A stretch of DNA of 64,000 nucleotides, taken from the NCBI RefSeq assembly GCF_902652985.1, contig NC_047022.1, positions 43,338,001 to 43,402,000 of the forward strand, in the 5' to 3' direction. The DNA is from Pecten maximus. Lineage: Eukaryota. Below the pieces are notes generated by a model, which was given only the letters and a program-made list of their open reading frames with translations, ran no database searches and was not told the origin of the DNA. Shown piece after piece: positions 1 through 64,000 of the stretch. The stretch's first letter is position 1. The number at the start of each line of letters is the position of its first letter. The position numbers and the translations under genes were made by a program.

Positions 1-1322
1 ATATATTTACAGTTATTGAATATTGCAACGTTTGACACGCCATAGTAGGATATATCTACAATAACAACTTAGGTATGTTACAGCTACAATTGCAACATAT
101 GTGATTATAACAACACTAATGCGGTTGGGATAAATGACTACAGATGATAACGTTTGGTCAAACAGTATAGTGTGTGTTATAACTCCACAAATTTCCACAG
201 TATTTGATTCCTGAATGTTGGCACGATCATAATTATTGATGCTTGTATAAAACAGCTTGAAAATCACAATCGGGTGGAAAACACGGGAAATATATGTATG
301 AAGCCCCTAAAAAGTTGAAGAATGAAAACCAGACCATATGTTCCGGAAGGATAGGCGTCTTCTGCTTTATCTACGACTCCAGTTATATATATTAGCATAT
401 GTCCCATGTCACTGTCAACATCAAACCAAGTCTCTGGAGAGAAACGCACACGGTACAGTATGATAGCCACGGCTACAAATGAAAGAAGAAAACACTAAAT
501 GCCGATAAAGAAATGACGAATCGTGTTTTAAAGAAATGTTCACAATAATGATTCCATATGGAAATTTCTTTCCGAGATTAGAAACTCGGACGTGCTTTAT
601 TCTTTGATTTGTTTACGTGTTGGTATCCTCTGCTGTTTTGTGACAAGGACATCACAATCTGGTGTTATATATACCCGAATGATAAGGGAACTAAATCGGA
701 TGTAGAACATACCGACAAGACCACCCAGCGAATTAAAACTGACCTATAGTTATTTAGTTGGAACACTGACAAGAACCGAGACATGTGCTTATATAGAATA
801 AACAATACACATTTTTCAGTCTGTTATTTTGTGCTTTTCTGAATCTATATATAGATGTAACTCAGTGCAAGGTTCTAAGGTTTTAAGTCTTTTGTATAAC
901 GATTTGTTCCTCAGTACCAGAAAGGAATAGGAGAATATCTTTAATTATAGACACTTCAGACCGCCTGTTGAAATGCGAAAATAAGGAAACAATTATAGTA
1001 AAGCAAAACGCAATCCTGACTATAATGATATTATGTGATTTGCCTAATATGCGTTTATTTTCCCTTCGAAGGTCACAGACTAAAACACGGTCAACTGTAC
1101 CTCCGTGTATACACTTGAGGTTACTCGCCGTAACAAAATCGCCTTAACATTCGCCCCCTGCTGTGACGAGGTTTGTGTAGCTTCACTGGTTTTACTTGTA
1201 CAATGTAGTCAGACTCAACACACAGGCGTTTGACAAGGGCAATGTTGTGTAAGGTCGTAAGTATGACTTTTTACGTGATTACAATTATTATACGCAATCT
1301 TCTTCTGTTTTCTCTGTTCCAG

Positions 1323-1343
1323 GTACACTGAGCTTTAACTGAG
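1323..1343 (+). other. 21-nt non-coding 5'UTR micro-exon, probably of the 7545-9467 gene
   Basis: Strong acceptor ttcttctgttttctctgttccAG (ends 1322) and donor GAG|GTAAGT (1344). Upstream donor GTAAGT at 1257 gives a 66-nt intron. All three frames of the exon contain a stop. Confidence 0.55.
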
Positions 1344-1650
1344 GTAAGTATTGATTAAATAATTTAGATTTTGTACTTTAAAACGTTAGACGGGTATTTA
1401 GTTGTGGAACATATCAAATAGCCTAATGTGTTTCTCGTATTACACGGACAAAGTCTGCGTTTATGATAACATAAGTTATGTGTGATACATGTTTTGGGAC
1501 TTGTATACATGTATGTTTCCCATCTGTTAATTGTTTATCATTGTTGTGTCCAACATCGTCCGTCAATCAAAGGACAAATGCTGATATAAACTTAAATATC
1601 CTTGTTTATTATTACTGGAGTAAACGTGTAACAAATTGTCCACGTGCATA

Positions 1651-1840
1651 GAAAACATTTTATGGCGGGGAGATATAACTGATTAATATCTCCCCGCCAT
1701 AAAAATGTTTTCATAAAAAGATAAGCGTACTATCTGTTTCTTTGTTTCAGTCTGTAAGTCATCCGCGGATACCCACGGTTGATTGAACTACACTACAATA
1801 CAAGCGTAGTGTAGTGTTGTCCAATCAAACTTGGGTATCC
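1651..1840. repeat. Two adjacent inverted repeats/hairpins (MITE-like remnant)
   Basis: aaaacattttatggcggggagatat...atatctccccgccataaaaatgtttt (1651-1710) and gataccca...actacactac...gtagtgtagt...tgggtatc (about 1768-1840). Confidence 0.6.
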
Positions 1841-2210
1841 GACAATGTCTGTATAGTTACTTACTATCTTGTTATTATTTAGATCTCGTTACGGTTTACA
1901 TACGTATCCATGTCAACACCTACACTGGTGCCAAGTGATACAATTAATGCTGTATTTATAGGGATATCCCGCACAAGTCGAACGTTGATCTGTCCATTCT
2001 AAGAAATCGTTTTAATGACATTTAAAGCTTAAATCATATTTTCAGCATCAAAATATTGTTCCTGTCGTTAGTAAATTTGGTGTAAATACCCCTGATCAAT
2101 ATAAGTATACTTATATATATAGATCGTCCAAATATGGTCATTTGGAGATCCAGAAGTGAAGGCTCATTGGATCATACATTTTATGCAAAGTTCTAGGCAT
2201 ATTTTACATC

Positions 2211-2282
2211 TAAATATCTACAAATCGAAATATCTAAAAATCGAAATATCTAAAAATCGAAATATCTAAAAATTGAAATATC
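2211..2282. repeat. 16-bp tandem repeat, about 4.5 copies
   Basis: Unit aaatatctaaaaatcg. Confidence 0.8.
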
Positions 2283-4611
2283 CATGAACGTTAAACACGC
2301 ATTTTGAAAATAAAGTTGAACAAGCACATGACATAAGTACATGTAGAAATGTGTGGTCATTGTCTTGGTATTCTGTCCATCAGAGGTGGAAAGTAATTCT
2401 TAAACATAAAAAGTTCAAAAACTCTCCAATGTCAAGGTCATTAGATCTTTCCGGAAAAGGGACATATAAAGAGTCAGCCACACGATGAATAAAACATATA
2501 TATGATACAATTGTATCGCCAATCCCACCCTTGTCAACGTCCTGGTGACAAACGTGTCGTGTTGTGTGTATGCGATAACGTGTCGTTAAATAGTAAACTG
2601 TTCTGTTTACTTTTTAAATTGTACTTTTTCCGGCATGTTCAGACAGCAGACTAATGTTTACAGTGCTGGACATATGGCCACTGTCGCCCAATGATTGATG
2701 TTAGTTTTCAAAACTTAGATTTTTAACGTGTGGATAAGAGATCGGTGGTATAAAGGGGGAAAGGACAGACGAATTTAGTATGTAATACTGGAATGATACT
2801 TAATTTTAAATATAGGAGTATCATAAGGTGAGTATCAAAATATCACTCACATATTTATTCATGTTTACTCTCTTCCCTATTTTATATCTACCTCATCCAT
2901 GACTAAGAATGTTTTTCTCTGATGTGATATTGTACCACACGTGGCTTTGATTTCTATATGTTGTATATATGTACATGGACATGTGATTTTCTCATGTGCG
3001 GTTTTACATACGTACATGGCGTCCTTGTCGTAGTTGTACTGACATTTCGATATTCAGTGTAAATTGTTCGCAATAATGCAATAATCGAATGAAGTGTTAA
3101 TACTGATAGCTGTTTGTCTTACAGTTATTTTTGAATGAGACATCAGCGAATATTCCCTACAGTGATACCTACCTATATCGTAATATAATAGGTTCGTGAT
3201 GTTAATAAATATAACAACTTGTAAAGGAGATTTCGTTTGATACATAAGTATAATTTGTGTGAAGTGCTCTTTTAGACATGTTTAATCACTTAAACTGCTG
3301 ACGTGATGATGACCTCAGTATAAACAGTACGGTTGGACGTGATTTACTGTAGTATACGTCCGCCTTCCTGAACAGACTGTATACCCTGGTATGTTTAAGT
3401 CATTCTTCTAGGCAGGTGGTAAAGGCAGATATGTTGTTATAAACACAAAGACACACAAATCGTCACAATACTGTCTCCAAACAAATCTAAATCAGCAGGA
3501 TGATTGTGGTGAGTTGATTCGTGTATCATCATCACGTGAAATTAATTAACAGTGTGTGAAACACGAGACGAAGTATACATAACAATGGCTGTGGCAGTAC
3601 ACAGGGATAATTGTTTAAACTAAGTAGGCTTAGTGTTATTGCGATGATCACTAAAGTCCTGGGTGGATTTAGGCTGGGTAACATGAATGTATTATAAACA
3701 GTTTGTTATAAACAGGAAGGCCGTGAGTATAACAATGCGGTGTGTACGTTAGAGTTTATTGTTACAATTGGTAGGATCATAATTCACACTCAGAAGTTCA
3801 CATGTATACCTTTTGTTTATTTATATCATTGGCCTTGTTGACAGGTAATTATACGTGTGTAATGAATTTTAAGTTTCGTGAGAAATATGTGCATTATATA
3901 AGCAAACATGTTTTCTAACAGGTGTATTTGTAAATAACCAAGATGTCGCTACATAAATAGATTGTATACTGAGATCGCTAAGCCACTTTATGAAATAAGA
4001 ACAAACATTGTTAAGAGTTTTTTTCCTATATCCAATCTATCTCATAATCATAAGTCATGCATTCACTAATACAAGTTAAGGCCTGATGTAATTTAATCGT
4101 CAAGTATGGAGAAAGGCGAACAAATATATTGGTGCTACTCAAAAATGTCATTTAAGTACTCTACAGTCTACATAGGGGCCAACCCTGATTAAGTACTAGT
4201 GAAGTCCTTGTGAGTGGGAGATATTAAAATCCGACCGTGGTTATATTTGCGGGAGGGGGTTGGGATTCGTATGGGAATCATCCGTGTAATATCTCAATAT
4301 CATGCTAAAGGGAAAGTTGTTAGAGACAGCCTCAGTATATTGTAAGTGTCGTCACACAAACTGTGTGTCTGATCGTGACTGACTGTACTATAACAAATGG
4401 AGACTCACTGAAATTAAAATTTAATGTAATAAACTCTGTCAATGATTTAGTTCAAATATTTTCCATCTTGCCACAAAGTAACACTAAGATGGATATCAAT
4501 AATTAACACAACTACTCCACCTTCAGAATTATATCATGTTCATTTAAATACCTATAATAATTTATGATGAAGTTTTGCTAACAATAAGCTATTCAGTATA
4601 TGAAAACTACC

Positions 4612-4821
4612 ACATTGAGTGTGTTGGTGTGTAGACTGACTAGATTTGACAGAGGCTGATCACCTTTGTCCCGGAGGTACAGTGAGTGTGATCCTCTTTG
4701 TCCCGGAGGTACAGTGAGTGTGATCCTCTTTGTCCCGGAGGTACAGTGAGTGTGTTGGTGTGTAGACTGACTAGATTTGACAGAGGCTGATCAACTTTGC
4801 CCAGGAGGTACATTGAGTGTG
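4612..4821. repeat. Compound tandem repeat (about 31-bp unit plus a longer duplicated unit)
   Basis: gtacagtgagtgtgatcctctttgtcccggag is repeated; gtgttggtgtgtagactgactagatttgacagaggctgatca occurs twice. Confidence 0.75.
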
Positions 4822-5505
4822 GCCTTCAGTACCAGCTGTTTCTTTTTATCTAATTTACACTCGTATTGATTTGTCTGTTTGGTTTCATTATTCCTGCTAT
4901 TGTTGCAATGTCTAGGAACAAGTTTCCCTGTTGTATGTTGTAAAAATCAGGTACAACACACTTTCCGTAGCCTAGATCAACCAACCTCTACAACAGCACT
5001 AGTCTTTCTATATCAGAACATTGACATATGAAAAATTATTATGTATGGGCAAAATGAGTTTCATACCAAGTACTTGTAATAAGAACAATTTAATTTTAAG
5101 ATTCTTGCGTATTCAACCTTAACGTCTCTAATGAAAACACACGAAGTTTTTTCTTTATGATGTCACCTCATTGTTACTTAATTAATATCAAATCTGTATA
5201 GTGTTTATGTTGCAAGTATAAACTTTCATGTTACGTAACATAGAATTGTGTTTGTTACTGCAATGTAAATACAGGTCACCGAAATGTCACTAGCCTGTTT
5301 AGGGAGTGAATGTTATCTTCTGCTTCAAACAGATATATAATTATATACTGCGCCTACTTGAGTGCAAGCCTTTTGTTATTTAAGACTTGCATTTTGTAAA
5401 TATCGTCACAATCGAAGTGATCAGACTAGTTTATCTACTACAAAGTACTAAGTAAACATGTATAATGTAGCATAGTATCTATCCATACTACTGTCTCTGT
5501 CGTTG

Positions 5506-5786
5506 TATAGCAACATTATTTGACATACATGGCTGCCCTCTACACAGGACACATATAGCAACATTGTTTGACATACATTGCTGCCCTCTACACAGGACAC
5601 ATATAGCAACATTGTTTGACATACATTGCTGCCCTCTACACAGGACACATATAGCAACATAATTTGACATACATGGCTGCCCTCTACACAGGACACATAT
5701 AGCAACATTATTTGACATACATGGCTGCCCTCTACACAGGATATATATCGCAACATTATTTGACATACATGGCTGCCCTCGACACA
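5506..5786. repeat. 48-bp minisatellite, about 6 copies
   Basis: Unit tatagcaacattatttgacatacatggctgccctctacacaggacaca. Explains ORFs 5448-5807 and 5488-5787. Confidence 0.9.
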
Positions 5787-6791
5787 TAATGGTACCACAC
5801 TTATCATATACTATCTATAGTATCGCCTACATTTGAGGTGCATCTCACCCGAAAGCCTGGTTTGTAGTGATAAAATGGGGATAATGAATAGAGAGGGCTA
5901 ACTATGATAGTCTTTGATGTCGTTCTTTTTTGTCAGTCATACCCAATTTAGAAACCTTGATACATATGTAAAGACAGGGAGGGTAGACGACCGAAACGGA
6001 GTACATTTTATATCCCATTCATTCTTTTCAATCTTCAAATACCTGAGTTAGTATTGCTTACACACCTTGGTTGGTCAAATATGAGTCGTTTAAGCTAAGT
6101 CTGTATGTCACTCATTTGGCCATACGGAGGGGTGGAATTTATATAGGAAGATATGTTATTGCCAGTTTCTCCCAACATTTATTGATGGCTCAACATATTT
6201 TGATATTTGAATACTGTAATGGAAAAGAAATGTAACATTTTGAATAATAAACACTTAGCTCTTCAATGCTGAAGGAGCGTTAACGACCGTGGGTCTGCTG
6301 TTCTCTGTATTTAAGCTGAACATCTCGTGTATTAATATATCAAAACTGTGCCACTGGGGATACATCCAATTTACAAAAACACTTAAAGAATTCACGTATT
6401 GAATTATGTTTTGTTCACGGTTGAACACCCTTCTTTTTCACGATTCACCTGCTAGGTTCACGACAGTCATTATTTTCCTATAATAACAAAAATACCTCAG
6501 GTTGAAAACACCTTGTCGGTGGGACGAAATCTATTTTTAGTCGGTGTGATCAGCTGACTGTATGTGTCGGTGACGATTCCCTTACCTTAACTGACGCGAT
6601 ATATGGTAGACGTCACGTTAAGCACATGGTTAAATTTCTGGAGCATTCTATGTTGAGGATAACAAGTGATCTTATATAGAATAACTAGGATATATTGGAG
6701 ATGGTGTGGTACTGCATGTGTGCAAATTACCAGTGATTTGTATTGTCAACGTGATTCGCCTAAATCAATAGACTATTTTTTTCTGTTTCAG

Positions 6792-6860
6792 CACGCTGTG
6801 CGCTATATGCATGGATGTTGGCGGTTAATGGACAAAGACAGCTTGTAACGTGACACTCAG
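6792..6860 (+). other. Probable non-coding 5'UTR exon containing short uORFs
   Basis: Acceptor tatttttttctgtttcAG (ends 6791) and donor CAG|GTAAAC (6861). Every ATG is followed by an in-exon stop. Confidence 0.45.
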
Positions 6861-7134
6861 GTAAACTTTTGTTAGCATTGTTACATATGCAGGCGTTATC
6901 ATTAATATTGTTTTTGCAATCGAATAAGTTTACTGATGATTGTGTGTATGGTTCTTGATTTTGACCTTTGAGTTTAATAAGATACCCATTACGAGCCCTG
7001 GTGGTAATTATCCGTACTACATATCTCTGTAACAGGCTGACAATGCCACACATGTTTTGTAAATATCATGGGAGAATGTCCTAATTAGTATATCAACAGT
7101 ATCTAAGAGTGTGTAGAAGATCATGTGACTCTCT

Positions 7135-7235
7135 TAGCCTAGTGGTAATATTCCTTTAAGCCTAGTGGTAGGATGTCGACAAGGAGGGAGAGTCCCATAG
7201 CGGGCAGGATATTTTTCATTCATCCTTTCTACGAC
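7135..7235 (+). mobile_element. Degenerate tRNA-derived SINE head
   Basis: A-box-like TAGCCTAGTGG (duplicated) followed by a decayed B-box region. Confidence 0.35.
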
Positions 7236-7544
7236 ACAGGTATCAGTATGATACATAAATATGGGATACATATGACTCTATACAGTGCACTTTTTAATCG
7301 AATTTGAAACATATACATCTTATATTTCAGAATAATCGAGGAAAAATAAGACATGACCTTACATAATTGGACAAACAAACAAGTGTGGTACTTGTTATTA
7401 TGTCCTGTGCTTCTTGGTGACAACACTGCACGTGCTATCTGAAGGAATGACAGTTGACAGCGTGTGAAAGCTTAATTATACGATAACGTCCATGCGATTG
7501 ATGAAGCAACGTATTTAATCAATAATACAGAGAAAATTAGGCTG

Positions 7545-9467
7545 ATGCGTCTTTATGCCTTCCATAATCCGATACCTCTGATGGTATATTTAACCGGTGT
7601 GGTATGTCTAGACGTCGCGCGAGCGGATACAGTTACCGATGGAAGGCACACACCTGATTTGGCAAATTTCTCAACAATTCAAAATCGTTCGGACTTTGTC
7701 ATTTCGAAGGAGAGTGCCAGTTCTACTACTTTTCACGATACGGACCTACCTGAATGGTTAGACGGATATCAAACGGAGCCCAAGAAAAAGTCCAACCTTA
7801 ACCTGGCGTTCTTACCAGGACTGGCAGTTCTCTTCCTGTTCATATTCGTATTTTTCCGGGCGTGTAAATGGTACAGAGAAAGTTCAAAGATCAAAGAAAG
7901 GGGCTGCAGCTATGACGTTGCTAGCTATGTAATTCTAGTCCAAGGAGATAAGAATTTCCACGATGTAGATATTGGTGATAATTACGATACAGTGAACTCA
8001 TTTAATTCCTACCTAAGATCAGGCGCTTATGAAACGATCACGTCATCAAAATCTCTTCAATATCGCATGGATTCTCAAATGTACGACACTGTCACGTCAT
8101 ATTCGAACTATCTGCAGAAAATAGAAAAGGAGAGTAACCTTGAAATAGAATTGAAGGAGATTTCATCAGATGGCAGTCCATCGCCGAAACGGACATATTT
8201 CACGAAAAAATCTGCGAAATGTCGAGTAAAACTACCACAGGAAAGCAGATTTTCTATCAAACCAGCTCTTGACAACTACATGAGATTAAAAGGTGCTAAT
8301 CAAAAATCTCCGATGTCGCCAAAAAGTGTGCGATATGATAGTGTGGACCGCATAGACGGGACTCCACGGAAGATGGTATCGAAGACGAACGTAACGGTTA
8401 ATGCAGCCTCCTCGGAGTCCCTGTTACAATCTAACAGGACATACGGACGACAGATGAGCACGGACAGCCAAAGGTCTAGCCCTGCGCGAAGTGTAGTTAA
8501 TATAATAAGGTTAGAAAACCTGCGGAGAAGCGTCTCTGAAGATACGTCTAAGTCGATACAACCGCGAGATGAAATTATAAAGAAAACATGTAGCAAAATC
8601 AAAAACAGTTGCTCAACTAGTACAGACGAAAACCGAGAGTTTATACAAAACAACTTGTGTAATAAACCAGTACGCATGGTGGATGCAGAAACCCAGTGTC
8701 AAATTACGTCACCATCATTGTCCTCGAAACGTAGAGGGCGCGTGGTGTCCCTTCGTTCTGATACCGAACACGATTCTGATGCAAATGACACGGTCAAAAT
8801 TACCTCGCATGTAAATACTGCTGCTATTACTAGTGTTACCGCGATGGATCAAATCGCTGCCGAAAAACACACAGAGAACAGTGATAATTTACCTGATCCT
8901 GTAGTTCTGGACGATTTACAAGACAACCTGTCACCTCCCTTGGTGAAGCCGACAGTCTTTTCAGTGTGTGCAGTAGTGCATAATGTTGACACTGTGGCGA
9001 TCCCTTCAGAATACGCCTGTGAAACTCAGTCACCTGACAACAATCCGTATACAAATAGAGACTCAGAAATGGAGGGTGAAATGAAAAACCAGGATATGGA
9101 TACTTACGGTGATAAAAACTGTCAGTCAAATGGATTAATGTTTAATGCTAATGGGACTGATAATACTTTGATCGAAAATGAAAAACTTCATCCATCCATG
9201 TCAAATGGTTTGGAAAGTCGGGATTATAAGAAAAGTGAAAATGGATGTTGCCAGGTTAATGGGACGTGTTTGCCATCTGTGGCAACGTTATCATCGGAGG
9301 GTTCAATATTTGAGAAAAGTTGTCTGCTCAGTAACGGGAAAGGAAACACGTCTCATTGCATTGCCAGGAGAAGTTCCTTTCAAAACATGTCAAAATCAAA
9401 ACACGACAGTGCTATTGAAATTCAAAATGAGCTCAGTCAAGGTGCATATATCGAAATGGTTCATTAG
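7545..9467 (+). CDS. Uncharacterised 640-aa type I single-pass membrane protein: short ectodomain, long disordered cytoplasmic tail rich in Tyr motifs
   Basis: Non-repetitive 1923-nt ORF in AT-rich DNA. Signal-like N-terminus ending DVARA, N-glycosylation sequons NFS and NRS, TM segment LAFLPGLAVLFLFIFVFF followed by basic RACKWYR, Ser/Thr/basic-rich tail. Candidate acceptor at 7330. Confidence 0.9.
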   Translation: MRLYAFHNPIPLMVYLTGVVCLDVARADTVTDGRHTPDLANFSTIQNRSDFVISKESASSTTFHDTDLPEWLDGYQTEPKKKSNLNLAFLPGLAVLFLFIFVFFRACKWYRESSKIKERGCSYDVASYVILVQGDKNFHDVDIGDNYDTVNSFNSYLRSGAYETITSSKSLQYRMDSQMYDTVTSYSNYLQKIEKESNLEIELKEISSDGSPSPKRTYFTKKSAKCRVKLPQESRFSIKPALDNYMRLKGANQKSPMSPKSVRYDSVDRIDGTPRKMVSKTNVTVNAASSESLLQSNRTYGRQMSTDSQRSSPARSVVNIIRLENLRRSVSEDTSKSIQPRDEIIKKTCSKIKNSCSTSTDENREFIQNNLCNKPVRMVDAETQCQITSPSLSSKRRGRVVSLRSDTEHDSDANDTVKITSHVNTAAITSVTAMDQIAAEKHTENSDNLPDPVVLDDLQDNLSPPLVKPTVFSVCAVVHNVDTVAIPSEYACETQSPDNNPYTNRDSEMEGEMKNQDMDTYGDKNCQSNGLMFNANGTDNTLIENEKLHPSMSNGLESRDYKKSENGCCQVNGTCLPSVATLSSEGSIFEKSCLLSNGKGNTSHCIARRSSFQNMSKSKHDSAIEIQNELSQGAYIEMVH

Positions 9468-9930
9468 ATGTCATTTGAAATGTAATATTGTAACACATAA
9501 TGTTAAAATTTCCATAAGTTAAAAGTCTAAATTTATTCTAAAGAATTTTTCACGGATTTATTTGAAGGAAGCTTAAATACTTGCTAGTATATTGCGAATG
9601 TGTTATTTTAAAGGCATTTGAAATGCACGTTGTTTTTGCAATGGGGGTTAAGTTAAAACGTTTAATTATCAAATGCAAATGTTCAAGTTTAGAAAGAGAA
9701 GTACATGTATAGCTATATGTGTCCGTGTAGAGCTATGTAGGAATGTGGTGTCGTTAATTTACAAGATAGATTCTATCATATAAAAGGTAACCTCGTTTTT
9801 CTACTGATATTTCATATGAGCTAATTGTTTCCCCTGTTTGTATAACTGAATCTGTTTGTGTTCTATAATGTACCTATTCCAAGACATTGTTGTACATTAA
9901 GATTTATATCAGACTAGACTTAAACAGGTT

Positions 9931-10029
9931 CCACTGTATAATAGAATAATTCCATTACTAGTATGATATCCGAATCCAACCACTGTATAATAGAATAATT
10001 CCATTACTAGTATGATATCCGAATCCAAT
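9931..10029. repeat. 50-bp direct duplication
   Basis: ccactgtataatagaataattccattactagtatgatatccgaatccaa at 9931 and 9981. Confidence 0.85.
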
Positions 10030-10253
10030 CTAATCCTAACTTTGCCTTTATGTCTCTACTTTCTCTACCTTTGCCCATTTCCAACTCGTTTTTCTTAACA
10101 TCCTGCATCCCCACCTACAGTGTCTCCACCCCAACACTCCCTTAATATCACTTGTTTGTCGTTCCCTATTCTCTATTTACAGCCTGCTTCGTTAACTGGG
10201 GATATTTTCATTATTTGTTTTATCTTATAAGACAGAAACGTGAGACGAGGGTC

Positions 10254-10544
10254 CATTGTATTTTTCATTCTGATTTACTTCTGAAGAGACGTGTCCAGCA
10301 CATTGTGTTTTTCATTCTAACTTACTCCTGAAGACACGTGTCCAGCACATTGTATTTTTCATTCTAACTTACTCCTGAATAGACGTGTCCAGCACATTGT
10401 GTTTTTCATTCTAACTTACTCCTGAAGACACGTGTCCAGCACATTGTATTTTTCATTCTAACTTACTCCTGAAGACACCTGTCCAGCACATTGTGTTTTT
10501 CATTCTGACTTACTTCTGAAGAGACGTGTCCAGCACATTGTGTT
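10254..10544. repeat. 47-bp minisatellite, about 6 copies
   Basis: Unit cattgtatttttcattctaacttactcctgaagacacgtgtccagca. Confidence 0.9.
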
Positions 10545-11582
10545 CACCTCTTATTTTTGTTTGCATCAACCTGCCTTATTTGAAAAACTGCCAAGTATTT
10601 GTTTTATTGTTTGCTTTATTGTTTACAGGTTATTGTGTAAAGGAAGCTGATAGCCTCGCCGAGTGTAGGCTTTAAGGTTCTAAACAGATTCGTATTGCTA
10701 TCATGATTTTATTTATACTATGTATAAGTTTTGTATACCAGATCCTGATTAACAGGCTAAAAACATTAAAACATATTAATATACAATTCATAATTGGAAG
10801 CATGTACTTTGTAGTTTTTATTACGTTCGATATGTCTATCATAGCATTACTGTTAATGCGTTACTGTTGTTTGATGTGTTTGCCCTTCCATCATTGTCAC
10901 AAGGAATACCAGATCATTAGAATACACTGTATACCGCATTCAGTTCAAAGTTAGTATTGAATTTCTTCCATGACGAAATAGTGAAATTTGCGTTGAAGAA
11001 TTCATACAATTCTAAGGTCGGGTCAATTCGATCTAAATATTAACCACCGCATTTTGTTTCCTAACGGTATGTGAATTAAACTTATATTTCGAAAATGTAC
11101 CTTTACCAGCTTTATAATAACGATCCTCTGTGGGCACGAGATAAAATCTTCGTAATATTGGAATAGCTATACGGAGATCTGTTGTAACAAGAGTGCGAGA
11201 TATTTGTCACATTTTCACGGAGATCTTTGCTTTTGTTAAGACAGAAATATACGATTACACTACATCAAACATTGTGAACTGTGCTTCCTCTATTCAGGAC
11301 GGCAGACGATGTTACGTAACAAACTCCAGACAATTATCTCGTTTTGATATGCTAGTGTGTCCCTCCGACCGGAAGCGGTTAGAAAGCTATTTAAAACGAA
11401 CAATTAACTTAAGACGTTTTGGCGAGGAATTATTGAAGTCAATAATTATTTAAATTACATTCGTCTTATCTATCATAACTCCGGAGATACATTTCGATGA
11501 GAGTTTTAAAATCATTTGTTTCGCTACTGTATTATATATGTAACCTTTTTGTGTTTGCCCCTTTTCTGTAGGGACGGGATCT

Positions 11583-12867
11583 TCTAGTGGACAGTTGTCT
11601 GTATTGTACGGTAAGACCCCTTGTGTACAGTTGTCTGTATTGTACGGTCAGACCCCTAGTGTACAGTTGTCTGTATTGTACGGTCAGACCCCTAGTGTAC
11701 AGTTGTCTGTATTGTACGGTCAGACCCCTAGTGTACAGTTGTCTGTATTGTACGGTCAGACCCCTAGTGTACAGTTGTCTGTATTATACGGTCAGACCCC
11801 TAGTGTACAGTTGTCTGTATTATACAGTCAGACCCCTAGTGTACAGTTGTCTGTATTATACGGTCAGACCCCTAGTGTACAGTTGTCTGTATTATACGGT
11901 CAGACCCCTAGTGTACAGTTGTCTGTTTTGTACGGTCAGACCCCTAGTGTACAGTTGTCTGTATTGTACGGTCAGACCCCTAGTGTACAGTTGTCTGTAT
12001 TGTACGGTCAGACCCCTAGTGTACAGTTGTCTGTATTGTACGGTCAGACCCCTAGTGTACAGTTGTCTGTATTATACAGTCAGACCCCTAGTGTACAGTT
12101 GTCTGTATTGTACGGTCAGACCCCTAGTGTACAGTTGTCTGTATTATACAGTCAGACCCCTAGTGTACAGTTGTCTATTATACGGTCAGACCCCTAGTGA
12201 ACAGTTGTCTGTATTATACGGTCAGACCCCTAGTGTACAGTTGTCTGTATTATACGGTCAGACCCCTAGTGTACAGTTGTCTGTATTGTACAGTCAGACC
12301 CCTAGTGTAGAGTTGTCTGTATTATACGGTCAGACCCCTAGTGTACAGTTGTCTGTATTATACGGTCAGACCCCTAGTGTACAGTTGTCTGTATTGTACG
12401 GTCAGACCCCTAGTGTACAGTTGTCTGTATTGTACAGTCAGACCCCTAGTGTACAGTTGTCTGTATTGTACGGTCAGACCCCTAGTGTACAGTTGTCTGT
12501 TTTGTACGGTCAGACCCCTAGTGTACAGTTGTCTGTATTGTACGGTCAGACCCCTAGTGTACAGTTGTCTGTATTGTACGGTCAGACCCCTAGTGTACAG
12601 TTGTCTGTATTGTACGGTCAGACCCCTAGTGTACAGTTGTCTGTATTGTACGGTCAGACCCCTAGTGTACAGTTGTCTGTATTATACGGTCAGACCCCTA
12701 GTGTACAGTTGTCTGTATTATACAGTCAGACCCCTAGTGTACAGTTGTCTGTATTGTATATTCAGGCCCCTAGTGTACAGTTGTCTGTATTATACGGTCA
12801 AACCCCTAGTGTACAGTTGTCTGTATTGTACGGTCAGACCCCTAGTGTACAGTTCGCTGTATTGTAA
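11583..12867. repeat. 39-bp minisatellite, about 33 copies
   Basis: Unit contains cagacccctagtgtacagttgtctgtattgtacggt. Source of the YSCLYCTVRPLV and QLSVLYGQTPSV ORFs. Confidence 0.95.
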
Positions 12868-14682
12868 TGTCAGAACAGTTACCTTCCAACTGCAAACATA
12901 TTAGTATATAGGTATGAAGTGCTAAACATAGAATTTACTGATATTTGCTGTTGTTTGATGTCAGAAATCATCAGTTTATCTACAAACTCAATCTATAAAA
13001 TATGATGTCATATTATGTTCTGTTTACATTACTCAGGGTAAGATGATTGATGTCAGTCGTTGAATTCAATTAAAACCATCTAAATCACTGCAATTACTTA
13101 ATGTCAGTCGAGTTGTAATGATGTATACGTGTCTAACTCAATAACTTAATGTCAGTCGAGTTGTAATGATATATACGTGTCTAACTCAGGGTACCGGGTA
13201 TGTAATCGATTAATTTGCTAAACACGTAATAAACGACATCGCTTCAGTATTTCGGCTCCGTGTTCTAGTTAACGTATTTAACTCAGGGTGTTGTTAATCG
13301 TATTACTGCCGATAGTTCATATTGTCGCGACTGTTATTTCAGTTCTAATCGCGAAAGACACAATGTCATTATTTCCTGCTGGTTTCTAGTTTAAGATCTT
13401 TTTTTCTGTAGAGTTAGTATGAAAACAAAATTTCTTGAAATTTAATTGATTTCAGTATAGTGATAACGATATGGTCGATGTTTAAACGGGTTTTAAATTT
13501 TAGGGAGATTTTTCAACAAATGAAAACGAATTATACACACACAAAAAAATGTTTAATTTTAATTTGTTTAAACATTTCCGTGTGGACGCCTACATGTATG
13601 TATGCATTGTAATCTGTGGTAAGTGGTTGATCAAACTCGTGACACACACATACATCATGTTGAATGTTAAAGTGTTTAAGGAAATACAGTTGATAACAGG
13701 AAACATGTCGTGTTTTAGCTGACTTATAAAGTTTGTTGTTAGCACACACTCGGGATTTGTGTATTAAAAGGTCACATTATCTAGAGGTCGGCGATAGATC
13801 AATGACTGAAGGGATTAGGGTACAATTACAAAATAATACACAAATAATATAACTTACATATATCTTATAGTATGTATGCTTACCTTGTGATGGGAAATGG
13901 TTGTTTTATTTACAGTTATCTCAATAACACTGTTGATATCTTGCTGTAGTATGTTTTAATTATGGAACTGTTTTGAGTAATAGATACAATTGTCGTACAT
14001 TGTGTGTGACGCGTCAGGTCTGCAATACTCTGTGTTTAAATCATTGCTTGGAGCAGTGTACATAGTGAAAATGTAAGTTGTTTATTTTTCTAAATAAAAT
14101 GTTGAGTTTAAGACAATGGATTATTACTTGTCCGCATATACCGTAGTAGATATTGTTTATATTACAGAAAACGTTCATCCTATTGACATGGCACGACAAC
14201 ACCTCCCGCGATAACAATATACAGCTGTATAATGATTACATTATATACTATTTGTCTAGCACATGGCATTCGTCTATGAAGGTCTTGGTTGCGAATTGAT
14301 CCTTTTTTTCCCGGTTGACACTTTTCCGTGAAAACCCAGTTCCTTTGAAATTGATTGAACGGGTTTCCTCCTTGTCATCAACAACAGCAACTTATCTTAC
14401 AGCATTGAATACAAGAGTGTCACCTATACCGATTCAGTGTGATGAAGGTAATTAAAACATAAGGTCAGAAACTATCATATACCTGTTTGTGAAAATTATG
14501 GTGAGGATTTAGAGGTTTGACTGTTGATAAAGGGTGGTGTTTAGGGAGAGTCCTAGGAGAGAGTATCCTTGTCATCATTAGAAAAGCAAACACGGAATCA
14601 AAAAAATGAAAAGTACTCACAAGAATTCCAAAGAGAAACCAGAAAATCATCCGGGGTATGTTGTGGTAAGGTAAATAGAGAT

Positions 14683-14840
14683 TAGTAGTCTAAATCTGAG
14701 ATTTAATAAACTATTAAAATGGCGGTTAGTAGTCTAAATCTGACATTTAATAAACCATTGAAATGGCGGTTAGTAGTCTAAAACTGAGATTCAATTAACT
14801 AGTGAAATGGCGGTAAGAAGTCTGAATCTGAGATTTAATA
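14683..14840. repeat. About 46-bp tandem repeat, about 3.5 copies
   Basis: Variants of tagtagtctaaatctgagatttaataaactattaaaatggcggt. Confidence 0.75.
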
Positions 14841-14897
14841 ATGAATAGTATATTGTAATTCGATGTTGACCTGGTTCCGTATTTCGGAGTGGCTATA

Positions 14898-17800
14898 TCA
14901 GTGATGTCCACAGGTTCCTGTAATTAAACAAGCATTGTTTGCATGACGATGGGTATTGTATTACAAAATCACTTATTCGGACACGAAACCAGAATATCAA
15001 CAACAAATCAGTTACCAATTCAAATTCCAGGTCATACAGATGTCCTTGCGATTTTTTTTAAATCAAATAGCCTGTATATTTAATTCACTCTCGTTGTATT
15101 TGGCTACCTTGCCATATAAATTACAGAACACAGCTGCAAATCCATGTTTTAAATATTTTCGACATAAAAAACTCCGGTTTGTATCGGTATAATAAAACGG
15201 GTATGATATGAGATTTAAGGAAATATAGTCAGTTTCTGGCTCCACTCGACCATGCCTATTTCCACGCATCAGCTTCGCTTTGGGAAATAGACCCGGTTCG
15301 GGAAACTGGAGAGTTGCTATATCCCTCATCCCCGTATTTTAACTGTACTAACACATCTCTCTTGCAAACCATTGTATCAACGAATCTCGGTATAAGGGAG
15401 ATAACTGTTTTTGGTGTATTCAAAATATTCTCTTTTGCTTTGGAAATGTAAACGAATAGTTTTTTTATGATCCCATGAATTAAATATATCATTGGTTAAG
15501 GTATCTGTATAAATGTTGTCATATTATTTGTTTCACTGTTAAGATATCAATAGTATAGGTATCTATTATTTGCTTCGCTATAAAAATGGCATTTGAAGCA
15601 TTTGGTGGTTCTCTTTGCTCGCAACCGAATTTACTGTTGGCATGGAATGCTTTTCAAATAATGTAATGTCCTGACCCAAAATTATATCTTTATTTTGTGT
15701 TAGTGATACTGGTTGCCTTCCAGTTGTTTAGGTCACATTCGTTCCTAACACTGTAGACAATTATACATGTCGTGTGCCCAGTACTAGGTTCTATGATTTC
15801 TATTAAAACTAGAATGCCTTTATACGAAGACTAAGCAATGTTGATGCGCTAATCCGCCATACAACACGACTTACCAGACTCGCCTATTGGAACCACGATG
15901 GTTCCGCTTCCTTTGCACACGAGACCGGGACCACACGGACATGCGTACTCCATACCGGTAGGGGGCGTATGGATATATCTAGCGTAACAACCTGTTGGAA
16001 AAAAATGTAAAAAAAATGAAAATCCAAATATATATATAGACATATACATAAATCTGATCTATTAAATATCTCATTTCGTCGATTAAACAAATATAACAAT
16101 TGCAATAACATATTTCGTTTAAATATCTACTTTATATTTTGTTTTCTATTTATTTTAATGTGCGTCTAATTCCGGAGGATTGGCAATTCATTATGGTATA
16201 CAGTAGGATAATGTGTTATTGTCCTAAATTTCCATATCAATGCTCTTGTAATGTATAATATTCAATTTGTGAACATAATTCTACCTTTTTGCGGGGTGGC
16301 TGGATAAATTGTTCATGATCAGTTAAAGTTTTTGTGCAAGTTTCTTCAGTAGAGTCTACACTTCAGTCACCTAATACGTTAATTACGTAATTCATGTGTA
16401 TGTTCTGGTAACTTATGTCTATGTTAGGGTAATCCATGTTTATGTTAGAGTAATTCATGTTTATGTTAGGGTAATTCATGTTGATGTTAGGGTAATCCAT
16501 GTTATGTTAGGGTAATCCATGTTTATGTTAGAGTAATCCATGTTTATGTAAGGGTAATCCATGTTTATGTTAGGGTAATTCATGTTTATGTTAGGGTAAT
16601 CCATGTTTATGTGAGGGTAATTCAGGTTTATGTTAGGGTAATCCATGTTTATGTTAGGGTTATTCATATTTATGTTAGGGTAATTCATGTTTATGTTCGG
16701 GTAATTCATATTTATGGTAGGGTAATTCATGTTTATGTTAGGGTAATTCATGTTGATGTTAGGGTAATCCATGTTTATGTTAGGGTAATTCATGTTTATG
16801 TTAGTATAAGTCATGTTGATGTGAGGGTAATTCATGTTTATGTTAGGGTAATCCATGTTGATGTATGGGTAATCCATGTTTATGTTAGGGTAATTCATGT
16901 TTATGTTAGGGTAATTCATGTTCATGTTAGGGTAATTCATGTTTATGTTAGGGTAATTCATGTTTATGTTCAGGTAATTCATGTTGATGTTAGGGTAAGT
17001 CATGTTGATGTGGGGGAAATCCATGTTTATGCTAGGGTAATTCATGTTTATGTTAGGGTAATCCATGTTTATGTTTGGGTAATCCATGTTTATGTTAGGG
17101 TAATCCATGTTTATGTTAGGGTAATCCATGTTTATGTTAGGGTAATTCATGTTTATTTTAGGGTAATTCATGTTGATGTTAGGGTAATTCATGTCTATGT
17201 TAGGGTAATTCATGTTGATGTTAGGGTAATTCATGTCTATGTTAGGGTAATCCATGTTTATGTTAGGGTAATTCATGTTTATGTTAGGGTAATTCATGTT
17301 TATGTTAGGGTAATTCATGTTGATGTTAGGGTAATCCATGTTTATGTTAGGGTAATCCATGTTGATGTGAGGGTAATTCATATTTATGTTAGGGTAATCC
17401 ATGTTTATGTTAGGGTAATTCATGTTTATGTTAGGATAATTCATGTCTATGTTAGGGTAATTCATGTTGATGTTTGGGTAATCCATGTTTATGTTAGGTT
17501 AATTCATGTTTATGTTAGGGTAATTCATGTTGATGTGAGGGTAATCCATGTTTATGTTAGGGTAAGTCATGTTTATGTTAGAGTAATCCATGTTTATGGT
17601 GGTGTAATTCATGTTTATGTTAGGGTAATTCATGTTTATGTTAGGGTAATTCATGTTTATGTTTGGGTAATCCATGTTTATGTTAGGGTAATCCATGTTT
17701 ATGTTAGGGTAATTCATGTTCATGTTAGGGTAATTCATGTTCATGTTAGGGTAATTCATGTTCATGTTAGGGTAATTCATGTTTATGTTAGGGTAATCCA

Positions 17801-19893
17801 TGTTTATGTTTGGGTAATCCATGTTTATGTTAGGGTAATTCATGTTCATGTTAGGGTAATTCATGTTCATGTTAGGGTAATTCATGTTTATGTTAGTATA
17901 AGTCATGTTGATGTGAGGGTAATTCATGTTTATGTTAGGGTAATCCATGTTGATGTATGGGTAATCCATGTTTATGTTAGGGTAATTCATGTTTATGTTA
18001 GGGTAATTCATGTTCATGTTAGGGTAATTCATGTTTATGTTAGGGTAATTCATGTTTATGTTCAGGTAATTCATGTTGATGTTAGGATAAGTCATGTTGA
18101 TGTGGGGGAAATCCATGTTTATGCTAGGGTAATTCATGTTTATGTTAGGGTAATCCATGTTTATGTTAGGGTAATTCATGTTTATGTTAGGGTAATTCAT
18201 GTTTATGTTAGGGTAATCCATGTTAATATTAGGGTAATCCATGTTTATGTTTGGGTAATTCATATTTATGTTAGGGTAATCCATGTTTATGTTAGGGTAA
18301 TCCATGTTTATGTTTGGGTAATCCATGTTTATGTTAGGGTAATCCATGTTTATGGTAGGGTAATTCACGTTTATGGTAGGGTAATCCACGTTTATGTTAG
18401 GGTAATACATGTTTATGGTAGGGTAATCCATGTTTATGTTAGAGTAATTCATGTTTAAGTTAGGGTAATCCATGTTTATGTTAGGGTAATCCATGTTTAT
18501 GTTAGGGTAATTCATGTTTATGTTAGGGTAATCCATGTTTATGGTAGGGTAATCCATGTTTATGTTAGGGTAATCCATGTTTATGTTAGGGTAATCCATG
18601 TTTATGTTAGGGTAATCCATGTTTATGTTAGGTTAATTCATGTTGATGTTAGGGTAATTCATGTTCATGTTAGGGTAATTCATGTTGATGTTAGGGTAAT
18701 CCATGTTTATGTTAGGGTAATTCATGTTTATGTTAAGGTAATTCATGTTGATGTGAGGGTAATCCATGTTTATGTAATGGTAATTCGTGTTTATGTTAGG
18801 GTAATTCATGTTTATGTTAGGGTAATCCATGTTTATGTTAGGGTAATCCATGTTGATGTTAGGGTAATCCATGTTTATGTTGGGGTAATTCATGTTTATG
18901 TTGGGGTAATCCATGTTTATGTTGGGGTAATTCATGTTTATGTTGGGGTAATTCATATTTATGTTAGGGTAATTCATGTTGATGTTAGGGTAATTCATGT
19001 TGATGTTAGGGTAATCCATGTTTATGTTAGGGTAATCCATGTTTATGTTAGAGTAATCCATGTTTATGTTAGAGTAATCCATGTTTATGTTAGGGTTATT
19101 CAGGTTTATGTTAGGGTAATTCATGTTTATGTTAGGGTAATCCATGTTTATGTTAGGGTAATTCATGTTGATGTTAGGGTAATCCATGTTTATGTTAGGG
19201 TAATCCATGTTTATGTTAGGGTAATCCACGTTTATGTTAGGGTAATCCATGTTTATGGTAGGGTAATTCATGTTGATGTTAGGGTAATTCATGTTTATGT
19301 TAGGGTAATCCATGTTTATGTTTGGGTAATCCATGTTTATGTTAGGGTAATCCATGTTTATGTTAGGGTAATCCATGTTTATGGTAGGGTAATTAATGTT
19401 TATGGTAGGGTAATATTCATGTTTATGTTTGGGCCATGTATAACTCCTGACATCACTGACGAATCCTAGACAGACGAAGCGACTATTATGATGTAGTTCA
19501 TCGGCGTATAATGTTGTTCAAAAATGTTACATTGTTGTATTAAGTTCTTTCTTAGACAATGTGAAGATTTCACATCCATTATATAATGTCGACCTTAGAT
19601 CTAGTGAATGATATTGTGCAAAATATAAACACAGGAGCTGTAGGTTTATTATGAAATTGCTTACACAATCGACGAATTCCAATTAGCTTTTCCCACATTA
19701 AGTGTTAAATTGCATTTCAAGGTTGTTTTTTAACAGTAATTCTTATCATGTACTTACTAGAACCATCCTGGCCCAATGGCCGACAGGTACCAGCCGCCAT
19801 GAGACCTCGCTTTCCAATCGGCTGGTTGTTTGCTACACAACATTCGCCATGCCCACAATCTGAGGCAGATGTACAGTCCTCTGCTGAGACAAA
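14898..19893 (-). CDS. Prokineticin/astakine-like (colipase-fold) 10-Cys secreted peptide, paralogue A; signal-peptide exon not found
   Basis: Exons 19893-19758, 15991-15875 and 14917-14898, with canonical AG/GT and phases 0/1/1. Translation [90 protein letters not shown]. Cys pattern C-x5-C-x4-CC-x17-C-x9-C-x15-CPC-x5-C-x15-C. Confidence 0.88.
16410..19430. repeat. 21-bp minisatellite containing TTAGGG, about 140 copies, in an intron of paralogue A
   Basis: Unit catgtttatgttagggtaat(t/c). Source of the MDYPNIN and RVIHVYV ORFs. Confidence 0.97.
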
Positions 19894-20293
19894 CTACAAA
19901 GGAAAGGAGTGCAATAAATGTACAGAAACTAACGTATACATAATCACATTTGAACATGTTAGTATGTAAAGAAAAGTTATTACAATTGATTAAATATATA
20001 TTGTTGACAAATTTTTTTTTTTCATTTTGAAATGTTTTTATTCATCCTTTTGCATTATTGTGAGTACATCAAATACATAGAAAAAGCATTAATTATAGAA
20101 TATGACAAAACAAATTGATTTGCGGTATTTTAGATAACTACATTTCTCAGGATTTTGTAAATTTGAAGCATGAAACAAAGACAATGACACTAAACCTATC
20201 ACGTTAACCTTTTTATTTCACCTTTATCGAAGTTTCGTGTGCAATATTTTGTTTTCTATCCATCATGATTAACTAATACGAGTCATCTTAAAT

Positions 20294-23200
20294 GATCTCC
20301 TGTGTCAGTAGATAGGTAACCGAGTCACTGTCACAACATTTATATAATGTTTAATCTCCTGTGTCAGTAGATAGAGAACCGAGTCACTGTCACAACATTT
20401 ATATGATGTTTAATCTCCTGTCAGTAGATAGAGAACCGAGTCACTGTCACAACATGTATATGATGTTTAATCTCCTGTGTCTGTAGATAGAGAACCGAGT
20501 CACTGTCACAACATTTATATGATGTTTAATCTCCAGTGTCAGTATAGAGAACCGAGTCACTGTCACAACATGTATATGATGTTTAATCTCCTGTGTCAGT
20601 AGATAGAGAACCGAGTCACTGTCACAACATTTATATGATGTTTAATCTCCTGTGTCAGTAGATAGAGAACCGAGTCACTGTCACAACATTTATATGATGT
20701 TTAATCTCCAGTGTCAGTATAGAGAACCGAGTCATTGTCACAACATTTATATGATGTTTAATCTCCTGTCAGTAGATAGAGAACCGAGTCACTGTCACAA
20801 CATTTATATGATGTTTAATCTCCTGTGTCAGTATAGAGAACCGAGTCACTGTCACAACATTTATATGATGTTTAATCTCCTGTGTCAGTAGATAGAGAAC
20901 CGAGTCACTGTCACAACATTTATATGATGTTTAATCTCCTGTGTCAGTAGATAGAGAACCGAGTCACGGTCACAACATTTATATGATGTTTAATCTCCTG
21001 TGTCAGTAGATAGAGAACCGAGTCACCGTCACAACATTTATATGATGTTTAATCTCCTGTGTCAGTAGATAGAGAACCGAGTCACTGTCACAACATTTAT
21101 ATGATGTTTAATCCCCTGTGTCAGTAGATAGAGAACCGAGTCACTGTCACAACATTTATATGATGTTTAATCTCCTGTCAGTAGATAGAGAACCGAGTCA
21201 CTGTCACACCATTTATATGATGTTTAATCTCCAGTGTCAGTATAGAGAACCGAGTCACTGTCACAACATTTATATGATGTTTAATCTCCTGTGTCGGTAG
21301 ATAGAGAACCGAGTCACTGTCACAACATTTATATGATGTTTAATCTCCTGTGTCAGTAGATAGAGAACCGAGTCACCGTCACAACATTTATATGATGTTT
21401 AATCTCCTGTGTCAGTAGATAGAGAACCGAGTCACTGTCACAACATTTATATGATGTTTAATCTCCTGTGTCAGTAGATAGAGAACCGAGTCACTGTCAC
21501 AACATTTATATGATGTTTAATCTCCTGTGTCAGTATAGAGAACCGAGTCACTGTCACAACATTTATATGATGTTTAATCTCCTGTGTCAGTAGATAGAGA
21601 ACCGAGTCACTGTCACAACATTTATATGATGTTTAATCTCCTGTGTCAGTAGATAGAGAACCGAGTCACTGTCACAACATTTATATAATGTTTAATCTCC
21701 AGTGTCAGTAGATAGAGAACCGAGTCAGTCACAACATTTATATGATGTTTAATCTCCAGTGTCAGTATAGAGAACCGAGTCACTGTCACAACATTTATAT
21801 GATGTTTAATCTCCAGTGTCAGTAGATAGAGAACCGAGTCAGTCACAACATTTATATGATGTTTAATCTCCAGTGTCAGTATAGAGAACCGAGTCACTGT
21901 CACAACATTTATATGATGTTTAATCTCCAGTGTCAGTAGATAGAGAACCGAGTCACTGTCACAACATTTATATGATGTTTAATCTCCTGTGTCAGTATAG
22001 AGAACCGAGTCACTGTCACAACATTTATATGATGTTTAATCTCCTGTGTCAGTAGATAGAGAACCGAGTCACTGTCACAACATTTATATGATGTTTAATC
22101 TCCTGTGTCAGTAGATAGAGAACCGAGTCACCGTCACAACATTTATATGATGTTTAATCTCCTGTGTCAGTAGATAGAGAACCGAGTCACTGTCACAACA
22201 TTTATATGATGTTTAATCCCCTGTGTCAGTAGATAGAGAACCGAGTCACTGTCACAACATTTATATGATGTTTAATCTCCTGTCAGTAGATAGAGAACCG
22301 AGTCACTGTCACACCATTTATATGATGTTTAATCTCCAGTGTCAGTATAGAGAACCGAGTCACTGTCACAACATTTATATGATGTTTAATCTCCTGTGTC
22401 GGTAGATAGAGAACCGAGTCACTGTCACAACATTTATATGATGTTTAATCTCCTGTGTCAGTAGATAGAGAACCGAGTCACTGTCACAACATTTATATGA
22501 TGTTTAATCTCCTGTGTCAGTAGATAGAGAACCGAGTCACCGTCACAACATTTATATGATGTTTAATCTCCTGTGTCAGTATAGAGAACCGAGTCACTGT
22601 CACAACATTTATATGATGTTTAATCTCCTGTCAGTAGATAGAGAACCGAGTCACTGTCACACCATTTATATGATGTTTAATCTCCAGTGTCAGTAGATAG
22701 AGAACCGAGTCACTGTCACAACATTTATATGGTGTTTAATATCCTGTCAGTAGATAGAGAACCGAGTCACTGTCACAACATTTATATGATGTTTAATCTC
22801 CTGTCAGTAGATAGAGAACCGAGTCACTGTCACAACATTTATATGATGTTTAATCTCCTGTGTCAGTAGATAGAGAACCGAGTCACTGTCACAACATTTA
22901 TATGATGTTTAATCTCCTGTGTCAGTATAGAGAACCGAGTCACTGTCACAACATTTATATGATGTTTAATCTCCTGTCAGTAGATAGAGAACCGAGTCAC
23001 TGTCACACCATTTATATGATGTTTAATCTCCAGTGTCAGTATAGAGAACCGAGTCACTGTCACAACATTTATATGATGTTTAATCTCCTGTGTCGGTAGA
23101 TAGAGAACCGAGTCACTGTCACAACATTTATATGATGTTTAATCTCCTGTGTCAGTAGATAGAGAACCGAGTCACTGTCACAACATTTATATGATGTTTA

Positions 23201-24070
23201 ATCTCCTGTGTCAGTAGATAGAGAACCGAGTCACCGTCACAACATTTATATGATGTTTAATCTCCTGTCAGTAGATAGAGAACCGAGTCACTGTCACAAC
23301 ATTTATATAATGTTTAATCTCCAGTGTCAGTAGATAGAGAACCGAGTCAGTCACAACATTTATATGATGTTTAATCTCCAGTGTCAGTATAGAGAACCGA
23401 GTCACTGTCACAACATTTATATGATGTTTAATCTCCAGTGTCAGTAGATAGAGAACCGAGTCAGTCACAACATTTATATGATGTTTAATCTCCAGTGTCA
23501 GTATAGAGAACCGAGTCACTGTCACAACATTTATATGATGTTTAATCTCCTGTGTCAGTAGATAGAGAACCGAGTCACTGTCACAACATTTATATGATGT
23601 TTAATCTCCAGTGTCAGTAGATAGAGAACCGAGTCACTGTCACAACATTTATATGATGTTTAATCTCCTGTGTCAGTAGATAGGGAACCGAGTCACTGTC
23701 ACAACATTTATATGATGTTTAATCTCCTGTGTCAGTAGATAGAGAACCGAGTCATTGTCACAACATTTATATGATGTTTAATCTCCTGTGTCAGTAGATA
23801 GAGAACCGAGTCATTGTCACAACATTTATATGATGTTTAATCTCCTGTGTCAGTAGATAGAGAACCGAGTCACTGTCACAACAGTTATATGATGTTTAAT
23901 CTCCTGTGTCAGTAGATAGGGAACCGAGTCACTGTCACAACATTTATATGATGTTTAATCTCCTGTGCCAGTATAGAGAACCGAGTCACTGTCACAACAT
24001 TTATATAATGTTTAATCTCCAGTGTCAGTAGATAGAGAACCGAGTTACTGTCACAACATTTATATCATGT
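20294..24070. repeat. 59-bp minisatellite, about 64 copies
   Basis: Unit atctcctgtgtcagtagatagagaaccgagtcactgtcacaacatttatatgatgttta, with 57-bp variants. Confidence 0.97.
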
Positions 24071-24072
24071 TT

Positions 24073-24082
24073 CTTTTTATAC
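24073..24082 (-). promoter_or_regulatory. Candidate TATA box upstream of paralogue A
   Basis: GTATAAAAAG on the minus strand, directly abutting the first unit of the 59-bp array. Confidence 0.3.
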
Positions 24083-24570
24083 TTAGGAGCCGTCAAACAC
24101 ATGTGATAAACGTCAACAATCAGTTGAATAATCTGATGTATAGAAAAATTACAACATCTGAATCGAATCTTAACATTGCTCACGGGTAATGTTCAATCAA
24201 ATGTTAACATTTCCCAGTGGGAATGTTCAATCAAATTTTATCAGTTCTTAGGGAGATTTTTTAATCAAATATTAACAATTTCTCAGTGGAAATGTTCAAG
24301 TAGGATTTCATTGGTTTATAAAATATGTTTTGACTGGATTTGCTGATTAGATTCTTCTTAAAAGACCGCCATTTATTATTGTGATTAGTTAATTGTTCGC
24401 ATTCAATTTATTTATTTTAAATCAGGACATGAAAACTGGATATGGAAAACCGGTGACTAAAAAATATCTATTTAAAGAACAAAACAACAAGAAATACTCA
24501 TTTATTCTTTATTTCGTTTACTTAAATATGGTATCCCGATACAAAATGGCGTTTCCAGTTTTATCATATT

Positions 24571-27500
24571 CTACAAGTGATGAGTGCAAACACCTGAAAA
24601 GCCATAGAGAAGAAACAAGTTAGTAGCATTTTTAGCTCAAGATACATTTAAAACAAATAAATGATGTACTTCACAGAGAGTCGTTTAGTGGAAATATTTC
24701 ATTTTAATTAAAAACGTCAATTTTTGCAATACAAGTAAATGAAAAATGAATTTACGTAACCGATAACTATTTACCTGATTCCCCAAGGGGTACCTCAAAA
24801 ACACCACTTCCTTTACACGTGAGGTGACCGTCACATGGACAAGAGGTTACGACGCCAGAGGGCGGTGTACTTGCACTTCCGTAACGGGTCAGGCAGTCTA
24901 GATATGACAAATATTTACATTGTAAGTTAATGTTTATCTTGTCCACACTACACCGCGGAAGTATTTTTTTCATCAACTCATTTGTTTATTTTGTAAATTC
25001 CATTACCATAAAGAGAAGTGTATTTTAATTAACGGAATTTCAAAAAGAAATGTTGGAATAAATTATTCCATTTGTAAATCGAAAATATATGTTAACTGCG
25101 AAAATATAACAATTTGTAAAATGATTATTTACATCTTTTTTATAATTCATGTATTGTTAAATCAAGTATCCAACAATAGAAACACACTCACGTGAGCCTT
25201 CCTTGCCCAGAGCCTGGCAGTGACCCGTTACAATAAGAAGCATCCGTTTCCCTATCGGCTGGTTGTTTGTAACACAGCATTCATTAGCTCGACAATCAAG
25301 GTGGGAGTGACATCCTTCTGACACACCAAACTGATTTAATAATGGTAACATACAGTAGTGGGAGTGACATCCTTCTGACACACCATACTGATTTAATAAT
25401 GGTAACATACAGTAGTGGGAGTGACATCCTTCTGACACACCATACTGATTAATAAGGTTAACATACAGTAGTATTTCGTGTGAATTTGGTCGATCTCCCG
25501 CATGGGTATGTACAGACTAAGGATCTATGTGATGCGTTTGATACCAACAGTTGTCAGGAACGTCAATATCTAATATGGATGTTATATGATGTTAGTAGAA
25601 TTGACGGAGGATCTAGGGGCCTGTAGTGTAGATACCTAGAGGGTGACGGAGGATCTAGGGGTCTGTAGTGTAGATACCTAGAGGGTGACGGAGGATCTAG
25701 GGGTCTGTAGTGTAGATACCTAGAGGTGACGGAGGATCTAGGGGTCTGTAGTGTGGATACCTAGAGGGTGACGGGGGATCTAGGGGTCTGTAGTGTAGAT
25801 ACCTAGAGGGTGACGGAGGATCTAGGGGTCTGTAGTGTAGATACATAGAGGGTGACGGAGGATCTAGGGGTCTGTAGTGTAGATACCTAGAGGTGACGGA
25901 GGATCTAGGGGTCTGTAGTGTAGATACCTAGAGGTGACGGAGGATCTAGGGGTCTGTAGTGTAGATACCTAGAGGGTGACGGAGGATCTAGGGGTCTGTA
26001 GTATAGATACCTAGTGGGTGACGGAGGATCTAGGGGTCTGTAGTGTAGATACCTAGAGGGTGACGGAGGATCTAAGGGCCTGTAGTGTAGATACCTAGAG
26101 GGTGACGGGGGATCTAGGGGTCTGTAGTGTAGATACCTAGAGGGTGACGGAGGATCTAGGGGTCTGTAGTGTAGATACCTAGAGGGTGACGGGGGATCTA
26201 GGGGTCTGTAGTGTAGATACCTAGAGGGTGACGGGGGATCTAGGGGTCTGTAGTGTAGATACCTAGAGGGTGACGGGGGATCTAGGGGTCTGTAGTGTAG
26301 ATACCTAGAGGGTGACGGAGGATCTAGGGGTCTGTAGTGTAGATACCTAGAGGGTGACGGATGATCTAGGGGTCTGTAGTGTAGATACCTAGAGGGTGAC
26401 GGGGGATCTAGGGGTCTGTAGTGTAGATACCTAGAGGGTGACGGGGGATCTAGAGGTCTGTAGTGTAGCTACCTAGAGGTGACGGAGGATCTAGGGGTCT
26501 GTAGTGTAGATACCTAGAGGGTGACGGGGGATCTAGGGGTCTGTAGTGTAGATACCTAGAGGGTGGCGGGGGATCTAGGGGTCTGTAGTGTAGATACCTA
26601 GAGGGTGACGGAGGATCTAGGGGTCTGTAGTGTAGATACCTAGAGGGTGACGGGGGATCTAGAGGTCTGTAGTGTAGCTACCTAGAGGTGACGGAGGATC
26701 TAGGGGTCTGTAGTGTAGATACCTAGAGGGTGACGGGGGATCTAGGGGTCTGTAGTGTAGATACCTAGAGGGTGGCGGGGGATCTAGGGGTCTGTAGTGT
26801 AGATACCTAGAGGGTGACGGAGGATCTAAGGGCCTGTAGTGTAGATACCTAGAGGTGACGGAGGATCTAGGGGTCTGTAGTGTAGATACCTAGAGGGTGA
26901 CGGAGGATCTAGGGGTCTGTAGTGTAGATACCTAGAGGTGACGGAGGATCTAGGGATCTGTAGTGTAGATACCTAGAGGGTGACGGGGGATCTAGGGGTC
27001 TGTAGTGTAGATACCTAGAGGGTGACGGATGATCTAGGGTTCTGTAGAGTAGATACCTAGAGGGTGACGGGGGATCTAGGGGTCTGTAGTGTAGATACCT
27101 AGAGGGTGACGGAGGATCTAGGGGTCCGTAGTGTAGATACATAGAGGGTGACGGGGGATCTAGGGGTCTGTAGTGTAGATACCTAGAGGTGACGGAGGAT
27201 CTAGGGGTCCGTAGTGTAGATACCTAGAGGGTGACGGAGGATCTAGGGGCCTGTAGTGTAGATACCTAGAGGGTGGCGGGGGATCTAGGGGTCTGTAGTG
27301 TAGATACCTAGAGAGTGACGGGGGATCTAGGGGCCTGTAGTGTAGATACCTAGAGAGTGACGGGGGATCTAGGGGTCTGTAGTGTAGATACCTAGAGGGT
27401 GACGGAGGATCTAGGGGCCTGTAGTGTAGATACCTAGAGGGTGACGGGGGATCTAGGGGTCTGTAGTGTAGATACCTAGAGGGTGACGGGGGATCTAGGG

Positions 27501-30500
27501 GTCTGTAGTGTAGATACCTAGAGGGTGACGGGGGATTTAGGGGTCTGTAGTGTAGATACCTAGAGGGTGACGGAGGATCTAGGGGTCTGTAGTGTAGATA
27601 CCTAGAGGGTGGCGGAGGATCTAGGGGCCTGTAGTGTAGATACCTAGAGGGTGACGGAGGATCTAGGGGTCTGTAGTGTAGATACATAGAGGGTGACGGA
27701 GGATCTAGGGGTCTGTAGTGTAGATACCTACAGGGTGACGGGGGATCTAGGGGTCTGTAGTGTAGATACCTAGAGGGTGACGGGGGATCTAGGGGTCTGT
27801 AGTGTAGATACCTAGAGGGTGACGGGGGATCTAGGGGTCTGTAGTGTAGATACCTAGAGGGTGACGGGGGATCTAGGGGTCTGTAGTGTAGATACCTAGA
27901 GGGTGACGGAGGATCTAGGGGTCTGTAGTGTAGATACCTAGAGGGTGACGGAGGATCTAGGGGTCTGTAGTGTAGATACCTAGAGGGTGACGGGGGATCT
28001 AGGGGTCTGTAGTGTAGATACCTAGAGGGTGACGGAGGATCTAGGGGTCTGTAGTGTAGATACCTAGAGGGTGACGGGGGATCTAGGGGTCTGTAGTGTA
28101 GATACCTAGAGGGTGACGGAGGATCTAGGGGTCTGTAGTGTAGATACCTAGAGGGTGACGGAGGATCTAGGGGTCTGTAGTGTAGATACCTAGAGGGTGA
28201 CGGGGGATCTAGGGGTCTGTAGTGTAGATACCTAGAGGGTGACGGAGGATCTAGGGGTCTGTAGTGTAGATACCTAGAGGGTGACGGAGGATCTAGGGGT
28301 CTGTAGTGTAGATACCTAGAGGGTGACGGGGGATCTAGGGGTCTGTAGTGTAGATACCTAGAGGGTGACGGGGGATCTAGGGGTCTGTAGTGTAGATACC
28401 TAGAGGGTGACGGGGGATCTAGGGGTCTGTAGTGTAGATACCTAGAGGTGACGGAGGATCTAGGGGTATGTAGTGTAGATACCTAGAGGTGACGGAGGAT
28501 CTAGGGGTCTGTAGTGTAGATACCTAGAGGGTGACGGGGGATCTAGGGGTCTGTAGTGTAGATACCTAGAGGGTGACGGAGGATCTAGGGGTCTGTAGTG
28601 TAGATACCTAGAGGGTGAGGGGGGATCTAGGGGTCTGTAGTGTAGATACCTAGAGGGTGACGGAGGATCTAGGGGTCTGTAGTGTATAGATACCTAGAGG
28701 TGACGGAGGATCTAGGGGTCTGTAGTGTAGATACCTAGAGGGTGACGGAGGATCTAGGGGTCTGTAGTGTAGATACATAGAGGGTGACGGAGGATCTAGG
28801 GGTCTGTAGTGTAGATACCTAGAGGGTGACGGAGGATCTAGGGGTCTGTAGTGTAGATACCTAGAGGGTGACGGAGGATCTAGGGGTCTGTAGTGTAGAT
28901 ACCTAGAGGGTGACGGGGGATCTAGGGGTCTGTAGTGTAGATACCTAGAGGGTGACGGGGGATCTAGGGGTCTGTAGTGTAGATACCTAGAGGGTGGACG
29001 GAGGATCTAGGGGTCTGTAGTGTAGATACCTAGAGGGTGACGGGGGATCTAGGGGTCTGTAGTGTAGATACCTAGAGAGGTGACGGGGGATCTAGGGGTC
29101 CTGTAGTGTAGATACCTAGAGGGTGACGGGGGATCTAGGGGTCTGTAGTGTAGATACCTAGAGGGTGACGGAGGATCTAGGGGCCTGTAGTGTAGATACC
29201 TAGAGGGTGACGGGGGATCTAGGGGTCTGTAGTGTAGATACCTAGAGGGTGACGGGGGATCTAGGGGTCTGTAGTGTAGATACCTAGAGGGTGACGGGGG
29301 ATCTAGGGGTCTGTAGTGTAGATACCTAGAGGGTGACGGAGGATCTAGGGGTCTGTAGTGTAGATACCTAGAGGGTGGACGGAGGATCTAGGGGTCTGTA
29401 GTGTAGATACCTAGAGGGTGACGGAGGATCTAGGGGTCTGTAGTGTAGATACCTAGAGGGTGACGGAGGATCTAGGGGTCTGTAGTGTAGATACCTAGAG
29501 GGTGACGGGGGATCTAGGGGTCTGTAGTGTAGATACCTAGAGGGTGACGGGGGATCTAGGGGTCTGTAGTGTAGATACCTAGAGGGTGACGGGGATCTAG
29601 GGGTCTGTAGTGTAGATACCTAGAGGGTGACGGAGGATCTAGGGGTCTGTAGTGTAGATACCTAGAGGGTGACGGGGATCTAGGGGTCTGTAGTGTAGAT
29701 ACCTAGAGGGTGACGGGGGATCTAGGGGTCTGTAGTGTAGATACCTAGAGGGTGACGGAGGATCTAGGGGTCTGTAGTGTAGATACCTAGAGGGTGACGG
29801 GGGATCTAGGGGTCTGTAGTGTAGATACCTAGAGGGTGACGGAGGATCTAGGGGTCTGTAGTGTAGATACCTAGAGGGTGACGGGGGATCTAGGGGTCTG
29901 TAGTGTAGATACCTAGAGGGTGACGGAGGATCTAGGGGTCTGTAGTGTATAGATACCTAGAGGTGACGGAGGATCTAGGGGTCTGTAGTGTAGATACCTA
30001 GAGGGTGACGGAGGATCTAGGGGCCTGTAGTGTAGATACATAGAGGGTGACGGAGGATCTAGGGGTCTGTAGTGTAGATACCTAGAGAGTGACGGAGGAT
30101 CTAGGGGTCTGTAGTGTAGATACCTAGAGGGTGACGGAGGATCTAGGGGTCTGTAGTGTAGATACCTAGAGGGTGACGGAGGATCTAGGGGTCTGTAGTG
30201 TAGATACCTAGAGGGTGACGGGGGATCTAGGGGTCTGTAGTGTAGATACCTAGAGGGTGACGGGGGATCTAGGGGTCTGTAGTGTAGATACCTAGAGGGT
30301 GGCGGAGGATCTAGGGGTCTGTAGTGTAGATACCTAGAGGGTGACGGAGGATCTAGGGGTCTGTAGTGTAGATACCTAGAGGATGATAGAGGATCTAGGG
30401 GTCTGTAGTGTAGATACCTAGAGGGTGACTGGGGATCTAGGGGTCTGTAGTGTAGATACCTAGAGGGTGACGGAGGATCTAGGGGTCTGTAGTGTAGATA

Positions 30501-31673
30501 CCTAGAGGGTGACGGGGGATCTAGGGGTCTGTAGTGTAGATACATAGAGGGTGACGGAGGATCTAGGGGTCTGTAGTGTAGATACCTAGAGGATGATAGA
30601 GGATCTAGGGGTCTGTAGTGTAGATACCTAGAGGGTGACGGAGGATCTAGGGGCCTGTAGTGTAGATACCTAGAGTGTGACGGAGGATCTAGGGGTCTGT
30701 AGTGTAGATACCTAGAGGGTGTCGGGGGATCTAGGGGTCTGTAGTGTAGATACCTAGAGGGTGACGGAGGATCTAGGGGTCTGTAGTGTAGATACCTAGA
30801 GGGTGACGGAGGATCTAGGGGTCTGTAGTGTAGATACCTAGAGAGTGACGGGGGATCAAGGGGTCTGTAGTGTAGATACCTAGAGGGTGACGGAGGATCT
30901 AGGGGTCTGTAGTGTAGATACCTAGAGGTGACGGAGGATCTAGGGGTCTGTAGTGTAGATACCTAGAGGGTGACGGAGGATCTAGGGGTCTGTAGTGTAG
31001 ATACCTAGAGGGTGACGGGGGATCTAGGGGTCTGTAGTGTAGATACCTAGAGGGTGACGGGGGATCTAGGGGTCTGTAGTGTAGATACCTAGAGGGTGAC
31101 GGAGGATCTAGGGGTCTGTAGTGTAGATACCTAGAGGGTGACGGAGGATCTAGGGGTCTGTAGTGTAGATACCTAGAGGGTGACGGGGGATCTAGGGGTC
31201 TGTAGTGTAGATACCTAGAGGGTGACGGAGGATCTAGGGGTCTGTAGTGTAGATACCTAGAGGGTGACGGAGGATCTAGGGGTCTGTAGTGTAGATACCT
31301 AGAGGGTGACGGAGGATCTAGGGGTCTGTAGTGTAGATACCTAGAGGGTGACGGAGGATCTAGGTGGTGTATTGCCCTTTAATGTTAATAAATGACATAA
31401 TTTTCAATGTAGGATTTCAAAATGATGGCAAGTAAATGTATCAATATTCAAACGTGATATACGCGTTACTTGAATGTACCACGTGACTTTTCTCCAACAG
31501 TAAGGACCCTAGCGCTTCCTTCCGAGCAAGCTATAATAATATAGGTTGACGTACCTTGTTCACAATTGTTGTGAGACAAATAAAGTCTATAGTTTTTACG
31601 ACAAACATGATGTTCTCACCATAAACACCACCGTTACGAGGAAGAGAGTGATACCAGCTGGTCTGAACGTCAT
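24571..31673 (-). CDS. Prokineticin/astakine-like 10-Cys secreted peptide, paralogue B (112 aa)
   Basis: Exons 31673-31620 (MTFRPAGITLFLVTVVFM, donor GTGAGA), 25330-25192, 24897-24775 and 24593-24571. Remainder: [94 protein letters not shown]. Same intron phases as A and C; AATAAA near 24501. Confidence 0.9.
25301..25471 (-). repeat. 57-bp triplication spanning the exon-2 splice acceptor of paralogue B
   Basis: Three copies of gtgggagtgacatccttctgacacaccaWactgatttaataatggtaacatacagta; possible exon starts at 25444, 25387 and 25330. Confidence 0.9.
25603..31363. repeat. 42-bp G-rich minisatellite, about 137 copies, in intron 1 of paralogue B
   Basis: Unit gacggRggatctaggggtctgtagtgtagatacctagagggt. 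Source of the YLHYRPLDPPSPSR ORFs. Confidence 0.97.
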
Positions 31674-32077
31674 CCTAGCACGTAATATGTCCAAGTCAGG
31701 TATCGGATGTGTATGTGTGCCAGGTAGTAATCTTATCAGTTAGACTGGTGTTAGATTCCAAGATTTTAACCACTGGAACGTACCAATGACAAATATAAAT
31801 AAAACTGATAAGGCTCCTTCCAGGTGACACTCTTTTCTCTAAATCCGAAACAATCACTTTATCTTCTGATTAGCTAAGAAAGTTTTAACAACACTCGACA
31901 ATAAACTTATACCTGAATTAGACCAATTCCTTATTCTACAGGCCCCATTGTTATAATTGTCATTAATTATGACATTCTCTTGTTACTGCTGTTGGACAGT
32001 TGTGTTAATATGTCGATAGCAGATGATGACCAAGTCAATGTGAACACTTTAACGTCTTCTTTCTACAGACAACATAA

Positions 32078-32232
32078 GGTAGGAGACGAAAAACAAGAAA
32101 TAGGAAATTCACGATTGAAAGATCAAAATAGAAGCTATCATACTTCATCGACGACACTCGCAAAGCTAGGGGACGAAAAACAAGAAATAGGAAATTCGCG
32201 GTTGAAAAATCAAAATAGAAGCTATCATACTA
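32078..32232. repeat. About 88-bp diverged direct duplication
   Basis: tagg(a/g)gacgaaaaacaagaaataggaaattc...caaaatagaagctatcatact occurs twice. Confidence 0.75.
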
Positions 32233-32542
32233 TTTATTGAATGTCATCCTTTTATATTCCGAGAAACGTAGATGTCGATGTGACCAGCTGATATAGAAGA
32301 GTTTGTAGTGTTAGTGTTATAGATTAGGTATATACAGTCGACGTTAACTTCCAATACATCGTCGGTCTTCTTTCCTTGCTTATGTTCTCTTTGATTTAAA
32401 GTTACAGGTGTGATGTTGGTATAAATTGGTTTTTACACACAGAATACACAACAGGTCAAAGTTAACGTAAACATTGTTTATTATCCTATACAGTTACAGA
32501 CTGTTTTATTAAAGCTTTAAACATTCCATCCGTCCACTGTCT

Positions 32543-35500
32543 TTAGTGATGAGTACATACACCTACAAACAAAAAGGAAATCACACACGTTTTACATGTA
32601 CACTACCTGATATTCCACCTAATCTCAATATCCAAATATCCTTGTTTTTCCATGAGAATCTTTGTTTTGATGATATTTTCTTTTTTTGTTCACAGGTCGA
32701 TATTGTTTTCTTGGTTTGTTGCTACACAATGTCATATTAAATATAAGTAAAGGAATCATCTCAAAACTATGGCGACATGACAGGTTTACTTAACCCAGGT
32801 AAACAATGACAATACAGGTATCCCTAACCCAGGTAAAACAATGACAATACAGGTATCCCTAACCCAGGTAATCAATGACAATACAGGTATCACTAACCCA
32901 GGTAATCAATGACAATACAGGTATCCCTAACCCAGATAATCAATGACATTACATGTATCCCTAACCCAGGTAATCAATGACAATACAGGTATCCCTAACC
33001 CAGGTAATCAATGACATTACAGGTATCCCTAACCCAGGTAATCAATGACAATACAGGTATCCCTAACCCAGGTAATCAATGATATTACAGGTATCCCTAA
33101 CCCAGGTAATCAATGACATTACTGGTATCCCTAACCCTGGTAATCAATGACAATACATGTATCCCTAACCCAGGTAATCAATGACATTACAGGTATCCCT
33201 AACCCAGGTAATCAATGACAATACAGGTATCCCTAACCCTGGTAATCAATGACAATACATGTATCCCTAACTATGGTAATCAATGACAATACAGGTATCC
33301 CTAACCCAGGTAATCAATGACAATACAGGTATCCCTAACCAAGGTAATCAATGACAATACAGGTATCCCTAACCAAGGTAATCAATGACAATACAGGTAT
33401 CCCTAACCAAGGTAATCAATGACAATACAGGTATCCCTAACCCAGGTAGTCAATGACAACACAGGTATCCCTAACCCAGGTAATCAATGACATTACATGT
33501 ATCCCTAACCCAAGTAATCAATGACAATACAGGTATCCGTAACCCAGGTAGTCAATGACAATACAGGTATCCCTAACCCAGGTAAACAATGATAATACAG
33601 GTATCCCTAACCCAGGTAATCAATGACAATACAGGTATCACTAACCCAGGTAATCAATGACATTACAGGTATCCCTAACCCTGGTAATCAATGACATTAC
33701 ATGTATCCCTAACCCAGGTAGTCAATGACAATACAGGTAACCCTAATCCAGGTAATCAATGACAATACAGGTAACCCTAACCCAGGTAATCAATGACATT
33801 TCAGGTATCCCTAACCCGGGTAATCAAAGACAATACAGGTATCCCTAACCCTGGTAATCGAAGACAATACAGGTATCCCTAACCCAGGTAATCAATGACA
33901 ATACAGGTATCCCTAACCCAGATAATCAATGCCATTACAGGTATCCCTAACCCAGGTAATCAATGACATTACAGGTATCCCTAACCCTGGTAATCAATGA
34001 CAATACATGTATCCCTAACTATGGTAATCAATGACAATACAGGTATCCCTAACCCAGGTAATCAATGACAATACAGGTATCCCTAACCAAGGTAATCAAT
34101 GACAATACAGGTATCCCTAACCAAGGTAATTAATGAAAATACAGGTATCCCTAACCCAGGTAGTCAATGACAACACAGGTATCCCTAACCCAGGTAATCA
34201 ATGACATTACATGTATCCCTAACCCAAGTAATCAATGACAATACAGGTATCCCTAACCCAGGTAATCAATGACAATACAGGTATCCCTAACCAAGGTAAT
34301 CAATGACAATACAGGTATCCCTAACCCAGGTAATCAATGACATTACAGGTATCCCTAACCCAGGTAATCAATGACATTACAGGTATCCCTAACCCAGGTA
34401 ATCAATGACAATACAGGTATCCCTAACCCAGGTAATCAATGACATTACAGGTATCCCTAACCCAGGTAATCAATAACAATACAGGTATCCCTAACTATGG
34501 TAATCAATGACAACACAGGTATCCCTAACCCAGGTAATCAATGACATTACAGGTATCCCTAACCCAGGTAATCAATGACATTACAGGTATCCCTAACCCA
34601 GGTAATCAATGACATTACAGGTATCCCTAACCCAGGTAATCAATGACAATACAGGTATCCCTAACCCTGGTAATCGAAGACAATACAGGTATCCCTAACC
34701 CAGGTAATCAATGACAATACAGGTATCCCTAACCCAGATAATCAATGCCATTACAGGTATCCCTAACCCAGGTAATCAATGACATTACAGGTATCCCTAA
34801 CCCTGGTAATCAATGACAATACATGTATCCCTAACTATGGTAATCAATGACAATACAGGTATCCCTAACCCAGGTAATCAATGACAATACAGGTATCCCT
34901 AACCAAGGTAATCAATGACAATACAGGTATCCCTAACCAAGGTAATTAATGAAAATACAGGTATCCCTAACCCAGGTAGTCAATGACAACACAGGTATCC
35001 CTAACCCAGGTAATCAATGACATTACATGTATCCCTAACCCAAGTAATCAATGACAATACAGGTATCCCTAACCCAGGTAATCAATGACAATACAGGTAT
35101 CCCTAACCAAGGTAATCAATGACAATACAGGTATCCCTAACCCAGGTAATCAATGACATTACAGGTATCCCTAACCCAGGTAATCAATGACATTACAGGT
35201 ATCCCTAACCCAGGTAATCAATGACAATACAGGTATCCCTAACCCAGGTAATCAATGACATTACAGGTATCCCTAACCCAGGTAATCAATAACAATACAG
35301 GTATCCCTAACTATGGTAATCAATGACAACACAGGTATCCCTAACCCCGGAAACCAACGAAATTATAAGGTGACACAACAATCTTCATAATTAACTACCT
35401 CAAACAGCGAGTGCTCGAAAGGCCAGCGTTCCTGTGCTTTGTATATATGGCTTATTTCATTATTATAACGTCAACGATTCAAAGAAGGTGTCAGTCAGCC

Positions 35501-37452
35501 AATTAAAATATAGGCATTTCCATACCGACAGGAACTGTTGTGAGCTACTGATTTAATTTTTTTTTTTTTTTTTCATGTAGATGAAATCTGATCTATTCTG
35601 CATCAAGTAAAGACTGAGTACCCGATTCGCCTAGCGGGACTTCAAAATAGCCGCTTCCTTTACACATCAGCCCAGCACCACATGGACATGCGTACACGAT
35701 ATCAGAGGGTGGTGTTGTGAGGCCTCCTCCGTACCGTACCAGACATCCTGAAAACACATCTAATGTGAAGGTCTGGACAGCAAGGCATTTTATCTTCTCT
35801 CGGAACTCATGTCGTGATCGTAAAATAATTTGCAAAATTGATAATTAAACTAATGATAATTGATAATTGAACTAACGATAATTGAAAATTGAACTATCGA
35901 TAATTGATAATTGAACTAACGATAATTGATAATTGAACTAACGATAATTGAAAATTGAACTATCGATAATTGATAATTGAACTATCGATAATTGATAATT
36001 GAACTATCGATTGTGTTTCTAACAGAGCGGGTGGCTATCAACTACCAATCCTCCACACATGTGCCTGTTAAAATTGAAGGAAATATAAAGATGGATTGAT
36101 CTCGAGGTCACCGTCACTCCGTGATCTTCAAATTAGTGATTTGGTCATTGCATACATATATATTTGTCATCTATCAAATAGATAATTTGTATGCCTTCGA
36201 TTTCGCCATAACAAAACTAAGATTCCAGGTGTTGAGAGAGCGAGAGGGAATGTCACCCTTGGAATATGGAGGATGCCGATACTTTAACTCACGTGCTCCT
36301 TGTTGGCCCATAGCTTGGCAGTGTCCGGCCTCTAGGAGGGACATTCGTCTCCCCCTGGGAGGATTGTTGGAGACACAACATTCGTTGGACCCACAGTCTT
36401 GTTGTGAATAACAGCCTTCTGATGAACCAAACTAACAAAGAAAAGTCAATTGTTTTATAACCGGATTTGACCTAGATTTGTATGACGGGTGTCGTCGTGA
36501 CCGAGATTTGTATGACGGGTGTCGTCGTGACCGAGATTTGTATGACGGGTGTCGTCGTGACCGAGATTGGTATGACGGGTGTCGTCGTGACGTAGATTGG
36601 TATGACGGGTGTCGTCGTGACCTAGATTGGTATGACGGGTGTCGTCGTGACCGAGATTGGTATGACGGGTGTCGTCGTGACCTAGATTGGTATGACGGGT
36701 GTCGTCGTGACCTAGATTTACATATTTGCCCCTCGTTTTGTCGATTCCAAGTAAGAGTTAAGGTTTCGTTATTATGTTGGGTATGTTGTTTTTGACAATC
36801 TCTTCATACACAGTGTTTGTTGACAATAAATATTGTCAATGATATATAAAGGTAGGTTATCAAACCATTGAGTATTTACACTAACATATATTGTATTGCT
36901 AACAGATACTCTATTATAAGAGAAATGATAACTAATCCGTTTGATCTACATAGATCTGGAGGCTTTGATACCGACATAAAACAATTATGTAAACTAACTT
37001 ATATTATTAATATTAACAGTCACATTGGCTTAAATCGTGTAAACCAGTGTCGTTGGTTTTATTTATTTGTTTTTGAATAGCAGAAGAAAATACACTATTA
37101 CAGAAGGATACCGAATCAATTATACAGTGACATTACGTCATATAGTCTAAACTTTGATTTACGTAAACACATTTACATGTTAAAATATACTATCGATAAT
37201 AATACTGTCGATAGTGGAACTACCTGACACGGGCATTCGGTTCATAACTGATCTGATATCATGATAACCTTATTTATAGGCGACAGTGCGGAGATACATA
37301 CATGTTATTTAGGGAGCAGCACTGACTGTCAACAACTTATCGAAAACACCACCAATGATACTGGAACAAAACGTGGCCTTGACCTCAACATTGCCGAGAT
37401 AACTTACCGAAAACAGTACCAAAAACACCAGGACAAAACTCGCCGCCATCAT
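32543..37452 (-). CDS. Prokineticin/astakine-like 10-Cys secreted peptide, paralogue C (109 aa)
   Basis: Exons 37452-37408 (MMAASFVLVFLVLFS, donor GTAAGT), 36431-36293, 35747-35622 and 32562-32543. Remainder: FGSSEGCYSQQDCGSNECCVSNNPPRGRRMSLLEAGHCQAMGQQGARCLVRYGGGLTTPPSDIVYACPCGAGLMCKGSGYFEVPLGESGVCTHH*. AATAAA near 32505 and 32477. Confidence 0.92.
32789..35347. repeat. 34-bp minisatellite containing CCCTAACCC, about 75 copies, in intron 3 of paralogue C
   Basis: Unit ccctaacccaggtaatcaatgacaatacaggtat. Confidence 0.97.
35835..36011. repeat. 22-bp AT-rich tandem repeat, about 8 copies
   Basis: Unit ttgataattgaactatcgataa. Confidence 0.85.
36467..36720. repeat. 30-bp minisatellite, about 8 copies
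   Basis: Unit gacctagattggtatgacgggtgtcgtcgt. A diverged single copy lies at about 47833-47875. Confidence 0.92.
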
Positions 37453-38548
37453 GGAATATTGCTATGTGATGGTAGTCTACAGATCCCCTTATCTGAACAT
37501 ACAACATTTACTGAAAGGTCATATCATACGCCTTTTCAGAAATAAATAGGAAATCCTCAGCAAAGGCTATAATGGACACCTCTTCATACTGAAATGCTGC
37601 ACAGACAGCTTCACTTGGGACACCCAATAAATTAGAGATTTGAACATCTTTGTCTGCTTGATCGAAGGCCGCATATACATAAACGGGATATTTGTTGACA
37701 AAATTGTTAAACAATGTATTAGACTATATCTCGCAAATTAGCTATATTTGCCTCTCTACAGTCTAAGTACAATATGACAGACAATATTGGGTGTATGCTA
37801 CCTAGGGCTAGGGTTAAGCTTAACCGCACTAACATTAGTTTATTGAAAACTAAATGTACAGGTGTATGTATGTTAAGGTTAAGAATTAAATACGACGAGA
37901 AAATATAAACTTAGAACTTACACGTTATATCTAGCTAAAATTATTTTTTTTGTGGTAAGTTTAAAAATAGATATGTTTTAATCAAAAGCCAACACAGTAA
38001 TAATATTCACATAACATTAGCTAATTGATGCAAATCATGAGTGTATGAAGTAAGCATGATTTTAAACAATACAGGTTTGCTTTAGAGATAGCAACAAGTG
38101 ATTTTAAGATTGTTTAAAATTCAATTCCAGTTCAATTTGTAAGTACATTATTTGATCTCACCCTGAGGTGTTTGACGTATAGCAGTTTTCCATGAAATTC
38201 ACCTTTAGATATAAGACATATCACTTTCATATGGTGAGAACCATTGTAATGACGAGAAAATAGTACACTGATGAAATTATACACAACTTAGCTCCACGAA
38301 AACGACATATTCTCGATGAATGAACCAACGATAATAAAGTGATCATGTTGGGAGTATGAGAGAAATATCTATGTGCTTTTTCTGTGTGCATTGTGGTTTC
38401 GACTTTTGCCATGATAAAGTTTGATTTCAGTTACTCGTTACTAGTTTCATTCTTCAAATTAATCGTTATTCAAGTAATTTCTCGATTGTATTCATCGATC
38501 ATATTTTACGAAAATTATAATCGTTCCGAAGACTGCATGCGATTAATG

Positions 38549-40752
38549 CGATTTCGACGGATAAACACACTGATTTCGACGGATAAACACATTGATTTCG
38601 ACGGATAAACACTCTGATTTCGACGGATAAACACTCTGATTTCGACGGATAAACACTCTGATTTCGACGGATAGACACATTGGTTTCGACGGATAAACAC
38701 ACTGATTTCGACGGATAAACACTCTGATTTCGACGGATAAACACTCTGATTTCGACGGATAAACACTCTGATTTCGACGGATAAACATATTGATTTCGAC
38801 GGATAAACACTCTGATTTCGACGGATAAACACTCTGATTTCGAGGGATAAACACTCTGATTTCGACGGATAAACACATTGATTTCGACGGATAGACACAT
38901 TGGTTTCGACGGATAAACACACTGATTTCGACGGATAAACACATTGATTTCGACGGATAAACACATTGATTTCGACGGATAAACACATTGATTTCGACGG
39001 ATAAACACATTGATTTCGACGGATAAACACTCTGATTTCGAGGGATAAACACTCTGATTTCGACGGATAAACACATTGATTTCGACGGATAGACACATTG
39101 GTTTCGACGGATAAACACATTGATTTCGACGGATAGACACATTGGTTTCGACGGATAAACACTCTGATTTCGACGGATAAACACATTGATTTCGACGGAT
39201 AGACACATTGGTTTCGACGGATAAACACATTGATTTCGACGGATAGACACATTGGTTTCGACGGATAAACACTCTGATTTCGACGGATAGACACATTGGT
39301 TTCGACGGATAAACACTCTGATTTCGACGGATAAACACATTGATTTCGACGGATAGACACATTGGTTTCGACGGATAAACACACTGATTTCGACGGATAG
39401 ACACATTGATTTCGACGGATAAACACATTGATTTCGACGGATAAACACATTGATTTCGACGGATAAACACATTGATTTCGACGGATAAACACTCTGATTT
39501 CGAGGGATAAACACTCTGATTTCGACGGATAAACACATTGATTTCGACGGATAGACACATTGATTTCGACGGATAAACACATTGATTTCGACGGATAGAC
39601 ACATTGGTTTCGACGGATAAACACACTGATTTCGACGGATAAACATATTGATTTGGACGGATAAACACTCTGATTTCGACGGATAAACACTCTGATTTCG
39701 ACGGATAAACATATTGATTTCGACGGATAAACACTCTGATTTCGACGGATAAACACTCTGATTTCGAGGGATAAACACTCAGATTTCGACGGATAAACAC
39801 ATTGATTTCGACGGATAAACACTCTGATTTCGACGGATAAACACTCTGATTTCGACGGATAAACATATTGATTTCGACGGATAAACACTCTGATTTCGAC
39901 GGATAAACACTCTGATTTCGAGGGATAAACACTCTGATTTCGACGGATAAACACACTGATTTCGACGGATAAACACTCTGATTTCGACAGATAAACACTC
40001 TGATTTCGACGGATAAACACACTGATTTCTTCGGATAAACACATTGATTTCGACAGATAAACACTCTGATTTCGACGGATAAACACTTTGATTTCGACGG
40101 ATAAACACATTGATTTCGACGGATAAACACTCTGATTTCGACAGATAAACACTCTGATTTCGACGGATAGACACTCTGATTTCGACGGATAGACACATTG
40201 GTTTCGACGGATAAACACACTGATTTCGACGGATAAACACTGATTTCGTCGGATAAACATATTGATTTCGTCGGATAAACACACTGATTTCGACGGATAA
40301 ACACATTGATTTCGACGGATAAACACTCTGATTTCGACGGATAAACACTGATTTCGTCGGATAAACATATTGATTTCGTCGGATAAACACACTGATTTCG
40401 ACGGATAAACACATTGATTTCGACGGATAAACACTCTGATTTCGACGGATAAACACACTGATTTCGACGGAGAGACACACTGATTTCGACGGATAAACAC
40501 TGATTTCTTCGGATAGACACATTGGTTTCGACGAATAAACACACTTATTTCGACGGATAAAGTAAACACACTGATTTCGACGGATAAACACATTGATTTC
40601 GACGGATAAACACTCTGATTTCGACGGATAAACACTGATTTCGACGGATAAACACTGATTTCGACGGATAAACACTCTGAATTCGACGGATAAACACACT
40701 GATTTCGACAGATAAACACACTGATTTCGACGGATAAACACACTGATTTCGG
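38549..40752. repeat. 22-bp minisatellite, about 100 copies
   Basis: Unit gatttcgacggataaacacWYt. Gives open frames in all three minus frames. Confidence 0.97.
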
Positions 40753-41109
40753 TATATACTTATTTATTGTATGCAGATACTAGTTTTATAAACTAGGGTC
40801 ATCTTGATTTAATTTGAATAGCATCCACAATCCGTGTATCTACGTTCGAAAAAAAGTTCAAATATGACCGGTATGAATCTGCAATGTTGTAATACGGTAT
40901 TAAAATAATGATACGCGACATTACTAATGAAATGATGTCTCGATCACCATGGTAACGGAGTGACCCCTAGCGTCATATAGTGACGTAACAACTGTGTAAT
41001 GCGGTTCTCGTATTAAATTGCGTGTAATCTGTACACTCTCTTTAATTACGTCCGTAATTTCTGAAAGTGGACATAATCTATATATGATAATAGTGTTATC
41101 ACCGTTGTC

Positions 41110-41243
41110 TTGTTTATAATGGCCACCATCCAGAGATAACGTGTGACACCTTCATAATGATACTCATATCAAAGTTATATTGTTTATAATGGTCACCATC
41201 CCGAGATCACGTGTGACACCTTCACAATGATACTCATATCAAG
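41110..41243. repeat. About 70-bp direct duplication
   Basis: ttgtttataatggYcaccatcc...gtgtgacaccttcaYaatgatactcatatcaa occurs twice. Confidence 0.8.
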
Positions 41244-41730
41244 TTGTGATGTTTGACATTTTATAGGATGCCTTCTAATATCAAACATTTATTCCTGTAC
41301 ATGAACAGTAAACTTTTTAATTAATTGTAACTGTATATGAAATAATGTCGGTTTTATATCTACCGTCCATACGTCATATGTCGGGTACTTAGCGGATGAT
41401 AATATCTGGAGCGTATTTGCGTTATAAGTTTGAATCCAAGTTATCTTTAACGCCTGGACTGATGATCAGACAACCGACCAACCCCCACCCACCCACTCAC
41501 GAGAACAACACTGGACGTATTCTGAAACAGTCGGAAAAGTTTCAGAATTTTGTGTGCAATCACTGTGTTTTGGGCCCCATTTGACCTTATTAAGACGTGA
41601 GGTTGCACATGTAGAACAAACGTGCTACTTCCTTGTATGGCATCTTCAGACTGAATAAGTAAAAAAATATATGTAAAGTTGAAATTAAACTGGAGAGAAA
41701 AAAAAACAAGCAAAATAACAAAAACAAAAA

Positions 41731-44700
41731 CTTTAGGTCCTGTAACCCTCTCTAGTTTAGGTCCTGTAACCCTCGCTAGTTAAGGTCCTGTAACCCTCTC
41801 TAGTTAAGGTCCTGTAACCCTCTCTAGTTAAGGTCCTGTAACCCTCTCTAGTTAAGGTCCTGTAACCCTCGCTAGTTAAGGTCCTGTAACCCTCTCTAGT
41901 TAAGGTCCTGTAACCCTCTCTAGTTAAGGTCCTGTAACCCTCTCTAGTTAGGTCCTGTAACCCTCTCTAGTTAAGGTCCTGTAACCCTCTCTAGTTTAGG
42001 TCCTGTAACCCTTGCTAGTTAAGGTCCTGTAACCCTCTCTAGTTAAGGTCATGTAACCCTCTCTAGTTAAGGTCCTGTAACCCTCGCTAGTTAAGGTCCT
42101 GTAACCCTCTCTAGTTAAGGTCCTGTAACCCTCTCTAGTTAAGGTCCTGTAACCCTCGCTAGTTAAGGTCCTGTAATCCTCGCTAGTTAAGGTCCTGTAA
42201 CCCTCTCTAGTTAAGGTACTGTAACCCTCGCCTGTTAAGGTCTTGTAACCCTCTCTAGTTTAGGTCCTATAACCCTCTCTTGTTTAGGTCCTATAACCCT
42301 CGCTAGTTTAGGTCCTGTAACCCTCGCTAGTTTAGGTCCTGTAACCCTCGCTAGGTAAGGTCCTGTAACCCCCGCTAGTTTAGGTCCTATAACCCTCTCT
42401 AGTTAAGGTCCTGTAACACTCGCTAGTTTAGGTCCTATAACCCTCTCTAGTTAAAGTTATGTAACCCTCCCTAGTTAAGGTCCTGTAACCCTCTCTAGTT
42501 AAGGTACTATAACCCTCGCTAGTTAAGGTCCTGTGACCCTCGCTAGTTTAGGTCCTGTAACCCTATCTAGTTAAGGTACTATAACCCTCGCTAGTTAAGG
42601 TCCTGTAACCCTCGCTAGTTTAGGACCTGTAACCCTTGGTAGTTAAGGTCCTGTAACCCCTCTCTAGTTAAGGTCCTGTAGCCCTCGGTAGTTAAGGTCC
42701 TTTAACCCTCTCTAGTTAAGGTCCTGTTACCCTCGCTAGTTAAGGTTCTGTAACCCTCGCTAGTTTAGGTCATGTAACCCTCGCTAGTTAAGGTCCTGTA
42801 ACACTCTCTAGTTAAAGTTCTGTAACCCTCGCTAGTTAAGGTCCTGTAACCCTCGCTAGTTAAGGTCCTGTAGCCCTCGGTAGTTAAGGTCCTTTAAGCC
42901 TCGCTAGTTAAGGTCCTGTAACCCTCGCTAGTTTAGGTCCTGTAACCCTCTCTAGTTAGGGTCCTTTAACTCTCTCTAGTTAAGGTCCTGTAACCCCTCG
43001 CTAGTTAAGGTCCTGTAAGCCTCGCTAGTTAAGGTCCTGTAACCCTCTCTAGTTAGGGTCCTTTAACTCTCTCTAGTTAAGGTCCTGTAACCCCTCGCTA
43101 GTTAAGGTCCTGTAAGCCTCGCTAGTTAAGATCCTGTAACCCTCTCTAGTTTAAGTCCTGTAACCCTCTCTAGTTAGGGTCCTTTAACTCTCTCTAGTTA
43201 AGGTCCTGTAACCCCTCGCTAGTTAAGGTCCTGTAAGCCTCGCTAGTTAAGATCCTGTAACCCTCTCTAGTTTAGGTCCTGTAACCCTCTCTAGTTAGGG
43301 TCCTTTAACTCTCTCTAGTTAAGGTCCTGTAACCCCTCGCTAGTTAAGGTCCTGTAAGCCTCGCTAGTTAAGGTCCTGTAACCCTCTCTAGTTTAGGTCC
43401 TGTAACCCTCTCTAGTTAGGGTCCTTTAACCTTCTCTAGTTAAGGTCCTGTTACCCTCGCTAGTTAAGGTCCTGTAACCCTCGCTAGTTAAGGTCCTGTA
43501 ACCCTCTCTAGTTTAGGTCCTGTAACCCTCTCTAGTTTAGGTCCTGTAACCCTCTCTAGTTTAGGTCCTGTAACCCTCTCTAGTTAGGGTCCTTTAACCT
43601 TCTCTAGTTAGGGTCCTTTAACCCTCTCTAGTTAAGGTCCTGTAACCCTCTCTAGTTAAGATCCTGTAACCTTCGCTAGTTAAGGTCCTGTAACCCTCGC
43701 TAGTTTAGGTCCTGTAACCCTCGCTAGTTAAGGTCCTGTAACCCTCTCTAGTTATAGTCCTGTAACCCTCGCTAGTTAAGGTCCTGTAACCCTCGCTAGT
43801 TAGGTCCTGTTAACCTTCTCTAGTTAGGGTCCTTTAACCTTCTCTAGTTAGGGTCCTTTAACCCTCTCTAGTTAAGGTCCTTTAACCCCTCGCTAGTTAA
43901 GGTTCTGTTATCCTCTCTAGTTAAGGTCCTGTAACCCTCTCTAGTTAAGGTCCTGTAACCCTCTCTAGTTTAGGTCCTGTAACCCTCTCTAGTTAAGGTC
44001 CTGTAACCCTCTCTAGTTTAGGTCCTGTAACCCTCTCTAGTTAAGGTCCTGTAACCCTCTCTAATTAAGGTCCTGTAACCTTCTCTAGTTAGGGTCCTTT
44101 AACCTTCTCTAGTTAAGGTCCTGTAACCCTCTCTAGTTAAGGTCCTGTAACCCTCTCTAGTTAGGGTCCTTTAACCTTCTCTAGTTAGGGTCCTTTAACC
44201 CTCTCTAGTTAAGGTCCTGTAACCCTCTCTAGTTAGGGTCATTTAACCTTCTCTAGTTAGGGTCCTTTAACCCTCTCTAGTTAAGGTCCTGTAACCCTCT
44301 CTAGTTAAGGTCCTGTAACCCTCTCTAGTTAGGGTCCTGTAACCCTCGCTAGTTAAGGTCCTGTAACCCTCTCTAGTTAGGGTCCTTTAACCTTCTCTAG
44401 TTAGGGTCCTTTAACCCTCTAGAGTTAAGGTCCTGTAACCCTCTCTAGTTAAGGTCCTGTAACCCTCTCTAGTTAGGGTCCTTTAACCTTCTCTAGTTAG
44501 GGTCCTTTAACCCTCTAGAGTTAAGGTCCTGTAACCCTCTCTAGTTAGGGTCCTTTAACCTTCTCTAGTTAGGGTCCTTTAACCCTCTCTAGTTAAGGTC
44601 CTTTAACCCCTCGCTAGTTAAGGTCCTGTAACCCTCTCTAGTTAGGGTCCTTTAACCCTCTATAGTTTAGGTCCTGTAACCCTCGCTAGTTAAGGTCCTA

Positions 44701-45125
44701 TAACCCTCGCTAGTTAAGGTCCTGTAACCCTCTCTAGTTTAGGTCCTGTAACCCTCTCTAGTTTAGGTCCTGTAAGCCTCTCTAGTTAAGGTCCTGTAAC
44801 CCTCTCTAGTTAAGGTCCTGTAACCCTCTCTAGTTTAGGTCCTGTAACCTTCTCTAGTTAGGGTCCTTTAACCCTCTCTAGTTAGGGTCCTGTAAGCCTC
44901 TCTAGTTAAGGTCCTGTAACCCTCGTTAGTTAAGGTCCTGTAACCCTCTCTAGTTTAGGTCCTGTAACCCTCTCTAGTTAGGGTCCTTTAACCCTCTCTA
45001 GTTAAGGTCCTGTAACCCTCTCTAGTTAATGTCCTGTAACCCTCTCTAGTTAAGGTCCTGTAACCCTCTCTAGTTAGGGTCCTGTAACCCTCGCTAGTTA
45101 AGGTCCTGTAACCCTTTCTAGTTAA
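41731..45125. repeat. 24-bp minisatellite, about 140 copies
   Basis: Unit ttaaggtcctgtaaccctctctag; some variants carry ttaggg. Confidence 0.97.
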
Positions 45126-45463
45126 AATAGCACCTTAGTCACTCCTCTTTACAGCGCTGTTATGATCATGAGCCTGATTGATCACAATTGCAGGAGACGC
45201 CTTTCTTTTTGTATACCGTGACATTGCTATTGTTGAACTCTGAGGAAGCGTTTGGACCGTTACCCACGTAAAGAACACATTGACAGATGATAATGTGACA
45301 TTGTTATATTGTGCGAAGAACACTTTAGAAATGTCGACGTTTCTGTATAATAACTCTCCTTTTCAGTCTGTTTATGCTGAATGGCCTTGTGATACTCTGG
45401 TATTCCTTTAATCAAGGAGGAGATGACACTTAGTTATGATGATCTACAAACGGAATAATATCT

Positions 45464-45510
45464 ATTTGTTTGTCTCCTGGGTTTATCGTCCCATGAACAG
45501 CCAGGGTCAG
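45464..45510 (-). mobile_element. SINE 3'-end fragment
   Basis: Minus strand tgaccctggctgttcatgggacgataaacc...acaaacaaa resembles a mollusc SINE tail (from recall, not searched). Confidence 0.35.
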
Positions 45511-45951
45511 AGTATACTTTTGTCTGGCATTAAATCCGCAAGACAAGATTTAAAACCTGCAAATATTTAGCATATTGAATCAGATAAAATATACCCACAC
45601 TAATAAACGTGACACTTAATTATCGGTATATTGCTACATTATCTATAAACGATTGATGTTGTCACACTCACCAATTTTTCTAGCATGCAAGATTTATTAG
45701 AACATACATTTGTTAATGGTTTAATGACAAAATACAGAAACATCTTTTCATGAAACAAGGACGAACAAACGGCGATTGATATACAATGTAATACAATCAA
45801 CTTCAGCAACAGCCTAGATGATAAAATTGAAGTAAAATTATTTTTGTCTACATGACTTTCACTTGAGTGCCGCATTTGAATACGGTGTTCAAAATGGAGG
45901 TCAAAGCAACAACATTTTCCGGCGGCTCCTTATCTATCAAATTGTCCAACC

Positions 45952-46737
45952 TTATGCACATATTTTCTTCAAATTGGTAGACGAATCCGCAGGGCTACAC
46001 GCATGGTGAGAGTTACTACCAAACGATTTACAAAGAGAGCTACACTTATGGTTATCAAAGAATCTTCTGATTCCGTCAGAACCTTCATCGCGCGACCCAT
46101 ATCTATTGTCAATGGAATGAACAATAGGGACTGAGAGAGTTAGTGAGTTACCTCCCCTTACGCCCTTCAGGTTACACATGACGAGGCCATTGTTACTTTT
46201 AAAATAGGAAAAGTGACAAAGAGCCTCAAGTAAAGGGAAGGCATTATCGCTGGTTCCTGTTTTGTCGACGAACGTTTCGAATTTTCCTTCCAATCTCTCC
46301 TCTATGAATATCACTTCTCCCTTCCGTAATCGTCTTGGATTTCTTGAAAGCACTCGAAAAAATGTATTCCACCCAGAAATAGATTCCATTGTGGTCGCCA
46401 ATGGCCTTGTGAAATGTATGCGAAACCCAGACTTATCGATACTGTCTTTAACGGCGGAAATTTTCATAAAATCGTCCAACAATTCTCCAGCTTTTCGTGA
46501 TAACATTATTTCATGTGGCAACGTGTCTGAAGAGCACGGACGTATGTTGGTCTGGATGACTTCTCGTGGAACCTTGATAACGGCCTTTTTTCTGCTGAAC
46601 CAGTCACCAGGTACACACATTACACTTTTATATATGATCATGTGTAATCCAACAAAAAACGGATAAAATTCAAAATTCGCAAACCATGCAACGCCGTCTT
46701 TGTCTTTTGTAACAGATGTATATGTCTCGTTTCCCAT
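45952..46737 (-). CDS. Stand-alone alpha-kinase domain protein (eEF2K/MHCK/vwkA family), probably catalytically inactive
   Basis: Motifs AVIK, IEERLEGKF, EALCHFSY, LVMCNLKG (canonical LVxDLQG), LSVPIVHS (canonical LTDPxIHS), YGSRDEGSDGIRRFF and the Zn site HKCSSLC. Acceptor at 46759-46760; upstream UTR-exon donor GTAAGT at 46985. Confidence 0.9.
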   Translation of the reverse strand: MGNETYTSVTKDKDGVAWFANFEFYPFFVGLHMIIYKSVMCVPGDWFSRKKAVIKVPREVIQTNIRPCSSDTLPHEIMLSRKAGELLDDFMKISAVKDSIDKSGFRIHFTRPLATTMESISGWNTFFRVLSRNPRRLRKGEVIFIEERLEGKFETFVDKTGTSDNAFPLLEALCHFSYFKSNNGLVMCNLKGVRGGNSLTLSVPIVHSIDNRYGSRDEGSDGIRRFFDNHKCSSLCKSFGSNSHHACSPADSSTNLKKICA

Positions 46738-47329
46738 ATCTTCTATTGTTTTCTGAACCTGAAGGTATAGACTTGAACAATTAAAGACCTATCACAAGAA
46801 ATGTACGATATCCTAATCAGGTGTCCCAGTATGTACATCACCCACAATGTTTTGGGTTTTTTTTAACGAAAACATATTACATCAAAGCAGTCAAAAACTA
46901 CCATCAGTGTAAGATAGTTTAAAGGAATGCTGAGCAAATACATGTCTAGGTTCATAGATAATACCGCCTGTTGTATAATACTTACTTCAACCGTTTCACA
47001 CCGAACTGCGTCATTCAAAGTATATATGTTTGTTTATGTACATGACCGTTAATACCTGTCTATAGTTTATTTGTTTTATTGGCTTGACTCGAAATAGGAT
47101 ACGGTTTTGTTAATGATGATGTCAGATAGAAAGTACAGCATTACAAAAAAAAGTACTGATAGGAAGAGTCCACGTATCCTTTATCAAGCCGACTATCTAT
47201 ATATTAGCTACCTAATGGGATTTCTAATTTGATATATGTCAGTCTAGAAATAAGGCGTATGTAAGTCTGTATCTATAACAAAATCATATCGCAATGACAT
47301 CATCTTTCAGTACATCTTTATATAGGAAA

Positions 47330-47546
47330 AGTTCGAAGGCCAACTTACTAGCAGCCTTCACCCGTTGCCGGGCTCTTCCGGTAAGGTTTATTTCCCCGTT
47401 AATCATCGTCATATATAAAACATAGTAACATAAATGCAAAGGAAGACAGTTTATGACTCGTGCCCTGACCGGGCCTCGGACTCACGATCTATGGCACCCA
47501 ATCGCCTAGTCAGAAATACCATAGCTTATACCACTGCGCTACATCA
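47330..47546 (-). mobile_element. tRNA-derived SINE copy
   Basis: Minus strand has A box TAGCGCAGTGG (about 47541) and B-box-like GAGTCCGAGGCCC (about 47483). No tRNA cloverleaf; 3' boundary approximate. Confidence 0.55.
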
Positions 47547-48197
47547 ACGTTCTTAAAAAAGAACGTTTCAATAGTGCAGTGATGGTAAGCCCGATATCAA
47601 GGTCACCAACCTGGAATAAAACAAAATTTCAAATGTAAGATAAAGAGCATGAATGTCTTGTTTAAGATACATAATGAAGACAATGATAATTTTTTAATGG
47701 TCATTATGATATCATTTGGTAATATACTACTTCGTTATGCGATGTGTATGACTTATTTGATGTTTATTGATATGCCTAGTGACAACGTTCACCACCATAG
47801 TTCTCATTTTGAGAATTTTAAGTAACCTGGGTTTGACCTAGATTTGTATGGTGGGTGTCTTCGTTACCTAGATCTGTTTGCACCTGTTCAAGTGTCCTCA
47901 TGCAAATCTGTACTTCTTTTGTTCGTAATGAAAATATATATCCCCCAAATACTATGTTTAGTTTCCGAATTCTATCAAACAACTAACGGAATCATTAAAA
48001 AGTCTATGTAATTTTCTTCATTACATTGTGCAAATATTTCGGTCTCCGTGTTAACTAGTTATACCTATTGTATTCATGAAGGTACGATAGTCTTGAATAT
48101 AGAGGAGTATCTTTTCATGACCTCTATTTGAGTTCTTGGAAGCATGGGAGTTTCCCATGAAATTAGTCATGAAATATCAGCAACATTATGTTCTTAC

Positions 48198-48986
48198 ATT
48201 GAGAACCAGGATAACGACCACAACGATACCAACAGGTACACCAATGAGAACAAAGGTAACGACCACGATACCAACAGGTACACCAATGAGAACAAAGGTA
48301 ACGACCACGATACCAACAGGTACACCAATGACAACCAGGGTAACGACCACGATACCAACAGGTACACCAATGAGAACCAAGGTAACGACCACGATACCAA
48401 CAGGTACACCAATGAGAACAAAGGTAACGACCACGATACCAACAGGTACACCAATGAGAACCAGGATAACGACCACGATACCAACAGGTACACCAATGAG
48501 AACCAGGATAACGACCACGATACCAACAGGTACACCAATGAGAACCAGGATAACGACCACGATACCAACAGGTACACCAATGGCAACCAGGATAACAACC
48601 ACGATACCAACAGGTACACCAATGGCAACCAGGATAACAACCACGATACCAACAGGTACACCAATGAGAACCAGGGTACACCAATGAGAACCAGGATAAC
48701 GACCACGATACCAACAGGTACACCAATGAGAACCAGGATAACGACCACGATACCAACAGGTACACCAATGAGAACCAGGGTAACGACCACGATACCAACA
48801 GGTACACCAATGAGAACCAGGATAACGACCACGATACCAACAGGTACACCAATGAGAACCAGGGTAACGACCACGATACCAACAGGTACACCAATGAGAA
48901 CCAGGGTAACGACCACGATACCAACAGGTACACCAATGAGAACCAGGATAACGACCACGATACCAACAGGTACACCAATGGCAACT
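48198..48986. repeat. 42-bp minisatellite, about 18 copies
   Basis: Unit gagaaccaggataacgaccacgataccaacaggtacaccaat; open in five of six frames. Confidence 0.95.
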
Positions 48987-49415
48987 GACACAATGTTTTC
49001 TTCTTTAGAGTTTAAAAACGCAGACAAATCACAAATTGTAAGTGGTTAATCGACAACAAAAGCTTGAACGTGATTGGTCTGGTTTGCTTCACTGTTACCA
49101 GACTCAAAACAATTATTTTTGCCTTTTTCTGTTGGTTACTGTTAAAAGGATACATCTGGGACAGATATATTACCTCTTTGTAAGGTCATCCATATTTAAA
49201 TTAACATTTCTAAACTTGTTTTCAAGGCCACGTGTAATTGAGTTGAAACTAGAAACGTAGGACAAAAGATAATTCAACATCGTGGATATTTTGAAAATTT
49301 ATTTAATACATTTAATGCATGTAACAATAAATAATCAAAAGCAATAATACATTACCCCAGATCAATAAAACAAAATAAGGTGTAGTTGGTAAAGACAACA
49401 TTTATAATAGATATG

Positions 49416-52212
49416 ATAACAAGCTGTATTAGTTAAGTGGAGCCTATTTCTCTAGCAATACAACTAATCTACAATAAATCATGCATTCTATAAAAGTTAA
49501 AAATGATCCAGACATATTTATTCATATATGTTCATTGTAAAAATATTGCTGGATTATGAACTTGGAAAAAACTGATTATCTAATTGGATGATAAATAGCT
49601 GGGTTTTCTATCGGGAACAAAGGAGGCTGAATTATCTCATGGGATGCATGGAAGTGGTTGGATTTACCCCCGGGTAGAGGTCCCAATTCTGTGTGATACA
49701 ATCTTCTTCATTTTAGATTAAGGTTTTCAAATGCAAAGAAATGTATTGTCTTGCATCAGATCTAGGAATAGCTGAGTTAGTCTTTAAGCCAAGGTTGGTG
49801 TACAATACTACTGAAAATATATATCTTACTTTGCCTAAGTACATGATGGAAGTATTTCTATCATATAATAATCCATGTTCATAATCTATCGGTAATGTTA
49901 AATCATGCTATTTAATTCACTGTTTGAGAATATCATAACGTCTCTTTGTCTTTGTTATTTAATGCTATAAACTACTGGAAATGAAGGTGGCTGGATTATC
50001 TACTGGGAAACAAGATGGCTGGATTTTTTTCTTAGCAGAAAGATGAAGGTGCCTATCTGATGCAATGAAAATAGCTGAGTTATCTGTGGAAATGATGGTA
50101 GCTGAGTTATCTGTGGGAATGATGGTGGCTGGGTTATCTGTGGGAATGATGGTCGCTGGATTATCTGTGGGAATGATGGTGGCTGGATTATCTGTGGCAA
50201 TGATGGTGGCTGGGTTATCTGTGGGAATGATGGTGGCTGGGTTATCTGTGGGAATGATGGTGGCTGGGTTATCTGTGGGAATGAAAATAGCTGGGTTATC
50301 TGTGGGAATGAAAATAGCTGGGTTATCTGTGGGAACGATGGTGGCTGGGTTATCTGTGGGAATGATGGTGGCTGGGTTATCTGAGGGAATGATGGTGGCT
50401 GGGTTATCTGTGGGAATGATGGTGGCTGGGTTATCTGTGGGAATGATGGTGGCTGGGTTATCTGTGGGAATGATGGTGGCTGGGTTATCTGTGGGAATGA
50501 TGGTGGCTGGGTTATCTGTGGGAACGATGGTGGCTGGGTTATCTGTGGGAATGATGGTGGCTGGGTTATCTGTGGGAACGATGGTGGCTGGGTTATCTGT
50601 GGGAACGATGGTGGCTGGGTTATCTGTGGGAATGATGGTGGCTGGGTTATCTGTATAACAAGCTGTATTAGTTAAGTGGAGCCTATTTCTCTAGCAATAC
50701 AACTAATCTACAATAAATCATGCATTCTATAAAAGTTAAAAATGATCCAGACATATTTATTCATATATGTTCATTGTAAAAATATTGCTGGATTATGAAC
50801 TTGGAAAAAACTGATTATCTAATTGGATGATAAATAGCTGGGTTTTCTATCGGGAACAAAGGAGGCTGAATTATCTCATGGGATGCATGGAAGTGGTTGG
50901 ATTTACCCCCGGGTAGAGGTCCCAATTCTGTGTGATACAATTTTCTTCATTTTAGATTAAGGTTTTCAAATGTAAAGAATCTATTTTCTTGCGTCAGGTC
51001 TAGGAATAGCTGAGTTAGTCTTTAAGCCAAGGTTGGTGTACAATACTCCTGAAAATATATATCTTACTTTGCCTAAGTACAAGATGGATGTACTTTATAG
51101 ATTATATCATATAATAATCCATGTTCATAATCTATCGGTAATGTTAATTCATGCTATTTAATTCAGTTTGAGAATATCATAACGTCTCTTTGTTTTTGTT
51201 ATTTAATGCTATAAACCTCTGAAAATGAAGGTGACTGAATTATCTAATGGGAAACAAGATGGCTGGATAATTTTCTTAGAAGAAAGATGAAGGTGGCTAT
51301 CTGAGGCAATGAAAATAGCTGGGTTATCTGTGGGAATGATGGTGGCTGGGTTATCTGTGGGAATGATGGTGGCTGGGTTATCTGTGGGAATGATGGTCGC
51401 TGGATTATCTGTGGGAATGATGGTGGCTGGATTATCTGTGGCAATGATGGTGGCTGGGTTATCTGTGGGAATGATGGTGGCTGGGTTATCTGTGGGAATG
51501 ATGGTGGCTGGGTTATCTGTGGGAATGAAAATAGCTGGGTTATCTGTGGGAATGAAAATAGCTGGGTTATCTGTGGGAACGATGGTGGCTGGGTTATCTG
51601 TGGGAATGATGGTGGCTGGGTTATCTGAGGGAATGATGGTGGCTGGGTTATCTGTGGGAATGATGGTGGCTGGGTTATCTGTGGGAATGATGGTGGCTGG
51701 GTTATCTGTGGGAATGATGGTGGCTGGGTTATCTGTGGGAATGATGGTGGCTGGGTTATCTGTGGGAACGATGGTGGCTGGGTTATCTGTGGGAATGATG
51801 GTGGCTGGGTTATCTGTGGGAACGATGGTGGCTGGGTTATCTGTGGGAACGATGGTGGCTGGGTTATCTGTGGGAATGATGGTGGCTGGGTTATCTGTGG
51901 GAATGATGGTGGCTGGGTTATCTGTGGGAATGATGGTGGCTGGGTTATCTGTGGGAATGATGGTGGCTGGGTTATCTGTGGGAATGATGGTGGCTGGGTT
52001 ATCTGTGGGAATGATGGTGGCTGGGTTATCTGTGGGAACGATGGTGGCTGGGTTATCTGTGGGAATGATGGTGGCTGGGTTATCTGTGGGAACGATGGTG
52101 GCTGGGTTATCTGTGGGAATGATGGTGGCTGGGTTATCTGTGGGAATGATGGTGGCTGGGTTATCTGTGGGAATGATGGTGGCTGGGTTATCTGTGGGAA
52201 TGATGGTGGCTG
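49416..52212. repeat. Tandem segmental duplication (49416-50655 and 50656-52212), each copy ending in a 27-bp minisatellite
   Basis: ataacaagctgtattagttaagtgg starts both copies. The 27-bp unit gggaatgatggtggctgggttatctgt fills 50060-50655 and 51308-52212. Confidence 0.92.
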
Positions 52213-52359
52213 GTAGTGAAGGTGCATGATGAATTGTCTAAGATCTACTAAAAATAAATTGTGTATATACATATATTCAAGACATGTACATGATGTATTG
52301 CTAAATCTAACTAAAAATAAATTCTAAACATTAAAGAATTCTACTAAAATAAGCTCATT

Positions 52360-52459
52360 NNNNNNNNNNNNNNNNNNNNNNNNNNNNNNNNNNNNNNNNN
52401 NNNNNNNNNNNNNNNNNNNNNNNNNNNNNNNNNNNNNNNNNNNNNNNNNNNNNNNNNNN
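52360..52459. other. Assembly gap (100 N)
   Basis: Run of n. Confidence 1.
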
Positions 52460-52689
52460 AAAATCCTTAAAAAATTTTTTTTGAAAAATAATTAAAAAAA
52501 AATTTAATTTTTTCCCCTCCCTTTGGGCATGAACTGTATGTTTAAACCTAGCTTCTTAATGTTCGATGTAAGACATGGTTAGTTTGGACTTCAGATACTC
52601 ACCATAATGAGCATCTCGCCAGATTTTTAAATTTTAACAAATGCAGGATAATTAAATATTCTGAGTAAAAGAAGACGTTAAGAACTTAC

Positions 52690-53570
52690 TGTTGTCACGA
52701 TACAAAAGATGTGTCTACCATCCAGACTGACAGAATGGGGTGATGGGTATTGTTTTGCCAGCCAAACTACACTCCGCACCAACAACCCTGTAAACATTAC
52801 ATTGTATTGTAGATAAACTGTAAAATTAATTCTCAAAGAAATAAATACCATCCAATTACCTAGAACATCACACCAGTGAAATATATTACATCAGTAAGTC
52901 ATATTGATTCATTTATTTGTTTGTAAATTTGGAATTTTTGTTGTTTTTCAAATAACCTGGTAAGTGAAATCTGAGACATAATTAAGTGCAAGGCTATTCC
53001 TTATTGTACAAAAAAGTATGATTTTTGAGGAGAGTAACTTCAGATGAAGAAATTAGATAACATCCCATTTTACAAAACTCCTTGAGATTGAGATTTGAGC
53101 TAATTTGTTTCCAGCGTCAACAATTGAAGGGTCTTCTGTTTTAAATAACCTACATTATACATGTATCTGCTTATATATCTACATTCAGGTAACAACAACA
53201 ATTATTTCATGTTAATATCAGTCAACAGTCAAACTCTTTTCCCTCGGGTGCCAGGACCAACCCATTAATTAGGCATGAAGAAATGTTCCTTACCAAGAGT
53301 AGCCAGGAGGTTGCATGTTACTATATATCTGATGATGATGTTGAGATTCGGTCCAGCTAATATCCTGTTGGAGGTGTTCCGGAATAATGATGAACCAGGC
53401 TGCCCCCTTGGTAAAACCAAATAACACACGCCCAGTATACTAACAATACAGATCACCATGGTTATAATCAGCATGATCTGTCCAACCAGCATCTCATCTT
53501 CCATTCTCTGCACATCCACATCAGAAACATTTTTCACACAACAAACAGCCAAAAAATCTGGAGATGACAT
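52690..53570 (-). CDS. GPR143: G-protein coupled receptor 143 (OA1)-like, coding exons 1-2, 3'-partial
   Basis: Exon 53570-53294 (MSSPDFLAVCC...IIRYIVTCNLLATLG, donor GTAAGG) and exon 52787-52690 (LLVRSVVWLAKQYP...HIFCIVTT, donor GTAAGT). These match recalled human GPR143 segments MASPRLGTFCC, CDLLGCLGMVIRSTVWL and FCVGSA. Confidence 0.85.
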
Positions 53571-53794
53571 CTTGGATTTTTTTCCCTGGCTGATTGTTTT
53601 TATTCTTCAATTAACATGGAATACAATGTCGTCTTCGATCTTACCACTTGAGATTCAAATTATTCTTTACATCAAAAGATTTAGCACAATTATATTTCTG
53701 TTCTCATTTTTCGACCATGTTGGTCCTATAGATTGCTTGATGTCGTCCAGACTTGTGTATCTGCCATGAAGCTAATTGGTGGTGATCACTGAAC

Positions 53795-54966
53795 TCTTTA
53801 GGCTCCAGAAACAACCTGTAAAATAAATATCACCTAATGTTACCAAATCTTTAGTCTCCAGAAACAACCTATAAAATAAATATCACCTAATGTTACCAAA
53901 TCTTTAGGCTCCAGAAACCACCTGTAAAATAAATATCACCTAATGTTACCAAATCTTTAGGCTCCAGAAACCACCTGTAAAATAAATATCACCTAATGTT
54001 ACCAAATCTTTAGTCTCCAGAAACAACCTATAAAATAAATATCACCTAATGTTACCAAATCTTTAGGCTCCAGAAACCACCTGTAAAATAAATATCACCT
54101 AATGTTACCAAATCTTTAGGCTCCAGAAACCACCTGTAAAATAAATATCACCTAATGTTACCAAATCTTTAGTCTCCAGAAACAACCAGTAAAATAAATA
54201 TCACCTAATGTTACCAAATCTTTAGGCTCCAGAAACCACCTGTAAAATAAATATCACCTAATGTTACCAAATCTTTAGTCTCCAGAAACAACCTATAAAA
54301 TAAATATCACCTAATGTTACCAAATCTTTAGGCTCCAGAAACCACCTGTAAAATAAATATCACCTAATGTTACCAAATCTTTAGGCTCCAGAAACCACCT
54401 GTAAAATAAATATCACCTAATGTTACCAAATCTTTAGGCTCCAGAAACCACCTGTAAAAAATAAATATCACCTAATGTTACCAAATCTTTAGGCTCCAGA
54501 AACCACCTGTAAAATAAATATCACCTAATGTTACCAAATCTTTAGTCTCCAGAAACCACCTGTAAAATAAATATCACCAAATGTTACCAAATCTTTAGGC
54601 TCCAGAAACCACCTGTAAAATAAATATCACCTAATGTTACCAAATCTTTAGGCTCCAGAAACAACCTGCAAAATAAATATCACCTAATGTTACCAAATCT
54701 TTAGGCTCCAGAAACCACCTGTAAAATCAATATCACCTAATGTTACCAAATCTTTAGGCTCCAGAAACCACCTGTAAAATAAATATCACCTAATGTTACC
54801 AAATCTTTAGGCTCCAGAAACCACCTGTAAAATAAATATCACCTAATGTTACCAAATCTTTAGGCTCCAGAAACAACCTGTACAATAAATATCACCTAAT
54901 GTTACCAAATCTTTAGGCTCCAGAAACAACATGTAAAATAAATATCACCTAATGTTACCAAATCTT
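53795..54966. repeat. 53-bp minisatellite, about 22 copies; each unit carries the candidate GPR143 splice acceptor
   Basis: Unit ctttaggctccagaaaccacctgtaaaataaatatcacctaatgttaccaaat; minus strand reads atatttattttacAG|G. Confidence 0.95.
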
Positions 54967-55516
54967 TTAAAACACCTTCAGCTATGGTAACGTCTACCAA
55001 TATTTCAAAGTAGAAATTTTTTTTTTTGAATGTAGTACAATAGAATCATATTCTTCACTTTATATAAAATGACATTTATAATCCATGTCAAATCATTCCA
55101 ATAATGATTCTAATGTGACGAAATATAAATACATTTTAGACACCAAAGTTTGATTAACAATAACCACATTCAATATAATTTAATCAAAATCTTTTAAACA
55201 TTTTGCCTTAAATAAACATAAATCAGCATCCAGTTACATTTTAAAAGTGCACACCCAGTACACATGCATTACACCTCATGATGTATGATGTATAACTAGA
55301 AAAAATATCATTATTACAAATCTCTTAAACATATTTCGAAGCCCTAATCCCCCCCCCGGTTTACAATGGACTTGCCTTTACCTTTATATAATGTGTCTCA
55401 TCACAGAAAATAGGGTAGGCCATTACTTTATCAACCTGTATCATGTGACAAAAAAAAAGTGATTTTTGTCTGTTCACATGACGATCAGTTATCTAGTACA
55501 TGTAGCACAGATTTAC

Positions 55517-55542
55517 ATATATATATATATATATATATATAT
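55517..55542. repeat. (AT)n microsatellite
   Basis: About 13 AT dinucleotides. Confidence 0.9.
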
Positions 55543-56243
55543 GTGTTGTGTGTGTTGTAGTAACACCATGTTCCCGCTGTATACAGACATTAGAAAGTAT
55601 CTATGTAAATCATTTCTCTTTGTTCACAGATACTGGTTGTGGGCTTTCATGAATTACTACACAACCATCCATTAAATAGCCCAGGTAAAACTCCTTAAGG
55701 AATATTGTATAGTATCTATGTACCAATGGCAAACAATGGAAGGATAATAAAATTAAACATGTTTATTATTGAACAGTTTCATTTAGTAAATAAGCAGCAA
55801 CACACATAGCATTACTGCCACAAAGCGACGTACAAATACAATTTCTAGACAATGACTCAAATGGTTTGATTGTATCTGCTAAGAAAATAAAACTAGAGGC
55901 TCATGAGCCTTAACAGTCACCGGAGTTTTGATCACAACACTGGCCTCCGGAACTATTAGGTACCAAACTATGCAATTATTTTCATGGATTATGTTGAACA
56001 TGGATTCCTGTCAACACAGGCCTTAGTACCACTGATATGGTGGATACATTGATGATATCTCTTTTGTTTGGCCGTACTCACGAGAGACACTTACCTCCTT
56101 CTGTATGGATTGGAACTCTTACCATGCTACATTCAAGTTTACTATAGAGGTCAGAGACACAAAAGTGATTTTTTTTTGGATACTATGATATATATAAGTG
56201 GGTGACTATGTAATAAAAAATAGAATAAATTAAATGATAAATA

Positions 56244-59200
56244 ACAAGAGGCCCAATGGGCCTGTATCGCTCACCTGGCTCTACAGCAACTTTGAAGTTG
56301 ATTGAGGTCATTTCTACAGATACTATGCTGATTATCATAGTAAGCTAGGTTTATTCATATTAATAAATTTTCTAGTCCTTCATTCCAGCATTTTATTGGC
56401 CTAATATCTGGTCTAGGAGGCTCTTGGCTATCGCAAAATTATTGTTTACAGATTTAAGCCGATTTCACCCCTGTGACCTTAAATGTAGGTCAAGGGTCAT
56501 TCATTTGAACAAACTTTGAAGCCCTTCAGGCCCAATATCAAGTTCCTGGGCCTCTTGGTTATTGAGAAGAAGTTGTTTGAAGATTATAGCCTATTTGACC
56601 AATGTGACCTTGAATGAAGGTCAAGGTCATTTATTTGAACAAACTTTGTAGCCTTCACCCCAGCATGCTACAGGCCCAATATCAAGTCCCTGGGCCTCTT
56701 GGTTATTGAGAAGAAGTCGTTTGAAGATTATAGCCTATTTGACCCATGTGACCTTGAATGAAGGTCAAGGTCATTTATTTGAACAAACTTTGTTGCCCTT
56801 CACCCCAGCATGCTACAGGCCCAATATCAAGTCCCTGTGTCTCTTGGTTATTGGGAAGAAGTCGTTTGAAGATTATAGCCTATTTGACCAATGTGACCTT
56901 GAATGAAGGTCAAGGTTAATTTTTTTTAACAAACTTTGTAGCCCTTCACCCAAGCATGCTACAGGCCCAATATCAAGTCCCTGGGCCTCTTGGTTATTGA
57001 GAAGAAGTTGTTTGAAGAATATAGCCTATTTGACCCATGTGACCTTGAATGAAGGTCAAGGTCATTTATTTGAACAAACTTTGTTGCCCTTCACCCCAGC
57101 AAGCTACAGGCTCAATATCATGTCCCTGGGCCTCTTGGTTCTTGAGAAGAAGTTGTTTGAAGATTATAGCCTATTTGACCCATGTGACCTCGAATGAAGG
57201 TCACAGTCATTTATTTTAACAAACTTAGTAGCCCTTCATCCCAGCATGCTACAGACCCAATATCAAGTCCCTAGGCCTCTTGGTTATTGAGAAGAAGTCT
57301 TTTGAAGATTACAGCCTATTTGACCCATGTGACCTTGAATGAAGGTCAATGTCATTAATTTGAACAAACTTTGTTGCCCTTCACCCCAGCATGCTACAGG
57401 CCCAATATCAAGTCCCTGTGTCTCTTGGTTATTGGGAAGAAGTCGTTTGAAGATTATAGCCTATTTGACCAATGTGACCTTGAATGAAGGTCAAGGTCAT
57501 TTTTTTTAACAAACTTTGTAGCCCTTTGCCCAAGCATGCTACAGGCCCAATATCATGTCCCTGGGCCTCTTGGTTATTGAGAAGAAGTCTTTTGAAGATT
57601 ACAGCCTATTTGACCCATGTGACCTTGAATGAAGGTCAATGTCATTAATTTGAACAAACTTTGTTGCCCTTCACCCCAGCATGCTACAGGCCCAATATCA
57701 AGTCCCTGTGTCTCTTGGTTATTGGGAAGAAGTCGTTTGAAGATTATAGCCTATTTGACCCATGTGACCTCGAATGGAGGTCACAGTCATTTATTTTAAC
57801 AAACTTAGTAGCCCTTCATCCCAGCATGCTACAGACCCAATATCAAGTCCCTAGGCCTCTTGGTTATTGAGAAGAAGTCTTTTGAAGATTACAGCCTATT
57901 TGACCCATGTGACCTTGAATGAAGGTCAATGTCATTTATTTGAACAAACTTTGTTGCCCTTCACCCAAGCATGCTACAGGCCCAATATCAAGTCCCTGGG
58001 CCTCTTGGTTATTGAGAAGAAGTTGTTTGAAGAATATAGCCTATTTGACCCATGTGACCTTGAATGAAGGTCAAGGTCATTTATTTGAACAAACTTTGTT
58101 GCCCTTCACCCCAGCAAGCTACAGGCTCAATATCATGTCCCTGGGCCTCTTGGTTCTTGAGAAGAAGTTGTTTGAAGATTATAGCCTATTTGACCCATGT
58201 GACCTCGAATGAAGGTCACAGTCATTTATTTTAACAAACTTAGTAGCCCTTCATCCCAGCATGCTACAGACCCAATATCAAGTCCCTAGGCCTCTTGGTT
58301 ATTGAGAAGAAGTCTTTTGAAGATTACAGCCTATTTGACCCATGTGACCTTGAATGAAGGTCAATGTCATTAATTTGAACAAACTTTGTTGCCCTTCACC
58401 CCAGCATGCTACAGGCCCAATATCAAGTCCCTGTGTCTCTTGGTTATTGGGAAGAAGTCGTTTGAAGATTATAGCCTATTTGACCAATGTGACCTTGAAT
58501 GAAGGTCAAGGTCATTTTTTTTAACAAACTTTGTAGCCCTTTGCCCAAGCATGCTACAGGCCCAATATCATGTCCCTGGGCCTCTTGGTTATTGAGAAGA
58601 AGTCTTTTGAAGATTACAGCCTATTTGACCCATGTGACCTTGAATGAAGGTCAATGTCATTAATTTGAACAAACTTTGTTGCCCTTCACCCCAGCATGCT
58701 ACAGGCCCAATATCAAGTCCCTGTGTCTCTTGGTTATTGGGAAGAAGTCGTTTGAAGATTATAGCCTATTTGACCCATGTGACCTCGAATGGAGGTCACA
58801 GTCATTTATTTTAACAAACTTAGTAGCCCTTCATCCCAGCATGCTACAGACCCAATATCAAGTCCCTAGGCCTCTTGGTTATTGAGAAGAAGTCTTTTGA
58901 AGATTACAGCCTATTTGACCCATGTGACCTTGAATGAAGGTCAATGTCATTTATTTGAACAAACTTTGTTGCCCTTCACCCCAGCATGCTACAGGCCCAA
59001 TATCAAGTCCCTGTGTCTCTTGGTTATTGGGAAGAAGTCGTTTGAAGATTATAGCCTATTTGACCAATGTGACCTTGAATGAAGGTCAAGGTCATTTTTT
59101 TTAACAAACTTTGTAGCCCTTTGCCCAAGCATGCTACAGGCCCAATATCATGTCCCTGGGCCTCTCGGTTATTGAGAAGAAGTCGTTTGAAGATTATAGC

Positions 59201-59737
59201 CTATTTGACCCATGTGACCTTGAATGAAGGTCACAGTCATTTATTTTAACAAACTTAGTAGCCCTTCATCCCAGCATGCTACAGACCCAATATCAAGTCC
59301 CTGGGCCTCTTGGTTATTGAGAAGAAGTCGTTTGAACATTATAGCCTATTTGACCCATTTGACCTTGAATGAAGGTCACGGTCATTTATTTGAACAAACT
59401 TGGTAGCCCTTCATCCCAGCATGCTACAGGCCCAATATCAAGTCCCTTGGCCTCTTGGTTATTGAGAAGAAGTCGTTTGAAGATTATAGCCTATTTGACC
59501 CATGTGACCTTGAATGAAGGTCAAGGTCAATTATTTGAACAAACTTGGTAGCCCTTCACCCTAGTATGCTACAGGCCCATTATGAAGTCCCTGGGCCTCT
59601 TGGTTATTGAGAAGAAGTTGTTTAAATGAAAAAGTTGACGCCGGACGGCCGGACGGACGGAGGGACAGACGGACGGACGGACGACGGACGCCGCACCATG
59701 GCATAAGCTCACTTGCCCTTCGGGCAGGTGAGCTAAT
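56244..59737 (-). mobile_element. Non-autonomous Helentron-associated element (HINE/DINE-1/pearl-like) with a central 145-bp satellite array
   Basis: On the minus strand: 5' TTAGCTCACCTGCCCGAAGGGCAAGTGAGCT stem-loop, (CCGT)n microsatellite at 59641-59690, about 21 x 145-bp monomers (56480-59620) with a gtgaccttgaatgaaggtcaaggtca box, sub-TIR CAGGTGAGC and 3' hairpin AGGCCCATTGGGCCT. Flanks are T-rich. Confidence 0.88.
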
Positions 59738-60369
59738 AAAAATCTAGAAGAGCCCACCTCCTGCCTGTTAAGAATGTCACTCCTTGACCATACATTAAAA
59801 CTTAATTATAAAGAACGGATGCTACTTCATATTATATCAAGGGCTTTTTCTCACTGGTTTGGGAAAGGGCCTTTTTGTCTCATTTTAGGAAGAAAATTGG
59901 TGAATTGGGAAAGACTTTTCAAGCTGCAAATTTGGGAGTTTGGCTTCAATATGAAATAATATCAATTGTGAATGGGGCCCAATAATTGCCCCAAAAAGCC
60001 CCCAGAAAAAGCCTCGATATTCTTCTTTCATATATATCAACTATACTACAAAGACTGAAGGTGTTGGCCTGTTTTACCTCAAACAAGATGATGTGTCCTG
60101 TTCCATGCCTTATCTACTATCAGTGACTTAGAGTATACTCGGATGCATGCAGTTTATCATTATCCATACTCTCTCGGACTAAGGTGTCACATAAACATGG
60201 ACATACGGTAATACAATATTGATTAATGCCACATGAATCGGATGTTCTACATTCTGTTTGTGAATAATTATCGTACTATTAAAACAGCTGTAGCCATGTT
60301 TTTGCATGAGTCCTGCAATTGTATCAGTACTGTACTGCTAAATCTGTATAACCAGAAAAAACACCAATA

Positions 60370-60670
60370 ATAGGGGGAACCTACATGTGATGTCTAAGAA
60401 TGATCTAAGAAGTTCTTTATGAAATATATCAATAACAAATCTGAACTGTCAAAATCCCAGATGGCTGTCTTTCATGCCACTTTGTTTCTCTGATCAGTCT
60501 CAAAATCAAAAAGGCATAAGGGACCTTTGGGAACCTACATAAGAAATTTGAGAAAGATTCATCTAGTACTTCTCAAGAAATAGCAATAATTAACAAGGAT
60601 TGTTTAAGGACGGATGACAGACGACAGGCCATGGACACAGAGTGATTTGAAAACCCCATCATCTAATGAT
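60370..60670 (-). mobile_element. Degenerate HINE-like fragment
   Basis: Two diverged gggaacctacat...aagaa monomers followed by a decayed ggacggatgacagacgac microsatellite. Confidence 0.45.
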
Positions 60671-61033
60671 CTAAATACCCAACTCTACACTTGGATTCCT
60701 ATTAAGAATTTTCTCTGAAACTTGCAGCACTGTGAAAGATAATACAGAAGAACACTAGAAACGTAGAAATCAATTGGGACCATCACACAATCATAGAGAT
60801 AACAAAATCATACAAAGATGATTCATAACAAAGGACTATAAACCTAAAGAGGAAAGTTGGATGACAAAAATGCTTCAAGAACTAAATCTGCCCTCACTTC
60901 AAAAACTAAACTAGTGCCCTCACTCCAAAACCTAAACCTTCCAACACTGCCAGGAGACAACACTGATGTCTCATATCCTTCTACAGTACTGTACAATGTG
61001 GCAGAAGGGCAGATACCACCTGACCATTCAATT

Positions 61034-61084
61034 ACATGTAACAGGAGAGGAAAAATGTAGCGGCCAGACCGGGGTTCAAACCCA
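61034..61084 (-). mobile_element. tRNA-derived SINE fragment
   Basis: B-box-like GGGTTTGAACCCCGG followed by TCTGGCCGCTACATTTTCCTCTCCTGTTACA. Confidence 0.5.
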
Positions 61085-61548
61085 TACAAATAAAAATTGA
61101 GCTACAAAGAAAAATGTACCTGGTCAACGATGATCAACCCAGTCAAAAATAAAAACAGAGAATAGATGTAAAAAAAATGTAGGATGTAAATTGAAACATC
61201 CAACATTGTTACAATATTAACTGGGACAACCAGGAAAACATTTTAAACAGCACTGTCTCTATCTACTCGCAAAGTGGAGTCATTCATGTTCGCCCTAGCA
61301 AGATATCGTGATTGAATTGCCCTCCCTCCATATTATCATGATAGCCCAACTGGGAATCTATGACATACTACCAGAGACATATATACAGAGAGATTAGTAA
61401 CATCGCTATTTCCCCGTACACATAGTGGCTCCCTTTATTCGTGACCACTCAAGCATATCCCTTATCGAGAGCGTCCTGTCTCCCATCAAACACACGCGAG
61501 CGCAGGTAAATCGGGCTATGCGCATGTGTGTATCGTAGTATTGGAACT

Positions 61549-62816
61549 TATTCGACATGTTCTGGTTAATCCGCCATTACGTCAGACCAAAACATCGTCA
61601 TTTTAAATACACACAGAAAGCACATCGTTTTATTTTGGCCACTACAAAAGTTACCACATTAACCAAAAACTATCATACTTATGTGATATAGTCTTAGTGA
61701 TCATGCACATTGTTGCCATTTATCCGTATTTTCTACAATCCATTGGCGTCCTATTCGACATGTCTAAGTTTGTAATTAAGCCGCCATTACGTCAGACCAA
61801 AACATCGTCAATTTTAAACGCACACAAAAAGCACATCGTTTTATTTAGGCCACTACAAAAGTTACCACATTAACCAAAAACTATCATACTTATGGGATAT
61901 AGTCTTATTGATCATGCATATTGTTGCCATTTATCCGTATTTTCTAAAATCCATTGGGTCCTATTCGACATGTCCAAGTTTGTAAATAGCCGCCATTACG
62001 TCAGACCAAAACATCGTCAATTTTAAACGCACACAAAAAGCACATCGTTTTATTTTGGCCACTACAAAAGTTACCACATTAACCAAAAACTATCAAACTT
62101 ATGGGATATAGTCTTATTGATCATGCATATTGTTGTCATTTATCCGTATTTTCGAAAATCCATTGGGTCCTATTCGACATGTCCATGTCCTCCCATGTTT
62201 GTAATTAAGCCGCCATTACGTCAGACCAAAACATCGTCAATTTTAAACGCACATAAAAAGCACATCGTTTTATTTAGGCCACTACAAAAGTTACCACATT
62301 AACCAAAAACTATCAAACTTATGGGATATAGTCTTATTGATCATGCATATTGTTGTCATTTATCCGTATTTTCGAAAATCCATTGGGTCCTATTCGACAT
62401 GTCCATGTCCTCCCATGTTTGTAATTAAGCCGCCATTACGTCAGACCAAAACATCGTCAATTTTAAACGCACACAAAAAGCACATCGTTTTATTTAGGCC
62501 ACTACAAAAGTTACCACATTAACCAAAAACTATCATACTTATGTGATATAGTCTTATTGATCATGCACATTGTTGCCATTTATCCGTATTTTCTAAAATC
62601 CATTGGGTCCTATTCGACATGTCCAAGTTTTGTAATTAAGCAGCCATTACGTCCGACCAAAACATCGTCAATTTTAAACGCACACAAAAAGCACATTGTT
62701 TATCTAGGCCACTACAAAAGTTACCACATTAACCAAAAACTATCATACTTATGGAATGTGGTCTTGATTATCATGCACATTGTTGTCATTTATCCGTATT
62801 CTCGAAAACCCCATAG
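61549..62816. repeat. About 210-220-bp tandem repeat, about 6 copies
   Basis: tattcgacatgt recurs at about 61550, 61752, 61962, 62171, 62391 and 62611. Confidence 0.93.
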
Positions 62817-64000
62817 GGACTTTTCGAAAATTGGAGATTCCCGCCGATCTTTCCTGCGTTGTGCTTGACTTTCATACTCAAAATACAAACACTTGGACAG
62901 CAAATTGTGATATATTTCATATTGATGACACTTCTGCACTTTGATATTAATAAAATTAAAGCACATAATTGGATCTTGGTGATGATTTCAATTAGAAATT
63001 ATCGATAATTATGTGTGTGGTTTTCAAGTTTTCTCCAATATGGCGTCTAGTTAAGACTGAACCGAGCGACCGCAAAGGATTGTGGGAAGGTCAGGGGCCA
63101 CTATGTAAACACAAGGGCAAATAGAGAGCTGCCAATCCCTCTGTATATATGTCTCTGATACTACATGATAATACATAATATACAGATAGACATAGTTGCA
63201 ACTGTAAATTTGCAATTTCAAAATATTTATCAATAAATCACATACTCAATCAAAAGTAGGAGTGAATAATAATAATATAAGACTGGACATGTGTGTCCAG
63301 ACTGTAATTATAAAATGTTAAAGACAGGGCGAGAAATTTATGATAGGCGCCCTCCCAGTCGCCACAATAACGTCAGAAAATGAATCAGTTGACCTGCGAC
63401 CTTTTATGTTATAGGAGAAGGGCTACCCACTGACCCAGGTAGGGAAATACTATAAGTTAAGTGTTCGTACATCTCCTTTAGAAAAAATCGATGAAACGGA
63501 CCAGATTGGTTACATCTTTACAGCAAAGATTTACATGGTAAATTATACCCTAAACCCCAAATACAGTGTTTCGTGGCTTATCTTAGCTTAGGTCTTATAT
63601 CTGCTTACATAAAACATGGCACACACTTGTTTCCTGTACTAGGTCAAATCACTGCAAGTTACTAGGCCTGTTACCGACCGACAGTTGGGCAAATAACACT
63701 GTTATGACATCTTATGCATGAGATAAAAATAATGACAGTTAGTTCAAATTACTAATTAACTTTTACCTTCAACGTCGAACATATCATTCCTTTCGTAGTT
63801 ATTCCTTAACACTGAATTTGTCCGCCAAACGTTATACTTTCTAGAGCTCACGTTCTGTCACTAGTTTCGTTTCTATTTCCTGTGATCTCGGTCTCGTGAC
63901 GTCTACAGTTGTCTCCACTTGAACTCTTTTCGGAAGATCTTTTGATTTTTTCGATCGGAAGATCTCTAGACTCTTCATACCCAAACAACGCCACACGCGT

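Follow-up and report, generated by a model that had tools for sequence, protein, structure and literature searches.

Whether tandem copies of a small peptide represent separate genes, or alternative products of a single locus, is the question raised by a 23-kb region in the genome of the scallop Pecten maximus. The sequence examined was a 64-kb window (the whole stretch of DNA that was analysed, within which all positions are given), and the cluster lies on its minus strand. A sequence-only reading of this DNA had proposed a hidden, locally expanded and diversifying set of three genes with the same exon structure, encoding secreted peptides of the prokineticin and colipase type.

Exon structure and RefSeq identity

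A regular-expression search of all six frames across the 64-kb window found exactly three exons with the pattern C-x5-C-x4-CC and three with the pattern CPC-x5-CKG, all on the minus strand and colinear. The exons themselves, their intron phases (0/1/1), the ten cysteines and a common C-terminal tail were all found as proposed, with canonical AG/GT at every exon border. The spliced products of the three cassettes correspond to the database proteins P0001 (cassette 1), P0006 (cassette 2) and P0095 (cassette 3), each with ten cysteines at spacings of 5, 4, 0, 17-18, 9, 15-18, 1, 5 and 15 residues, and each with the tail CKGSG-x3-VP-x-GESG-x-C. A hydrophobic leader of 15 or 18 residues is carried on a separate exon.

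The first of these leaders (leader exon 1; 37408..37452, 45 nt, minus strand like all features described here) encodes a putative 15-residue signal peptide, MMAAS...LFS, that is identical to the N-terminus of P0001, and ends in phase 0 at a GTAAGT donor. Cassette 1 consists of exon 2 (36293..36431; 139 nt), which carries Cys1-5, exon 3 (35622..35747; 126 nt), which carries Cys6-9 and the CKGSG...GES portion of the tail, and a terminal exon whose coding part (32543..32562; 20 nt) supplies Cys10 as G-VCTHH-stop, matches the C-terminus of P0001 and is followed by AATAAA at 32510. Leader exon 2 (31620..31673; 54 nt) encodes a putative 18-residue signal peptide, MTFRPAG...VVFM, also in phase 0, with a GTGAGA donor, and is common to cassettes 2 and 3. 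An alternative 5' coding segment that uses a downstream donor (31555..31608; MFVVKT...) corresponds to RefSeq isoform X2; it would make a poor signal peptide, and is probably a minor or non-productive form. Cassette 2 comprises exon 2 (25192..25330; 139 nt), exon 3 (24775..24897; 123 nt) and a terminal coding part (24571..24593; 23 nt; G-VCTHHL-stop) with AATAAA at 24513. A 57-bp repeat in three copies (25301-25472) precedes its exon 2, such that the acceptor and the start of the exon are triplicated, in frame. Cassette 3 comprises exon 2 (19758..19893; 136 nt), which is represented by RNA contigs in four runs, exon 3 (15875..15991; 117 nt), which is represented by the loose ends of those contigs, and a terminal coding part (14898..14917; 20 nt; G-TCGHH-stop) that matches the C-terminus of P0095, with ATTAAA at 14839. 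A poly(A) signal thus lies approximately 30-60 nt past the stop codon in all three cassettes, and the earlier description of exons of only 20 nt holds for the coding part but not for whole exons, since the terminal exons continue into the 3'UTR.

Much of the remaining sequence is repetitive, with minisatellites accounting for approximately 70% of the locus. A 34-bp unit in 75 copies (32780..35347) fills intron 3 of cassette 1; a GC-rich 42-bp unit in 137 copies (25602..31364) fills the intron that separates leader 2 from cassette 2; a 59-bp unit in 65 copies (20295..24072) lies between the poly(A) site of cassette 2 and exon 2 of cassette 3; and a 21-bp unit in 145 copies (16387..19433) fills intron 2 of cassette 3.

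The cluster is not hidden. Every exon translation is an exact substring of some RefSeq protein, and the borders and translations of P0001, P0006 and P0095 are identical to RefSeq models. The product of cassette 1 is XP_033748839.1, named 'U3-aranetoxin-Ce1a-like'; XP_033748834.1, XP_033748835.1 and XP_033748838.1 are named as LOC117333589 isoforms X1, X2 and X4; and XP_033748837.1 is named 'astakine-like isoform X3', cassette 3 being treated by RefSeq as an isoform (X3) of the cassette 2 locus. The family, too, is already on record from oyster and from other lophotrochozoans (PMC8398477, PMC8557429). Gnomon-type pipelines already catch such tiny-exon genes, and calls of a 'hidden gene' need a RefSeq check first.

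Family, fold and history of the peptides

Membership of the prokineticin/Bv8/MIT1/astakine family, with a colipase fold, was borne out by profile search, by fold searches and by a Pfam match above threshold for cassette 3; the family was decided by its profile, together with database sequences that are identical to the spliced products. A profile of 37 homologues, in which nine cysteines are invariant and one is more than 90% conserved, matched among PDB sequences Bv8 (2kra; E 8.7e-7), MIT1 (1imt; E 9.7e-6) and U33-theraphotoxin (2n8k; E 2.5e-5), followed by Dkk1/2 and colipase. Against Pfam Prokineticin (PF06607; gathering score 21.6 bits), P0095 scored 27.6 bits, P0001 scored 11.8 bits and P0006 gave no match, such that the product of cassette 3 passes the threshold and those of cassettes 1 and 2 fall under it. 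Scores against PF17556 (MIT-like atracotoxin/aranetoxin; gathering score 27.5 bits) were below threshold for P0001 (14.9), P0003 (13.7) and P0028 (17.1), as were those against Colipase_C (16-19 bits; gathering score 23.7 bits), and searches with single exons returned only sub-threshold matches to Colipase_C, DKK and DX. The fold of colipase is held in common, but its sequence family is not.

AlphaFold2 models of copies 1 and 2 (pLDDT 82; predicted rather than experimental structures) match the colipase fold in the comparison with MIT1 and colipase. VIA-align of the two models gave Z scores of 8.5 and 8.1 to MIT1, with 76/80 residues aligned, of 7.6 and 7.7 to procolipase, of 6.4 to Dkk1 and of 6.2 and 6.4 to Bv8; the top ten rows were all colipase-fold proteins, followed by a gap to Z scores of 3.6-4.1. 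Foldseek likewise ranked MIT1 first. The ten cysteines presumably form five disulfides.

The vertebrate prokineticins, Bv8 and MIT1 (PF06607; 2kra, 1imt) have with the scallop peptides a common framework, C-x5-C-x4-CC...C-x9-C...C-P-C-x5-C...C, and include the best structural matches (Z 8.5 and 6.2; profile E 1e-6 to 1e-5). Relative to Bv8 and MIT1, the scallop peptides are extended in the Cys4-Cys5 loop, where a P-x-G-[KR]-R motif is conserved, and in the Cys9-Cys10 tail, and they differ from vertebrate prokineticins in these two loops, in the scores of copies 1 and 2 below the Pfam gathering threshold, and in the absence of AVITGA. The N-terminal AVITGA hexapeptide, directly before Cys1, is required for activation of PKR1 and PKR2. 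Its absence had been noted earlier and was confirmed: the six residues before Cys1 are FGSSEG, FGVSEG and FVSAED in P0001, P0006 and P0095, and the position shows no conservation in any of the 37 homologues. Lacking that hexapeptide, the scallop peptides would be unable to act as vertebrate-type PKR agonists. The peptides are predicted to be secreted, with the signal peptide cleaved 0-2 residues before Cys1 according to the -3/-1 rule.

The spider MIT-like atracotoxins, aranetoxins and U33-theraphotoxin (PF17556; 2n8k) belong to the same colipase-fold superfamily, and copy 1 bears a RefSeq name taken from them. While U33-theraphotoxin was matched by the profile (E 2.5e-5) and by structure (Z 6.1), copy 1 reached only 14.9 of the 27.5 bits required by PF17556, and the scallop peptides are not venom-gland products and have no known toxin activity. 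Like the scallop peptides, astakines and lophotrochozoan prokineticins (crayfish astakine, oyster CgAstakine) combine a signal peptide with a single ten-cysteine domain of prokineticin type and lack AVITGA. Five prokineticins are described in oyster (Cragi-prokineticin-1 to -5), with ten cysteines and no AVITGA, and protostomes are without PKR (PMC8398477); the prokineticin/astakine peptides of protostomes are widespread and orphan, no cognate GPCR being known for them (PMC8557429). Astakines and scallop peptides are alike in that their hosts are protostomes without PKR-type receptors (PMC8398477, PMC8557429). In RefSeq, one scallop product already bears the name 'astakine-like'. The scallop differs from astakine systems in that three cassettes are arranged on two leader exons.

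Of the evolutionary claims, local expansion was upheld, and diversification was not. In a tree of the family, the pectinid clade received support of 98/94, the grouping of cassette 1 with sequences denoted Myes and Airr 99/94, and that of cassette 2 with Myes 100/95, indicating an expansion that is local and pectinid-specific; cassettes 1 and 2 each possess a Mizuhopecten orthologue at 80-83% identity. The identity of mature peptides between cassettes, at 57-64%, bears out only in part their description as strongly diverged. Between cassettes, pS is saturated (0.70-0.85), dN is 0.22-0.39 and dN/dS is approximately 0.1, as expected of old, constrained paralogues rather than of diversifying ones. 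The sequences indicate that the triplication occurred within scallops, before the split between Pecten and Mizuhopecten, and that all three copies have been under purifying selection.

Possible function

The only functional tests of invertebrate family members encountered, those of crayfish and shrimp astakine and oyster CgAstakine cited in PMC8398477, showed haematopoietic or cytokine activity; astakine in crayfish, shrimp and oyster is described there as haemocyte-proliferating and as binding a receptor at the haemocyte surface, for which ATP synthase beta has been proposed. By analogy with that work on crustacean and oyster astakines, there is about an even chance that the scallop peptides are astakine-like cytokines or signals that act, via some receptor, on haemocytes or on other tissues.

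The main alternative, possible but not favored, is that the peptides work in humoral defence, as antimicrobial, anti-parasite or toxin-like effectors, and not as cytokine-like signals. Their closest described relatives by RefSeq name are spider venom peptides (aranetoxin, ctenitoxin), the family has undergone a lineage-specific expansion, and genes named 'U3-aranetoxin-Ce1a-like' in Biomphalaria have a higher constitutive level in snails that resist schistosomes, and exposure induces them (PMC13619432); 'antimicrobial' in that study is, however, an annotation label and not an assay. The activities cited in PMC8398477 also argue against a defensive role, and strong purifying selection together with old orthologues is more readily reconciled with a conserved receptor interaction than with an arms race.

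Leader exons and the expression of cassette 3

The picture of three genes with the same exon structure did not hold as proposed: cassette 3 (19893-14898) lacks a first exon of its own. Between its exon 2 and the end of cassette 2 (19894-24570), no candidate combining an ATG, a hydrophobic stretch and a GT donor was found outside the 59-bp array, and neither blastn nor tblastn with both leaders detected a leader remnant in the same interval.

The RNA evidence consists of assembled contigs placed on 19434-20294, from four runs (X1-X4), and bears upon the exon 2-exon 3 junction of cassette 3 and upon its upstream junction; for the other junctions the basis is RefSeq models and conservation. Between 5 and 8% of the words of 14600-20000 occur in the runs, as would fit the presence of exons only. 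The contigs span 19756-19894 in all four runs, and depth is zero in bins 19898 to 19984, directly upstream of the acceptor. Their downstream loose ends equal 15960-15989, the start of exon 3, with zero mismatches in 4/4 runs. On the upstream side, the loose ends coincide with the 3' end of leader 2 in runs X2, X3 and X4 (three runs, two studies), and with that of leader 1 in run X1 (a single contig, with one mismatch to the reference leader), lying 11.7 kb and 17.5 kb from exon 2, respectively. RNA thus supports the predicted junction between exons 2 and 3, and in 4/4 contigs replaces the expected first exon of cassette 3 with a distant leader; instead of three genes, two leader exons (plus an alternative donor) serve three mature-peptide cassettes. 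The contigs from X2-X4 stop 25-31 nt into leader 2, and because a 31-mer assembler would end contigs at a branch, leader 2 may also be spliced to a further exon in those samples. Several sites in the contigs depart from the reference, among them the first codon of cassette 3 exon 2. An unplaced contig, C2353, was examined for a variant arrangement that might account for the X1 junction and is uninformative; it is a 90-93% haplotig of 36895-41798, and its first 2.3 kb have no match in the window and contain no Cys-motif exon.

The region is, with good confidence, a three-cassette, two-leader locus of prokineticin/astakine-family peptides that are predicted to be secreted, triplicated within scallops and under purifying selection. 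In this arrangement, each of the tandem cassettes spans three exons, with a stop codon and a poly(A) signal to itself, and encodes a mature peptide of approximately 85-90 residues, with the signal peptide encoded apart, on the short phase-0 leader exons (37452-37408 and 31673-31620). Leader 1 is spliced to cassette 1. Leader 2 is spliced either to cassette 2 (across a 6.3-kb intron) or to cassette 3, in which case the poly(A) site of cassette 2 is read through; leader 1 was also seen once joined to cassette 3. Phase 0 is common to the ends of all leaders and the starts of all cassettes, so that any leader can be combined with any cassette in frame. A stronger proposal, that the 23-kb region is one combinatorial peptide locus in which two promoter/leader exons are spliced in a regulated manner to any of the three cassettes, with the choice coupled to poly(A)-site read-through and with cassette 3 having lost its own promoter and being wholly dependent on its neighbours, is tentative and rather less than likely.

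A deletion-haplotype origin of the leader-to-cassette-3 junctions, in which unequal crossing-over between minisatellite-rich paralogous introns brought a leader next to cassette 3, is improbable as a substitute for alternative splicing. The abundance of minisatellites could allow such deletions to mimic long-range splicing in a species that is highly polymorphic, as the differences between contigs and reference attest, and there is a divergent haplotig for the leader 1 region; the leader in the X1 contig, one base off reference leader 1, furthermore lacks the cut at 30 nt expected of a shared branch. The leader 2 junction was nevertheless recovered in three runs from two studies and in a RefSeq model on the reference assembly, the termination of the X2-X4 contigs suggests a branch to another exon, and cassette 3 is conserved even though the reference haplotype has no leader for it. 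A set of three independent genes arranged head to tail, every one of them with a promoter and a signal-peptide exon to itself, and with the upstream-leader junctions as read-through noise over a normal cassette 3 gene, is very improbable. In its favor, cassette 3 is intact and constrained and is by Pfam the most typical member of the family, tandem paralogues generally retain their own promoters, and only four contigs were observed; against it, the interval 19894-24570 holds neither a leader candidate (outside the 59-bp array) nor a remnant, RNA depth falls to zero at the acceptor with a distant leader in every contig, and RefSeq places cassette 3 as isoform X3 in the cassette 2 locus.

Tandemly duplicated 3' coding cassettes that share upstream exons are familiar from calcitonin/CGRP, from insect serpin-1, with its alternative reactive-loop exons, and from SPAG11, a fusion of two beta-defensin genes. 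The two-leader arrangement resembles these in splicing a common 5' part to mutually exclusive, duplicated downstream units. In the scallop, however, the common part is the signal peptide only, a second leader from a neighbouring unit may also serve, and what is exchanged is an entire cassette of three exons, complete with stop codon and poly(A) site, such that the choice of cassette 3 would require read-through of the cassette 2 poly(A) site. Further literature addresses loci with shared upstream exons (PMC10513286, PMC9741552). Littorina 'isoforms', compared for a similar cassette design, displayed few differences.

The locus is an ordinary member of a known lophotrochozoan peptide family, with its shared-leader architecture as the sole unusual, and mildly interesting, point, and it leaves knowledge of the prokineticin/astakine family itself unchanged. 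Astakine-type peptides are tied to haemocyte production in crustaceans and oysters, and the locus would represent a compact system for the differential deployment of paralogous ligands, with two or three mature peptides on shared signal-peptide exons; if the combinatorial proposal is true, one promoter would yield different astakine-type ligands according to tissue or state. The locus also bears on how a duplicated gene may survive the loss of its own promoter.

Exon layout and annotation of the locus

Protein and own-genome searches assign the window to Pecten maximus, at 43338001-43402000 of assembly contig C8. A six-frame motif scan located three C-x5-C-x4-CC exons and three CPC-x5-CKG exons, colinear on the minus strand within 14898-37452, and found no further exon of either kind elsewhere in the 64-kb window. 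These belong to three tandem mature-peptide units, termed here cassettes 1 to 3, each comprising an exon 2, an exon 3 and the coding part of a terminal exon, which lie respectively at 36431-36293, 35747-35622 and 32562-32543 in cassette 1, at 25330-25192, 24897-24775 and 24593-24571 in cassette 2, and at 19893-19758, 15991-15875 and 14917-14898 in cassette 3. Two short, phase 0 leader exons on the same strand encode hydrophobic N-termini (leader 1, 37452-37408; leader 2, 31673-31620). Reading of the DNA and a script check demonstrated canonical AG/GT borders for all three exon sets; the intron phases are 0/1/1, and any joining of a leader to a cassette stays in frame. Every product carries ten cysteines and a tail of the form CKGSG-x3-VP-x-GESG-x-C. 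The tiny last coding segment (G-[VT]-C-[TG]-H-H), which is kept in all three cassettes and encodes the invariant last cysteine of the family, is merely the coding start of a terminal exon, and each cassette possesses its own stop followed, some 30-60 nt further on, by its own poly(A) signal. By motif scan, DNA reading and border script, the exon description in the sequence-only reading of this DNA proved accurate.

That reading had also considered the cluster to be hidden, a view that does not stand, since every spliced product is already present in RefSeq. Single-exon searches, followed by the full-length proteins and a script check, established that the exon translations are substrings of RefSeq entries: leader 1 with cassette 1 corresponds to XP_033748839.1 (P0001, 'U3-aranetoxin-Ce1a-like'), leader 2 with cassette 2 to LOC117333589 isoform X1 (P0006, XP_033748834.1), and leader 2 with cassette 3 to astakine-like isoform X3 (P0095, XP_033748837.1). 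Isoform X4 of LOC117333589 (P0005, XP_033748838.1) retains the last intron of cassette 2, and isoform X2 (P0004, XP_033748835.1) reaches cassette 2 from an alternative, downstream donor (31555-31608), so that translation would begin at a second ATG, downstream of a short ORF, and the signal peptide would be poor; this splice form is probably non-productive.

Four large, mutually unrelated minisatellite arrays of 65-145 copies occupy introns at 16387-19433, 20295-24072, 25602-31364 and 32780-35347 (units of 21, 59, 42 and 34 bp, respectively), and with three smaller arrays account for about 70% of the locus. A 57-bp minus-strand sequence, repeated three times in tandem at 25301-25472, triplicates in frame the splice acceptor and the opening 29 nt of exon 2 in cassette 2; an upstream acceptor copy, if used, would lengthen the product by 19 or 38 residues and bring in two further cysteines per copy. 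In intron 1 of cassette 1, at approximately 37341-37370 on the minus strand, part of leader 1 recurs in degenerate form (about 77% over 39 nt), its donor reading ATAAGT instead of GTAAGT.

Leader exons joined to cassette 3

The interval separating the end of cassette 2 from cassette 3 exon 2 yielded no first exon for cassette 3, and RefSeq isoform X3 assigns it the leader of cassette 2. Between 5 and 8% of sampled words of 14600-20000 were present in P. maximus RNA runs, as expected for exons alone. Contigs assembled from four such runs of two studies (X1 to X4, distinct from the RefSeq isoforms so named) were compared with 19434-20294, around cassette 3 exon 2. In all four runs they span 19756-19894, with no depth at all in the bins of 19898-19984. 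Downstream, their loose end coincides with the beginning of cassette 3 exon 3 (15960-15989, no mismatch). Upstream, the loose end in X2, X3 and X4 corresponds to the 3' end of leader 2, with two mismatches in X2, none in X3 (31619-31648), and one base differing from the reference in X4, as compared by eye after exclusion of its first two letters, which are exon 2 positions 19893 and 19892. In X1 it corresponds instead to the last bases of leader 1 (37409-37438, one mismatch), joined exactly from donor 37408 to acceptor 19893.

These joins indicate that cassette 3 is expressed with signal-peptide exons borrowed from its neighbours, over intron distances of 11.7 or 17.5 kb, and such use would require the polymerase to pass the poly(A) signals of the intervening cassette or cassettes. 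The RNA thus upheld the predicted join between exons 2 and 3 of cassette 3, but led upstream to distant leaders, and the earlier notion of three separate genes gives way to two leaders serving three cassettes, the third without a first exon of its own. The X2-X4 contigs end 25-31 nt into leader 2; a 31-mer assembler halts in this way at a branch, which would fit a leader 2 that is also joined to cassette 2 in the same samples.

The X1 junction, present in a single contig, could represent a deletion haplotype rather than splicing. An unplaced 8568-bp contig (G000:C2353, L002) is a 90-93% haplotig of 36895-41798, leader 1 included. For the first 2.3 kb of this contig the window contains no match, and the haplotypes therefore diverge in structure immediately downstream of leader 1; as an explanation of the junction this contig is uninformative.

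Relative to the reference, the first codon of cassette 3 exon 2 (19892-19893) changes from F to V in X3 and from F to S in X4, and contigs of the 2015 study carry A>G at 19816 and 19858; these differences are probably polymorphisms. Very short contigs (35-61 nt) from three runs fall at 20025-20089, one with a loose end of ...TTTTCAG; no contig links them to cassette 3 exon 2, and they probably derive from a repeat expressed elsewhere.

Family, fold and age of the expansion

Queried against a library by phmmer, P0001 matched 88 cluster representatives, of which many carry 2-5 tandem domains. Where the source was looked up, it was a scallop, oyster, mussel, unionid or gastropod, or the annelid Owenia, and the names given include prokineticin-1-like, prokineticin Bm8-f-like, U19-ctenitoxin-like and 'Prokineticin domain-containing protein'. 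The profile built from 37 single-domain members (A1) matched Bv8 (E 8.7e-7), MIT1 (9.7e-6) and U33-theraphotoxin (2.5e-5), with Dkk and colipase next in rank. For AlphaFold models of the cassette 1 and 2 products (pLDDT 82), MIT1 was the best structural match (Foldseek probability 1.00, TM 0.74 on target; VIA-align Z 8.5 and 8.1, 76/80 residues aligned), followed by procolipase, colipase, Dkk1/2, Bv8 and theraphotoxin, before a fall to Z 3.6-4.1. The original assignment to the prokineticin/colipase-fold family was therefore right, although the Pfam Prokineticin model (gathering score 21.6 bits) accepts cassette 3 (27.6), scores cassette 1 below threshold (11.8) and does not match cassette 2. 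AVITGA is absent from all three products, as anticipated, and the six residues preceding Cys1 are variable in these and in the 37-homologue alignment.

The family itself is already described: five oyster prokineticin/astakine transcripts have ten cysteines and lack AVITGA, and protostomes lack PKR (PMC8398477); related precursors are broadly distributed in lophotrochozoans, with no known receptor (PMC8557429); and 'aranetoxin-like' genes of Biomphalaria are linked to schistosome resistance (PMC13619432).

A P-x-G-[KR]-R motif is nearly family-wide (residues 40-44 of P0001, with equivalents in P0006, P0095 and A1) and falls within the long loop between Cys4 and Cys5, where pLDDT is lower than anywhere else in the mature domain; judged by its residues, it resembles a dibasic processing site of the amidation type, from which a two-chain peptide could result. 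A distant member on another chromosome (G000:C7:11151673-11151915; L001 1941-2291, minus), 39% identical to P0095, encodes the whole ten-cysteine domain in a single open frame, with no intron dividing the parts that correspond to exons 2 and 3.

Maximum-likelihood analysis placed six scallop sequences in one clade (98/94), which supports local expansion. Within it, cassette 1 clusters with proteins of Mizuhopecten and Argopecten (99/94), cassette 2 with Mizuhopecten 'prokineticin-1-like' (100/95), and cassette 3 is weakly sister to the latter pair; the two Mizuhopecten orthologues, for both of which the longest contig on record measures 446,840 bp, probably share one contig. Mature peptides are 57-64% identical between cassettes, and exon-by-exon Nei-Gojobori comparison gave a saturated pS of 0.70-0.85 and a dN of 0.22-0.39, hence a dN/dS of about 0.1 or less, which contradicts the description of the family as diversifying. 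The expansion is local, scallop-specific, old and constrained.

Proposed mode of action

The products would be secreted, with cleavage by the -3/-1 rule leaving 0-2 residues before Cys1, and would fold as a colipase-type domain with five disulfides. With AVITGA missing from the peptides and PKRs from protostomes, they probably act through a different receptor. An astakine-like cytokine or signalling role, for which we would give roughly even odds, is favoured over a direct defence role, which appears rather unlikely. The locus encodes known, annotated members of its family, and the shared-leader design, itself in part already in RefSeq, is the sole point that merits follow-up.

Follow-up and report, generated by a model that had tools for sequence, protein, structure and literature searches.

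A Gly-dibasic site in the Cys4-Cys5 loop of scallop prokineticin/astakine-like peptides is conserved among lophotrochozoans and may mark a two-chain, amidated product

Prokineticin/astakine-like peptides appear in lophotrochozoan neuropeptide catalogues and have been linked to haemocyte production in oyster. The arthropod astakines, which like the scallop peptides described here have an invertebrate secreted prokineticin domain without the AVITGA motif, are haematopoietic cytokines of crayfish and shrimp that bind ATP-synthase beta. The vertebrate prokineticins, Bv8 and mamba MIT1 (AVIT family, PF06607) rank first among the PDB matches of the scallop peptides, by sequence as well as by structure, and share with them the ten-Cys colipase fold and the Cys spacing outside the Cys4-Cys5 loop. 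The scallop peptides differ from this family in that they lack AVITGA, carry a G-K/R-R motif in a Cys4-Cys5 loop of 17-18 aa instead of 11, and, in the case of paralogues B and C, stay below the Pfam cut-off. Spider venom peptides of the MIT-like/CsTx-20 type, after which several molluscan relatives have been named automatically, resemble the scallop peptides in the colipase fold with ten Cys and no AVIT motif; purification yielded CsTx-20 as one chain of 86 residues (PMC6468893). In a Liphistius relative, unlike in the scallop peptides, the loop is 9 aa long and lacks the site. The direct relatives of the scallop genes are the lophotrochozoan prokineticin/astakine-related proneuropeptides of the same family, i.e. 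Cragi-prokineticins 1-5 and the members in mollusc, annelid, brachiopod and phoronid catalogues. In these orphan ligands one domain follows the signal peptide (PMC8398477, PMC6425005, PMC8557429, PMC3890597); no cognate PKR-type receptor has been reported in protostomes (PMC8398477, PMC8557429). The papers searched, in main and supplementary texts, describe a compact 10-Cys single domain and mention neither an internal Gly-dibasic site nor a two-chain product.

A tandem cluster of prokineticin/astakine-like genes in Pecten maximus

The window, a stretch of 64,000 nucleotides of the Pecten maximus genome (NC_047022.1, positions 43,338,001 to 43,402,000), contains a tandem cluster of three minus-strand prokineticin/astakine-like genes, A, B and C (Table 1). 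All are annotated in RefSeq, where paralogue A is named 'astakine-like', and the gene models match the RefSeq proteins P0160 (A), P0003/P0001/P0002 (B) and P0159 (C). A search of the scallop's own genome gave no fourth copy. Each product comprises a signal peptide, recognised by inspection from the hydrophobic core in the first exons, and one 10-Cys domain. The first 18 residues of P0003 (B) and P0160 (A) are identical, and one signal-peptide exon serves both paralogues. A scan of the region that separates exon 2 of A from exon 4 of B gave no credible candidate for an A-specific signal-peptide exon; the segment 19957-19898 was discarded, since it is in the wrong frame. RefSeq isoform X3 shows A using B exon 1. 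The regions downstream of exon 3 gave no last exon by tblastx; the last exons were located by a phase-aware scan and confirmed by the RefSeq proteins. In isoform X4 of B the donor of exon 3 is read through, and the protein ends in ...GESGK without Cys10.

Table 1. Features of the three-gene cluster (positions within the window)
Feature	Position	Strand	Remarks
A exon 4, Cys10 and stop	14898..14917	-	P0160
A exon 3	15875..15991	-	P0160
A exon 2, Cys1-Cys5 with 17-aa loop	19758..19893	-	agrees with P0160
A Gly-Lys-Arg codons	19807..19815	-	GGA AAG CGA, checked base by base
B exon 4, Cys10 and stop	24571..24593	-	
B exon 3, Cys6-Cys9	24775..24897	-	
B exon 2, Cys1-Cys5 with 18-aa loop	25192..25330	-	agrees with P0003
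B Gly-Lys-Arg codons, putative amidation and dibasic cleavage site	25244..25252	-	GGG AAA CGG, checked base by base
Alternative first coding exon of B isoform X2	31555..31608	-	N-terminus weakly hydrophobic
Exon 1 common to B isoform X1 and A (RefSeq isoform X3)	31620..31673	-	18 codons, signal peptide, phase 0, GTGAGA donor
C exon 4, Cys10 and stop	32543..32562	-	P0159
C exon 3	35622..35747	-	P0159
C exon 2, Cys1-Cys5 with 18-aa loop	36293..36431	-	P0159
C Gly-Arg-Arg codons	36345..36353	-	GGG AGA CGA, checked base by base
C exon 1, own signal peptide	37408..37452	-	P0159

Full-length queries were the RefSeq proteins, and the scan restricted to the window used three exon peptides of 38-44 aa. 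Against Pfam, such single-exon peptides gave only sub-threshold matches to Colipase_C, Dkk and DX. At full length, A scores 27.6 bits with PF06607 (gathering threshold 21.6), C scores 11.8 bits, below the threshold, and B has no match; the Mizuhopecten orthologue of B reaches 24.0 bits. Ten Cys with the spacing C-x5-C-x4-CC ... CPC are present in A, in B (isoforms X1/X2) and in C. The AlphaFold2 model of B (pLDDT 83.4) has MIT1 (1imt) as its best Foldseek match (probability 1.0, TM 0.67), and the top set (1imt, 1lpb, 1pcn, 2n8k, 3s2k and 2kra; probability 0.84-1.0) is made up of MIT1, colipase, Dkk and Bv8 structures. AVITGA is absent directly after the signal peptide of the scallop paralogues, which read ...FVSAEDC, ...FGVSEGC and ...FGSSEGC in that region. 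Cys spacing, model and N-terminal sequences thus bear out a prokineticin/colipase fold without AVITGA. The disulfide bonds 1-4, 2-5, 3-7, 6-9 and 8-10 have been determined experimentally for the AVIT-less spider peptide CsTx-20 (PMC6468893), and by homology with MIT1 and CsTx-20 the same map is predicted for the scallop peptides.

Conservation of the Gly-dibasic site

The Cys4-Cys5 loop comprises 17 aa with GKR in A, 18 aa with GKR in B and 18 aa with GRR in C, where the sequence after the Cys is VSNNPPR-GRR-MSLLEAGH. Translation of the reverse complement together with the base check confirmed exactly the long loop and the motif positions of the sequence-only reading, and the exon-2 translations bore out its remark that the residues after the site differ among the paralogues. 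In Bv8 (2kra) and MIT1 (1imt) the loop has 11 residues, and a profile alignment to both places a 7-residue insertion in the scallop directly after GKR. In the model of B the site lies between the strands 35-39 and 54-58, in a loop (40-53) without secondary structure, and residues 41-50 have a pLDDT of 72, below the model average.

Since a motif common to three paralogues reflects common descent, it is no test of chance in itself, and a family-wide test was needed. Initial word-based homologue searches returned scallop sequences only. A HMMER profile search gave 138 distant relatives with 129 distinct loops, G[KR][KR] being present in 85 of them; the profile included GKR, which slightly biases the matches near the E-value threshold towards motif-bearing ones. 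Over 1000 loop shuffles, 10.2 +/- 3.0 loops had the motif (maximum 20), so that a chance origin is rejected. Per 100 aa, the motif is found 3.53 times within the loops vs 0.19 times outside. Matches with E <= 1e-10 have a dibasic pair in 66/66 loops and the Gly in 56/66. Conservation in orthologues, on which the sequence-only reading had made its proposal depend, therefore extends well beyond scallops.

The position of the site is similarly constrained, the Gly lying exactly 7 residues past the CC in 77 of the 85 motif-bearing loops. In alignment A2 the site columns (G 38/41, K/R 42/42, K/R 40/42) are among the most conserved non-Cys columns, with variable columns on either side. The three positions of the site hold 4.3, 3.5 and 3.8 bits of information, those downstream 0.4-1.8 bits; the side preceding the cut, with about 2 bits at 5 of 7 positions, is at least as conserved as the side following it.

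Site-bearing relatives in the profile search come from bivalves, gastropods, a chiton, the annelid Owenia and the bryozoan Watersipora. Four further sequences with the site, from brachiopods, and one from a phoronid are listed in an independent catalogue (PMC8557429 supplement), so that it is present in five invertebrate phyla (molluscs, annelid, bryozoan, brachiopods and phoronid). Among the relatives compared, the nemertean, spider, amphioxus and vertebrate members lack it. At the level of sequence, the lengthened Cys4-Cys5 hairpin loop with its G-K/R-R is an old trait of lophotrochozoans, and it is this position-specific conservation across phyla, as judged from the comparison, that constitutes the new result.

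Predicted processing and alternative explanations

Gly followed by a dibasic pair is the cleavage-amidation signal of prohormone convertase, carboxypeptidase and peptidylglycine amidation by PAM. By this route, a proprotein convertase would cut at G-K/R-R in the Cys4-Cys5 loop, a carboxypeptidase would trim the basic residues to expose the Gly, and PAM would turn the latter into a C-terminal amide. The N-terminal chain would comprise about 22-26 aa with Cys1-4 and end in ...QPI-NH2 (A, B) or ...PPR-NH2 (C), and the C-terminal chain about 61-65 aa with Cys5-10. Given the disulfide map of MIT1 and CsTx-20, the two chains would stay tied by Cys2-Cys5 and Cys3-Cys7, in keeping with the geometry proposed in the sequence-only reading.

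The residue pattern at the site fits convertase cleavage followed by amidation. Apart from the invariant Gly, the basic run ends in Arg, the P1 residue, in 82/85 loops; pure pairs are KR in 53, RR in 9 and KK in 2 loops, RK being absent; multibasic runs (RKKR, RRRR, KRRKR and similar) occur in 20/85; and the segment following the site is anywhere from 2 to 23 aa long across the family. These features also bear on the possibility that G-K/R-R is left uncut and forms a conserved epitope on the surface of the colipase fold, at the first finger's tip, e.g. a basic patch binding a receptor, glycan or lipid, and that the peptides act as single chains like the vertebrate prokineticins, MIT1 and CsTx-20. 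Every characterised member of the fold is a single chain (PMC6468893; PDB matches), colipase and Dkk use their finger loops as binding surfaces, and the reported expression of the oyster relatives is largely non-neural. On the other hand, a strict order of basic residues is not what one expects of a binding patch, which needs neither an invariant Gly at P3 nor the multibasic expansion, and has no use for free length and sequence variation right past the motif. We regard such a patch as unlikely, albeit as the most serious of the alternatives.

The reading that we prefer, a two-chain, disulfide-linked and amidated product, is on balance probable, if by a small measure, and it rests on the sequence pattern; cleavage, amidation and an effect on activity are what we infer from it. 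The P. maximus genome has P-domain convertases at at least five loci as well as matches to Cu2_monoox_C (PF03712), a domain that is not specific to PAM. The Platynereis prokineticin precursor is reported to carry amidated LFV-amide peptides N-terminal to the domain (PMC3890597), which suggests that precursors with a prokineticin fold can pass through the convertase/PAM pathway. In the literature searched, in which the oyster peptidomics had not been set up to capture long peptides, we found no report of a two-chain or amidated product of these peptides. Several observations count against the preferred reading. The relatives that have been solved or purified (MIT1, Bv8 and CsTx-20) are single-chain, though they lack the site. 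The oyster relatives have been reported mainly from the digestive gland and male gonad, not from neurons (PMC8398477), and one gastropod relative bears the name capsule-gland secretory protein. Moreover, neither P4 nor P6 is basic in A and B; these two peptides are thus expected to be poor furin substrates and would need enzymes of the PC1/PC2 type.

In paralogue C the site together with the preceding Arg forms R-G-R-R, a full furin-type R-X-R-R consensus, and Arg or Lys occupies P4 in 39 of the 85 loops (R/K-G-K/R-R). About 15 further loops have KR or RR at the same position without the Gly, among them a Gly-to-Ala variant. Both findings would suit a site that is cut with amidation incidental or absent, where a furin-like or extracellular trypsin-like protease cleaves after the Arg and activates or inactivates the cytokine in the haemolymph, i.e. 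a switch without PAM. This we consider improbable, because, of the roughly 100 loops that have a dibasic pair there, 85 have the Gly in front of it, and because in alignment A2 this Gly is as conserved as the structural glycines, which is hard to explain unless the Gly is used.

The sequence-only reading had gone further in proposing that the hydrophobic, paralogue-specific N-terminus exposed by cleavage (GLMAAG, MLLIVTG or MSLLEAG) functionally replaces AVITGA and acts as a proteolytic switch. All three scallop tails are indeed hydrophobic, and Leu is weakly preferred at the second residue after the cut across the family (29/77). However, AVITGA is a conserved hexapeptide in vertebrates, unlike these tails, which are free in length, poorly conserved and in many relatives polar or acidic. 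Furthermore, protostomes are reported to lack an orthologue of the prokineticin receptors (PMC8398477, PMC8557429), so that there is no need for an agonist end resembling AVITGA. We therefore hold this part of the interpretation to be very improbable, while its other elements, namely the fold, the absence of AVITGA, the conservation of the site and the two-chain geometry, agree with the data. As the conserved element is the site with the stretch preceding it, the amidated end is more likely to be the functional product than the new N-terminus.

Extended to molluscs, annelids, brachiopods, phoronids and bryozoans, two-chain processing would mean that in Lophotrochozoa these orphan peptides do not occur natively as the assumed single chain. 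Each would be a heterodimer joined by two disulfides, with an amidated N-terminal chain, a generalisation to which we give slightly less than even chances. Through the insertion of a loop with a Gly-dibasic site, a cytokine with the colipase fold would then have become a processed hormone similar to insulin, and the family would show independently how a two-chain hormone can arise from a disulfide-rich protein with a single domain. If so, a single-chain recombinant protein could be the wrong ligand in the search for a receptor, and receptor identification and bioassays should use the processed peptide. The exact chain ends that are predicted make the two-chain reading directly testable by mass spectrometry. 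Insulin/relaxin, the spider omega-agatoxin IA and the two-chain CsTx toxins, in which a disulfide-locked precursor is cut at basic or other sites into linked chains, serve as a working analogy only, as their folds are unrelated to that of the scallop peptides. In these two-chain peptides a connecting peptide is excised, whereas the scallop-type loop would usually receive one cut and the upstream chain an amide; two sites within the loop occur in a few relatives, e.g. GKR...KR.

Conservation of the site in the Cys4-Cys5 loop

In Pecten maximus, the prokineticin/astakine-like paralogues A, B and C are tandem four-exon genes on the minus strand, and each exon 2 holds one G-K/R-R site. In translation this exon reads C-x5-C-x4-CC-loop-C-x-[PAL]-[LM]-G, with a loop between Cys4 and Cys5 of 17 aa in A and 18 aa in B and C. 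A check of the translated bases found GKR (A and B) and GRR (C) exactly where the sequence-only reading had placed them. GKR is retained in the B orthologues of Argopecten and Mizuhopecten, but so is the entire loop, and they therefore do not discriminate. For this reason, distant relatives were sought in an exhaustive HMMER profile search of 1.84 billion cluster representatives, which gave 138 relatives and, after extraction of all Cys4-Cys5 loops, 129 distinct loops.

G-[KR]-[KR] is present in 85 of these loops (66%), although the query profile itself contained GKR and may slightly enrich motif-bearing matches near threshold. Loop shuffling (1000 rounds) placed the motif in 10.2 ± 3.0 loops with a maximum of 20, so that conservation in relatives, the test by which the proposal was to be judged, is borne out. 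Per 100 aa, the motif occurs 3.53 times within loops versus 0.19 times outside, and among matches with E <= 1e-10 all 66 loops have the dibasic pair and 56 the Gly. This Gly lies exactly seven residues after the CC pair in 77 of the 85 motif loops, and the basic run terminates in Arg in 82. Pure pairs are KR (53), RR (9) and KK (2), RK being absent; 20 motif loops are multibasic (RKKR, RRRR, RRKR, KKKR, KRRKR and similar), and in about 15 further loops KR or RR occupies this position but Gly is missing. In the alignment used for column conservation, the site (G 38/41, K/R 42/42, K/R 40/42) ranks among the most conserved non-cysteine columns and the next six columns among the most variable. The information content of the site is 4.3, 3.5 and 3.8 bits. 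Upstream, five of seven positions hold about 2 bits (consensus V-S-x-x-[RQ]-P-[IRKL]); the five positions after the cut hold 0.4-1.8 bits, and the tail between the site and the conserved G-x-Cys5 varies from 2 to 23 residues.

Within molluscs, named carriers of the site include oysters, mussels, clams, Solemya, Sinanodonta, Littorina, Elysia, Reishia and a chiton; other named carriers include the annelid Owenia and the bryozoan Watersipora. An independent catalogue has GKR at position 8 after CC in 4/4 brachiopod sequences and one Phoronopsis sequence, and short loops without GKR in 14/14 nemertean sequences (PMC8557429 supplement). Loops of 9-11 aa that lack the site occur in amphioxus PROK1, a Liphistius spider toxin, one Gigantopelta protein, Bv8 and MIT1. 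The Platynereis precursor also has a short loop; amidated LFV-amide peptides have been reported upstream of its domain (PMC3890597). Many bivalve and annelid relatives (P0006-P0015, P0018, P0027) are predicted to carry 2-5 tandem domains with a site per loop; these could be either genuine precursors with several domains or gene models that fuse the members of a tandem array such as the present cluster. Relatives P0046, P0019 and P0115 have two basic sites in one loop (e.g. GKR...KR); cleavage at both would remove a short connecting peptide, as happens in insulin.

Predicted processing and products

Sites processed by convertase, carboxypeptidase and PAM are marked by a Gly three residues ahead of the cut, Arg at P1, a preference KR > RR > KK/RK, multibasic expansions and a free downstream spacer. 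The loops reproduce this signature in their invariant Gly, P1 Arg, pair ranking, multibasic runs and free spacer, a sequence pattern that differs from what would be expected of a mere basic binding patch. We infer the steps from conserved site to cleavage and amidation in vivo: a convertase would cut after the basic pair, a carboxypeptidase would trim and PAM would amidate at Gly. On these grounds we lean slightly towards a two-chain amidated product. The N-chain (Cys1-4, with the 1-4 bond internal) would be joined to the C-chain through the Cys2-5 and Cys3-7 bonds; the linkage originally proposed agrees with the disulfide map determined for MIT1 and the AVIT-less spider peptide CsTx-20 (PMC6468893). 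In an AF2 model of B (pLDDT 83.4, 46-sequence alignment), strands 35-39 and 54-58 flank the site, and the segment that connects them has no secondary structure and lower model confidence. Both P-domain convertases and copper-monooxygenase C-domains are encoded in the genome, the latter not specific to PAM. With no basic residue at P4 or P6, A and B make poor furin substrates; the corresponding stretch of C is R-G-R-R. Oyster relatives have been reported chiefly from digestive gland and male gonad (PMC8398477).

The further idea that the newly exposed N-terminus replaces AVITGA is not supported, since neither the sequence nor the length of this end is well conserved, there being only a weak x-Leu preference after the cut (29/77), and protostomes are stated to have no prokineticin-receptor orthologues (PMC8398477, PMC8557429). 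Conservation lies on the side that would become the amidated C-terminus.

Neither the genes nor the family is new: both are known and annotated. Against the two-chain reading, characterised members of the fold are single-chain, and the papers searched mention neither an internal site nor a two-chain product. In these papers the enlarged loop with its position-fixed, phylum-spanning Gly-dibasic site appears undescribed, as does the predicted two-chain amidated product.

Gene models, fold and repeats

Exons of A, B and C other than exon 2 were placed via splice phase, and the models were later matched by RefSeq proteins. An exon scan between A exon 2 and B exon 4 found no credible first exon for A itself. 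The first 18 residues of P0160 equal those of B isoform X1, which indicates a common signal-peptide exon (31673-31620); in the RefSeq models it joins B exons 2-4 or skips them to A exons 2-4. On these models, A and B (31620-31673, 25192-25330, 19758-19893) are not separate genes: as isoform X3 joins the B signal exon to A exons 2-4, a single promoter with its signal exon would drive either of two three-exon cassettes, which exclude each other and encode different mature peptides. Expression of A and C is taken from RefSeq models only, and full-length search queries were database proteins. Searching the complete assembly with a profile gave A, B and C as the only copies.

Isoform X4 of B continues past the donor of exon 3 (GGTAAATAG; 24771-24790) and ends ...GESGK; without Cys10 it has nine cysteines, one of which would stay unpaired. 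The start codon of isoform X2 (31555-31608) is an ATG that lies 11 nt beyond the exon 1 donor; this isoform may have no functional signal peptide, since its N-terminus is charged and only weakly hydrophobic.

Features of the cluster and its repeats
Feature	Position	Strand	Detail
A site	19807-19815	minus	'astakine-like isoform X3', RefSeq P0160
B site	25244-25252	minus	LOC117333589 isoforms X1, X2, X4, RefSeq P0003, P0001, P0002 respectively
C site	36345-36353	minus	'U3-aranetoxin-Ce1a-like', RefSeq P0159
Minisatellite	16387-19433		21 bp x 145
Minisatellite	20295-24072		59 bp x 65
Minisatellite	25602-31364		42 bp x 137
Minisatellite	32780-35347		34 bp x 75

Pfam Prokineticin matches A (27.6 bits, cut-off 21.6) and the Mizuhopecten orthologue of B above cut-off, C below threshold and B not at all. 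The best PDB sequence matches of the profile, all weak (E 0.03-1.5), are Bv8, MIT1, colipase and a theraphotoxin, and the alignment has a 7-residue insertion immediately behind GKR. Foldseek ranks MIT1, colipase, U33-theraphotoxin, Dkk C-domains and Bv8 top for the B model. Together with the absence of an AVITGA N-terminus from the RefSeq proteins of A, B and C, these results identify AVIT-less colipase-fold peptides, called astakine or prokineticin-related in invertebrates. Their loops of 17-18 aa carry the site, whereas those of Bv8 and MIT1, within 9-11 aa, do not.

Very large minisatellite arrays (90-96% match) fill the cluster's introns and spacers, and these four make up most of the inter-exon distance. 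A 57-bp unit x 3 (25301-25472) spans the B exon 2 acceptor, so that exon start and acceptor are triplicated in frame. Further tandem-repeat arrays at 5451-5814, 12164-12901, 48166-49011, 50106-52213 and 61569-62728 give long spurious Cys-rich frames in six-frame translation, and 100 consecutive N (assembly gap or mask) occupy 52360-52459.
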